NCBI RefSeq assembly: GCF_030028105.1
Contig: NC_092390.1
Location: 52,682,777-52,746,776, forward strand
Direction: 5' to 3'
From: Mobula birostris
Taxonomy: Eukaryota
Length of the DNA: 64,000 bases
The notes beneath the pieces were generated by a model. It was not told the origin of the DNA. It ran no database searches and was given only the letters and a program-made list of their open reading frames with translations. This document shows, piece by piece, positions 1 through 64,000 of the stretch. Both the position numbers and the translations under genes were made by a program. The stretch's first letter is position 1. Each line of letters starts with the position of its first letter.

Positions 1-712
1 ATTGCTCACGTAAGTTACACTGATATGAGATAGGACGTGTAGTTAGGTGACAGATAGGTAAAGAATGAACCACGTGGATAGTGAAATTATAGATCACAAC
101 AAGGGCACTATTAATTATTTTGCATAATATAGAACTGAAGTGGATGAGGGACTTCTGACATTATGCTCAATGGGTAACCAAGTTATTGACCTTACAAAGT
201 ACACAAAGTACCCAAACCCAAGTATACAAAGTGAATAACAAAGAGCATTCATATTCTCAAAATGATAGGAATCAATTTTTTTTTTATTAAAAGTTTTTAC
301 TTTTAAATTCCCTTAAGTCAAGAGAGATAGCATCCAAAATGTAGCGGAGTTATTCCATCTCCTAATCCAAGCACTGTTATTTGCTTTGATATTTTACACT
401 TGCAGTTTGGTGACTTGAGTACAGAGAAGATCTGTGCATAGATTACAGTGTAATAATCCTGTGAAAGAATCTATAGTTGCTATATTGGCCTCATTATTCA
501 CCTCAGAGTAGCAGCAAGCTTCCTCATCTTTCCCACTGACTTACCATATTGTGTTGGTATAATGAGTATAAGACTGTGGTTGTTCATTATTCATTAACCC
601 AAGTGGAGCTTCTGGCTGTTCCATTTTGTCCGGAAAGAAGCCAAATGCAGATAATGAGGAAAAGCAGAAACTGGAGAAGAGAAAAACTTAATGTCTGCCC
701 TCCCCTGCACTT

Positions 713-1247
713 TATACTCAGTGGCCACTTGATTAAGTATCTCCTGTACCTAATAAGGTGGTCACTGAGTGTACATTTGTGGTCTACTCCTGCCATAGCC
801 CAAGAACTTCAAGGCTCGACACGTAATTCTTCTGCCCACCGCTGTTGTAATGCATGGTTATTTGAGTTACTGTCGCCTTCCTGTCAACTTGAACAAGTCT
901 GGCTATTCTTCTCGGATCTCTCTCATTAACAAACCATTTTGCCTAAAGAACTGCAGCTCACTGAATGTATTTTTGTTTCTCACATCATTCTCTGTAAGCC
1001 CTAGAGACTAACGTGCGTGAAAATTCCAGTGGATCAGCAGTTTCTAAGATATTCAAACCTGGCACCAACCAATCCACGGTCAATGTCACTGAGATCACAT
1101 TTCTTTCCCATTCTGATGTTTGGTCTGAACAACTGAATCACTTGACCATGTCTGCATTCTTTTATACATTGAGTTTCTGCAACAGATTGGTGGATTAGGT
1201 ATTTACATTAACAAGTAGGTGTACGGAATAAAGTGGCCACAAGTGTA
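713..1247. mobile_element. Non-autonomous Tc1/mariner element
   Basis: Left end TATACTCAGTGGCCACTTGATTAAG and right end AATAAAGTGGCCACAAGTGTA are inverted repeats with TA flanks. Confidence 0.75.
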
Positions 1248-1769
1248 CACCTTCGTAGCTTCTCCAAACATTTCGTTTAAGAACAAGTTTGGCCTCAGTT
1301 AAAGTCTCGTAAATTCATTCAGGAAACGGGGGAAATCTTTGCATGCTGCTAATGCAGGGTATCCACGAAGACATCAGTAATCTCCCTTCAAACTAAGAAA
1401 AGTACTGGAAACAGTAATTAAATATTTGAACAAGTTACACAATTATGCTCGTCTCATTTACTGTAAAAAGGTAAAAACAGTTTTGGAAAAACGATCAAAC
1501 TCTGGCATTTTAGATTGTAGTTAGAGGTAGAACAGGGTGGGGTTGCTTTCATAGGAGGTAATGGAGATAATAAACATACATTTGGGGCATCCAGAAAACT
1601 TTGGTGATGAATTCTGAAACCCAAAGGAGAATTATAAAATAAATTTCAAGTGTAAGTGAATTTCAAATGTAATAAATTTCTTCTTAAATTTCTAAAATAA
1701 TTTCAATTAAAATTGGTCACACAATGAATTCAGCATAGTTCTTTGCAAACTAGCATTTTACTCACTAAA

Positions 1770-2651
1770 GTCTGCAGAGAGACTTGGATAGATTGGAAGA
1801 ATGGGCAGAGAAGTGGCAAATACAGTACAATGTTGGAAAGTGTATGGTTATGCACTTTGGCAGAAAAAATAAATGGGCAGACTATTATTTAAATGGGGAA
1901 AGAATTCACAGTTCTGAGATGCAACGGGACTTGGGAGTCCTTGTACAGGATACTCTTAAAGTTAACCTCCAGGTTGAGTCGGTAGTGAAGAAGGCGAATG
2001 CAATGTTGGCATTCATTTCTAGAGGAATAGAGTATAGGAGCAGGGATGTGATGTTGAGGCTCTATAAGGTGCTGGTGAGACCCCACTTGGAGTACTGTGG
2101 GCAGTTTTGGTCTCCTTATTTAAGAAAGGATGTGCTGACGTTGGAGAGGGTACAGAGAAGGTTCACTAGAATGATTCCGGGAATGAGAGGGTTAACACAT
2201 GAGGAACGTTTGTCTGCTCTTGGACTGTATTCCTTGGAGTTTAGAAGAATGAGGGGAGACCTCATAGAAACATTTTGAATGTTAAAAGGCATGGACAGAG
2301 TGGATGTGGCAAAGTTGTTTCCCATGATGGGGGAGTCTAGTACGAGAGGGCATGACTTCAGGATTGAAGGGCGCCCTTTCAGAACAGAAATGTGAAAAAA
2401 TTTTTTTAGTCAGAGGGTGGTGAATCTATGGAATTTGTTGCCACGGGCAGCAGTGGAGGCCAAGTCATTGGGTGTCTTTAAGGCAGAGATTGATAGGTAT
2501 CTGCGTAGCCAGGCCATCAAAGGTTATGGTGAGAAGGCGGGGCAGTGGGACTAAATAGGATAAAATGGATCAGCTCATGATAAAATGGCGGAGCAGACTC
2601 AATGGGCCGAATGGCCTACTTCTGCTCCTTTGTCTTATGGTCTTATGGTCT
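1770..2651 (+). mobile_element. CR1 LINE 3' fragment (RT C-terminus plus tail)
   Basis: ORF 1784-2278 with LVRPHLEYC..WSPYL..LERVQRRFTRMI and RGDLIE; ends in a (TCTTATGG)n tail. Confidence 0.92.
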
Positions 2652-3545
2652 AAACACTGAAATTAATTGTTGAAATGAGTACTTTGGCAAGTGTAAAGCT
2701 TCATATAAATCGATTATTGTCTCAGTACTTCACTTCAGCAATTACTTGAAGAATCTGCTCCAAATGTCAGTTAGAGCATACGTGAAGGAACTTCAGTAAA
2801 TAATGTAACAGACCTCTGATCTCTACCAAATAAAACTGTCCCCATTTTTCATACTTAAATCCTGGTCACCTTAAAACAGACAATGGAGTTAAGCAAAGGG
2901 TTGTATCATGGTCTAAGAACAGAAATCAAACCAGAGTCTCAGAACATCAATCCCTGTTCGCCATGAGTTTTGTGAATTATTACAATTATCTGAAGTTTCC
3001 TATTTTGAGAACTGGTCTTCAGGCACTGTGCAGGCAAGCAACTGCCATCTAGGTAAGAGTTGTTACACATAAATACACATAATTTACAGATCTATTATAT
3101 TACATTAAAATACAAAGTTCTTAAGAGTTATTTGCATTACAAGTCAAAATTCTTCAATACTCAAGTTCTCCAATAGCTCACTTGATAATGATGAGAAGTA
3201 AATTTTAAGACAAGTAATGATGGTGCCATATTTAATATGAAGATTCAATGAGGAAAGAATTGGTGAAACTACTCAATCCCATAAACTAAGTAGCCATTAC
3301 TGCAAAAGTCAATGCATTGATGTTAAATGAACATACAATTTGCTTTTGTTATTTTTCAAATAGTTGCCAACAATAAGTAGGAAGGAATGGCCATTTAGTT
3401 AAGGTAGCAAGATAGGTGAATGGTAATCATAGAGCCATATCTACACCAAAAGTCAATCCTTCAGACAAAGAGGAGAGAAATTTGGAAACAGCTCTTATAC
3501 CTAATATTACTGTGACCATTAAATATGCAATTATAAAATATATAC

Positions 3546-3671
3546 CTTGACATTGTCAAAATTGATGGCACAGGTAGATGATGCACGAATCCCAAGCTTA
3601 TTTTCTTTCTTCCCTACTTGGAGACCTTCAGTATCTTTATCCACTATGAAGCACGTGATTCCTTTATATCC
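3546..3671 (-). CDS. ACADSB: ACADSB coding exon 6 ([42 protein letters not shown]); later exons lie left of the window
   Basis: Translated by hand (absent from the ORF track): ttttcccag|GGA...AAG|GTATAT, 126 nt, KLGIRASST motif. Confidence 0.95.
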
Positions 3672-4624
3672 CTGGGAAAACAGGAACTTAATTTTATCCA
3701 TCAATTTCCAGTTTTTATTGACATTCAGATCTTACTAGTTTTCAATTGGTTTCTAATTCACTCCAACAGAATGGAGCTGGAAGTTGCTAGGAAATCCCAG
3801 GTGTTTTCTGCCAATTTATCCCTTATCAGTACCGGCAAATTCAGAATTTCAAAGCAAATGTAAAAGTCCCAAACTTAAGGGTAAAACTTTAATGGTAATT
3901 TCCTAGCCCTTACCACCAAACAAATTGTAGAGATGCCATCACAAAATTAATTGCTAATGGTGTGTGTGTGTCAACGTGGTCATACCAGGCATCATACAGC
4001 TAATGATTAGCTTCCATTTGATGTAGTAAAGAATCCAAACATCCAAAGACAAAACAAAACAAACATGGGTGAAAACTGTAATGTCACAACTACGTGTATA
4101 AGAAAAGTCGCTACTTTCAAATTTCAGTAAAAGCACCAGGGAGATGAAGAATTGCAAAGCACTGTAATACTGTGGCGCCCCATATTGAATGTTCTCACAT
4201 GAGCCATTGCTGTTGAAGTGAGAATAGTGAAATCCTTTTATTGTTAGTTTAGTGCTATGTTCAACCATGCAAACAAAATGAAGATGTCATTTTATATTGT
4301 GCAAGAATATTACCAAATAAAATTAACTTGCAATTATTAACTTCTGCTGTCTAAATATCGCAGATTGTATTAATTCATCTTTTAGACAATCTCAAGTTAT
4401 CCTGTTCTAAAGCAGAAACTTTGAAATGATTTTGATAAAATTCTTCACTAAATGCAAGTTGAGTATGACTGAAGCTACTTGTAATTGCACCAATATTTAC
4501 TTTGAGCTTTGAATATTGCACTTGCCACAATAATGAAAAAGTATTTAAAGATGTTAAAACAACTACAATAAATATAAACTTTATATTAATAAAGTGACAG
4601 ATCAAGCAGCAAACTATGGGTCAG

Positions 4625-5515
4625 TTACTGGTTGCATTACAGCTTAGTATAGAAACACCAATGTCCCTAAATGGAAAATACTACAAAAAGTAGTGGATAT
4701 GGTTCAGTCCATCATGGGTGAAGTCCTTGCAACCACTGAGCACATTCACATGGAATGTTGGCGCAGGAAAGCAGTATCCATCATCAAGAAACCCCACCAC
4801 CACCCAGGACATGCTCTCTTCTCACTACTGCCATCAGGAAGGAGATACAGGAGCCACAGGAGCCTCGGGACTCACACCACCAGGATCAGGAACAGTTACT
4901 ACCCCTCAATCATCAGGGTCTTGAACCAGAGGAGATAACTTCACTTACCTCATCACTGAACTGTTCCCACAACCTACTGACTCACTTTCAAGGGCTCTTC
5001 ATCTGTGTTGGGCACGTGGCCGAGAGGTTAAGGCGTTCGTCTAATTACCTCAAGGTCTCTAGTTCAAGCTTCGGCTGTGGCAGCGTGTTTGTGCCCTTGA
5101 GCAAGGCACTTAATCACACATTGCTCTAGTCTGTGCAAGGAGTGGCGCCCCACATAGACTTCCAATCTGCACCTTGTAAGGCATGAAAATGCCCGACGCA
5201 GGCCTCTCATGGTCTGAGTCGACGTTCCCTCCCTCCCTCATCTCTGGTTCTTTGTATTTATTGCTTAATTTTATTATTTTCTTTTTTTTTCCCTTTCTTT
5301 TTGTATTTGCAGTTTGTTTTCTTTTACAAGTTTGTTTTCTTTTACAAGTTTGTTGTCTTTTGCACATTGGTTGTTTGTCCATCTTGTTAGGTGTGGTCTT
5401 TGATTCTATTGTGCTTCTTCTGCTTACTGCGAAGGCTTGCAAGAAAATGAATCTCATGGTTGCATATGGTGACATTTAAGTACTTTGATAATAAATTAAC
5501 TTTGAGCTTTTAACT
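4625..5515 (+). mobile_element. Rex1/Babar LINE 3' fragment, interrupted by a SINE
   Basis: HHPGHALFSLLPSGRRYRS..TTRIRNSYYP; tail ...GATAATAAATTAACTTTGAGCTTT shared with other copies. Confidence 0.8.
5005..5237 (+). mobile_element. tRNA-derived SINE
   Basis: A box TGGCCGAGAGG, B-box-like AGTTCAAGCT, core GTGCCCTTGAGCAAGGCACTTAA, (CCCT)n tail, TCATCT on both flanks. Confidence 0.75.
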
Positions 5516-6839
5516 TTGTTACGTCAAAAACAATGTTAACTGCCAAGAATATGGTGAAGCAGGACAGCATTTAAAACTTACGGAATAGTAAACTCAACAC
5601 ATTAATTAAGAATGTGGTGTATGAAACAGGCTGATAACCACAGACAGAGCAAGTACATTGAATCTACTAAGAAAATACTAAAGTAAGAGACCTGAGAACA
5701 AAAGTGTGGGGGTGTGTGAGGGCACGCCTTATTTGCTGGTCGAAAGCAGCTTCCTTCGTGCCAGGTGGTGATTGATTCATTTAAAGCTTGCAATACTCTT
5801 TTCCCATTAGTTGGCTTGCGCGCCATGGTGCCCATTTTGGAGATACAAGAGTAGTACAAGCTAGAGGTTTGCCCTCTTTCGTTCCTGCCACCTATGGGTC
5901 CTGCTTCAGGCTGAAGTCGTGACCAGCACTGAAGGTCCATTGGGAAAGAGCGTTGTAGATGTAAACGAGCCTCTTGCATTGGTATAGTTAAGTATCCATT
6001 CACAGCATGCTTAGTTCTTTGGTTTTATCATTCAGGGAGATTTAGCAGCATATCTGTTCAATTAAGGAGTAACTGAATGTACAATATAGTGGTCTTGGGT
6101 AGCTTAGACAAATGCTTGTTTAGCTAGGTGCCTGGTTTATTGTTTCACTGTTCATTGCTAAATTAATAATTAAAATACCCATTTTTAAATTTGTGTCTTC
6201 CGTTTCACTCACTGGATCCTCAAACCTGCCCTCCCACATTACAAGGGGCAGAATACAGATTAAGAGATAGGGAAGTGAAATATCCAAAGGATTATTGCAT
6301 CGACACAGAAGGCATTTCTGGCAGAATAGGAGCCAATTCCCACAAAGGTCTCAGACAAGAAAGTTCTAATTGATAAGGAATAGCTCAATGCACAAAATAA
6401 GAAATGGGGCTATTAATGAAAAAATATTTTACTTAAGTGATAAAGGGCAATATAGCTAAACAGATTGTTAATTAGCAAAGAGAAAAAAAATCTTTATAGA
6501 AGATGAGCATGAGAAGGAGGATTGACAGAGCAAAAGGGAGTACAAGCGCACCAGGAACAGAACCTCAAGGCAACAGGGACAAAGGAGATCACAACATGAA
6601 CACCTTGGGGGAGATGGAGATGAATTTTTCAGGATTGAGGAAAAGACTGATCAGTTTTGTCAAGAATTGATTCTTTGCATTGGATGCAAATTATTTAATA
6701 AATACTTTATGATTATTCTTTGGTTTAAGATGTCGCTAACTACTGGTTTGAGTGACAGCTTGCTAGTGCCCAATGAAATAAAAAAAAAAACTAAATTCTT
6801 TGTTATTCACACTTTTCCTAGCAAACAATTGCTACAAAT

Positions 6840-7672
6840 AATGACCTGTGGGTTCGCTGTCGGAGTTGAGCTGAATTGCGTGTATTTGCAGTGTGACTGG
6901 AGTCGCATTGGGGCACAGTGGTTGCAGCACATCCCGGCTAGAGTTGCTGGAGTGGACTTGGAAGCAATTCGATGTGGCGAAGCCGAGGCGAGGCGTGGAA
7001 AGATCCAGGGTTTGATTGATTTAAGAGCCAAGCCAAATTGGAACGGTTGGGCGATGGCCTTTTTAAGCCTGGGGGCGAGGACCAACCCGAGGTTTGGAGA
7101 ATTTAAGCACCGAGCCAGATTGAAATGGTCGGGGTGTCAGGGTCAGAGATGAGAGACTGGCTCGCTGCCCCATGGGGTTTGTTTAACTCTGTGCTGAACT
7201 GAGACCTTCTGATTTGGCTTCAGTGAACTTCTGAATTGGCTGCAGTGATGCCTGGCGTTGTGAACTCCAGTTCTGAATGCTTTTTGCTTTATCGTTTGCA
7301 CAATTTGTTTTTTTCTTCCTCTCTCTGCACATCAGAATCAGAATCAGGTTTATTATCACCGGCATGTGTCGTGAAATTTGTTAACTTAGCAGCAGCAGTT
7401 CAATGCAATGCATAACATAGAAGAAAAAAATAAGTAAATCAATTACAGTATATGTATATTGAATAGATTAAAATTGTGCAAAAAACAGAATATATATTAA
7501 AAAAAGTGAGGTAGTGTTCACGGTTTCAATGTCCATTTAGGAATTGGATGGCAGAGGGGAAGAAGCTCTTCTGTTTTTAATGGGTTCTATGTTTTATGGC
7601 TGCCTACAAGTAGATGAAACTCAAGGTTCTATAAACTATCCACACTTTGATAATAAATGTACTTTGAACTTT
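6840..7672 (+). mobile_element. Non-autonomous repeat with Rex-type tail, with an opposite-strand Rex 3' fragment nested at about 7333-7568
   Basis: Same TTTGATAATAAATGTACTTTGAACTTT tail; the nested piece starts ATCAGAATCAGAATCAGGTTTATT. Confidence 0.5.
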
Positions 7673-8165
7673 AAAACAATATTACTGTACACAGTGGTAC
7701 AAATCTTTCAAACGAGAATAAATTAGAAAATAAAGCAAATCTCTTGATTTCAACTCCTTTTATCCTGCTGCTCAACCACATTTACAACCTAATTGAAAAT
7801 GCTGCCGTGGCTTCTGTTACATTCAGATAGTCTGTTGGTATGTTCCACATCCCCAGTACCCATAATTATTAAGAGAATTCTTATTTGCTATTCTGAAATT
7901 ACTTACATACAATTTTGGTGACTGTGTTCCAAAGCACTGAAAACATTATTTGTGCACTCCCTGTCTTAGGGAAGGCACATAGGTTAGTATAAAAATTCAC
8001 ATGTTCAATGTTGAATAGAGAAAAATTCACAAAAAGTTAATAGACTTAGGACAAGAAAACTTCTATACTCAGGCTTCCTGAACTAGACAGAGTAGACAGG
8101 ATAGTGATATATTAAGTAGTTAGGCTCATCTTTGGATCAAAGAGATTTAAAAGAAAACTCTAGAT

Positions 8166-8245
8166 CAGGGGTTCCCAACTTGGGGTCTACAGATCCCTTG
8201 CTTAATGGTATTAGTCTATGGCAGTGAAAAGGTTCAGAACCCCCG
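8166..8245. mobile_element. 80-bp hAT-Charlie-type MITE
   Basis: CAGGGGTTCCCAAC...GTTCAGAACCCCCG with 8-bp flanks CTCTAGAT/ATCTAGAT; related copies at 49019-49098 and 55279-55359. Confidence 0.8.
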
Positions 8246-8375
8246 ATCTAGATGAAGGAAGCTGAATAGTTCATTTAATATTTGGTTTTGAAAAATATTT
8301 ATTCAAATCAAAATTCTGAACATTTGTATAGTTTCCTGAATTCTTCACAGTAAAAACATTAGATCTGATACTTAC

Positions 8376-8546
8376 ATCTGAGGGGTTTGCATTTGCCATA
8401 ACTAGAAATACTCCAGCAAAATCAGCATTACTAATCCACATCTTGGAGCCATTGATGACGTAGTAATCTTTATGCTTCTCAGCATTAGTTTTCAAAGAGA
8501 ATGCATCACTTCCAGAATCAACTTCTGAAAGACAGAAACTGCCAAC
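8376..8546 (-). CDS. ACADSB: ACADSB coding exon 5 ([16 protein letters not shown]...[10 protein letters not shown]...NPSD)
   Basis: tttttag|GTT...GAT|GTAAGT, 171 nt. ACAD signatures FCLSExxxGSD and NGSKMWIS. Confidence 0.96.
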
Positions 8547-9284
8547 CTAAAAATATTAAAAGTGGTTATTAAAGATTACGTTTTATGGATAGTAACATGG
8601 CCTAACAATTGCTGACTCTACCGTAATCTTAAATAAGTAACCAACAGCAGACAAGACAAATGTCTCAAACACCCTCTATAACATGAGAATCACTCAGGCA
8701 CTTACTGAGACAAATCAAACTTGCAACCATATCATTTCCATGTCAGAGCACACATGATGACACAATTGCCTGCAAGCTCAGTAGCTATCCTTGGCAGCAT
8801 CTCGCAGTAGTACATCAAGTCTCTCCATCCAAAAATTTCATCCATTGAGAAGGCTGCCCATCTTGATTCTGAACCACTCACCAATGACCAAACTTCCCTA
8901 ATCTCCCCCAAGACCAACTGGTGTTTGGGCTTGTAGCTACTAATCTCCCAAATCCAGCCTAGGAAAATATCTGCAGAATGGCTAAAAGAAATTGCAATGG
9001 CCGATCTTCTGTAACCAATTCATTGAAGTCCAGTTGGTGCACCCAAACGGATGAAGGAAAATTTCAGGTTTAAATTTTGTTTGTCATGGAATGAGCAATG
9101 AAAATTAATTTTATTTAATTTTCAAATCACTGCCAATTTTTCATAAACTATTATTACACTGCATATTTATCACTACAATAATGCAAATTTGCATTATCCA
9201 ATCAAACACCGACTTATTTCTCATGTGCAGTATAAAGGCAGCAAACTTTCTTCAAACAACCGCATTGATTGCTTCAGTTTTTTG

Positions 9285-9468
9285 CCTACCACAATCCAAA
9301 GATGTACCGGGCAGGTTAATTGGTCATTGTAAATTGTCCTGTGATTCGGTTAGGGTTAATTGGGTTTGTTGGGGGTTGCTGGGGCGAAGTGGCTTGAAGG
9401 GCTGAAAGGGCCTATTGTGCGCTGTATTGGTAAGTAAGTAAGTAAGTAAGTAGATAGATAGATAGATA
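9285..9468 (+). mobile_element. HE1-like V-SINE 3' half with (AAGT)n(AGAT)n microsatellite tail
   Basis: TCCAAAGATGTAC..GGTTAATTGGTCATTGTAAATTGTCC V-domain, shared with the copies at 23050 and 49620. Confidence 0.7.
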
Positions 9469-9713
9469 GAATACAACTAATCATTTTGCTGGCTATCCTT
9501 CCTTAGAAAATTGTACTAGGATGGTGGAGGAAAAAAAAGCATGGTTACTATATCTGGGTAGAACCTTAGAGTGTTTTAGAGCATTTTAGATCACTGAAAG
9601 CTGTTTTATAATTCTGGGCATTTAGTATCAAACGAGCCAACGTTTCAGATGTAGTTATCTTTCAAGTATAAAAACATAACTTAAGGGTTCTAAAGTTTCC
9701 ATTCACAGCTCAC

Positions 9714-9920
9714 CATATCTTTGGCAAGTCGAGGTAGATATTTTCTTTTTTGTTCTTCAGTGCCACATTTCATTAATAACGTGTTGATCAAAGTGTTCTG
9801 TATGTCGCAAAGGACTGCTACTGAGGGGTCCACCTTGGCCAGCTCTTCAATGACGAGGATAGAGGAAAAGAAGGTTGATTCTGATCCACCATACTTTTCC
9901 TGAATTTCAATTCCCATCAA
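9714..9920 (-). CDS. ACADSB: ACADSB coding exon 4 ([12 protein letters not shown]...YLPRLAKDM)
   Basis: tttttag|TTG...ATG|GTGAGC, 207 nt. Contains [13 protein letters not shown] and [11 protein letters not shown] motifs. Confidence 0.96.
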
Positions 9921-12740
9921 CTAAAAACAAAGAAGAATCATAAATAAGAAACAATTCAAATAATCACGCGACATTTGGTAAATTAGGTTGTACTAAATGA
10001 AAACCTGACACTTTCACTTCCATTTTGCAACAGGCTGATAAACATGGATAACTAAGTGACTGCCTACAAAACCAGTGACGATGTTTCTATAAAACCAGAC
10101 CGTCCAAAGAAAATAAGACTTTTTGTGACATTAAGATTGTATGTTAAAGAAAAATGAATAATTACGCTAGTAAGAGGAATGTAATTAAATAAATAAGGGT
10201 ACTTAGACCAGGAAAAGAATTTCAAGAGATGCACATATTTGCTATATCAAGGGTCTGTGTGTGTTAGAGGATATCAGAACCACTTACTTGTGAATGGAAT
10301 TCTCTATTTTAGGAATTATAAAAGTGCTGATGGTAAATAAAAGAATAGTAAAACTGCACAGCAGGTATGAGGCATGTAAAAATATCCAAGAGGCATGGGA
10401 AAGTAAATGCCAGCTGGTAATCTGTTTAAAATGCAACACTATTCACAGTGCTGCACAAATGAAACAGCATGAAAGACACCAGTCATAGCTTGATGGTAAC
10501 GTGCAATTTTTCATCTTTCTTCTGATAGTAACTAGAGTCAGGATCCTGACCAGAGATAGAAAAAGAGAGCAAAATATAACAATGGAATCACTAATAACTT
10601 ACTGAAAATGAAAGTGAACAAGTATTTTGTTGGTAATCAAAAAATTATGAACAATCATGGCAGGATTTTTTGAGAGCATGAAGAAGAGAAAACAAGAGGG
10701 CTTCCACCTAGACATTAAAGGATCAGGGCCTGGGATACTGAGGAAGATGTGAGAGAAATTGAGGGCTTTCAAAGCTGTTTGGGAACTTGGTCTATGATCA
10801 AAGGGAATGAAGATAGAGAGACAACTTGGTGAAGTGGGAAGGGGGGAGGCAGGTGAGAGATTACAGCCCTCATGACAAATAGGATTGTTTGAGTGGGGTG
10901 GTGGTGGAGGGAGGTTGGGAAAGTAAGTACAAAAACAAGTATATGACACTTGATCTTCCAGAGTCTCAATCCAAGTTTACAGTATTGTTACTTCGTTGTC
11001 CCAAGAATGCCTGATGATAAAGGCACTAGAAATTGTATTGTGTGTGCAAAGGTGAAATCTTTGAAGACACACTGGCTAAATCTCAGGAGTGAAATGAAAT
11101 TACATGACTTATGAATGAATAAAGGCAATTTTCAATGATCTAATGCTGAAAAACACAAGTATCATGCACTTGAATTTTTAGGCCTTAAATGTTTTGAAAC
11201 ATACTACCTATTTCCCCAGGCCCTGTGATGAGGAATTCAATCAAAGGCAGGCTTGGCCACTTATGACTATTTTTGTATTTATCTGTGCAACATTAGTAAA
11301 ATGACTCAATGTAGAAATGTAGAAAAATTAAGAATCTTACATTTTTGTTACGTACAACTGGTGATGGTTTAAAAATAAAGTATTAATCTAGCACAACAGT
11401 TTTAAATTCTGATAGGTTTGGAGGAAAGTAAATATAAATTGTCACTTTGGCATCAATTATAACTTGTAATAAGAATGAATAAAGAAGGTGGATTAATAAA
11501 ATTGTTCTCTTTTTCAAATCATAGACAGACCTTATTAATGTTTCAGCTAAATTGGACATGGCTATCTATATTCTAGAAACAGCAAAGGAGATGAATGAAA
11601 GAAAGAAGGTACTCCTTCCAGCGATATGTTAGTGATATCTTTCATGGCTCCCCAACCTTTCTGTCAAATCTTAATTTAACATCTTAACATGTAAGGAAAT
11701 ATGAAGACAGATATAGGCCCAGAAATTTCTTAGAATGAACCTTGAAATCTTTCTTGTTCTTCAAAAGGTGAGAAGTTACAAACAGCCAAACTAAATAGTC
11801 ATATTTATAGATCAGTTTTAAAACCTTTTTCCTACACAATTCTGAATTTTCTGTATTTGTTCAATAATTCCCTTTGTAATTGCTCGGTGCAACAAATTGA
11901 ACTTTGCTAATTATAACAGTTGAGGAGAACAGTACCCATTGTTACTATAGAGTAGGTAGAACAACAACTTCAGATAACTGCACAATGACCATGACAAATA
12001 AACCGTGAGAAGATACCCTCTACTTTAAAGTCTACTATTTCAGTGGACTTTACTGAAAAACTCCCAACACTAAGTGTTCTATCAAGCCTCTGTTAATACC
12101 ATTGTTAAAAGCTTACATTAAAATCCTTCCCTCTGAAAAATATTTTCAAAATTCATTCCCTTCAGAGTTGCAAATGTAGAGACTGCATTTAAGACAAATG
12201 TTTTATGCTACAAATTCACCCGACAATTAGACTACTCGAATTTATTTCACCGAATGTTGACAATTTGAAAAGCTTATAAATTTCTCAAATGCACATCATA
12301 TGTAGAGCTCTTAAAAGCAAGAGTGCAATATGCCTCAACCCAAGCTAAAGACCTACAATGTAAGAATAATATCATGTCTAGTTTAACAAAAATATTTTTG
12401 GACACGGATATTTTGATTTAATTGAGAAGTTGGAAGAGTTTCTTTAAACAATTAGTGTAGAATTAGTGCAAAAAGGTTGTTGATGTTTATCAGAGGGCCT
12501 GTTTCCATGTTGTATCTCTCTATGAATCCATGGCCTGTTAATTTCCATATAGAAGAGTTGCTTACTTACTTCACCAAGGATCCTTACTATCCATGGTTAA
12601 ATGATATACAAACGTTTGTATGTTGTATAAAACTGATAAAAGGAGTTTTGCTTAGTGTTCAGAGAATTGTACTTTCTCCCCAACATTATAATTGCAATTA
12701 AGCAGCTTGAACAGGTACATAAACAACAAACAACAGGAAC

Positions 12741-12838
12741 GACGAAGGGTCTCGGCCTGAAACGTCGACTGTACCTCTTCCTAGAGATGCTGCCTGGCCT
12801 GCTGCGTTCACCAGCAACTTTGATGTGTGTTGCTTGAA
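12741..12838 (+). mobile_element. Penelope-like terminal fragment with truncated hammerhead motif
   Basis: GACGAAGGGTCTCGGCCTGAAACGTCGACTG..GATGCTGCCTGGCCTGCTG; same terminus as the GIY-YIG-bearing element at 53315-54520. Confidence 0.75.
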
Positions 12839-13211
12839 CAGGTACATAACTAATTTGTGCACAATGTACGTACAAGAAAGAAACCAGTAATTTGTCCACA
12901 TGACAAAGATGTAGAGTATGCAAGCAAACCTCAAATGTTTAAACCATCAGAGAGGATGTGCATACCTCTAGTCCATACTGGACTAAACATAACTTTCTGA
13001 GAAACTGAGAGTTAGCTATATAATTTAATACTGTTTTAGCTAATTTAAAGATAGACAAAAAGCAACAATTTACCCAATTATGTGCAAAGTTTTGGCACTG
13101 GAAAAAAAATTCAGAACACAATCATCTGAAGCATACAGTTCCTATCCATGACCTTTGGAGTTATGGTACAGAGTAACAAACATAAGACTTCTCCAATAAA
13201 ATATTACTAAC

Positions 13212-13312
13212 CCCTTGTTCAAACAATCCTGCAATGACAGATTCATCCATGTGTGACTGCTCATCCATTTTGCGCACCAGTGGTGATATTCGCTCCTGAG
13301 CAAACTTCGCAA
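13212..13312 (-). CDS. ACADSB: ACADSB coding exon 3 (VAKFAQERISPLVRKMDEQSHMDESVIAGLFEQG)
   Basis: ttttttag|TT...GGG|GTTAGT, 101 nt, phases compatible with neighbours; acyl-CoA dehydrogenase N-terminal helical domain. Confidence 0.95.
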
Positions 13313-14567
13313 CTAAAAAAAAATTCCAAGTTGTCAGAAAGAAAAAATTATACTTCACCCCACTGAAGAAGTAAAGATACTGAAATAAAGTATACAGTAT
13401 TTTTCATAGTTTACAGTTAGGAATTTATATCATCCATTTCCTTTTGATGTTCTTATCTATTCATCAGAGTGATGGATCCCACCAGCAGGAATGACATTTT
13501 TCTACTCTACACAGTGTTAGTATCATGTATTCAGAGGTTGATATAGCACCTAAACCAGAAGAGAAATATCTTCGATAATATCTGAAGTAAGCAACTGAGG
13601 TCTGGTAGATCTTAATTCCTATTCTCTTCCTACAGTACATTATAAAAAGGTAATTAACTCAAAACATGGATTTAAAAATAAGGAAAAATATACATTGAAA
13701 TAACAACCAAAACCAATCAAACATGTCCATACAGCTAACCCCTCAAAATGAACTGGGATTACAATTTGAAGGATACCTTTAAATAGCCTTGATCGCAGAA
13801 TGAAATATCATTGATTTTATCTCCTGTTAAAACTTTACCTGTTCTAATTTTCACCTCAAAATGCAAAGGACAGAATAAGATATTTGCAATTATATGGAGA
13901 ATAAACCATTCCCAATGGTCATAGAAAGGAATTGCAAATTTTACAAAAGGGCAAACCATTAAAAAAAAACAACACATTATTCATTGTCTAGGTCCTCTTC
14001 TTAATAATAGCAATGCCAGACTGCCACCCAATGAAATCTACAAACATAATACAACATAATTATATGCAGGGTACAAACAATACTCACATTAACATACAAG
14101 ACTCTTATATTTGCCATTACTTGATCAGTACGTTGGTTCACATGACAAGACTGTCAGAGGTTAGTTATTATGGATAAAATGAATTACTGGCATCTGTATA
14201 CTTATAGTTAGTTGAAGAAATCTAAAGTTGCTATTCTGTTTGGTCTAATCCTTGAAAATATTCATGCGCTCTCACCCCAACTAAATGTTGTCCATTCATA
14301 TTAAGTCCACTAGTAAATCAACTTGCTTTAGTGTGAATAAACAATTGTAGCTCATACTAAACCCCATCTTACCTTCCATAACACAAGTTTATCTTGGATC
14401 CCCCATCCACCAGTTGAATTTCGAACACACTGCCATTATTATACGTAAAATATCCATTAAAAAAGTTAAACAAATCACAGCCTTTGTTTCTCAAAATGTC
14501 CCATTTTTTCCTTCATGTCTTTTTCTTGTGCTGTTAATTTCTACAGTTATTCTTCTTCATTTCTAAC

Positions 14568-14947
14568 ATCATCATCATGTGCCATGTCATATGATGTGGG
14601 CAGTCCTGGTCTTTCCACGACCATGATTGTCCTTGGCAAATATTCTACAGAATTGGTTTACTATTGCCCTTTTCTGGGCAGTGTCTTTACATGACGGGTG
14701 ACCCCAGCCATTATCGATACTCTTCAGAGATTGTCCGCCTAATGTCAGTGGTTGCATAACCAGGACTTGTTATGTGCACCAGCTGTTCATACCACCACCC
14801 ACCATCTGCTCCCATGGCTTCACATGACCCTGATTTTTGGGGGAGGGGTGGGGCTAAGCACCTTGCCCAAGGGTGACCTGCAGGCTAGCAGAGGGAAGGA
14901 GCACCTTACACCTCCTTTGGTAGAAACTTATCTCCACCCTGCTACCC
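14568..14947 (-). mobile_element. Short non-autonomous retroelement with RTE-type 3' tail
   Basis: Minus strand GGCAATAGTAAACCAATTCTGTAGAATATTTGCCAAGGACAATCATGG resembles RTE/BovB 3' ends; (TGA)n tail. Confidence 0.6.
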
Positions 14948-15429
14948 ATAATTTCCAATATTTATTCTAATCTAGTTTGTTTCTAGTTACTTCCCATGAG
15001 TGTTTCTTACTAAACATGTCAGTAAAATGGAAAAAATGCATAAAAACAGTAAGACAGGTTTAAGATTGGTTTCGGTGCCGGTTGGTGGTAATTGTTAAAG
15101 AGGGATCCCACTCAGTGCTAATAATGAACACAAGCAGGTAACTGAAAACAAAATCTTTTGAAAAAAAGGTGACAAGTGGCAAGATGATCAAAAAGACTGT
15201 ATATGTGTTTTCTCCAATATCAAACTGAAATAACAATATTAAAATAGATGAATCAGGATGTACCCCAACCCACTCTTCCTTCACCTCTACCTCGCCATAT
15301 CCACTGTATATTTACTATTGGAATTAAAGATTAATTTAGAGTTATAGAACCATAGAGCAATTCTGTGCAGATATAGGCTCTGCAGCCCAAAAAATCCAAG
15401 TGCCCACCAGCTAGTCCAAATTTCCATCT

Positions 15430-15710
15430 TTGCATGGATGGAGGTGTGAACTGTGTGGAGATGCCGGAGTAGAGATGTTAGGACTGTACTGTAAGTAACT
15501 GATAGGTGGTGTCACACCCCATCCCCTCTGTTCAGGAATGTGTTTTCCAGTTGACAAAGATGCCTTCTTTAACCCTTCTTTCAAACTACCTGTCCAAAAT
15601 GTGCACATTGTCATCAAAGGAGTGTCCTTTGTCCTCTAGGTGTAGATATACAGCTGAGTCTTGGCCTGAGGTGTTTGCCCTCCCATGTTGGGCCATCCGT
15701 TCATGCAAAG
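15430..15710 (-). mobile_element. Penelope (Poseidon-like) GIY-YIG C-terminal fragment
   Basis: Hand translation RMAQHGRANTSGQDSAVYLHLEDKGHSFDDNVHILDR..FERRVKEGIFV. Confidence 0.75.
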
Positions 15711-15769
15711 ATAAGACTAGTGACCCTCTCATTGCCTCTACAACTCTTCATGACCTTTGTATAACTGTT

Positions 15770-15970
15770 GCAGCACACACAAAAAATGCTGGTGAACGCA
15801 GCAGACCAGGCAGCATCTATAGGAAGAGGTACAGTCAACATTTCAGGTCTCAGCCCGAAACGTCAACTGTACCCCTTCCATTAGTTGCTGCTTGGCCTGC
15901 TTCTTTCACCAGCATTTTTTGTGTGTGTTGCTTGAATTTCCAGCATCTGCAGATTTCTTCGTGTTTGCGT
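15770..15970. repeat. Palindrome of two Penelope termini fused head-to-head
   Basis: 15770-15848 is the near reverse complement of 15856-15931. Confidence 0.85.
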
Positions 15971-16024
15971 TTGTAAAACTGTTATACCTTTAAACAACTC
16001 ACAGTGTTTATAAGCAGGAAAACT

Positions 16025-16165
16025 ACTCACCATGGATTAGAACTTAAGAAGCCTCTCAGATGAGTGGCGAAACGTCTTCTAGACAACACAGCAAGTCCAG
16101 TTGGCTTGATTTACTACTGCTTGATACACAATGACCTGGATGACTGAGAACTTCCACAGACATAT
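16025..16165 (+). mobile_element. Penelope terminal repeat with hammerhead motif
   Basis: TAGAA CTTAAGA A GCCTCTCAGATGAGTGGC GAAA CGTC TTCTA ... ATGACCTGGATGACTGAGAAC. Confidence 0.7.
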
Positions 16166-17034
16166 AACTATAAAACCACTTGGGATTTTCCTGGACCTTA
16201 CCTGTGGGATCCAGTTCATTCCCTCTATTTGCTCTCCTGATTTTCCTCAAAAGTATTCTTAATCTTTCTCCAGTCATTAAAGGATTCACCCACCTCTTTT
16301 CTCCTAAGTCTGAAACTATAGATAATTTATCCAGTCTGAGTCACTGGTATCAGCTATACCCAGGTCATTTGCAAGGTGTAGTCAATTGAATGAGCTTAAC
16401 CTAACTAACCAGAATTTCAATGTCCATCATCAGTCAAGATTCCCTAAGCTTCCTACATTTACCCTTTACCCTAACAGGAACATGCTGCTCCTGGCCACTT
16501 GCTATTACACTCTTAAAATCCTCCCATGCTTTTAGTTCCTTTCCTTTCAAATAGACCCACCACAGTAAATACAGATCCTGCTTAATTTCCCCCAAATTAG
16601 CCCTGCTTCAGTTCAGGGCACTAACCTCTTGAACTGTTCATCTTTTTCCATCACTATCTTAAAACAAATAGAATGATAGTCACCAGAGCCAAAATGCTCC
16701 CCAAGACTTCCACTTGAGTTTCTTCTGTCTCTTTATAGAAGTTTCTTGGGTATCATATTATTTGAATAGGGACTATCTGATTAGTTAACTCTTATCTACA
16801 AAATCTGATGGCATTTATTGCTAAATAGCAAACTGATAGAAAAAGCACACAGCAGGTTGGCTTTTTTTTGCCTTTGCTCTTTTCCTGCTTTCACCTTCTC
16901 TTGCTACTGGGCTCTGCTTTCACTACTCTCCTTTCCCAATCCCTTTGTCCTTAGCTCTTCATAAACTATCGTAAGCAATAATTTTTTTTTGCCTCATTCT
17001 TGAATTCTGAGGAACCTCTAATCAAAAAACCTGC

Positions 17035-17247
17035 CGAATGCTCTGTCACAGACTGTGGTTGAGGCCAAGTCAGTGGATATATTTAAAGCAGAAATTGATA
17101 TGTTTCCTGATTGATCGGGGCATCAAGGGATATGATGAGAGGTAAGGTGTATGGTGTTAAATGGGATCCAGGATCAGCTATGATTAAATAGTGGAGAGTA
17201 CTAGATGGGATGAATGGTTTAATTCTGTTCCTGTGTCTTATGGTCTA
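17035..17247 (+). mobile_element. CR1 3' end
   Basis: Similar to 2440-2651; ends TCTTATGGTCT. Confidence 0.75.
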
Positions 17248-17703
17248 ACTGTCTAGGTGAGCTTCCGTCATGAAACAAAAACAATACTAAAAGTGATTAA
17301 AGTTACAAACTGATTTTTCATGATGCATCAGTCAATCCTGCAATATTACTCACATAAAAAAGAACCACAGTGGAGAAATGGGAGCCAATACTAAAGTCTT
17401 TTAAGAAAAGAACTATAACCTAGTAATACAGCAGCGAATTAGTTAGGAGGGGAAACTGTCACTTTAAAAGATTTTGTCTGAACTGTTAGAATTGCCTAAA
17501 TCAACGTGTGGAACGCACAAAACTTGAGTGTAGCTGCAGACCAAAGAGAAACAACTGGAGTGGTAATCCTTCAGCCCTGCTTGGGCCCCGCTTTCTAAGA
17601 ATGAGTCCCTCACATTTGTATTCTACTAGCTTGTAATTTTTGGTAAAATGACAGGTCTTTATAATGTCAAATTATAGTAGGAAAATCAAATTAAACATCA
17701 AAC

Positions 17704-17872
17704 CTGTTTCTTTCATCATTGTCTCTTCTTCTGTGAAACTCTGTAGTGGTGCATGAATGCTGCCACTGGCTGTCCTGTTAACAACAGCAACTTCTGCAGT
17801 TGAAGATCTTGAAAGCCTTGGCTGAACCCCTGGAAATGCTGAACGCCAGGGTCTGACAATAACTCTTCCCAG
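17704..17872 (-). CDS. ACADSB: ACADSB coding exon 2 (LGRVIVRPW...HAPLQSFTEEETMMKET)
   Basis: Acceptor ctgcaaaag|CTG and donor ACAG|GTTTGA, 169 nt. APLQSFTEEE resembles human APLQTFTDEE. Confidence 0.88.
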
Positions 17873-18479
17873 CTTTTGCAGAATAGTAGAACAAAGAGAA
17901 AAAAATCCATTAATCATCTATTGTAAGTTTAATAAGGCAAAAAAGTATAAAATGCAAACTAAAAATAGATTGCCAACATTAATAAAATGCATTCCATATG
18001 ACTTATATTTGAAATCAATACATTATATAGTCACAGAAATGCATAATCCTATTTAGAAGCATAACCAGATTCAAACATATTTGAAGTTGTCATATTTATT
18101 TCTTCTTTCTATATTCAATACCGAATAATATAATTTGCATGTTCTTTATCCAAATTGTTGCCAGGCTGTCTAGTCAGAATTAATATCTCCTCCCCTAAAT
18201 TTGATCAATTTTCATTGTTTCATTGATACAGTTAGTAACCACATAATTCCCACCTTGGCACTTAAATCATTAACTTTCTACCCTTCAATCCATGAATTTG
18301 TCACTTGAAAACTTATGAGTTTCCATTGCTTTGAAGCAATACTTCCTCAAAAATCCTCAAGGAAATTGTTTATTTAGTAATTTCTTCAATTGCATCCTAA
18401 ATACAAGTGACTAGATTCTAATAGTAATTGCTCAATATTCTCTTAATGGATCAATTATTAGTTAACCCTGCAGTGACAT

Positions 18480-19820
18480 CAAGTTGTAATTGGTTTATTA
18501 TTGTCACATGCTCCATTATACTGTGAAAAGCTTGTCTTGCATACTATTTATACAGATTATTAAACAGTGCATTGCGCTAGAATAAGGTAAAATAATAACA
18601 ATGCAGAACAGAAGTGTAAAAACTGCCAAAAAAGTGTACTGCAGATAACAACAAATTGCAAGATCGTAATGAGGTAGATAGTGAGAACAAGAGTCATCTT
18701 ATCATACAAGAGGTCTGTTGAAGAACACAGTGGGATAGAAGCTGTCCTTGAGCTTTGTGGTACATGCTTTCAAGCTTCTGTATTTTTTGCCCAATGGGAG
18801 AAGGAGAAGAGAGAACGTACGGGGTCTTTGGTTATGCTGGCTGCTTTACTGAGGTAGTAGCAGCATAGACAGGGGAGGCTGATTTCTGTGATGTACTGAG
18901 CTATGTCCAGCACTCTCCGTGGTTTCTTGCAGTCACATGCAGAGCCCTAACAAGGTGTTCTGCATCCAGAAAGAATACCAGTAAGAAGCTATTATGCATC
19001 CAGACAGAATGCTTTCTATGATGCATCAGTAAAAATTGGCAAGAGTTGACAAGGACATGCTGAATTTCTTTAGCCTCCTGAGGAACAGTAGTGTTCGTGA
19101 GCTTTCCTGGCCATTGACATCAATGTGGTTGGGCCAGGACAGTTTTTTTTGGTGATGTTCACACCTAGGAACTTAACCGCTGATGTAGACAGGACAATAT
19201 GCACTAGCCTCTTTTTGAAGTCAATGACCAGCATTTTTTTTTTTGTAGATATTGAGGGAAAGATTGTTGTCATACCACGTCATGAAGCTCTCTGTTTCCT
19301 TCCTGTTCTCTGAATCACCGTTATTTGAGATGTGGCCCACTGCAGCAGTATCATCTGCAAACTTGGGTGAAGAATCTGGCCTTGCAATTATGAGTGTACA
19401 GAAAATGGAGTTAGGTGCAGAGTATACAACCTTGTGGAACACCAGTGATTAGGATAATCATGGCAGAGGGTTGCTGCCTATCTTTTCTGATTGCAGCCTG
19501 ATGGTTAAGAAGTCAAGGGTCCGGTTGCAGAAGGAGGCATTAACTCCCAGAGTCCAGAATTTGGTGATGAGTTTGCATGGAATAATAGTATTGAAGGCAG
19601 AAATGTAGTCAATAAACAATAGTCTTATGTAGGTGTCTTTACTGTCCAGACGCTTCAGGATGAGTGTAGGGCCAGGGAGACCGTGTCCACCCCAGATCTA
19701 TTTTGGTGATAGGTAAATTGCAATGTGTCAAGGTTGTCTGGAAGGCTGGAGCTGACATATGCCATGACCAGCCTCTTGAAGCACTTCATAATGGTAAATG
19801 CCAGAGCCACTGGGTGGTAA
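18480..19820 (-). mobile_element. Rex1/Babar LINE fragment
   Basis: KFADDTAAVGHISNNGDSENRKE..WYDNNLSLN RT motif in the minus-strand ORFs. Confidence 0.8.
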
Positions 19821-20749
19821 TCCAATCATTAACACATGCAATCCAAATCAGTAAAAGTGGAGTGTTCAGCTAAAACAAGTAACATTTAATGAACTACATT
19901 GGTTGCACTTCTTACAGCAGCTGCAGCTCAGATTTTTCAACCATGTTCTTTGATGATTTGAGATTCTATCAGCTACCCCTTCCCACACAATCCCCCAGCT
20001 CCTCCAGCACTATATTCACCCCACTCTACTGCTCTCTCATTCTTTCTCCAAGCTCTGTTCATTCTTTTGATGCCCCATAATTGACAGCTATCTATTGCTC
20101 TCCTTCCAATTTCTCCTCATTGCTCCTTTAAAATTAAAATCCATTACTCTGACAAAGCCTTTGGTCTCAACCTATATTAACCGTGCTTGCCTGATAATAG
20201 TCTTTCGTCCAACTCATGAAGTTCACGAACACTTGTTGCTGACCAGTGAACTAACAATTCTCCAGGCATTGAACGAGGAAATGCAATGAGTTAGTACTTT
20301 CTATAAATTAATGACCAAAGTAATGTAATGTTCTCTACAATATCTGGTACATCTAAAAGGGATTCCAATGCCCATTTGGTAGTTACTTTGGGTCAGAAGA
20401 CTGCAGACCAAAAAAAAAGCCTCCTTTGGGTAAATTTCTATCAACCAAATTGCTGAAGCTTCAGCTGAAACAAATTAATGTAATCAATCACACAATTGTA
20501 GACAAGACCCATCATTTTTATAAATACAAATTCAGATTACACAGAATGGCATACAATGTAAAAGAATTAAAAGTAAATAAGCCAAATAGTGGGAATAAAA
20601 CTGACAAAATGCCTGGTCTAACCCTATAACATGATGGCATCTGCACCAGAGGAAAGAACAAACTATGCAGGTGGCCGTCAACCTTAGTTCAACAATTTCT
20701 AAAAAATATAAAGAATTATATATTATATACATATATTTAGAAACCTAAG

Positions 20750-21195
20750 GATTGTAGCAGGAAAGCAGCATCCAACATCAGGGCCCTCTTTCATCTTGGG
20801 CATGCTCTCTTCTCACTGTTGCCATCAGGAAGGAGGTATAGGATCCTCATGACTCGCATCACCAGATTCAGGAACAGTTACTACCCCTCAACCATCAAGC
20901 TCTGAACCAAAGGGGATAACTTCACTTGCCCTGTCACAGAAATATTCCCACAAACTACGAACTCAGTTTCAAGGAATCTTCTTCTCATGTTCTCGATACT
21001 TATTTATTATTATTTTCACAGTTTGTCGTCTTTTGCCTACTGGTTGAATGCCCACATTGGTGGGTTCTTCCATTGATTCTGTTATGGTTATTACTCTATA
21101 ATGGATTTATTGAGTATGCCTGTAAGAAAATGAAAATCTCAGGGTTGTATATGGTGACACATATGCACCTTGATAATAAATTTATTTTGAACTTT
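20750..21195 (+). mobile_element. Rex1/Babar 3' fragment
   Basis: GCCATCAGGAAGGAGGTATAGG..GGAACAGTTACTACCCCTCAACCATC plus shared tail. Confidence 0.78.
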
Positions 21196-21619
21196 GGACA
21201 GTGATCAGCACTTCTTGAAAAATCCACTTTCCTAGTCATTCTCAGGAGCAATTTCCTTTAGCAGACTGAGGGTTCCCATCAGTTGATTTGGCAAAGAATT
21301 CCAGTCTGAACTAATAAAAGTTATTACTACATGATTTGCATAGAATAATTATTCAATTAATTAGGTCATGCCAATGTTATTTTCATATACTTGCTTACTT
21401 GATTCACACCAAATTCACATCCTGGCATTCACTCTCTTTCAGCACAGGTACATATGGCATACGAGTACCACTATCTATCTTTCTTTCAAATCACACAATA
21501 CCCTGACTTTGAAGTAAATCCCAATTCCCAAATCCAACTCCAGGACTTTTCTATCCAACAATACGATAGAGCATCTTCATCTGAAGTACTGCAGCAGTCT
21601 CACAAAGGTAACTTCATCA

Positions 21620-22510
21620 CTTCAGCATGCCATGTCATTAAAAACCTTGGCAAACTTCTATACCTGTGTGGTGACTGGCTGCATTACGACCTGGTATGGG
21701 AACACCAAGGCCTTTGAGCAGAAAATCCTACAAAAGGTAGCGGATTAGGCACAGTACATCACGGGTAAGACCCTCCCAACCATTGAGCACATCTACATGA
21801 AATGCTGCCATGTTAGAGCATCCGTTAGTCTTGGGAGACCATGGATCTGCGCCTGGAAAGTCTTCACTCTCCAGGGCGCAGGCCTGGGCAAGGTTGTATG
21901 GAAGACCAGCAGTTACCCATGCTGCAAGTCTCCCCTCTCCATGACACCAATGTTGTCCAAGAGAAGGGCATTAGGACCCATACGGCTTAGCACCAGTGTC
22001 GTCGCAGAGCAATGTGTGGTTAAGTGCCTTGCTCAAGGACACAACACGTTCCCTCGGCTAGGGCTCGAACTCACAACCTTCAGGTAGCTTTAACCACTTG
22101 GCCACGTGCCCACACATATGCTGCCATAGAAAAGTAGCATCAATTATAAAGGATCATCACCAACCAGGATATGATCTTTTCTCGCTGCTGCCATCTGGTA
22201 CAAGATCCAAATGCCTCAGGACTCACACCACCTGGTTCAAGAACAGTTACTACCCCTCTACCATCAGGCCCTTGAACAAAGGGAGATAGCTACACTTATT
22301 TAAGGACTCTCTTATATTGTTATCTCATGCTCATTATTTATTGCTATTTATATCTATATTTGCAGTTTGTTTACAGTTAACAGTTCCAGAGGTTTACAGT
22401 TACTGTTCTATAGATTTGCTAATTATGCCTGCAGAAAAAGCATCTCATTTTCTATCTTCTATGTTGTATATGGTGACATGTATGTACTGATAATAAATTT
22501 TACTTCGGAC
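21620..22510 (+). mobile_element. Rex1/Babar 3' fragment with nested SINE
   Basis: HQPGYDLFSLLPSG..HTTWFKNSYYP; shared tail. Confidence 0.78.
21812..22117 (-). mobile_element. tRNA-derived SINE with 10-bp target site duplication
   Basis: ATGCTGCCAT at 21802-21811 and 22118-22127; A box TGGCCAAGTGG, B box GTTCGAGCC; closely similar copy at 36011-36316. Confidence 0.85.
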
Positions 22511-23049
22511 TTTTAAAAAAAAGGGATGGATAGCAAACTTTGACAAAGTTAAAAGTGATTAAATAAAAATAAGAATCTACTTCAATCCTTCCTCTATTAA
22601 AATATCCATTTCCCCTCAAATGTGATGGGATTATCTGCCTCAACTACTACTAGTGCTTAGATATAAACAAAGCTAGAATAGTACACTTCTGCCAAACCCG
22701 GTACCTATACAGCGAGCAAGAAATAAAAATTACTTTTACAAATCATGGTCTTACTTGATAAATTTAGTAGTTGGTAGTTTCTTTGGCAGCACTACAATGC
22801 ATAGTTTTTAGAAGTGTACTTTAGCTTTAGTGGACAAATCCCTAATTTTTGGTGATGAGTTTGTCAGCAATTTAAACAACTACAGGAACCTTGCAAACAC
22901 AAGACAGAGGACATAAAATACAAGCTGCTACAGCAATTGAAAACAATGCAAGGTGCGGCTTTCAGCATTGTTAGCTTATGGAGGAATGCTGCAATCTCTG
23001 ATTTCAGAACTGCTATTTGATTGACAAATATCAACATAACGACATAGAA

Positions 23050-23330
23050 GGGCAGGACAGTAGCGTAGTGGTTAGTATAAAGCTTTACAGTACTAGTGAC
23101 CAGTACCAGTTCAATTCCCGCTGCTGCCTACAAGTTTGTACACTCTCCCTGTGACCTTGTGGCTTTCCTCCAGGTGCTCTGGTTTCCTCCCAAAGTCCAA
23201 AGATGTACCAGTTGCTAGGTTAATTGCTCATTGTAAATTGTCCCGTGACTAGGCTTAGATTAAATTGCGGGATTGCTGGGCAGTGTGGTTCGAAGGACTG
23301 ACTCCACACTGAATCTCAATAAATAATAAA
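23050..23330 (+). mobile_element. HE1-like V-SINE
   Basis: tRNA-like head TAGCGTAGTGG..GTTCAATTCCC and V-domain GGTGCTCTGGTTTCCTCCC..TCCAAAGATG. Confidence 0.78.
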
Positions 23331-23334
23331 CAAC

Positions 23335-24120
23335 CTCTTACTCAACCACAGCAAAACCAAGAGGTGGTTATTGATAACAGGAGGAAGAAGTCAGTCCTCA
23401 TTAGGGGATCGGAGGTGGAGAGGGTCAGTAACTTTTAATTCCTTGGTGTTACTGTAATCAAAGGACATGTCCTGGGACCAGCACGTAAGTGCCATCACAA
23501 AGAATGCATGACAATGCCCTTACTTTCTTAGAAGTTTGCACAGATGTGACATGTCATCTATAACTTTGACAAGCTTTTATAGATGTGTGGTGGAGAGTAT
23601 CCAGATTGGTTGCATCACAGGCTGGTATGGAAACACCAATGCCCAGCAGTGGGAAATTCTCTGAAAAGTGGCAGATTTAGCCCAGTTCATCACAGGCAAA
23701 GCCCTCCCTATCACTGACCATATTTACAACAAGCTCTGCCACAAAAAAAGCAAGGACCCTTATCGTCCAGGCCAGAGCCTTGGGTCCCACACCACCAGAT
23801 TCAGAAACAGCTATTACCCTACAACTATCTGTCTCCTGAACCAGCGTGGAGAACTTCACTACCTCAAGCTGAACTGAATTCACAACTTACAATCAAGGAT
23901 TCTACAACTCATGTTAACAGTATTATTTATTTACATTTTTATTATTGCTATGATTTGTCCTCTTTTGCACATTGGATGTTTGTCAGTCTTCGTTATGTAT
24001 AGCTTTTCATAAACTATTTATTTATTTTTCTGTAAAAGCCTGCTAGCAAATGAATTCATTCTAGAACAGTATATGGTGACATACATGTGCCTTGATAACA
24101 AGTTTACTGTACTTCGACTT
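23335..24120 (+). mobile_element. Rex1/Babar 3' fragment
   Basis: HTTRFRNSYYP plus shared tail. Confidence 0.75.
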
Positions 24121-24304
24121 AACTGTAAATCAAAAATTAATACCCCCTTCCTTTATAAAATATCGTTTGGCAAGATATAAATACAAGTTAGTCTGATTCT
24201 TAAACGGTAACACAAAATTGAATTGCAGTTTACATCGTCAAATCAAATCATTTATATTTTATTTAACGACAATTTTTATAATGAATAAACCGGAACTGTT
24301 ATCA

Positions 24305-24545
24305 GGAGACACAAGAAAGATTGCAAATACTGAAAATCTGGAACAACACAAAATGCTGAAAGGTAGCATAGATAGAGGGAAATGAACAGTCACTTTGGGC
24401 AGAGACCGAAAGAAAAAGAGCATCGGAGGGGTTGGTAGGTGATTCTAGATGAAAGCGGGAAGGATGTGAGGTTCGGAGGTGAAAGGTGGAAGACGCATAA
24501 GGGTTGGAGAAGCTGGAGTCAGATCGGAGAGGACAGGGGACATTT
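24305..24545 (-). mobile_element. Degenerate Penelope terminal fragment
   Basis: CAACACAAAATGCTG..AGAGGGAAATGAACAGTC followed by a purine-rich tract as at 53315-53720; hammerhead region partly deleted. Confidence 0.55.
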
Positions 24546-25248
24546 GGTCGTGTATTTATCTGTAAGATAAGCTTCCGGTCACTTTATTTCCGCCGGGCTA
24601 AGAATGCCCGTTTCCATTTCAGAAGCAGTCCGACTCCGACTTTAGTTAACCTGCTAATAAAATCCTCAAGTCTTTATTTAGTCCAAAGAATTCCTGTCTG
24701 GTATCTCTTAATCGATTTTGTAGACTCACTTTATCCGAAATCTTGCCGTGCCCGACCTTGAACAGTCCATTGGCAACACCTCCTTTATTCATCTTTTGCA
24801 CTACTTACTTATTTTCTAACAAAGTTAACTTTTATTTCTGCCGCAAACAATTTTCACAACATATGTCAGTGACAAGAAACCTATTTTTGATTATTTTCTG
24901 AAACCGATTACTGCTCAAAGACTTTTTTTTTTAAAAAAAGTGTTTTGGTTGTTATATCCTTCCATGGTCCCACATATTCCTGCCTCTCGATCAATCCATG
25001 TGCCGAGGCCTTGTTGTGGAAGCTTTCTTCCATCTTTCAAAAGCACTCTTTGAAATGAGCCTATTCCACCCGTGTTCTTTTATTTCTATTTTCATATATG
25101 CGACATTTGCAATTTGGTTCGCTTTTAGCCCAGCTCTAGATGTGATACTCACCTTAAAGCCGCAGGGAACCAAACGATTTGCTTACTTAAACCCCTCAAG
25201 TTTACAATAGCAAGCAGCAACTCTGCGAAGGACAGGAACATTGCTCAC

Positions 25249-25275
25249 CTTAGAAAACAACAAGTAACTGGCCAT
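25249..25275 (-). CDS. ACADSB: ACADSB coding exon 1 (candidate), MASYLLFSK
   Basis: Minus strand ggaATGGCCAGTTACTTGTTGTTTTCTAAG|GTGAGC at the CpG-island edge. The phase-0 donor joins in frame to exon 2, giving an Arg-rich, acid-free mitochondrial-presequence-like N-terminus. Confidence 0.65.
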
Positions 25276-25279
25276 TCCG

Positions 25280-26400
25280 TCTCTTGCAACAACCGGCGCA
25301 CGGTGTGTGTGTGTGTGTGTATAACCAGAGAGTGGGGAGAGAGAGAGGTTATTTCCCGTTGTCCTTTACCAAGCGTTGCAAAACCTTGTGCGAAAATAAT
25401 ATATTCAACTAATCGGAAGTCGTCACCTCAGCCACCACCATGTTTTTTTTAACAAAGGATGTGCAGGCTGTAAAGAATAAATATGGTTAGGATTTTTTTA
25501 AAAAAGCAGCAGGTATAAGCAGAAGAGGGCGGTGATCGTTGTGCCTTTCGTGGCCAGTTAAAGCAGAAGGCGGCCGGAGGGCGGGCGGCCGAGCCGGCTG
25601 TAGGAGGGGTTGCCCAGCATCCCGCCCCGCTGATGTCACTTCCATTCAGCCGCCTGTGCCCGGGCCGAACTGTGACATCGACGCCGGGGCTTTTGTTCCC
25701 TCTGCGGTTGAGAAAGACAACAACACAGGGGACGGTTGTATGGTCCCCGGCCCGTGCTGGCGGCAGCGTTCCCCCCTCCCCGAGCGCCCGCTTGCTCTCT
25801 CGGCCGTCTCACACGCCCACCCCATCCGCCGTGGAAACGACATGCTTGGATGTTTAAAACCGCTGCCGAGTGGAATTTAAGCCAGAGCGAAAGGTAGGAA
25901 AGGGCGGCGGGAGAAGTCCCCTCTCCCCTCCGGTCTGATGGGAGCGTCGTCCCCCTTGTCTGGACCCCGGTTTGAAAGTAAACGGACAGACGCTGCTGAG
26001 AACAGAACTTGGAAGCCTCTGTGGTGTTGGGGGAGGGAAAGCTGGTGGCGAGTGAGGCCACTGGTGACGGGTTATCCGACCCCGATCCCAAATTTCCTCT
26101 CCTTAAACCCTTCGTGATATTTTTTGTAATTGTTTTTGTTCGTGCTGCATTTCAAAATAACGCGGCCCACTGGACTCCAACTTGATGCGCAACGCCATAT
26201 GAGTGACGTGTCGGTTCGCCAATGGGCGGAGGGCCTACCTTTGTGTTTGCGGTGGTTGGACCAATGAGGGCGATGGAAGGGCGGGACGTTGGTTGAGGCC
26301 GGTTTCATGGAGACATCACAGAAGCCATTTATGAGCCAAAGCTCTCTGATTGCGGGTTGTTTTGGAACCCCCCTTACCAAAATCTCACCGCAGAGCAGTT
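25280..26400. promoter_or_regulatory. CpG island, bidirectional ACADSB/IKZF5 promoter region
   Basis: GC/CpG-rich against an AT-rich background, between divergent genes. ETS CGGAAGT 25414, CRE-like TGACGT 26204, CCAAT 26219 and 26261, GC box 26224; plus-strand donor AAG|GTAGGA at 25894. Confidence 0.8.
25303..25347. repeat. (GT)9 and short (AG)n microsatellites just upstream of the ACADSB ATG
   Basis: Direct reading. Confidence 0.85.
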
Positions 26401-27011
26401 TGACTGACTTGCATGTAGATAATATGCAAACAAAATTGCCCTATGTGTATTTATTTAATGTGTTCGTCGCAGTCTCCGAATCGTTCTTCTGTCTTGGTCC
26501 CTCAGAGGTTGAGACACGAACAGAAGCAATTCAAATCCACGTCTGTACATACAGGGCTTGATATTAAATACCCCAAACCTGTACAACGACCTACCTAACA
26601 TGAGTAGACATTCAAAAAATGGGCAACAAAAACATGTAACCACAGGTTCTATCGTGCATCGAAGCTTCTGACGATTTGAATAATATAGGAGACAGAACAG
26701 CAGAAACCTGTTAATTTAAATATCTTAAAATAATGAAAATGGACAGAAATATATTAACTTATAAAAGAAAATACACTACAGATTGATAGAAAACTGGAGG
26801 TTAATATATTTTAAAATGTTACCCCTGAGTTGTCCTTTTGAAAATAAAATGCTGTATTTGTAGTAAAGAAAACGCTGCAAAGACAAACCCTGATGCTGGG
26901 AATTTGAAAGTAGTAGACTGGGTAACAGCTGTAAAGATGTTTTGTTCGTCGATAATATAAATATAATTGATGGGAATGAAATGGACTGTTAAGGAAGAAA
27001 AGCCTCAAGTA

Positions 27012-27977
27012 CAGACATCCCACCCTACAAAAACTCATTTCAGGGAGGTAGCACCACCATCCCTCCCCCCCCCAACCCCCCGTCGACCTCCAAGGGTGTA
27101 TGTATACAGGACATTTGATTATGAAAGAACACGACAATTTATTTGATCACATATTGAAGCTATTTACATGTATATAAATATATACTTTGAGTATTTTGTT
27201 GGCAGTCTCAATGCTAATAGCTAAATGCTAATGCAAATAGCTTTTCTATTCCTTTTGCAAACTTCCCTTGTACTGTGATGTGGCTTGCTTGGCAGATTTG
27301 AGCATTTTGCCGGAAGTCCCAACCTCCTAGCAGTCTGTGTCAATTAATTTGTTAATTTTGCAAAACATCAGATTCACAATTATATTTTATTATCATGGAG
27401 TCATTTTTTTTATTCTATTACACCTTTAAGCAAGTGTACAGGGAGTTTGGCCTCATCACGTAGGACATCGATAGAGTATCTCCTTAGCAGCTAGCCAGCT
27501 AGTTTAAATAACGTTAGCTATGCTAATGAACGAATGACACCTGTTAAACTCACCTCAATGTGTCTTTTACAGTCTTAACCCACCATGGGCAATAGAAAAG
27601 TCACTGTTACAAACAGTGCAGTGAGCAACACTGTCATTATTTTTGACCCCTATTAGGCAGGGGTACACTTCAGTGTAGTCTGGGGTGAAGTATGTTTTAT
27701 ATTTTCTTTTTTTGGAACGCTCTGCCATGGCGCTGCAGGACACTAAACTGAACTGATGGACAATGAATGAAAGAGAGAGAGAGAGGTCGACTGTAAAGCC
27801 TGCCCACAAAGAAAACTGATAGGTCTACTTAGCACAAAGAGAGACCAATCAGGATTCTGTGTCTCTCTCAAAAAAAAATATCAATTTCTGGGATATTGTA
27901 TATAACTTGTGGGCATCAGGGAGCCGCTATCAATATGTGGGAGACTCCCAGAACTTCCAGGAGAGGTGGGATGTCTG
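27012..27977 (-). mobile_element. Deleted hAT-like DNA transposon retaining an N-terminal zinc finger
   Basis: TIR CAGACATCCCACC / GGTGGGATGTCTG; flanks CAAGTA/CAAGTG; minus ORF MAERSKKRKYKTYF..AHCTVCNSDFSIAHGG. Confidence 0.7.
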
Positions 27978-28199
27978 CAAGTGGAAGGATGGTCCTGAGA
28001 AGGCATCTGAGATCACAACAATGGTGTACTGCACAGTTGGATTTGCAGAATGAAAGGCTGAAAAGACAGCAAGAATAGTGAGGCTGTGCTTGTGTTTATA
28101 AAACAAGCTGATTGACTCCATGGAGGGGATGGAAAAATGGTTGTGTTTCCAATGCTTGAAGAATCTGGAAAAGTTAAGATAATTTAAAAAAAAAGTTAG

Positions 28200-29150
28200 A
28201 AGCGATTTACTAGGGCGGGAATACATAACAAAAATAGGAGCAAGGAAAGGCCATTTCTTTCTTCAACCCTGTTAGTAGTTTGTGGCTGTCCTTTGACCTG
28301 GATTCCATTTTCCAACACGATCCCCATATACTCAGTTCTCTTAATATCTATAAATCTATTGATCTTTGTTGTGAATGATGTCAATGATTAAGCTTTCAGA
28401 GAATTCAGAAGATTCACCACTCCCTGCGTGAAGTTATTTCTCATTTTAATTCTACCTTCTATTTTAAAAGCACGATTCCTGATTCTGAACTCCTTAGGCA
28501 AGAGAATCATTCTCCCAGCATTAGATCCATCAAACTCTGATGAAATTTGTTAGTCTGAATGAGTTGTTCTTTTCATTCTTCTAAATTATATTAAATACAG
28601 TCCTAGTCTACTTGATCTATCCTCGTCAGCAAATCTAGCAACCCTTGAACCAGTACAGTAAATTTTGCTGCTCTATTGTAAGGCTATCTTACAATATGTA
28701 TAGATACCAAAATTATACACAGTACTCCAAGATGGCATCTTTAGTCCTGTATTTAAATCCTTTCATAGTAAAAGCCAACATACTAACTGCCTGTCCGTGT
28801 ACAAGCTTTCAGTGACTTGTGTACGTGAACACCCTTGGAACATTACCTTAACTGTCACAATTTAAAAATACTGTTTTTCTGTTTTGTGCGTCAAAGCTAG
28901 TAACTTCACATTTTCAATATGACATTGCATTTTCCATGTTCTTGAACACTCATTCAATTTATGGTTTCTATAAATCCTCTTTTAACCCCCCTGCTTATAG
29001 TTCCCCATAGTTGTGGCAGACTTGACAATATCGCATTTGTGATCCCCTTGGCCTAATTGTGTTTATAGATAGTGAATAACTGGGGCGCAAGAATCAGAGA
29101 CACTCAATCTTTGCTCTCAGTCCAATCGCCAATTTTGAATCCAGGTTAGT
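28200..29150 (-). mobile_element. Old CR1 fragment
   Basis: Degenerate reverse complement of the CR1 RT C-terminus and tail. Confidence 0.55.
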
Positions 29151-29924
29151 ACATACCATCTTCATGAGCTCTCTAGAAAAATTACCTTGATGAGTTTAGT
29201 TGGAGCAAATCTGGATTATACAATGGCCGAGGGTGAATAAGAAAGATGATAGTAGCCCACAGTAAGAATACTTCAAGTACTTGAAAAGGCACTGAACTGG
29301 TTCATCCAAAGTCAGACAAATGAATCAAAAGTAATGATGGATGTGGAGTTGATAAATGGTAGAGAGATATTCTACATGCTGTTAACTTGAGTGTAATTTG
29401 GCCCTGTGTCAAGAGAAGATGAAGCAATGAACACAAACAGTGTTCTAGAGATGGCTGTTATAGTTGCTTCATGACAAGAAAATGTTAATGATTTTTTAAA
29501 TTTATATTTATTTGAAATTTCATGATCTGAGAGTTTTAAATTTATCTCTGCAGGTATGTACTTCTGGAGAACTAAACCCAGATTTTCTTTGTTTACTTCT
29601 ACAGTTGTTCTATATTTTTCTGTAGGTGTGGAGGGAAGCTCCTGACTGAGTTGGGATTGCAGAGTGAATTTTGTCAAGAGCTCTATGTTCTGGAATTTAA
29701 TAAATTAAATTGTGATTTTAGGCAAATTAGAGATCAATGAGAGGAAATCACAGTCATGTTAAATGAGCTAAATGGACTATTTTGTTATCTTTCCTGAATT
29801 TTAGTTGTAGTCTGTCCACAAATTCACCAGCAACAAGATAGTAGTAATTAACTTGTTTATATCAATAAGAAGAGGGGTATCACAGAGGTGTGGGTCATGG
29901 GTGTGATGCTCATGACAATATGAA

Positions 29925-30220
29925 TGAATACATCCTAAGATGTGCTGGTGATATCCTGGCAGCCCATCTGGGGTTGATCAGGACATGGCTTCTATTCCAG
30001 CAGCATTGGCCCATGGGTCATACCTCTTGACCCAGAGCCATCTGGATGCTCGCTCAGCAGCCTCTGTGACAGTCCTGATGGCTCTTTTCTTTGCAGCCCT
30101 GGTAATGCCAAGGAGAGAGTTGGTTCTGCAAAGCGAGCAACCAGCAAAACCTCCACACCCCACCTCTACAGGCTCCGACTGTGCCCTCCACCCTGTCTCT
30201 GACACTGCTCTATGAGCTCC
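29925..30220 (-). mobile_element. HERO/NeSL-type non-LTR retrotransposon C-terminal fragment
   Basis: GWRAQSEPVEVGCGGFAG.SL..LLGIT..AAERASRWLWVKR is typical of the restriction-like endonuclease end of this clade. Confidence 0.7.
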
Positions 30221-30245
30221 TGGGATTTGGCTCTTATATATTTAT

Positions 30246-30742
30246 AACCATATAACAATTACAGAACGGAAACAGGCCATCTCGGCCCTTCTAGTCCACG
30301 CTGAACTCTTACTCTCACCTCGTCCCACTGACCTGCACTCAGCCCATAACCCTCCATTCCTTTCCTGTCCATATAGCTATCCAATTTAACTTTAAACGAC
30401 AACATCGAACCTGCCTCAACCACTTCTGCTGGAAGCTCGTTCCACACAGCTACCACTGTCTGAGTAAAGAAGTTCCCCCTCCTGTTACCCCTAAACTTTT
30501 GCCCTTTAACTCTCAACTCATGTCCTCTTGTTTGAATCTCCCCCACTCTCAATGGAAAAAGCCTATCCATGTCAACTCTATCTATCCCCCTCAATTTTAA
30601 ATACCTCTATCAAGTCCCCCCTCAACCTTCTATGCTCCAAAGTATAAAGACCTAACTTGTTCAACCTTTCTGTGTAACTTAGGAGATGAAACCCAGGCAA
30701 CATTTTAGTAAATCTCCTCTGTATTCTCTCAATTTTATTGAC
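30246..30742 (-). mobile_element. CR1 3' fragment
   Basis: IERIQRRFTKMLPG, RLRGDLIEVFKI, NFFTQTVVAVWNELP. Confidence 0.9.
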
Positions 30743-31394
30743 ATTTTGTGTGTGATATATATACATACACACACACATACTTACATCTTTTGTGTGTGTG
30801 TATATATGGTATCTCATATTTTGATTGAAGTGAAAATTATGAACTTCTAAAGTTTAAAGAATGTTTTCTTCAAAGGTTTTGAAGCTATTAAGAACTATTG
30901 AGGTGGATTAAAAAAACTGTTGAACGGAGAATCTATGGAAAATTGGCACAATCTAGAATGTGGAATTTAATCTCTTGGAACTTGAATTTCTTTTTTGCAA
31001 ATGACAATAATATCAAATGTTAAATTTAAAGTCTGAGGTTGATATCTCTTTTTGCTATGGGGAATAAAATCAAAAAAATTTAAGTTTTTGAACATCAGCG
31101 GTTTCATTGAAAGGTATGATATGTTTGAAGAACGAGTCAACCTTTATCCCCAAAAACCCAGGGATGCTTTCCCAGACACAAGAAATGAAAATGTCCAGGA
31201 TTTATTGCCGGCTAAAAGGATTTACAGTCAACTAAGTCTGATAACTAGTGTGAGCAGTATTTCATTATCCAGATATTTCCTTTTGCATTCTCAAACAAAA
31301 TTACTCCTAAATAAAGAGTTTGGACTTAAGTTTAGTTCATAATTGAGAATTATGTAATTAATTCTTGGGCAGATCTCAAGAAATCACAGTACTG

Positions 31395-32570
31395 CACTAC
31401 ATATTTTAGCGCCACAGAACAGAAACGGGTCCTTTGGCCCATCTGGTCCATGCCAAACTATTAATCTGACTGGTCCTGATGACCCTACACCCGGACCATA
31501 GTCTTCTATACCCATCCCATCCATGTACCTATCCAAAATTCTCTTAAACGTTGAAATCAAACTTGCATCCACCACTTCTGCTGGTAGCTCGTTCCACACT
31601 CACACCACGTCTGACTGAAGAAGTTCCCCTCGTGTTCCCCTTAAACATTTTACTTTTCACTTTTAACCCATGGCCTCGAGTTCTAGTCTCACCCAAACTC
31701 AGTTGAAAAAGCCTGCTTGCATTTACCCTATCTATACTCCTCATAATTTTGTATACCTCTATCGAATCTCCTCTCGTTCTCCTATGCTCTAGGGAATAAA
31801 GCCCCAACCTTTTTGTCTTTTCCTTATAAATCAGGTTCCCAAGTATGGTGGCAACCTTGTAAATTTTCTCTGCACTCCTTCAATCTTATTGACATCTTTC
31901 CTGTAGCTAGGTGACCAGAACTGCAACTAGTACTCCAAATTAGGCCTCACCAACATCTTATACAACTTCAACATAACATCTCAACTCCTGTACTCAATAT
32001 TTTTGATTTATGAAGGCCAATGTGCCAAAAGCTGTATTTACGACCCTACCTACCTGTGATGCTACTTTCAAGGAATGATGGACCTGTATTCCCAGATCCC
32101 CTGTTCTACTGCACTCTTCGATGCCTTACTGCTCACTGTGTAAGTCCTACATTGGTTTGTCCACCCAAAGTGCAACAGCTCGTGTTTGTCTGCATTAAAT
32201 TCTACCTGCCAGCTTTCATCCCATTTTTCAGCTGGCCCAATCCCGCTTCGAGTATTGATAGCCTTCCTCGCTGTCCACTATGCCCCCAGTTTTGGTATCA
32301 TCCACAAATTTGCTGATCCAGTTTACTATATTGCCATCTAGATCATTGACCAATCCCTGCAACACACCATTTGTTGTAGGCCTCCAGTCAGAGAGGCAAC
32401 TGTCTACTACCATTCTCTGGCTTCTGCAAAGCCAATATCTAACGTAATTTACTACCTCATCCTGAATGCCAAGTGATTGAACCTTTTTGTCCAACCTCCC
32501 ACGCAGGACCTTGTCAAAGGCCTTTCTGAAGTCTATGTAGACAACATCCACTGCCTTGCCTTATCAACTT
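31395..32570 (-). mobile_element. CR1 RT 3' fragment
   Basis: DVVYIDFRKAFDKV, SKFVDDTKTGG, RGDSIEVYKIM. Confidence 0.9.
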
Positions 32571-32785
32571 TCCATTACATTTATAAATTTATTGGATATC
32601 TTTTTAATAATAACTGCAAAAAGGTAAAACATTTCCTCAAATTATATAATTTATTTTGCAAATCTTTGTGTTTCCAGTGATGCAGTTGTATTGTCTCGTC
32701 TGTTATAGCTGATATAAATGCAACACATCACAAAATTAGTAGTCAACCTAGTTTTTAAGAAGCTTTGGGAAAAATATTTGACCAA

Positions 32786-33225
32786 AGCAACACATGTAAA
32801 ATACTGGAGGAACTCAGCAGGTCATGCAACATCTATGGAAATGAGTAAATAAGTTGATGTTTTGTAGCGAGATCCTTCTTCAGGACTGAGAAGGAAGGGG
32901 GAAGACGCTAGAATAGAAAGATGGGTGGAGGGAAAGGAGGCAAGCTGGAAGGGGATGGGTGAAGCCAGGGGTTGGAAAAGGTCAAGGGCTGGAGAAGAAG
33001 GAATCTGATAGAGTGGACCATAGGAGACAGGGAAGGAAGAGGGGACCCGGGGGAGGTGATAGACAGGTGAGGAGAAGAGGTGAGGCCAGAGTGGGAAATG
33101 GAAGAAGAGGGAATTTTTTTTCTGCAAGGAGAAATCAATATTAATGCCATAAGGTTGGAGGCTACCCAGATGGAATATCAGCTGTTGCTCCTCCACCCTG
33201 AGGGTGGCCTCATATTGGCACAACA
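32786..33225 (-). mobile_element. Penelope (Neptune-like) 3' fragment with degenerate hammerhead at 32851-32889
   Basis: EATLRVEEQQLIFHLGSLQPYGINIDFS; minus strand CAGTC CTGAAGA AGGATCTCGCTAC AAAA CATC AACT. Confidence 0.8.
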
Positions 33226-33717
33226 CTTGACCTGTTGGGTACTTCCAATAAGTATTTCCAAAATGGTTTTAATAATGGACCCCCGTTCCCAAAAGCATCA
33301 TATAGAAGTGTTAATGCATATAAAAGCAGGTAATGTTAATCTGAAGGCAAAAGATTAATCTGGATGTTGGAATTCTGTGATGTGAAAAGAATATAGTGGA
33401 AATGCATGATGTGGGAATTTCCAGTATTTCTTACATTAAGAGAAATGAAGTTCTGGACATTAACAATATATGGTAATTGTAATTTCAGTTCTAGAAATAA
33501 GTCACAGGTGAGAATGGGTCAATTATAGCAACGTCATATGATCCTTAGAAAAATAAAATCTTAAGAAACTTGCTGTGGATTTAAGCTGATAAGCAAAGTT
33601 TTCTTAATGTATTCTAATCTTAATAATGTGAGTAAACAGCAGTTCACTGTGCAAATCTAAAAGAAAATATGGTAACTTTCCTTTAGGAATTAAAGGTCTT
33701 CAATCAAAATCAGGAAT

Positions 33718-33850
33718 ATGCGAGAAAAGAGAAATGATTCTGTAGATTTCGTCAAGGATTTTCAAGAGTATCTCACTCAACAAACACAGCATGTAAACAT
33801 GATTTCTGGTTCAGTTTGCAATGAAAAGGAACCGGAATTACTTCAGCCTG
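33718..33850 (+). CDS. IKZF5: IKZF5 (Pegasus) first coding exon; acceptor AG at 33685-33686
   Basis: MREKRNDSVDFVKDFQEYLTQQTQHVNMISGSV matches the Pegasus N-terminus; donor CCTG|GTAAGA; 133 coding nt. Confidence 0.95.
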
Positions 33851-33887
33851 GTAAGAAAATGGCTAGTTTACTAATATATAAATGGTA

Positions 33888-34090
33888 CAGGTCGACCTTC
33901 ACTAATCCAGCACCACTGGAACCTGAGGAGTGCCGGATTAGTGAAATTGCCGAATTACAGAAGGATCAAGTTAAGCAATAGCTAACCTTCACTAAATGCT
34001 GAATTACAGAAGGATCACATTAAGCATACTTGGTGCTGGATTATCAAAGGAACTGGATTACAGGTAGTTGGATTAGTGAAGGTCGACCTG
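33888..34090. mobile_element. Tigger/pogo-like MITE
   Basis: Perfect 22-bp TIR CAGGTCGACCTTCACTAATCCA, TA on both flanks; internal duplication GAATTACAGAAGGATCA. Confidence 0.9.
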
Positions 34091-35079
34091 TATTAGTGTT
34101 CAAGAGGCTTTAAGCATTATAATGCTAATCCTACCATTTATTTTCAATATAACATTATTGAAAATATCACTCTGAAACATCTCAATTATGCACTTTTGGT
34201 CATTTCACATAATTATCATCTCAGGGGTGTTTCTTTTTCATGTACTGTACTCAAGAGTCCTTAAATCTTTCAGGGGAATGAATCTCCTAAAAGTACATGA
34301 TGAGGACTATGTGACTTTCAAACCCCATGATGTGGTCAAACTATTGTTACCTTTTGAAATGGCCTAGTAAAACCATGTAGTTAGGGGATGTTTTGGATGT
34401 GTACTAAATACCAGTCTGAGAAGCGACTCCTAAATCCTACAAATGAGTAAATTTTAAAAAAACCCAAAGCAGTCCAAAATGGTGTAAAGTTCCCTCTCGT
34501 TATGTGGTGTCTCTCTTTATCCATCTGGTCTCTTCAACAGCTTTTGGTAGTCATCCCCACCATTCTCCCTCTCTATCTAGCTTGTTTCCAGTTTTGCCTG
34601 TCCAATTGTAATTATTTGTATAGTTTTAATTCCCTCATTGAACCATTACCTCACACCTTTGAAGAATCTTGGCTACTTTGTAGTGCTTGTTCGGAGCATA
34701 TTCAGAGGCAAAGCTTACATACTCTGCCTTTAAGGTCAGAATTTCGGCAGGCTCCATTAGGGATTTAATGAATAATAGGCTGGGTATGACAGTGGGCATG
34801 AACACAGTGGGTTGAGGGGGCCTGTTTCTATGCTGTACAACTCTATGACCAATAGCAGTTATCACAAAGCTCTTTGTAGGCCTTGTTGTGCTATACAACT
34901 CCTGTTTCCTACAGCAGCTTTATTGGCTATTAAGAATGTGGGACCTTTCAAGAAATGAAAATCCAAGTTTGTACTTTTCTCTATTTTTACGTATTACCTT
35001 ATCCTGACAATGTCTTTCTTTAAGACTCCCCTTACAGTCTAACATTTATTCATGCTTTTATATTGCCCTGTGAATTTAT

Positions 35080-35820
35080 CAAAGTGAATTTATTATCCAA
35101 GTACTGTATATATATGTACTATGTACAATCCTGAGATACATTTTCTTTCTGGCATACTCAATAACTCTATAGAGAATCAATGAAAGACCGCACCAACTTT
35201 GTGCAAAAGATGACAAACTGTGCAAATACAAAATATATAATAATTATAAATGGGCAATAAATATCTAGAACATGAGATGAAGAGTTCTTGATGAGTCTAT
35301 TGGTTGTAGGAACATTTCAATGATGGGGCAAGTGAGGTTGAGTGAAGTTGCCTCTTTGGTTCAAGAGCCTGATGGTTGAGGGGTAGTAATGGTTTCAAAA
35401 CCCGGTGGTGAGAATCCTGTGGCTCCTGTACCACCTTCCTGATGGCAGCAGTGAGAAGAGAGCATGGCCTGGGTGGTGGCGGACCCTGATGATGGATGCT
35501 GCTTTCCTGAGACAGGGTTTCACGTAGATGTGCTCAATGGTGGGGAGGACTTTACCTATAATTGACCGGGTCACATCCACTACTTTTTGTAGGATATTTC
35601 ATTCAAAGACATTGGTATTTCCATACCAGGCTGTGATGCAACCAGTCAATATACTCTCCACTACACATCTATAGAGGTTTGTGGAAGTTTTAGATGTCAC
35701 ACCAAATCTCTAAGGAAGTAGAGGTGCTGCTAATACTTCCTTTGTAATTACACTTACATGTTGGGCCCAGGACAGGATGTCCAAAATAATAGAGGAATTT
35801 AAAGTTGCTGACCCTCTCCA
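35080..35820 (-). mobile_element. Rex1/Babar 3' fragment
   Basis: HHPGHALFSLLPSGRWYRS in ORF 35395-35580. Confidence 0.8.
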
Positions 35821-36010
35821 CCTAGATTAAGAGAGTTACTGGAGTTACGTTTGTTTTATATTTCTGCTCACCATTTTATACTGTGAGTTTCAGATTGATT
35901 TGTCATGTGCATTATATATCTGTCAAGATTTTGCCAAATCAAAAATTAACTTTCTGCAATTAATTCCAGCTTATCTTATTTTTATATATTTTGAATGCAT
36001 GTATCTCACA

Positions 36011-36316
36011 TGTAAAGGCATCCGTTAGTCTTGCGAGACCATAGATCTGCGCCTGGAAAGTCTTCACTCTCCAGGGCGCAGGCCTGGGCAAGGTTGTATG
36101 GAAGACCAGCAGTAGACCATGCTGCAAGTCTCTCCTCTCCACGACACCAATGTTGTCCAAGGGAAGGGCATTAGGACCCATACAGCTTGGCACCAGTGTC
36201 ATCACAGAGCAACGTGTGATTAAGTGCCTTGCTCGAGGACACAACACGTTCCCTCGGCTGGGGCTCGAACTCACGACCTTCAGGTCGCTAGTCCAATGCC
36301 TTAACCACTTGGCCAC
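36011..36316 (-). mobile_element. tRNA-derived SINE, same family as 21812-22117
   Basis: High visible identity over about 300 bp. Confidence 0.85.
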
Positions 36317-37176
36317 AACTATCTATCAGGGATTCATGTTTATTGGGTGAGAACTCGTTGGGGAATGCCAACAATTTCACATTAAGCTGCTCACATTTAC
36401 CTTGCTCATTTCTGGGAAGAAGCTCAGGACTTCCACATGAATGCTGAAGTCTGGAACTTGCTATCTAGGTATTGCTGGTGATGCCAGACAGCATATGTAC
36501 ATTGAACTTTGCACAAAAGCCATTACAGTATAGTGTTGTGAACTTGCTGCAGTTCTTTAGTTGTTAGTATTGGGTAATCTGCCACAAAACCTGCACCAGT
36601 TTAGACTTGACATTGAAACAGGGAATTATTTTTAAGTGACTCAAATTTTACTTACTTTTTTGAAAATTTTTTGGACATTACTAACATTCAAAAGATTTTA
36701 GTCATTAACCACTATTAAAGACTGGGACATGACTTTGCCAAGCAGCTTTCAGCTAATTCAAGGATGAGGCCTTGATCCAACACACTTGCACAGAACCTTG
36801 GCATTTCGGCTTGAATTGCACTGAAACGCACGCCCAGTTGATTTTGGTGGATCGGCGAAAGACAAGGCTGTAACTTCTGCAAATGTTGGAAGGTCAAGCT
36901 ATAGTTGAGCAATACAGTGATTAGTGATAACTTTCAAACATCCAAAACAAAATTGTCTTTAGTTTTTACAACCTTACATTTTCCATTTACGTTTAGTACA
37001 CTAGGCTGCTATTTTCTTCCCAACATTCCCATAACCTCCCTTGTGCGTATGCCCACAGCAAGAAAAGTGAACATAAATGCTCCCATAGCCCAAATGAACA
37101 GAATGCAACAATTAGTTTCTTAAAGTTTGTATTTTTATGTAACAACTTTATAAATTATTTGTATTTTCATTGGCAG

Positions 37177-37359
37177 CTGGAACAGAAAATCATCAAAATG
37201 GAGTCCATCATGCTTCTGTTGAGGTTTCCCTCGATGATGGCTCTGGGATGATGGGAGAAGGGCCGGAAAGAACGGCTGATGGAAAATTGAAGTGTCAGTA
37301 TTGTAACTATGCAAGCAAAGGGATAGCACGACTTATGGAGCACACCAGAATGCACACGG
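37177..37359 (+). CDS. IKZF5: IKZF5 second coding exon, C2H2 finger 1
   Basis: ttggcag|CT...ACGG|GTAATA, 183 nt; DGKLKCQYCNYASKGIARLMEHTRMHT. Confidence 0.95.
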
Positions 37360-39398
37360 GTAATAGACTGCACAGTAAATTTGTTTATACATTTTAAATG
37401 ACAACAGCTATTGTAATGTTTGAGCCGATCAGACAAATTCTTGTGAGATGGCTAATAAACTATTAGAAGAAAAATATAACCGCAGATGCAAGGAAGCCAA
37501 AATGTAAAGTGTTGGTAATACTTGGGTCAGGTTACATCTGTACAGGAATAGCTGATGTTTGAGGTCTTTGATTCTTCATGGCATGTGGATTAGCTGAAAT
37601 ATTGAGGATTGTTTAATGGGCATGAAAAAGACCTGCTGTAAATGAATTGCCTTTAACTTGGTACCACAAGAATTGGTGCTTGGTCCATGGGTGACTTATT
37701 ACCTACCTGAATGCTGGAGGAGGATTATGCATCCAGGTTTGCTGCTGATACAAAGCGAGATTGGCACAAGTTATGGGAGGGATACAATATATCAAACAAC
37801 CGTAGACAGGAATGTGGCTGTTGCAGCAGCATGCGAAAATATTTCAGCATGTGATAAGTTATTTCAGGTGGTAAATTTAAAATGGCAAAATTGCAAATTT
37901 ATGTTATTCGGAGGAATCAAAGTATCTTTGTCCTTGAACCAAAGCCAGTATACAGATAAGAGTTTGTGTTTGGGATAGTAAATGGCATGTTATTCTTTAC
38001 TATACAAGGAAAGTAGTAAAAGAGGTCTTCTTGTATTATATTGGGTTCAGCTCATTTCCTAATCTTGAAAATATTTTTGCCTTGGAAGTAGTGTAACACA
38101 AGTTCAGTTAGACTACTTACTGAAGTGATAGAGCAAACTGGCTTCGCCTTTTCTGGAAATTTAAAAGCAGAGCAATCTTAGTGGAACAATTAAGTCTTAA
38201 TTGAGAGCAACATCTGGAGCTTTTGATGAATGCTTGCATTAATGCTGGAATTGAGCATGTTTCACCATTCAAATTCTTGTGTGGGCCTAAGCTTGTGGCA
38301 GTATCTCCTGACCTGCTGCCAGCTGCTGCTGCCCCCTGCTGATTAATTCCTTGGTGTAGTGTGACCTTCCACAAACCTGATGGATGTGCTAGTTTTTAAA
38401 TGGTCCAAGTTTTTGAATGCTTGAACATCAAAAACATTCAATAGCATTTAATCAGTCCATTTTGACAACTATTGAGCAAGGGTGAAGCTGTCAGTGTTCT
38501 GAGATTGTGTGAGATTGCCTTCCCTGAGACAACTCAGTGCTGTGCTCTGCTATGCCAACATGCTGGAAGTACACCCACACTCCCAGTAGAACTTCACACT
38601 TGGGTGAAGATGAAAGAAACAGTGTGGCTCAGGTTAGCAGCTGTCAATCCCCTCAATAAAAAAAATCTGGCACAGTGATTTTCTTTAACCAGATAATCTA
38701 GAACTAGGTGTCATCATCTTTGAGTGTAGTCAAGAATGAGACAAGACACCTACTGTCAAAGGGCAGTGAATCTTTGAAACTCTCTCAGAATAGTGGCCAT
38801 TTGTTGAGTATAATATTAGATCTGTTTATTTTCTAATCCTTAGGGTTGTTCCAGGGATCAGGAATGATGAGCAGTCTTAATTCCAAGATTTCAAGTTATT
38901 TTAGAGTAAAACAAACATACAAATACTAAGCAAACTAATCAAAGAGCTGAGAAAAGATGCTAAGAGGGGAATTAATGCTAAAACAAAGAATAAAGATGGT
39001 GCTTCTAAAAACCTATCACTTCTATAGATAAGATCAGGAAATTCCTTAGAATTCAAGAAGTTAATAGGATGCCAAATTAAAACATGTGGTTCAAAGTGCT
39101 AATACTTAGCCAGGGAAAAAGGTGATAAACCGTTAGTTTAGCTGCCATTCCGCTTTCTGCCAGTGTGAAAAATACATGAGTTTGTTTAAAAAGTACAAAT
39201 CTTATAAAAAAAGTATTATTTTTTTAAAAAGTGGTTTCCAACAATGATAGGTTAAGATTTTTTTTGAATTACAATACGGTGTAGTAAGAATGTGCTGAAA
39301 CCAAACAGTTGGGCTTATTACAGAGGAGCAGGCTTAAATGTTCAAATGACTGAGTTTGACTCTTAATTTATAGTGTTCTTTTGTTCTTTCCAATACAG

Positions 39399-40327
39399 GT
39401 GAGAAGCCCCACAGATGTCATTTATGCCCATTTGCTTCAGCTTATGAGCGTCACCTTGAAGCACACATGCGCTCACATAGAGGTGAAAAACCATACAAAT
39501 GTGAGCTTTGCTCATTCCGTTGCAGTGATCAAAGTAACCTGTCTCACCATCGTAGACGCAGACATAAACTTCTCCCGCTAAAAGGACGCAGGACGTCATT
39601 AACCAATAAAAGAATGATGGGAATCTTGCAGAAAAAGTCTGGCTACACCCTGAGTTATGGAAGAAGACCGATGATTAATTTCAGCCCTCCACCAATGCTG
39701 GTGCAGAAGACAGATTACCTTGATGAATTTTCTCATAACATATCAGCTGAATCTTATGAAGGTCTGGGAAAGGCACAGACTAGTGGAATCTCAAGGGACG
39801 TACAGGACATGGTTGATAATCCATTAAACCAGCTATCTGCCTTAGCTGGCCAGCTCTCCAGCCTTGCACATGACGACCAAGCTCCAGTATCTTCAGATGT
39901 GGCATCCTGCAGGGATGAAAAACCATATGTGGTACAACATTCTATAGCACCAACAGTTACCACCGTGGTTTCTAGTGTGGCACAAAGCTCATCCAATGCT
40001 AGTCCTGATAGACATCCAGTGCATAATCAGAGGAACTTAAGTCCTGTAGCAGGTCCAAGTAGTGAACGCAGTGCTCACATGAGCTCGCCTTGCATGACGA
40101 ACAGCCAACGTAGCACTCCTACTCCTCCAATTCAAGTGCAGGATCCCCAGCTTTTACATCATTGCCAACACTGTGACATGTATTTTGCAGACAATATCCT
40201 TTATACCATTCATATGGGATGCCATGGTTATGAGAACCCATTTCAATGTAACATATGTGGATGCAAATGTAAAAACCAATATGACTTTGCTTGTCATTTT
40301 GCCAGAGGCCAGCATAAGCAAATTTAA
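39399..40327 (+). CDS. IKZF5: IKZF5 last coding exon, fingers 2-3 and C-terminal dimerisation fingers 4-5
   Basis: caatacag|GT GAG AAG CCC; HRCHLCPFASAYERHLEAHMRSH, CELCSFRCSD, CQHCDMYFADNILYTIHMGCH, CNICGCKC..FACHFARGQH; stop TAA. Total CDS 133+183+929=1245 nt, 414 aa. Confidence 0.97.
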
Positions 40328-40340
40328 TGTTATTTGTATT

Positions 40341-40346
40341 AATAAA
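40341..40346 (+). terminator. Candidate proximal polyadenylation signal of IKZF5
   Basis: AATAAA starting 14 nt after the end of the stop codon, followed by a U-rich tract. Confidence 0.35.
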
Positions 40347-41009
40347 GCATTTAAATTGATCAGAATTTTTTTTTGAAAGAAAGAAGCTTTATCCTGTATA
40401 AAACTATTACTCAAATTGGTTTATATTTTAAAATCTAAAAATACATACTAGTGAAATTTTCTTGCGTTTTCCAAGCCACCAGTGTTTTAATTCCATTGCT
40501 TGGTCTATTCTTTCTGTCCTGAGCCAATTTTAAAACTTGAAACTGGAAGCTATCACGTGCAGTGGGAAAAATAATATTTGCAAATAGATAAAAAGATAAA
40601 AGACCGTGAAAGGAACTTGCATTTTCTCCAACCTATTTTCCCCTTAAGTTGTTGGCATATGGTGTGGAATCAGTTGAAGGCGCTCATTTAAAACAAGATG
40701 GCAATAACAGGGTGGTCCACATTCATGCTGTTCTGAGTATGATTCCGAAGTAACATGCACTGAATCTTTCTAACAAATGTGCACTATCCAGCTTGTAGTT
40801 GCCAAATTGCTGTGTTTCTAATGCTGTTCTGCCTAAATTTAAATTGTAAAGAATTTAGAACTGTTTCTTGGGTGTCACTAAAGATGATTACAGTAAATTA
40901 ATAACATCGAAGTCCTATTTTGGAATCAGTTTATACTTATAAAACATGGAAAAATTCAAACCTTGGATACTATAAAGATAGTCTTCGTGTAATTAAATAT
41001 TCCTCATTA

Positions 41010-43382
41010 GGATCTAGTGCTTTCCCAGCGTATATGATGAATAAACACTTCTCCGGCTTCCAACCAGGTACAGGTATCGATTCTAACTGACATTTCAAAG
41101 ACAATCTCCGCCATCTTCATCAGGGATGATGCCTGGGTGTGTCTAGTCCGGTAGTATTTATACCCCCCCATAGTGCGTCCCTTCTGATTGGTTAGTCCTC
41201 ATCCAATTAGGTTTCTGCTCTCCCACTTCGTTTGTAATCAAATTCTAGCTCTTACTAGAATTGAACTGACTTTATTTCTCTAATCATTCATGTACATGAG
41301 GAGGAAAAATCTTTGTTACGTCTCTGTGCAATTTATAGTAATTTGTAATAAATAGTATGTACAAACGTTTGTACAACAGAGCAGCCAATATAGCTTGGAA
41401 AATACAATTGTCAGCATGAATTAATCAGTCTGATGGCCTTGTGGAAGAAGCTAGCCTGGAGCCCGTTGGGCCCTGGCTTTAATGCTGCGGTACCATTTCC
41501 CGGATGGTAACAGCTGGAACAGATTGTGGTTGGGGTGACTTGGGTCCCCAATGATCCTTCGGGCCCTTTTTACACAGCTGTCTCTGTAAATGTCCTGAAT
41601 AGTGGGAAGTTAACACGTACGGATGCGCTGGGCTGTTTGCACCACTCTCTGCAGAGTGCTGCCAATCTGGATGCTCTCAATTATGCCCCTGTAGAAAGTC
41701 CTTGGGATTTGGGGACTCATGCCAAACTTCTTCAACTGTGTGAGATGAAGGAGGCGCTGTTTTGCTCTTTTCACCACACAGCCGGTATGTACAGACGACC
41801 TGAGGTCCTCTGTGATGTGTATACAGAAGAACTTAAAGTTGTTCACTCTCTACCCCAGATCCATTGATGTCAAGAAGGGTGAGCCTGTCTCCATTCCTCC
41901 TGTAGTCCACAATCAGCTCCTTTGTTGAGTGAGATTTCATCTTTGTAAAAATTCTTTTCCTCTAGTTTTATTTCAATGGCTTCCTTTACTAGGCAGTCTC
42001 AAAAGCCATTGGTGCAGGACAGTAGCCTTGTGCCATTGAAGTCAATCCTACGGCCATTGTGAATGCATTGTTCTGCTACCACTGATTTCTCTGGGTAACC
42101 CAAATGGATACACCTCCTGTGCTCCTTAATGAAGCCTTCCACCATGCATCTCATCTGGGTGATATATGCTGCTCTGCATTCACAGGGAATCCTGTAAATG
42201 CCAGCCAACCTGAGGCCCAGATCATCTTTGACCTGCATAAGCTGTGACTTGAACTTCCTTACAGGTTTGTGGATGGTATTAATCCAGTATTCCTTCAGGA
42301 TCCTGGTGATCCTTGCAGAAACTGTGGAAATATAGAGAAGACAGGTGATAGCTATGGGTTCTTCCTTGTTAGGTTTCCAGGTTTTTTCCTCAGCCCTTTT
42401 AAGGGCCCGATTGATTTCCTTCACCTTGTAGCCATTCTGTAAGAATGTCGTGCGTAATTTTGTTTCCTTGGAGACTCTCCAGGTCCAAAATAGGTTTTGC
42501 GTGGTCAATTGAAGCAGAAAGAACTGCTGTATATTTGGAGGCATGATGGTGGCTGTTATTGTTGAGGTACAAGTCCGTGTGAAAGGGCTTCCGACAGATG
42601 CCATGTCTGAGGCTACCATCTGGTTTCTGTCTTATTAGAATGTCCAGGAATGGGAAGTAACCATTCTTCTCCATCTCCATCGTAAATTGAATGTATACTG
42701 TTCAGATGGTCGTGGAGCTGCTGGAATTCCGGGAGTCCATGACTCCACGCTATGAAGGTATCATTGACGTATCTGAAGCAGAATTTGGTGAGTAAGGGTG
42801 ATGAACTCAGAGCCCACTCCTCAAAAGTCCTCCATGCAGAAATTAGCAATAGCCAGCAACAAGGGCAAACCCATGATCACTCTGTCTGCTTGTTCATAGT
42901 AGTTCCCATTATATCCCCTTATATTTAAACTTACCCTTGCAACAGCGTACTTCTATATAGAGGAACTATCATCATGAAAACCCGTATCAAGGAGCATGGG
43001 AGATGTATCTGGGTTACACGGAGAAATCAGCAGTAGCAGAACATTGCATTCACAATGGCCATAGGGTCGACTTCAACAGCATAAAACTACTGTGTCACAA
43101 GGTAAAGGAAGCCATTTAAATAAAACTAGAGGAAAAGAATTTTGACAAAGACAAAGGTCTCGCTCTTAGTAAGAAATGAAATTCGGTTGTGAACAATGTG
43201 GGAGAGCGGAAACCTGATTGGGTGAGGACTGGCCAATCAGGAGGGACGGGCTACAGGGTACAAATACCACCAGACTAAATGTGCCCTGGCATCATCCCTG
43301 ATGAAGATGGCAGAGTTTGTGATAGAAACGTCAATTATAATTGATATCTGTACCCGGTTGGAAGCCTGAGAAGAGTTCATTC
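41010..43382 (-). mobile_element. Penelope-like element (RT plus GIY-YIG) with an inverted terminal copy and a nested Rex fragment
   Basis: Minus strand YNGNYYEQ..MG.P...IANF.ME, FRYVNDTF, GIYRIPCEC..YI; 42975-43382 is an inverted copy of the 3' end; ATTCCTCATTA at 40999-41009 and 43383-43393. Confidence 0.88.
41272..41925 (-). mobile_element. Rex1/Babar 3' fragment nested in the Penelope element
   Basis: VVKRAKQRLLHLTQLKKFGMSPQIPRTFYRGIIES; Penelope sequence resumes on both sides. Confidence 0.8.
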
Positions 43383-44089
43383 ATTCCTCATTATTTTTCA
43401 CTTTTTTTTTGCTCTTGACTTTGTTTTGCAGATACCCTAGGTCTTGATTTCTTAATCATTCCCCCCCCCACCCTGCCCCAGGATTAACTTCTACCCATGT
43501 GTAGTCATGAGATGAAGATTGAAGCATGAGTTGTTATCTTTACTGACGCATCCCGAGGTCTTTACAGTTGTATACTGAAAGAGCAACTTGTCCAGCTAAA
43601 TACTAATTAATTTTGAGATTTTTAAATTTTAAATCACTTAATTTATTTATTCCAAAAATATTTTTGTTCTATGCCCCAGCAGTGCAACGGGCAGCAATGA
43701 TAACACCTTTGGGGTGGTGAGGAAATCTACTTCATTTTGTGTTATGCAGTGAGTTTTATGTTTTCAGATGTGTTGGATGTTATTACAAATATTAGTGTAG
43801 GGACCATAATGATTCAAAACTTGAACAATTATGACTAAGCCAAATACAAATTGGTGGTAAATATTAAGGAGGGTTGAAATGAATAGAACTTTGTTGTCAT
43901 TGCTCAAGAAGAGATTGTGGTGCTTCTCCAGTCCACGCAAAACGTATTTATAATGCATGCGGTATGGCTTAATCAAAAAAAAAATTACATGGAACAAGTG
44001 ACTTTGATAGTCCATTACACTCAAAGGCTATTGGCAAGCCGGGGTGTAGCATTTATTCAGCAGCACAAGAGCCCTTGGAAAGAAGCTGG

Positions 44090-44575
44090 TTTTCAGTCTT
44101 GCTGTCTCAGCTAAGATGTTTCTGTATCTCCTGCAGGAGATTGAACAGACGGTGTCTGGGAGATGGAATGGTTTTTAATGATGTTATAAGTGTGCCGTAG
44201 GCATTGACAGATGTAGATTGTCTCCAGGTCCGGTAGTTGAGCCCTACTAATGTGCTAATAACCCATTGGAGTGCTTTGTGATCTGTCTTACTGCAGCTAG
44301 AATGCCACATTGTCATTCCATATGTCAGCATGCTCTCTTGCACATCAATAAAAGTTGGCTAGCAATATATGGGGAAGATTAGCTCCCCTTAAGCATCTCA
44401 GGTAGTATGGTTGTGCATTACCTACGATCAAGATTGTGTTGATGGACCAAGAGAGCTCCTTGGTGATGTTCATCCTCAAAAACTTGAAACTGCAGATCCT
44501 TTCCACTACCTCAACACTTATGAATAGTGGGGCTTGTTTGGGACCTCTTGCCTTCCAGAAAGTCAATTATCATTT
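44090..44575 (-). mobile_element. Rex1/Babar fragment
   Basis: VERICSFKFL..ITKELSWSINT, ESMLTYGMTMW. Confidence 0.7.
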
Positions 44576-45223
44576 CTTTTGTCGTCTTGATGTTATGGTT
44601 CCTGCACCAATCGGACAGTTTCAGCGCATCCTATATGTAGATTTGTTATTGTATTATACCGATATGCTTCATTAATTAAAACATTGTAAATACTTATTTG
44701 GTTTCACAGCATCCATGGAAAGAGATTTCAGTGATCTTTCATCAGAAGAAAAACTAATTTTGATTGTACCTTATATAGTGTGAACCATTCCAGTCTCAAA
44801 TCTAAAAGTAGCAACACGGTAGAAAAAAAAATATTAATTAGAATTAGTGATACAGGTTGTCACCCAGTTGGAAATTTTAAACAGGCTAGATTTGTTTCTT
44901 GCTAGCAAAAAAATATTTTTTCACAGTTATGAAAGCATTTAACAAGGTGGATGATGAGAAGAGAACTGTGTGCCACACATAGATAAAATCCATGGGGCGA
45001 TCAGGGGAACTGAGAATGTGAAATCAGTTGCAGGAGGAGAAGTCAAAGTTCAATGCACATTTATTATCAAACTATGTAATACAATATACGATCTTGAGAT
45101 TTGTCTCCTTACAGGCACTCATAAAACGAAACCCTAAAAAAGCCTGTTTTGTTTAAAAAAAAAAGTCCATTAAACACCCAATGTGCAGAGAGCTAGCATG
45201 ACGAGGTAAGTAGCAACTACATA

Positions 45224-46085
45224 CAGTGGCATGCAAAAGTTTGGGCAGCCCGGTCAAAATTTCTGTTACTGTGAATAGGTAAGCGAGTAAAACATGACCT
45301 GATTTCCAAAAGGCATAAAGTTAAAGATGCCACATTTCTTTAATAGTTTAAGCAAGATTACTTTTTTATTTCCATCTTTTACAGTTTCAAAATAACAAAA
45401 AAGGAAAAGGGCCCAAAGCAAAAGTTTAGGCACCCTGCATGGTCAGTACTTAGTAACACCCCCTTTGGCAAGTATCACAGCTTGTAAACACTTTCTGTAG
45501 CCAGCTAAGAGTCTTTCAATTCTTGTTTGGGGGATTTTCGCCCATTCTTCCTTGCAAAAGGCTTGTAGTTCTGTGAGATTCTTGGGCCATTTTGCATGCA
45601 CTGCTCTTTTGAGGTCTATCCACAGATTTTCAATGATGTTTAGGTCGGGGGACTGTGAGGGCAATGGCAATACCTTCCGCTTGCGTCTTTTGAGGTAGTC
45701 CATTGTGGATTTTGAGGTGTGTTTAGGATCATTATCCTGTTGTACAAGCCATCCTCCTTTCATCTTCAGCTTTTTTACAGACTGTGATGTTTGCTTCCAG
45801 AATTTGCTGGTACTTAATTGAATTCATTTTTCCCTGTACCAGTGAAATGTTCCCCATGCCACTGGCTGCAACACAAGCCCAAAGCATGATTGATCCACCC
45901 CCGTGCTTAACAGTTGGAGAGGGGTTCTTTTCATGAAATTCTGCACCCTTTTTTCTCCAAACATACCTTTGCTCATTGCGGCCAAAAAGTTTTATTCAAA
46001 AAGTTCAAAGGAACATCTAAACAAGCCTGAGGCATTTTGGAAACAAGTCCGGTGGACTGATGAAGTTAAAATAGTTCTTGGCCGC
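45224..46085 (-). mobile_element. Tc1 (DD34E) transposon 3' half with IR/DR-type end
   Basis: QQDNDPKHTS..SQSPDLNIIE with 34 residues between D and E; end TA-CAGTGGCATGCAAAAGTTTGGGCA and inner repeat GCAAAAGTTTAGGCACCC near 45418. Confidence 0.92.
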
Positions 46086-46698
46086 TTCACCTGCAAATCT
46101 GGTGGGGTTGTCTACTGTATCCTGATGTGGCCTCCTCTACATCGGTGAGACCTGTCATAAACAGGGGAACTGCTTCATCAAACACATCAGCTCCACCCAC
46201 CACAAGCAGGACTTCCAGGTGGCCAAGTATTTTCATTTTTGATTCTTATTCCTATTCTGACATGTTGATCCACGTCATCCTCTTGTGCCATGAAGAGGCA
46301 CCCTCAGAGTGGAGGAACAGCACATTATATTCTGTCTGGGTAGCTTCCAACATGATAGCATGAATATAGATTTCTCCTTCCAATAAACAAAATTCACCCC
46401 TCCTTTCCTCTATTCCCCACTTTGACCACTCTTTTCACCTGCTTATCACTTCCCTCATTTTCCCTCCTACGGTCCACTCTTCACTTCTATCAAATTCCTC
46501 CTCTAGCCCTTGACCTTTTGTACCCACCTGATTTGACCTATCACCTTTCAGCTAGCCTCCTTCCCCTACCCGCATCTTTTTATTCCAGCATCTTCCCCAG
46601 TCCTCCCCAGCCCTGACTCTGAGGCTGAAACATCAAATGTTTTCTCTTTTGCTGCCTGACCTGCTGAGTTCCTCCAGCATTTTATGTGTGTTGCTTCA
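46086..46698 (+). mobile_element. Penelope (Neptune-like) GIY-YIG 3' fragment
   Basis: FTCKSGGVVYCI.CGLLYIGET; ends GCTGCCTGACCTGCTGAGTTCCTCCAGCATTTTATGTGTGTTGC; hammerhead partly deleted. Confidence 0.8.
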
Positions 46699-47849
46699 GA
46701 TGTACATCACCTGCTGACTTTCTTGTTTTCTACTTCTCGGGTACCTACTTCGTTCCTAATATAAAACAAGTCATACAATTTAAATATATTACCCTGTAAA
46801 AATTGTTTAAACTTTAAATATTTAGGAGATTCCCAAGTCCTGAATGTAAAAACCTTATTTCCTTCTATTTTTGTTTTGTGTTTTAATGCAAGGAAAAAAG
46901 AGAATCTAGATGGCATATGATGAGGCAGGCGCGAGGAGAAAGAAACAATGAAATTGTGGGCTAACAGTTTTTTAATTAATAAAATCATACAGACTTAAGT
47001 ATGCACATCAGCCAAAGGAACAGGAGAATTCCACTTGCAACCACAAATAATCTTTTGCATTCACCTGAGGGGGCAAATGGGCAAAATCTTCTATTGAACC
47101 TGTTTAATCCACCTGGTATTATTTCCAATGGGAGGAAAATAACGGAATGAATGTGCTTACACTGTGCAAGTGACTTAGTAGGATGATAAGAGAGCACATT
47201 ATCAATTCTGGGTAATCTGCTGCCGCTTCCCCCAAATTTCACATTTCCAAATCAAATTTTCGCAATGCTGAATTTGCAACTGTCAACTCGTCAGCACAAA
47301 GGTTTTAGCTCCATTGCCCTTGTGTTAACATCCTGAACTCTTGTGTTTCTTTTCTCTCCCCAATCGTCAGTTTTAAGGATTTTAATCTGGCCCATCTGAT
47401 TCCTTCCATCTTGGGATGGGTTAGCATAAACGGCCATCACAAGCCTACAGAACTCTATGAAATTTAATCCCACCTTGCTTCCTTCAGAGACTCCATTAGA
47501 TATTTCTTTGTGACATGGAAAGATGTCATTAAGCCCACCAGTTCCAATAGCAATCACATTGCCCAATTTGTTCCCTTGCACCTATCCCCTCTCGCACACG
47601 TATCTGTTTTACACCTCATTGATTTTCCTATCATCCACCCATGTCAGGGACAATTTATAATAGTCATTTAACCTGACAACAAGCACATTTTAAAGAAACT
47701 TGAGCACCTATGTACCCTCGGGAAAAGTGCATTTTCCACACAGACAAGTCAGGACCCAGGCCCAGCTTGCCGGAACTCTGAGGTAAATACACTATCAAAA
47801 GTGCTATTGTGCAACTCCTTCCATTTCCTGTCTCTGTCATGGCTTGTTA

Positions 47850-48490
47850 TCCAAAGTGATTTTCCAACTCGGGTGCCTCTGAGATGTTTTCCTTTTAAAC
47901 TTGGCTTTCCTCTTTCACAGCTCACAGATGTTGACTGCTTCCCTGATCTACTTCCTGTGCCTCTGCTCTTACCCTCCCCACCCAGCGGAGAAAGGACAGC
48001 GTTTCTCCGATCCTCTTCCACCATTCCAGCCTCTGCCTGCAATGGATCATTTTTTCCAAATTTCTGAAATCTTCAGAGATTCCACCAATCAGACATGTCT
48101 CTCCTTCATGTCCATTCCATTTGTGACTCTGATCTGCCCTTTCATCTGCACCAACTTGCCTTATCAGAATTTCCCATGCAACAACATCAGGGCAATCTGG
48201 ACAAATATTCCAGGAGAAACCATGATGCATTTGCACTTCCAGTCTAGAGTGTTTCATTTGGTGCTCGTGATGCGGTCTTACAGATTAGTTAGCCGCTTGC
48301 TTTATACAGCATTTCCATTCGATCTGCAGAGGTGACCCTGAGATTCCAGTTGCCTGGAACTTACTTCTCTGTCCCACTCCCAATTGGACTGGCCTCCTGC
48401 ACTGTTCTAACCAGGCCTAACACAAACTTGAAAACCTGCACTTCATTTTCCTCCCAGACATGTTGCAGCCTTTGGTTTCAGCAACTGCAG
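47850..48490 (+). mobile_element. Older Penelope fragment; a related terminus lies at about 49190-49440
   Basis: Degenerate match to 53315-54520; TGATGAAGAATCGTTGATATGAAA near 49348. Confidence 0.55.
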
Positions 48491-49619
48491 GTACCGCTAC
48501 AGCTCCAATAATTCACTATCCAACTGTTCAGAAAACCTAATGGTTTTGTAGCTGGCTGACCAGGTAATGTTGTGCTCCCTCTCCCCAGCCTAACCTTCTC
48601 AACTTACTTGACTTACTGAACAATTTATCATACTGTGTAGCATGGAATTGAAGGAGACCAAGAAGTGCACGAAATAATGCGATAAATCTGTCAGTCTGGC
48701 ACTAACAAAACCCTGAGTGTGCTGGATTATCAGCATTGTTCTGCATTTTTCCTTTTCTGTTCATTTCAAGTGTGATGGATAAATGGTACGAGATTATGAC
48801 TGAATGCCTCCAAGTCAGAATCCTGCCTAAACACATTCAAAGGGACTGTCCCTTTTTTCAGAGTAAGGAGATCCTTGCTTAAATGCTTACTTTGGTGTAC
48901 GTGGGGGGAGAGGGAGGAAGTTACTTGTGGCAGATCTGCTCTGTCACATCAGGACTGCCAGTTCTACTATAAGGTATCCATCTATAACATCACCTTGTGT
49001 TTTCTTCACACTATGGGCCAGGCATTCCCAACCTGGGGCCCATAGACCCCTTGTTTTATGGTATTGATCCATGGCATAAAAAGGGTTGGGAGTCCCTGAT
49101 ATGGACACTGCCTGATGTGGTACTCATTTCCAGCATACTCTGGTTTAAGATTCAACAATAGCTTTGATTTGCAACTGTTCACATTGCACACCCCTCTGTC
49201 TTCACCTTCTCTATCAGCCTTGATTCAACTTTTAACTAGATGTCCCTGTAAACATTTGATTCACTTCAGCAACCAAGGCCTCCCCTCATCACAGATTCCC
49301 TTTGCTCTATTTCTCTCTCACCTTTAAAACAAACCTTTTTCCAATTGTGATGAAGAATCGTTGATATGAAATATTAACTTTCTGATTCTCTTTCTACATG
49401 AGATGTATGATCTGTTGGGTTTTTCAGAAAATTTCTGATTACAGAAATGGGCCAGTTGGCTCAAACAATATCAGAATTTGTGCTCCAGCATTAACTTGCA
49501 CAAATGTACTGCGTCTTGCCATTTCAGCATAGCTTTTGTTTTTCTAATGATGCAAATTCTATTCTTTGTATTTTTCCACCTGTCCCTGTACCTTAATTCC
49601 TCCGTCATATTCCACATAT

Positions 49620-49872
49620 GGGTGCCACAGTAGCACAGCGTTTGATGCGATGCTTTTGCAGCTTGGGGTTCAATTCTGACACAGTCTGTAAGGAATTTGT
49701 ACATTCTCCCCGTGAACGCATGGGTTTCCTGACACAGGCCAAAGACGTACCAGTTAGTAGGTTAACTGGTCATTGTAAATTGTCCTGTGATTATGCTAGT
49801 TAAATAGGTGGGTTGCTGGGCAGTGTGACTCATTGAGGTAGAAGGGCCTGTTCCATAACTGTATTTCTAATA
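49620..49872 (+). mobile_element. HE1-like V-SINE
   Basis: GGGTTCAATTC B box and V-domain as at 23050. Confidence 0.72.
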
Positions 49873-50599
49873 AAGACAATTCTAGATATTTTACTAAAGT
49901 AGTAGTTTAAATATATAATAAATTTATCATTATGTATTTAATATCTCAAAAATTGGATACCTATCCCACAAAACTTAATTACTGGACCTCCACTATCTTT
50001 CTGGAGTGAGTGCTAACAGCTGGACTGGTCTGGACAGTTATATTCCGTATTTCACTATAAACCTTGTGTATTCTGTGTACAATTATTTTAATACCTTTAC
50101 GTGAGACCACACGCACTGAGTTAAACTGGAACTTTCAATGGGTAAACAGGGTCGGGTGCAGTAACTTAAGCAGCATTTAAAACTAACCGTTGTTGGGCTG
50201 AAATTTGTTACAAATCGATTTGCATTGTTACTACCGTAGAACAGGACCCAATAGGAATATTTCCAATTATTGCCCCTCTCCTCCCCCGTCTCGTTGTTAC
50301 CCAATAACTAACAGAACAACCAGTATTTGACATTGAGAATTACCACTTTATACTGCCTTTTGCTAAAATGTATCCAGTGCACCTTCCAAGGCAGAAAAAG
50401 GCCGTCTTATGCCAAGGCCTCGGGCATGAATTAGTTCAGGTTTAATATCACCGTGAAATTTGTCTTTGCGGAAGCAGTACAATTTAATACATAAAAGGAA
50501 AAAAAGTGAACTGCAGTAAATATATAAAATAATTAAATTAAATAAGCAGTGCAAATATAACCAAATCATACCTCGTTTTTTTTCTCAAAATGTTTGCAC

Positions 50600-51720
50600 C
50601 CTCAGATGAGTATAACAGAGCCAACACAACATTTGTGCTCACATTATGCAATCTGTTTCGGGTCGGTGAGCAATGCACCGGCCGACTGAAACAAAACATG
50701 CAACCCAAACTTACGCCAAGACGAGTAACAAAAGTCGGTCCTTCAACACACACACACACAAAATGCCGGTGGACCTCATGGGGTCAGGCAGCAACTAGGA
50801 AAAGGAATTCTTCAGCTCGCACTTCACCTCCAGCGGCTGCGCCCATTATTTCGCCACGGGTACGTCATCATTGGGTCCGCCGTTTCCAGGGTGACAGTTT
50901 CCGTAGGGACCCGTTAAGCCGTCGCACTGATTCCTTCCCTGCCGAACTCTGACCCCGGCTATTGTTCGGCCGCCCCTCCGAGCTGTTGGTGGAGGAACTC
51001 GGCGGAAAATAAGGACGTCCAGACCGAGAAAGTGTCGTTAGATCCATCGGCCGGCCCGCACCCGCCATGCGGCTGGCGCGGTGGGGTTCCGCCGCCGGCA
51101 CGGACTGGATGGTACTGCGGACGGTGTGTCCCGAGTAGACGTTACATCGGAAGGTAGGCTGAGATTTAAAATGCCAGCCCGGGCGCCGGGAAATGCCCAG
51201 CCACTGAACTACGGAGCCTTTTGCACTCGAGCGGCTGTTCGGATTTGTGTGGATTCGTGTTAGCGTGGTGACGATTGAACTCTAGCCCTTTAACTCTTTT
51301 AATGAGCGCGTCAGGTAACGTCGACGCTGCCTGATCTCTCCCTTGAGGGGGGAGATGTTTACTTGAAAGCGGCAGCTTCCTCGGCCTCCATCCCCAGTGG
51401 GATGTTTCTAAACCCCCCCCTCCTCACTTTTTACCTTTCAAACGAGCTAACGCAGCCGAACCTGCTGGTTGGCTGTGATTGACGTTCCGGCCGATCAATC
51501 GGAGCCGGCAGCGATGCACCCGAGTGTCCAATCGATCAGTAAACTTGTAGAAGAGAGGTCGCGCTCGGGTCAGGCGGCGGTGCCTGCCGCCCCCAGATGA
51601 GGTTAGGTAGGTGTTGGGCGGATCGGGATTCCTTCACCGCCCTGTCCTTGTGAAGTTGATAGTCCAGGCCGCTTCAATCTCAGCCGAGAGCGCCCAATAC
51701 GACCCAATATCTATAAACTG
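50600..51720. promoter_or_regulatory. Second CpG island, putative promoter and first exon of an unidentified gene
   Basis: CpG-dense non-repeat DNA; ACGTCA 50862, GGCGGAAAA 51001, gccATG 51067; plus-strand donor-like sites at 51154, 51315 and 51607. Confidence 0.7.
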
Positions 51721-53314
51721 TTCTTCCTCAGAAAGCGAAGCAATAGGTGAACAAAACCCTCACTCTGATCCCTTTAAAACTGCAGTTGTTGGAAGACTGA
51801 AACATAAAAAATGTTGGGCTCGGACAGTCAGCGTCTGTAGAAAGGGAAAGGTTGACCTAAATATCAATTTCTTGCATTTTAACTGAACTTGTGATTCACA
51901 CGTTTAATGTCTGTTTTAATATATGGCTAAAAAGTTTAAGTTCAAATTTAATTGTCATTCATCCATATATGAATAAAGCTAAACAAAACAGAATTCCTCT
52001 GGGGCCAAGGTGCAAAACACTGTATCAACAGTTATACACAGCGTATGTGGTGACAGGTGTGTACTCTGATAGCAAATTTTACTTTGTACATGGCACAAGG
52101 CAGATGTGAAATAACAGTAAGCATACAGTCATAGAAAAAAGCCCAGGTCCCTGAGTGTTTTAACCTATAGACTGTTGCTGCAAGGATGTTGTCAGCAAGA
52201 ACAAGTCCGCAGCAGCCCGCAAATGAACACAATCCAGCTTGTCTTCCATCGAGCAAACACTGGAGGGCAGCACCAATGGGAGGGCCCAGCCCCCCAACCC
52301 AGCATGCACTTCAGCACACCTGCTGCATCTCTGCTCTCTCCCTCACCCCCTTCCTCTCCTGAGCAGCTGCAACAGGTGACCCTGTGGCACGAGTGCCTAG
52401 TCCGCACCCCAACCAAAGCTACGTAGCTGTCAGTCTCACTAATGAACCAGTGAATCAGACCTGCAGTGTTCTACATTACCAATGTGGTCTTGGAAGAAGA
52501 ACATCCAAGACAATTACTCACTCAGTTTGTTAGACTTTGACACTTTCCTGTAGCAGGCGGCAATATGGACCACACCAAGTCCAGCTCCTCCACTATCGAG
52601 CAACTTGCTAGTGAGGTAGGCTTGTAGTACTGGATGTTCTTAATAACCAGTAGTGCCTTGTGATCGTAAAACCATATGTTTATGCTCACCTTGGAGGAGT
52701 TAAATGCCCCTTCAAAGCAAGGGATTCTGACCTTTAGGAGCATTGGACGAACACAGAAAATCTGTTATAAGTCGGCATTCCTAGAGTTGGTGTATTTCCT
52801 CCAATGTTAGAAATGTGGCATGTGTGACTGAACATAAGCAGTCCATTTGACCCCAAACCCTGTTGATGCTTGTAATTTCTAGCCATATTTATTTGAGAGT
52901 TCACTGTTGCTAAAAGTGTTTGTCATAAATTTGTATCTCCGTTGATATTAGTAGAATATATAATTTCCCTGAATTTAGTTTTCATGTTCCTTTCTCACTG
53001 TAAAAATAACAATGCCGGTAATGTAGAAGTGCTTAATGCTGATTTTTGCAGTGTTGTTATTGAATCAGAGTTTTGATGATTTTAAACATAGTAAGTTTAG
53101 GTTTGAAAATATACAGTAAATGCTACATTCAAGCAAATGAAAAGCATAAGAAGCAGAAGCTGTAAAATTGAATGGAAATTTTCAGCATGTCAAGGAGTAT
53201 CTGTAGGGGAGAAGGAAAAAGAATTGGCATTTCATGTTGTTGATCCTTCATCAGAAATGAAACTTATGATTCAGTTTTGTATGCTTCAAAACAATGTAAA
53301 GAAAAAGAATGAAA

Positions 53315-54520
53315 ATGAGAAAAGCTGCAGATGCTGGAAATCCAAGCAGTACACACAAAATGCTGGAGGAACTCAACAGGTTAGGAAGCATCTATGGAAG
53401 AGAGTAAACAGTCGATGTTTCAGGCTGATACCCTTCATCAGGAGTGGGATAAAAAGATAATAATTTAGAGCAAGAAGGTAGGGGGATGGGAGGAAGAAGT
53501 GCAAGGTGGTAGGTGATAGGTGAAAGGTGAAACTGGGAGGGGTGAAGTAAGCTGATAGGTGAAAGAGATGAAGGGCTGGAGGAGGGGGAATCTGATAGGA
53601 GAGGACAGAAGGCCATGGAAGAAAGAAAAGGGGGAGGAGCACCAGAGGAGGGGAGAAGTTAAGGAGATAAGGTGAGAGAAGAAAATGGTAATGGGGAATG
53701 GTGAAGGAGAGGGTGATGAAGGGGCATTACATGAAGTTCAGGAAATGGATGTTCGTGCCATTGGTTTGGAGGCTATCCAGACAGAATATAAGGTATTGCT
53801 TCTCCAACCTGAGTGTGACCTCATCACGGCAGTAGAGGAGGCCATGGACTGACATGTTGGAATTGTAAGTAGAATTGAAATGGGTGGCCACCATGAGGTC
53901 CTGCTTTTTCTGGCAGACAAAGCGTAAGTGCTTGGCAATGTGGTCTCCCAATCTACATCGAGTCTCACTGATGTACTGGAGGCTACACCGGGAGCACCAG
54001 ATATAATAGATAACTCCAGCAGACTCACAGGTGAAGTGTCGCCTCACCTGGAATGACTGTTTGGGGCCCTGAATGGTCATGATGGAGGAAGTGTAGGGGC
54101 AGGTATGTCACTTGTTCCACTTGAAAAGGTAAGTACCAGGAGGGAAATTGGTAGGGAGGGAGGATTGGACAAGGGGGTCGCGTAGGGAACAATCCCCGCA
54201 GAAAGTGGGGGGAAGGGAAAGATGTGCTTGGTGGTGGGACCCTGTTGGTGGTGGTGGAAGTTATGGAGAACTACGTGTTGGATGCAGAGGCTACTGGGGT
54301 GGTAAGTGAGGGCAAGAGAACTCCTATCCCTGGTAGGGTGGTTGGAGGATGGGTTGGGGCAGACGTGCGCAAAATAGACAAGACACGGGTATGGACAGCA
54401 TTGATGGTGGAGGAAGGAAAGCCCCTTTCTTTGAAAAAGGAGAACATCTCCTTAGTTCTGGAATGACAAGCCTCATCCTGAGAGCAGATGTGGTTGAGAC
54501 AGAGGAACTGAGGAAAAGAA
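53315..54520 (-). mobile_element. Penelope (Neptune-like) element 3' part with GIY-YIG endonuclease and terminal hammerhead motif
   Basis: FTCESAGVIYYIWCSRCSLQYISET.CRLGDH..VATHFN; hammerhead motif at 53409-53446. Confidence 0.9.
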
Positions 54521-55569
54521 AGAATTCTGTTATTTGTCATGTCAAGCATACAGCCTTGGCAATATAGCAACTTGGAGAACAGCAGCTGCACATTCAGTCT
54601 TGTTATTCTTAATCTATCCCCGGCAAGCATCACTCGTTCTTTTTCCCTTCATATTGTACTCGTATTTCAGGCCCCTTTAAATGAACATTAACCTGTAACC
54701 CACTTGCACTGTTAGAATTTTTCCTGGCTGAAAGGTCTTGTAGTCTGTAAACTTGTCCCTTGCCCTTGTACAAAGTAATACTTTAGAAACAATGGACAAG
54801 CAAATTACAGATAGTTACCTTGTCTTAATTGCTTATTGAAATAGCTCAGGTTGTGCATTTGTGCAATTGAGATTTTGCGAAAATCATGTCAATATATAAA
54901 TGATCAGCATTTGACTTAATCATGGAAACTATATTGTAACACACTTTTCTCATTGCCAGCATGTTATTGGAAAAATATTGCACACTTCAAATCGATTAGA
55001 CACACTGATTACAGGATTGTATCAAACCAAGAGATGAATCAGTAGGGTGAGGATAGGCAGCATTAGGAATCAACAACATGTAGCAAGGGATTTAATTTTT
55101 AAAAAATAATGTGAAGATGAGGTGCAGCAAGACAAGGCAATCATCCAGAATTGGGGATCACTAGCAAGACCAGCAATTATTGTCCCCTGGGAACATAATG
55201 AGAACTGAGTGACTTGCTTAGGCATTTTTAAAAGTCAGTCACGTGGGGTAAGGATGGCAAATTTGTTGGCCCCTAAAGCATGTGTTTCCAATCTTTTTGA
55301 TGCCATGGACCCCTACCATTAACCATGGGGGCCTGTGGACCCCAGTTTGGAGAATCCTGCTGTAAAGGTTGTTAGTCAAATTTGTGTGAATATTTTACAA
55401 TAATCAAGCATCTTTTGTGTTAGTTTGTGGTAAATTTTAGATTATTAATTGAAATTTGGTTTCTGGATTATTAATTTGATAAAGTAACTGCTGTTCTGCC
55501 ACCCTGTGCACCATACTTAAGAAAAAATAGTAATTTAAAAATGGCTGAGATATTATAGTGTTTAGTATT

Positions 55570-56545
55570 ACCGTTGACCAGAACCTGAAAGAGGTTAGCC
55601 ATATACGTAACGTAGCTATAAGAGCATGTTAGAGGCTAGGAATCGAGCAGGGCGTAACTTGCCTCCTATCTCCCCAAACCTTGTTCACCACCTGCCAGGC
55701 CCACATCATGAGTCAGTTGCTCATGAGTGTAATCGGAATATTCTCCACTTGTCTGGATGAGCGCAGCTTCAACAACACTCAGCAAGTTTAACAGCATACA
55801 GGACGTGGCTGCCCATTTTCAAGATTCAAGATTTGAAAAACTTTATTGTCATTCTAACCATACATCAGTTCTGCGGGGCAGAATGAGACAGCGTTTCTCA
55901 GGGGCAGTGCAATCATAACATAACAAACGCAACACTAAATAATAAACATAACAATAAGTAGTAAAACACAACAGCCACATGTCAGTTAAAATCATTTATA
56001 AGTGTCCAGTGCAAGTTAAAAGTGTCCACAGCAGAGTCAGGTGGAGCAGCTATTTAGCAGTCTGACTGCCTGTGGGAGGAAGCTGTTTAGTAGCCTTGTG
56101 GTTTTAGTTTTGATGCTCCTGTAACGTTTGCCTGATGGCAGAAGAACAAACAGTTTTGATAGGCACATCATCCACAACCTCAAACACACAGTGGCAGTAG
56201 ATTGTACCATCTACAGCATGCAATGAGGCAACTCACTAAGACTTCTTAGCACCTCCCATATCCAGGATTTCTACCTGCTTGGAGAATAAAGACAGCAAGA
56301 TCATAGGAGTACTACTACCTGTAGATGCCTTCCAAGCAGCACACAATCCTGACTTGAAAAAAAAATAGTTGTTTCTCATTTGCTGTGTCAAAAATCTTGG
56401 AATTCTTTCCCTAGCAGGATTGTGGGTATACCCACATCACAAAGACTGTAGCAGTTCAAGAAGGCAGCTCGGCTCGGTTTTCTCAAGTGCTGTTGAGGAT
56501 GGGTAATTAAATGTTGGCTTAGCTGCTGAAGCTCACATCCCTTAA
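55570..56545 (+). mobile_element. CR1/L2-clade LINE 3' fragment interrupted by a minus-strand Rex fragment (about 55820-56155)
   Basis: GGAATATTCTCCACTTGTCTGGATGAG (EYSPLVWM) and a 3' end CAGCAGTTCAAGAAGGCAGCTC. Confidence 0.6.
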
Positions 56546-57299
56546 ACCTTTTGTTTAAGTAGGAGATCCAGTCAACATACCGAGATTTGTGAAAACTAGG
56601 AATTTTATGATACTTGAAGAACTAAATTAATTATTCTTAATAAAGAGGAAATACTGAAAAAAAGTAGTGGGCAAGTGCTTACAAATTCCGTATTTATGAC
56701 AGTCTGCAACCTGGGGTTCAAAAAGAGGTTTATGAAGAGATGGTGGGTACAGTTGAGATTTCCCTAGTCTCTGTAACATTCATACTAGACTGCAATGTAA
56801 AATAATCTAATATCATACTTCAAGATAAAACAAACAAGAAAAGGACGAACTCTACTGTAAATCTAATGTCACTTGGGAAACAGATGCAGTTCTGCAGCAG
56901 TTAGTGCTGCTGCTGCGCATGCCAGCATCTGACTTAGAAGTGCTGCATTATTTGCTCACAAGATTGATTCCTTGGTTGACAAAGTGAACTTTTTGTGAAG
57001 AAACTGAGAAAGATTAAACCATTCTGTTTGAAATATAATGAATAAGAGGTGATCTCACTGACCATTCTGAAAAAGATTGTCAGGGTGGAGAGTCTAGATG
57101 TAGAACACAATTTCCAAGAAAGGATTTACTTAGTGCAATGCAGTTTTTGAGTCCTTTAAGAATTTTGTACATTTCAGTGAGATCAAACTATTATTTGGCT
57201 AATGGCAGTGCGTCTGTAAAGAAAGGAATCTGAATAAACGCTGCTGCAGTCCAGAGATTTATGTATCAGTTTTCTCCTTCGATATGAGTATACCCTGCT

Positions 57300-58575
57300 A
57301 AGCTTGGAACTTTTCTACTGCAACACACACAAAATGCTGGAGGAACTCAGCAGGTCTGACAACATCTATGGAGGGGACAGTTGATGTTTCAGGTTGAAAC
57401 CCTCCATTGGAACTGGAAAGGAAGGGACAGAAGCCAGAACAAGAAGGTAGGGGAGGGGAAGGAGTACAAGAAATCCAGCAGGTAATGGATGGAACCAAAT
57501 GAGGGGGAATGTGGGTGTATGGGTTAGGAGGAATGGAGTAAGAAGCAGGGAGGTGATTGGTGGAACAGGTAAAGGGCTGAAGAAGAAGGAATCTAATAGG
57601 AGAAGACAGTTGACCATGGAAGAGAGGGAAGGAGGAAGGAAACCAGGAGGAGGTGATAGGCAAGTGAGGAGAGGAGAAGAGGTGAGAGAGGTTACCTAGA
57701 ATGGGGGATGGAAAAAGTGAGAAAAGGGGAGAAATTACTGGAAGGTAGGGAAATCGACGTACATGCTCTAAGTTTGAAGGCTATCCAGACACATAAGGTG
57801 TTGCTTCTTCAGCCTGAGTTTGGCCTCATTGTGGTAGTATAAAGAAGGCTGCGGACAGACATGTCAAAATGTGACCATAAGACATGGGAGCAGATTTAAG
57901 CCCTTCGGGCCATCAAATCTGCTCTGCCATTCCATCATGGCTGATTTATGTTCCCTCTAAATCCCATTCTCATGCCTTCTCGCCGTAACCTTTGATGCCT
58001 TTACTAATCAAGAATCTATCAACCTCCACCTTAAATACAACAAATGACTTGGCCTCTGTAGCCATCCGTAGTATTGAATTCCACAGATTCAGCCTCCTCT
58101 GGCGAAAGAAGTTTCTCCAGATCTCTTTTCTAAAGGGACGTCCTTCTATTCTGAGACTGTTGTCTGGTCCTAGACTCCCTCACTATAGGAAACATCCTCT
58201 CCTAGTCTAGATTTTTCAATATTCAGTATGTTTTAATGAGATTCCCCCCCCACCTTCTTCCAGACTCAACTGAGTACAGGCCCAGAGCCATTAAATGTTC
58301 CTCATGTATTTACCCTCTTATTGCTTGATCACTTTCGTGAACCTTTTTGCACCCTCTTCAATGCCAGCGCACCCTTTCTGATAAGGGGCCCCAAACTGTT
58401 CCAATAGTGTGGTCTGACCAATGGCATATAAAGCCTTAGGGTGATAGGAATGGGAAGTAAAATTGAAATGGCTAGCCCCCAGGTGATCCTGCCTTTCGAT
58501 TTGGACAGAGTGAACGTGCTCAACCAGGTGGTCCCCCAATCTATATCGGGTCTCACCAATGTGGAGAAGGCCATA
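57300..58575 (-). mobile_element. Penelope (Neptune-like) 3' fragment with nested CR1 3' fragment (about 57875-58437)
   Basis: Same terminus and purine tract as 53315; LGDHLVEHVHSV..SHFN resumes after the CR1 piece (LVRPHYWN..KRVQK). Confidence 0.8.
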
Positions 58576-59149
58576 TGATTTCTACTGTTGGTGCTGAGCA
58601 GTGAGTGATGTTATTTAGGGTGGCAACTGAGTTGTTACATTTGATTTCATTGCATGAGTCGAGGAAGTAGATTTAGTGAAGGTTGCTGTTCACTCTAGCA
58701 GTGTCTTACATTTTTATCAAGTGGGCTGCCTGCACTCTCTGTCCATGTGAGCACAAGAAACAGACACTTGGACAAGTGTTCAGTAAGGGTGCTGGAAATC
58801 ACAAAAATACTAGACTTTTTTTTGGAAGCGCAACTGATAAAATCACTATATTTTGGATGCCTAATGTCTGTCTAGCTGTGTTTTAGCATGTTACTGAGTA
58901 GATAGCACAACAGCAAAATTCATATTCATGTGTTGTTTATATGATTTTATCAGACATTTGTGGCAGGCACTGTAAAATGTTTGTGTGAAATTGAAATATC
59001 CTGTAGCAAATTACAGAACGTTTATGTGTGCAGATTCATTATAGCTTGTATAAATAAAGTTCTGTGATGATGAAGGAATAAAAAACGTTAGGAATGAAAT
59101 AGTCTATATATATAGCTTTGACACGTGCACATCAGGTAGGAGAATTGCA

Positions 59150-59648
59150 AGGCATCTGACTTCAAGACCTTGGAACAGATTGTGAGCACTGCTGATTGTA
59201 TCAAAGGGATCTCTTTCCTCCTCCGTCCCCCAAAATCCAGGACATGTTCACAAAGCCCTCCCTCATTGTCAAGGATCCCTCCCGTCCACCCCCAATCTCA
59301 TTGACCTTCTAATGTCAAGCAGCAGATACCAGTATAAGAGCAAGGATTTGCTAGGCTGGGTAACAGCTCCTTCCCCCAGGCTGTAAGACCGCTGAACACC
59401 CCGCAACTGCACAGTGCACGTTACTTATAACAGCCCCAATAGCATCATACTGTTGTCTATTTAACTTCATCTTGTATATGCACTTTTTATAGACCTGTAC
59501 ATCTACAGATATTTATTATTTTTAATATTGTTGTGTTAATATTACCTTATGTGGTATATGTACTATGTTTTGCACTCAAACCCAGAGGAGCATTGTTTTG
59601 TTTAGCTGTATACATGTGTACGGTTGAATGACAATGAACTTGAACTTG
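59150..59648 (+). mobile_element. Degenerate Rex1/Babar 3' fragment
   Basis: AACAGCTCCTTCCCCCAGGCTGTAAGAC and (ACTTGA)n tail. Confidence 0.6.
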
Positions 59649-61023
59649 AGACCTTACTCTTCTTTAAAGATAGCCAGTCAGCGGATGCTTTCTTTCCATG
59701 ATTCAATAAAATTCATGGATGCAGGAAGTTCAGCGCAATATAAGATAAACACAGGCAAATGGAATGAACTTGAATGCATGTTGGACAGCTTAGCCAAGTT
59801 CGCTAAAGGGCCTGGTTCCAAGCTGCATGACTGTAAAACTGATAACCGATTACAATCTCTTTTCCTTCACACTCAATATAAGGAGCATGACTGAGATTCA
59901 CCATGCTGGAATAGTCAATTTGTTGGGAGTAAACTTTGCCTATCAAATTTGAAAGTGTGTTAAAAGTGCTTTCTCCATTTAAGTTCTTTTTCAAATACTT
60001 TTTGATCAATTATATGTCACAACTTGTACATATCTTGGCATGTGTAATTTATATTGGAGATGTAACTTTAGTTTGCAGTGACTTTTAGAAAGGGATGAGA
60101 AGCAGATAAGCTTTAGAATGGTATTAATTTTAACCAAATAAGAGGCACAGGTGATACCTATCTACGCTAGTTACTTTCGCCTGCATTACATGTATATAAG
60201 TTCTGTTTTAAGTGCGTACCTATCCAAATACGTTTTAACGCTAATTGTATCTGCCTCTACCACCTCCTCTGGTAGCTTGTTTCAGTTAATTATCACCTTC
60301 CCTATGGGGGAAAATACCTTTTAAATTTTTCCCCTCTCATCCTAAACCATGCCCCCTGGTTCAAAGCTCCATTGCCCTGAGAAAAAGACTTAACTATATA
60401 TCCTAACTTTGCCCTTCATATTCTTGCCTCCACTCATCTTGCTGTAGTGTGACAACCAGAAATGGGCACCCTCACTCCTCTGTCCAAAACCTTCCTCTGG
60501 TGCTCCTCCACCCCTTTCTCCCATGATCCACTCTCCTCCTCTACAGCTCTTTACTTATTCCATCTATCATTTCCTCATTTCTCAGTTCATCCCCCCTTCT
60601 GATACCCACCCACCTTCCCTCTCAGCTGGTTTCACCTGTTGCGTGCTAGCTTGCACTCATTTTCCCTGGGAGCTATGGGCTTGTACTCTGAGGTGTTTCT
60701 GAACATCAGAACTCTTCATCTCGCTGCCATTTTGCTCCATATGTCCTATCAGAATTTGAATTCAAAAAAGGTATTGCCTCCCACTTTGTCTGGATTTATC
60801 TGATAGCAGTCAACCCTATTTTCCAACTGTATCCTTAAACAATCTTTTTTGCTATCGACAAGTCTTTTTTTTTTGGCCCAGCACTAATCCCTGCAGTATA
60901 CCACTTTTTACAGGCCTCCAGTCACCCACCACTACCTCTGCCAGTTTTGAACCAGTTTACCAATATACCTTGGATTTCTTGTGCCTTAACTTTCTGAACC
61001 AGCATTCATTTCAATTATAATGC

Positions 61024-61116
61024 ATACAAAATGCTGAAGGAACTCAGCAGGTCAGACAGCATCTATGGAAATAAATGGATAGTTGATGTTTCTGGCTGAG
61101 ACCCCTCTTCAGGACA
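61024..61116 (-). mobile_element. Penelope terminal fragment with hammerhead motif
   Basis: Minus strand TGTC CTGAAGA GGGGTCTCAGCCA GAAA CATC AACT. Confidence 0.75.
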
Positions 61117-61157
61117 TTTCCATTACCTTGCTCAAAGTTCCTCAAATTTATTGTGTA

Positions 61158-64000
61158 GGATCTGTTTTGGGGTAAGGATGAATTGTACAGAAGGGACGGG
61201 TTGCACCTTAACAGGCGGGGGACCAGCATTCTGGCAGGCAGGTTTGCCACTGCTACACGGGTGTGTTTAAACTAAGTAGTCGGGGGGGGGGAGGTGGAAA
61301 GGAAATATAAAGATGGAGTTAAAGGGAAAGAGAGAATAAGGAAAGTTAAGAAAGACAACAGAGTTAACGGGTCAGAAAGCTCAGGAAGGGATCGGAGAGT
61401 ATGGCCAAGTGCAATAGGAATCGATGTGAAAGGTGAGGGGAGTAATGGATTTAAAGTATTATATATGAATGCACGAAGTATAAGAAATAAAGTGGATGAG
61501 CTTGAGGCTGAGTTGGAAATTGGCAAGTATGATGTTGTAGGAATAACAGAGACATGGCTGCAAGAGGACCAGGGTTGGGAAATGAATACTCAAGTGTATA
61601 CATCCTATCGAAAGGACAGACAGGTGGGCAGAGGGGTGGGGTGGCTCTGTTGGTGAGGAATGAAATTCAGTCCCTTGCGAGGGGTGACATAGAATCAGGA
61701 GATGTAGAGTCAGTATAGATAGAACTGAGAAATTGTAAGGGCAAAAACACCCTAATGGGAGTTATCTATAGGCCCCCAAACAGTAGCCTGGATATAGGGT
61801 GCAAGTTGAATCAAGAGTTAAAATTGGCATGTCGCAAAAGCAATGCTACGGTTGTTATGGGGGATTTGAACATGCAGGTAGATTGGGAAAATCAGGTTGG
61901 TACTGGACCCCAAGAAATGGAGTTTGTGGAGTGCCTCCGAGATGGATTCTTAGAGCAGCTTGTACTGGAGCCTATCAGGGAGAAGGCAATTCTGGATCTA
62001 GTCTTGTGTAATGAACCAGATTTGATAAGGGTACTCGAGGTAAAGGAGCCATTAGGAGGTAGTGACCATAATATGATAAGTTTTAAACTACAATTTGAGA
62101 GGGAGAAGGGAAAATCAGAAGCGTCAGTATTGCAGTTGAACAAAGGGGACTATGGAGCCATGAGGGAGGAGCTGGCCAAAGTTGGCTGGAAAGATACTCT
62201 AGCAGGGATGACAGTGGAATAACAATGGCAGGTATTTCTGGGAATAATACAGAAGATGCAGGATCAGTTCATTTCAAAGAGGATGAAAGATTCTAAGGGG
62301 AGTAAGGGGCAACCATGGCTGACAGGGAAGCCAAGGATAGTATAAAAATAAAAGAGAAGAAGTATAACATAGCCAAGATGAGCGGGAAGCCAGAGGATTG
62401 GGAAACTTTTAAAGAGCAACAGAGGATAACTAAAAAGGCATTACAGGGAGAAAAGATGAGATATGAAGGCAAGCTAGCCAAGAATATAAAGGAAGATAGT
62501 AAAAGCTTCTTTAGGTATGTGAAGAGGAAGAAATTAGTTAAGACCAAAGTTGGGCCCTTGAAGACAGAAACGGGTGAATTTATTATTGGGAACAAGGAAA
62601 TGGCAGATGAGTTGAACAGGTACTTTGGATCTGTCTTCACTAGGGAAGACACAAACAATCTCCCAGGTATAATAGTGACCAGAGGACCTAGGGTAAAGGA
62701 GGAACTGTAGGAGATTCACATTAGACAGAAAATGGTGTTGGATAGACTGATGGGACTGAAGGCTGATATATCCCCAGGGCCTGATGGGCTGCACCCCAGG
62801 GTACTTAAGGAGGTGGCTCTAGAAATCGTGGATGCATTAGTAATTATTTTCCAATGTTCTATAGATTCAGGATCAGTTCCTGAGGACTGGAGGGTAGCTA
62901 ATGTTATCCCACTTTTTAAGAAAGGAGGGAGAGAGAAAACAGGGAATTATAGACCAGTTAGCCTGACATCAGTGGTGGGGAAGATGCTGGAGTCAATTAT
63001 AAAGGATGAAATAGCAGCACATTTGGATAGCAGTAACAGGACCGGTCCAAATCAGCATGGATTTACGAAGGGGAAATCATGCTTGACTAATCTCCTGGAG
63101 TTTTTTGAGGACATAACTATGAAAATGGACAAGGGAGAGCCAGTAGATGTAGTGTACCTGGACTTTCAGAAAGCCATTAATGATTTAGATGAAGGGATTA
63201 AAAGTAACATTAGCTTTGCAGGTGACACAAAGCTGGGTGGCAGTGTGAAATGTGCAGAGGATGTTGAGATAATGCAGGATGACTTGGACAGGTTGGGTGA
63301 GCGGGCAGATGCAGTTTACTGTGGATAAATGTGAGGTTATATATTTTGGTGGCAAGAACAGGAAGGTAGATTACTACTTGAATGGTGTCAAGTTAGGAAA
63401 AGGGGAAGTACAACGAGATCTTGGTGTCCTTGTTCATCAGTCACTGAAAGTAAGCATGCAGGTACAGCAGGCAGTGAAGAAAGCTAAGGGCATATTGGCC
63501 TTCATAACAAGGGGAGTTGAGTATAAGAGCAAAGAGGTCCTTCTGCAGTTGTACAGGGCCCTGCTGAGATCACACCTGGAGCATTGTGTATAGTTTTGGT
63601 CTTCAAATTTGAGGAAGGACATTCTTGCTATTGAGGGAGTGCAGCGGAGGTTCATGAGGTTAATTCCCGGGATGGCGGGACTGTCATATGTTGAAAGATT
63701 GGAGTGACTGTGCTTGTATACACTGGAATTTAGAAGGATGAGAGGGGATCTGATTGAAACATAAGATTATTAAGGGATTGGACACGCTAGAGGCAGGAAA
63801 CATGTTCCCGATGTTGAGAGAGTCCAGAACCAGAGGCCACAATTTTAGAATAAGGGGTAGGCCATTTAGAACGGAGTTGAGGAAAAACTTTATCACCCAG
63901 AGAGTTGTGGATCTGTGGAATGCTCTGCCCCAGAAGGCAGTGGAGGCCAATTCTCTGGATGCTTTCAAGAAAGAGTTAGATAGAGCTCTTAATGATGGCG
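61158..64000 (+). mobile_element. CR1 LINE: end of ORF1 (SGNH esterase) and disrupted ORF2 (APE endonuclease, RT); runs off the window
   Basis: RRDGLHLNRRG; LYMNARSIRNK..GITETW; GVIYRPP; GSDHN; GPDGLHPRVLKE; NYRPVSLTS; frameshifts, stops and an RT deletion. Confidence 0.95.

Follow-up and report, generated by a model that had tools for sequence, protein, structure and literature searches.

A short repeat dispersed through the window, the 64,000-nucleotide stretch of Mobula birostris DNA analyzed here, is supported by sequence comparison as the terminus of a Neptune-type Penelope-like element that carries a minimal hammerhead ribozyme motif. The kind is already known, since minimal hammerheads of Penelope-like elements were described in 2014; the ray member is new and adds rays to the animals whose Penelope-like elements carry such motifs. 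A first-pass annotation of the window had proposed a Neptune-like Penelope terminus, and both protein homology and a match to the published hammerhead consensus bear this out. In the reading that we favor, with a probability of about 0.8, the repeats are 3′ pseudo-LTRs in truncated form, derived from a Neptune-clade element of very high abundance and carrying decayed hammerheads, and cleavage would probably occur only in the transcript of an intact element, weakly, as a dimer or with the help of protein.

Copies of the repeat in the window

The window was searched by local alignment with the 38-nt motif as query, which yielded six matches (12741+, 15846+, 32852−, 53409−, 57378−, and 61081−) and none in each of three block shuffles. 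We also made a profile from eight arms, with two divergent copies left out. The profile recovered its own eight arms (E ≤ 6e-24) and gave further matches at 50752− (4e-8), 53182-53260− (3e-4), and 49345+ (0.02); the best match in the reversed window, used as a control, had an E value of 1.1. All nine sites named in the first-pass annotation belong to one family, seven insertions with strong matches and two older copies with weak ones, and neither shuffled nor reversed controls gave a comparable score. In its copy list, the site 15833-15870, given as copies on both strands, proves to be one inversion (15770-15969), head to head, with its junction in helix II and CUGAnGA on neither arm; the 12741 copy is truncated within the core. 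The features are as follows.

53721-54516, minus strand: 5′-truncated Neptune ORF remnant with RT thumb, Zn-linker region, and GIY-YIG (tblastn and translation)
53447-53720, minus strand: pyrimidine-rich spacer from ORF end to hammerhead, the 5′ part of the 3′ pseudo-LTR (sequence, blastn)
53409-53446, minus strand: the best-preserved copy of the minimal hammerhead, with an intact core, 4/4 pairs in helix II, 4/5 in helix I, and the palindrome of helix III lost
53312-53408, minus strand: 3′ end of the pseudo-LTR, the final 30 to 40 nt being an optional "tail" (3′ ends of 10 arms aligned)
12723-12838, plus strand: young copy, 5′-truncated so that its core begins with G5; 12723-12740 is tail sequence in inverted orientation
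15770-15969, both arms: head-to-head inverted insertion, a single event (inverted repeat; junction in helix II, about 15846-15853)
32780-33268, minus strand: endonuclease end, spacer, and hammerhead (32851-32888); G12>A, helix II 2/4, helix I 3/5
46074-46730, plus strand: endonuclease remnant, spacer, hammerhead, and tail; 6-nt deletion spanning core and helix II (about 46608-46640)
57312-58572, minus strand: endonuclease remnant, spacer, and hammerhead (57378-57415); three core lesions
61012-61116, minus strand: copy whose sequence starts with the hammerhead; intact core, 3/4 pairs in helix II and 2/5 in helix I (profile match)
53182-53260, minus strand: older diverged copy, adjoining the 53k element on its downstream side (held-out profile E of 3e-4; alignment)
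49345-49433, plus strand: older diverged copy with C3>G (held-out profile E of 0.02 versus a best control of 1.1, weak)
50752-50806, minus strand: 3′ end only, without hammerhead, absent from the earlier list (profile E of 4e-8)
24347-24536, minus strand: spacer and 3′ end with the core deleted, absent from the earlier list (spacer blastn E of 1e-5; sequence)

The 53447-53720 spacer is common to the 24.5k, 33k, and 57k copies (blastn). In the 12741 copy, 5′ truncation rather than decay accounts for the absence of C3, U4, and the helix I 5′ strand, and the insertion (12723-12838) has an 18-bp target-site duplication (12705-12722 and 12832-12849). The inverted insertion at 15770-15969 has a 14-bp duplication (13/14; 15756-15769 and 15970-15983), no catalytic core on either arm, and a 38-nt tail confined to the right arm. 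In 57312-58572 the endonuclease remnant is split by an unrelated repeat (about 57873-58322), and the 53182-53260 copy has kept CUGAUGA and GAAA and lost helix II and U16.1. The observation that every copy has a lesion held for the seven scored copies and for the three inspected in an alignment. Only partial, broken copies are present in the window, with no full-length element and no 5′ pseudo-LTR.

The parent element and its hammerhead motif

Linkage of the 53k copy to a GIY-YIG endonuclease was confirmed by tblastn, which gave RT-thumb, linker, and endonuclease remnants at 53721-54516 on the minus strand. This remnant matches P0001 (68% over 171 amino acids; E of 1e-65; tblastn) and the full-length P0009 (E of 4e-38); it contains two frame changes and an in-frame stop and has lost the linker cysteines and the YIG glycine. 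Endonuclease remnants were also found upstream of the 32851, 46610, and 57378 copies, and in four copies the motif lies 230 to 320 nt downstream of GIY-YIG remnants (tblastn). A frame in the window is 72% identical to a Mobula RT-thumb/GIY-YIG protein, and the relatives of the window remnants are Mobula and Hypanus proteins that share about 50% identity with coral Neptune elements.

Ray RT P0005 is 52% and 50% identical to P0009 and P0014, respectively, over 99% of its first 370 amino acids, and the RT stretch of P0009 and P0014 is near identical, by eye, to the Neptune1_Ap row (PMC8557442 supplement). All four ray proteins checked have a CX4CxxC linker and a CxxC inside GIY-YIG, the linker pattern is present in 112 of 120 full-length relatives, and the cysteine spacing of linker and GIY-YIG in ray relatives resembles that of Neptune rows, not of the reduced Nematis rows. 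Judged by identity and by-eye comparison, the RT appears to group with named Neptune elements. With the Neptune clade (Craig et al. 2021, PMC8557442), the ray family shares an RT followed by a long CX2-5CxxC linker and a GIY-YIG domain with internal cysteines, as well as 5′ truncation, inverted 5′ copies, and a 30- to 40-bp tail at one end; it differs in that the copies in the ray window are all partial and broken. A search of viral and prokaryote contigs for full-length relatives with DNA gave none.

The parse of the motif as a minimal type I hammerhead fits the published consensus, which has an extra base after A9, G10.1-C11.1, and a palindromic 15.2-16.2 (PMC4209133), but among the named copies only 53409-53446 passed a strict descriptor. 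The descriptor matched this one site in the 64-kb window and none in 200 shuffles. A by-eye coincidence in an ordinary repeat would be compatible with the Rfam scan of the window, in which none of 11 matches at E ≤ 10 was a hammerhead family, and with the folding z-score of the best copy (−0.06). Its probability is nevertheless negligible given the shuffles and a position and anatomy as published for Penelope-like elements; the match to the published class largely refutes it.

The column majority of seven scored copies agrees with the by-eye consensus of the first-pass annotation, but four CpG positions differ. CUGANGA, GAAA, and the UH cut site are intact in this majority and in two of the seven copies (53409-53446 and 61080-61117); the unpaired base between positions 9 and 10.1 is present as A or G, and helix II is paired at 4/4 in three of the seven. 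C11.1 of the G10.1-C11.1 closing pair is kept in the 15846 arm and is U (a CpG change) in three others. The helix III palindrome is ACGU in the two youngest arms and ACAU in four copies, 53409-53446 included, and the family majority restores the helix I pair broken at 53444 in the 53409 copy (91% in one DNA run). Across the seven copies, 71% of helix cells are paired, versus 17 to 48% when slid. Two of the checks proposed with the parse were run. The covariation score for helices I and II within the window was reached by 136 of 500 shuffles (seven copies) and, as to excess core conservation, non-CpG mismatches in window copies fell at 3/52 core and 15/105 non-core positions, not a significant difference (P = 0.18).

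Other features in common with the minimal hammerheads of PMC4209133 are type I topology, CUGANGA with the extra base, G10.1-C11.1, GAAA, a helix III remnant (palindromic in the two youngest arms), a U-rich 5′ flank, a 3′ pseudo-LTR position, and mostly dispersed single copies from truncated elements; the 40 species in Fig. S3 of that study include no cartilaginous fish. By eye, the Acropora digitifera Neptune hammerhead (PMC4209133 supplement) has the same geometry as the ray motif, including the 4-bp helix II with a 4-nt loop, and two double-compensated helix I pairs relative to it; this coral hammerhead and Neptune1_Ap, each compared with ray sequences or their relatives by eye, need not come from one family.

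In the predicted monomer fold, the core is paired in 73% of the ensemble and open in 2%. Pairing of core bases 5-8 with bases 15.2-17 would keep the monomer inactive, and an ACGU palindrome would allow helix III to form between two motifs on a partial-tandem transcript, the tandem context being itself presumed and the window copies all partial. The 53409 copy is predicted to be a poor substrate for a dimer cleavage assay because its palindrome reads ACAU and it is modeled to fold into a rod that pairs the core.

Two exact hammerhead cores of a second element, missed by the first-pass annotation, lie at 41093-41123 (minus strand) and 43298-43328 (plus strand). BLASTP of this element against P0009 gave no significant match.

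Insertion anatomy and the template of the copies

Copies run through the motif and stop 60 to 100 nt after the predicted cleavage position, which in the 53409-53446 copy falls between 53414 and 53413. Their ends differ by up to about 35 nt, which corresponds to the Penelope "tail." Uncut RNA is therefore likely to be their template. Among the loose ends listed in DNA runs, pile-ups occur at 53351, 53325, and 53317. A pile-up at 53443, considered as a truncation hotspot, was rejected, as 53444 carries a change private to the reference copy. Two insertions are inverted, with a tail on one end only and target-site duplications, and both break inside the motif. The ray tail, inversions, and duplications match those reported in PMC8557442 and PMC11167929.

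Poseidon of Anolis (PAc; Frangieh et al. 2024, PMC11167929) likewise has two RT starts defining the tail, an uncut template, and a hammerhead upstream of the starts, but it belongs to another clade, lacks the linker finger, and has an ORF that starts inside the hammerhead. For this anole element, uncut RNA is the main insertion substrate, and cleavage occurs only with protein. In our reading, the ray element protein would nick both DNA strands, and reverse transcription would have two start sites, separated by about 35 nt and both lying downstream of the uncut hammerhead; early stops would then leave many short 5′-truncated or inverted copies, mostly hammerhead plus 3′ end. In the two young insertions, the two-start "tail" mechanism described from in vitro work on another clade has a clear natural illustration.

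Templates of uncut RNA, and the breakage of both inverted insertions within the motif, would also fit a motif that is no longer catalytic in this lineage and that active elements retain for a structural or signaling role (protein binding, splice acceptor, or cDNA-joining hairpin). We regard this as unlikely. Hammerhead mutants of the anole element still insert unimpaired in vitro (PMC11167929), and a strand-biased CpG state (see below) hints at nonpalindromic masters, but the family consensus and the coral Neptune motif keep the entire catalytic core, including four mutation-prone CpGs, despite a window CpG observed/expected ratio of 0.32, and related motifs cleave weakly as dimers (PMC4209133).

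We give very little credence to the short copies being a nonautonomous retrozyme family that spreads by itself via tandem units and circular RNA. Contigs that go back 93 nt, from 53443 to 53351, as tandem units would, numbered 18, 13, and 14 in the DNA runs, and non-LTR retrozymes with a type I hammerhead derived from pseudo-LTRs are known in tandem in one chondrichthyan (10.64898/2026.07.22.740005). Those retrozymes are, however, defined by tandem units with complete motifs, whereas the ray copies are single; inverted-repeat and profile searches of the window gave no tandem unit with complete hammerheads, and four named copies are continuous with endonuclease sequence. Across 10 aligned arms, 5′ ends vary and 3′ ends are fixed, as truncation predicts.

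Abundance, decay, and possible RNA fates

The profile search gave nine insertions at E < 1e-3 in 64 kb, about one per 7 kb. Family sequence was present in 73,139, 79,609, and 75,081 contigs of three of three DNA runs (three organisms), contig counts being used and summed contig depth not taken as copy number, and in 4,351 contigs from a presumed RNA run. The proposal of a very large reservoir thus stands as copy number, but what is stored is decayed motifs: the abundant family is a reservoir of relics, nearly all window copies being broken and unlikely to cut RNA. A 2014 study (PMC4209133) had already reported dispersed motifs in the thousands per genome. The ray density of ~140 insertions/Mb, if the window is typical, would exceed the 4,000 to 9,000 descriptor hits per genome of that study, although theirs are intact motifs and the ray count includes decayed ones. 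In a vertebrate genome, such termini can thus belong to the most frequent short repeats, and the family size gives statistical power on what ribozymes do for the element; end positions, inversion junctions in the motif, and the intron orientation bias of intact versus broken copies are countable in one assembly.

Window copies are mutated at 17/48 CpG positions versus 18/157 positions elsewhere (P = 3e-4). The motif has four CpGs (G12, palindrome, cut site, and loop II); after insertion these would decay fast, so that dispersed copies would mostly be dead. The CpG changes are strand biased (CA, 13; TG, 3; P = 0.02), from which some master elements may already have had a nonpalindromic helix III, weakening the homodimer step.

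The density of insertions, four same-strand motifs between 53221 and 61116, and the RNA-guessed contigs could be taken to mean that same-strand dispersed copies within one long pre-mRNA pair and cut host transcripts, and opposite CpG changes would create complementary ACAU and AUGU halves, allowing mixed dimers in principle. This is very unlikely, as the sole descriptor-passing named copy has no palindrome, published activity is low even for designed dimers (PMC4209133), and anole RNA-seq shows no reads ending at the cut site (PMC11167929). The 12741 copy lies antisense between two acyl-CoA dehydrogenase exons and the 32851 copy antisense, likely in a zinc-finger gene; these are the only two copies placeable against host exons, too few for an orientation count. 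In the right half of the window, 148 stop-free frames (a subset of those listed) gave no convincing Pfam match to host genes.

In Drosophila virilis Penelope, an intron ends at helix I. It is possible, if doubtful, that the 5′ strand of helix I in the ray motif also serves as a 3′ splice site, with a pyrimidine tract plus CAG, making splicing and self-cleavage alternative RNA fates. The 20 nt before CAG are 80 to 90% pyrimidines in three copies, and two of four ray gene models containing the repeat (models being predictions) have an identical point of entry into it, only a few bases 5′ of the core. Against this, the entire spacer is pyrimidine rich. No intron ends were found among the 15 joints listed of 600 in contig runs, and loose ends at the helix I CAG in the RNA-guessed run match unspliced DNA. 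If the site is used, splicing would remove three of the five helix I pairs, Penelope and Neptune clades would have the switch in common, and ray genes would acquire cryptic exons from the many dispersed copies. Two other candidates were set aside: a second acceptor-like site 15 to 25 nt after helix I, from which the frame matched no proteins, and gene model P0129, which by eye resembles an inversion, not a splice.

The ray family was not found described in the literature on cartilaginous fish outside subscription journals, Repbase/Dfam, and bioRxiv supplements. A hammerhead pattern scan gave no loci in viral contigs and 119 loci in metagenomes, from 17 of 64 parts. None of the 119 was homologous to the ray family by blastn or tblastn; five carry an unrelated minimal hammerhead with the same geometry.

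The ray hammerhead family and the state of its copies

The ray repeat is real, rightly named and ordinary in kind: its hammerhead class has already been published, and the family is a fresh instance of it. The 38-nt motif that the first-pass annotation had called a dispersed repeat aligned at 6 places in the window, whereas 3 block shuffles gave no alignment. With a family profile built from 8 arms (two divergent copies were held out), all 8 training arms were recovered, plus 50752(-) and 53182-53260(-), and the tally for the 64-kb window at an E value of <1e-3 was 10 arms, or 9 insertions; 49345(+) was a weak match (E value of 0.02; best control, 1.1). The by-eye consensus agreed with the column majority of 7 copies except at four CpG positions. 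In the 53409 copy, the family majority corrects position 53429 (94% in contigs of other sequencing runs) and restores a helix I pair broken at position 53444 (91% in X1, a comparison with such contigs). The copies are as follows, the first six lines resting on in-register scoring.

53409-53446 (-), core without lesion, pairs 4/4 in helix II and 4/5 in helix I, palindrome lost
61080-61117 (-), core without lesion, helix I 2/5
32851 (-), G12>A
57378 (-), three core lesions
12741 (+), starts at G5
15.8 kb, both arms without core
46610 (+), core crossed by a deletion
53221 (-), helix II and U16.1 gone
49345 (+), C3>G
24347-24536, further copy of the family, without core

PMC4209133 gives the minimal class an extra base after A9, G10.1-C11.1 and a palindromic helix III remnant, in dispersed single copies, thousands per genome, with an inactive monomer and a dimer of low activity; this class definition fits the ray motif, as the minimal type I reading had held. 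Hammerhead positions are numbered, and G12 is given its role, as in PMC6155905 and by common convention. By eye, the Acropora Neptune hammerhead in PMC4209133 has a helix II of equal size, and two helix I pairs are double-compensated between it and the ray motif. In the predicted fold of the by-eye consensus, helices I and II form with pair probabilities of at least 0.9, and core bases 5-8 are paired with 15.2-17 in 73% of the ensemble (open core, 2%); the 53409 copy has the same predicted fold (z = -0.06). Such a predicted closed core would suit a motif dependent on a partner or protein.

A strict hammerhead descriptor matched once in the window and never in 200 shuffles, and a relaxed one matched at 3 places (53414, 41089 and 2992) against a mean of 0.085. 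In the two sequence tests proposed earlier, run on the sample of copies in the window, the covariation score was reached in 136 of 500 shuffles, and mismatches numbered 3/52 in the core versus 15/105 outside it (P = 0.18); both outcomes are what would be expected of copies decaying neutrally once inserted. CpG decay of the copies, also proposed earlier, fits the counts (17/48 CpG cells mutated versus 18/157 elsewhere; P = 3e-4). The CpG state is strand biased: the 24 cells (six copies, four CpG sites) read CA 13, TG 3, CG 7 and AG 1, and with the C11.1-G12 site left out the changes are 12 to 0. This bias counts against the present reading; simple methylation decay predicts symmetry. Descent from common masters with ACAU could be the cause; if so, the homodimer step would be weakened.

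The parent element and its insertions

Upstream of the 53k copy, a tblastn search placed an RT thumb, linker and GIY-YIG remnant (53721-54516(-)) whose frame shifts twice and holds one stop. Endonuclease remnants also lie upstream of three further copies, extending the link first seen at that copy; the motif follows the endonuclease end by ~230 to 320 nt. For the endonuclease frame at 53727-54107, the protein matches (5 of 20 candidates) were all Mobula and Hypanus, the best 72% identical, which makes a ray the likely host of this stretch of animal DNA. The ray RT P0005, used as a query, matched 148 longer proteins out of 2,838 candidates (best, 49 to 54% identity), and those examined carry RT and GIY-YIG domains. 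The long CX4CxxC linker, a mark of Neptune, is decayed in the window copy; it was present in 4/4 ray proteins examined, and 112 of 120 full-length relatives show its pattern. Two of the longer relatives, P0009 and P0014, are by eye nearly identical to row Neptune1_Ap in the PMC8557442 supplement, which together with the linker supports the Neptune-like identity.

The 3′ ends of copies in the window fall at two main levels, and in three DNA runs loose contig ends accumulate at 53351, 53325 and 53317. The insertion at 12723-12838 is flanked by an 18-bp target-site duplication, and an inverted tail piece sits at its 5′ junction. What had been taken for copies on both strands at 15833-15870 is a single head-to-head insertion (15770-15969; 14-bp duplication), one arm bearing a 38-nt tail. 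These insertions show the 30- to 40-bp tail and inverted 5′ copy described in PMC8557442, which PMC11167929 attributes to two reverse-transcription starts. Endonuclease-linked copies continue through the motif, 60 to 100 nt past the predicted cut, which suggests that their templates were RNA uncut at this hammerhead. In PMC11167929, too, the main substrate was uncut RNA, and cleavage occurred only when protein was present. Both young inverted insertions (2/2) are broken inside the hammerhead, in the core at 12741 and in helix II at 15846-15853; from these two cases, self-complementary helix II may be the joining point of the two cDNAs. The younger element ending at 53312 stops ~50 nt upstream of the older same-orientation copy 53182-53260 and was possibly inserted beside it.

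Abundance and other hammerheads

At 80% likeness, 73,139, 79,609 and 75,081 contigs matched in the three DNA runs, each from a different organism; a run presumed to be RNA gave 4,351. These figures are contigs, not copy numbers. Nine insertions per 64 kb correspond to ~140 per Mb, provided the window is typical. The proposed very large reservoir thus holds for abundance, but in the window one named copy passes the descriptor, and that copy has no palindrome. Because a few contigs jump back 93 nt, the pattern expected of tandem units, retrozyme-like arrays of the family may exist elsewhere; such arrays are reported for one chondrichthyan in bioRxiv 10.64898/2026.07.22.740005. Among the papers searched (PMC6155905, PMC7936874 and PMC6765202 included), no description of the family in cartilaginous fish was found.

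The window also holds a second Penelope-like element, unrelated to the ray family and overlooked in the first-pass annotation, and other features.

41037-41165 and 43256-43384, inverted ends of the second element
~41999-42825 (-) and 43007-43150 (+), its ORF remnants
41089-41123 (-) and 43298-43332 (+), its hammerhead cores (exact CUGAUGA..GAAA; helix II 6 to 7 bp; helix I probably 2 bp)
9714-9920 and ~13209-13310 (-), acyl-CoA dehydrogenase exons
~37143-37360 and 39374-40327 (+), C2H2 zinc-finger exons
45443-45823 (-), DDE transposase remnant
50800-51700, GC-rich, CpG-rich island of some gene, adjoined by the tail-only ray-family copy 50752-50806
61719-63593 (+), endonuclease/RT LINE remnant

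The second element shows weak RT likeness to distant Penelope-like proteins (best E value of 6e-5 among 120 queries). No linker finger was seen in its ORF remnants, so it is likely of the Penelope/Poseidon type. Metagenome contigs (L012:20-50, L048, L087, L101 and L102) hold another short repeat, unrelated to the ray family, that carries a minimal hammerhead with matching geometry; some of its copies are inverted, and no Penelope-like protein was found beside it at those loci.

A possible splice site at helix I, and host genes

The 5′ strand of helix I is a pyrimidine tract plus CAG, and the D. virilis Penelope intron ends at the same helix I place (PMC4209133). Of four ray gene models containing the repeat, two cross into it at identical residues, immediately 5′ of the core. 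No splice joint was found among 15 listed of 600 contig joints, and in the run guessed to be RNA, loose ends at the helix I place look unspliced. On balance, a splice-acceptor role of this strand is a lead, though an unlikely one. A second pyrimidine tract plus YAG, then ATG, lies 15 to 25 nt past helix I (53389-53400(-), and at the equivalent position of other copies); a protein search with the frame opening at that ATG found nothing.

Pieces of the ray element occur inside the ray gene models P0126-P0129 and P0005 (STARD3NL, CoA synthase, RNF180 and chitinase-domain protein isoforms), through either exonization or annotation artifact. The acyl-CoA dehydrogenase (9714-13310, -) and Ikaros-type zinc-finger (37143-40327, +) genes, presumably ACADSB and IKZF5 by synteny, diverge from a common GC-rich island at 25400-26150.
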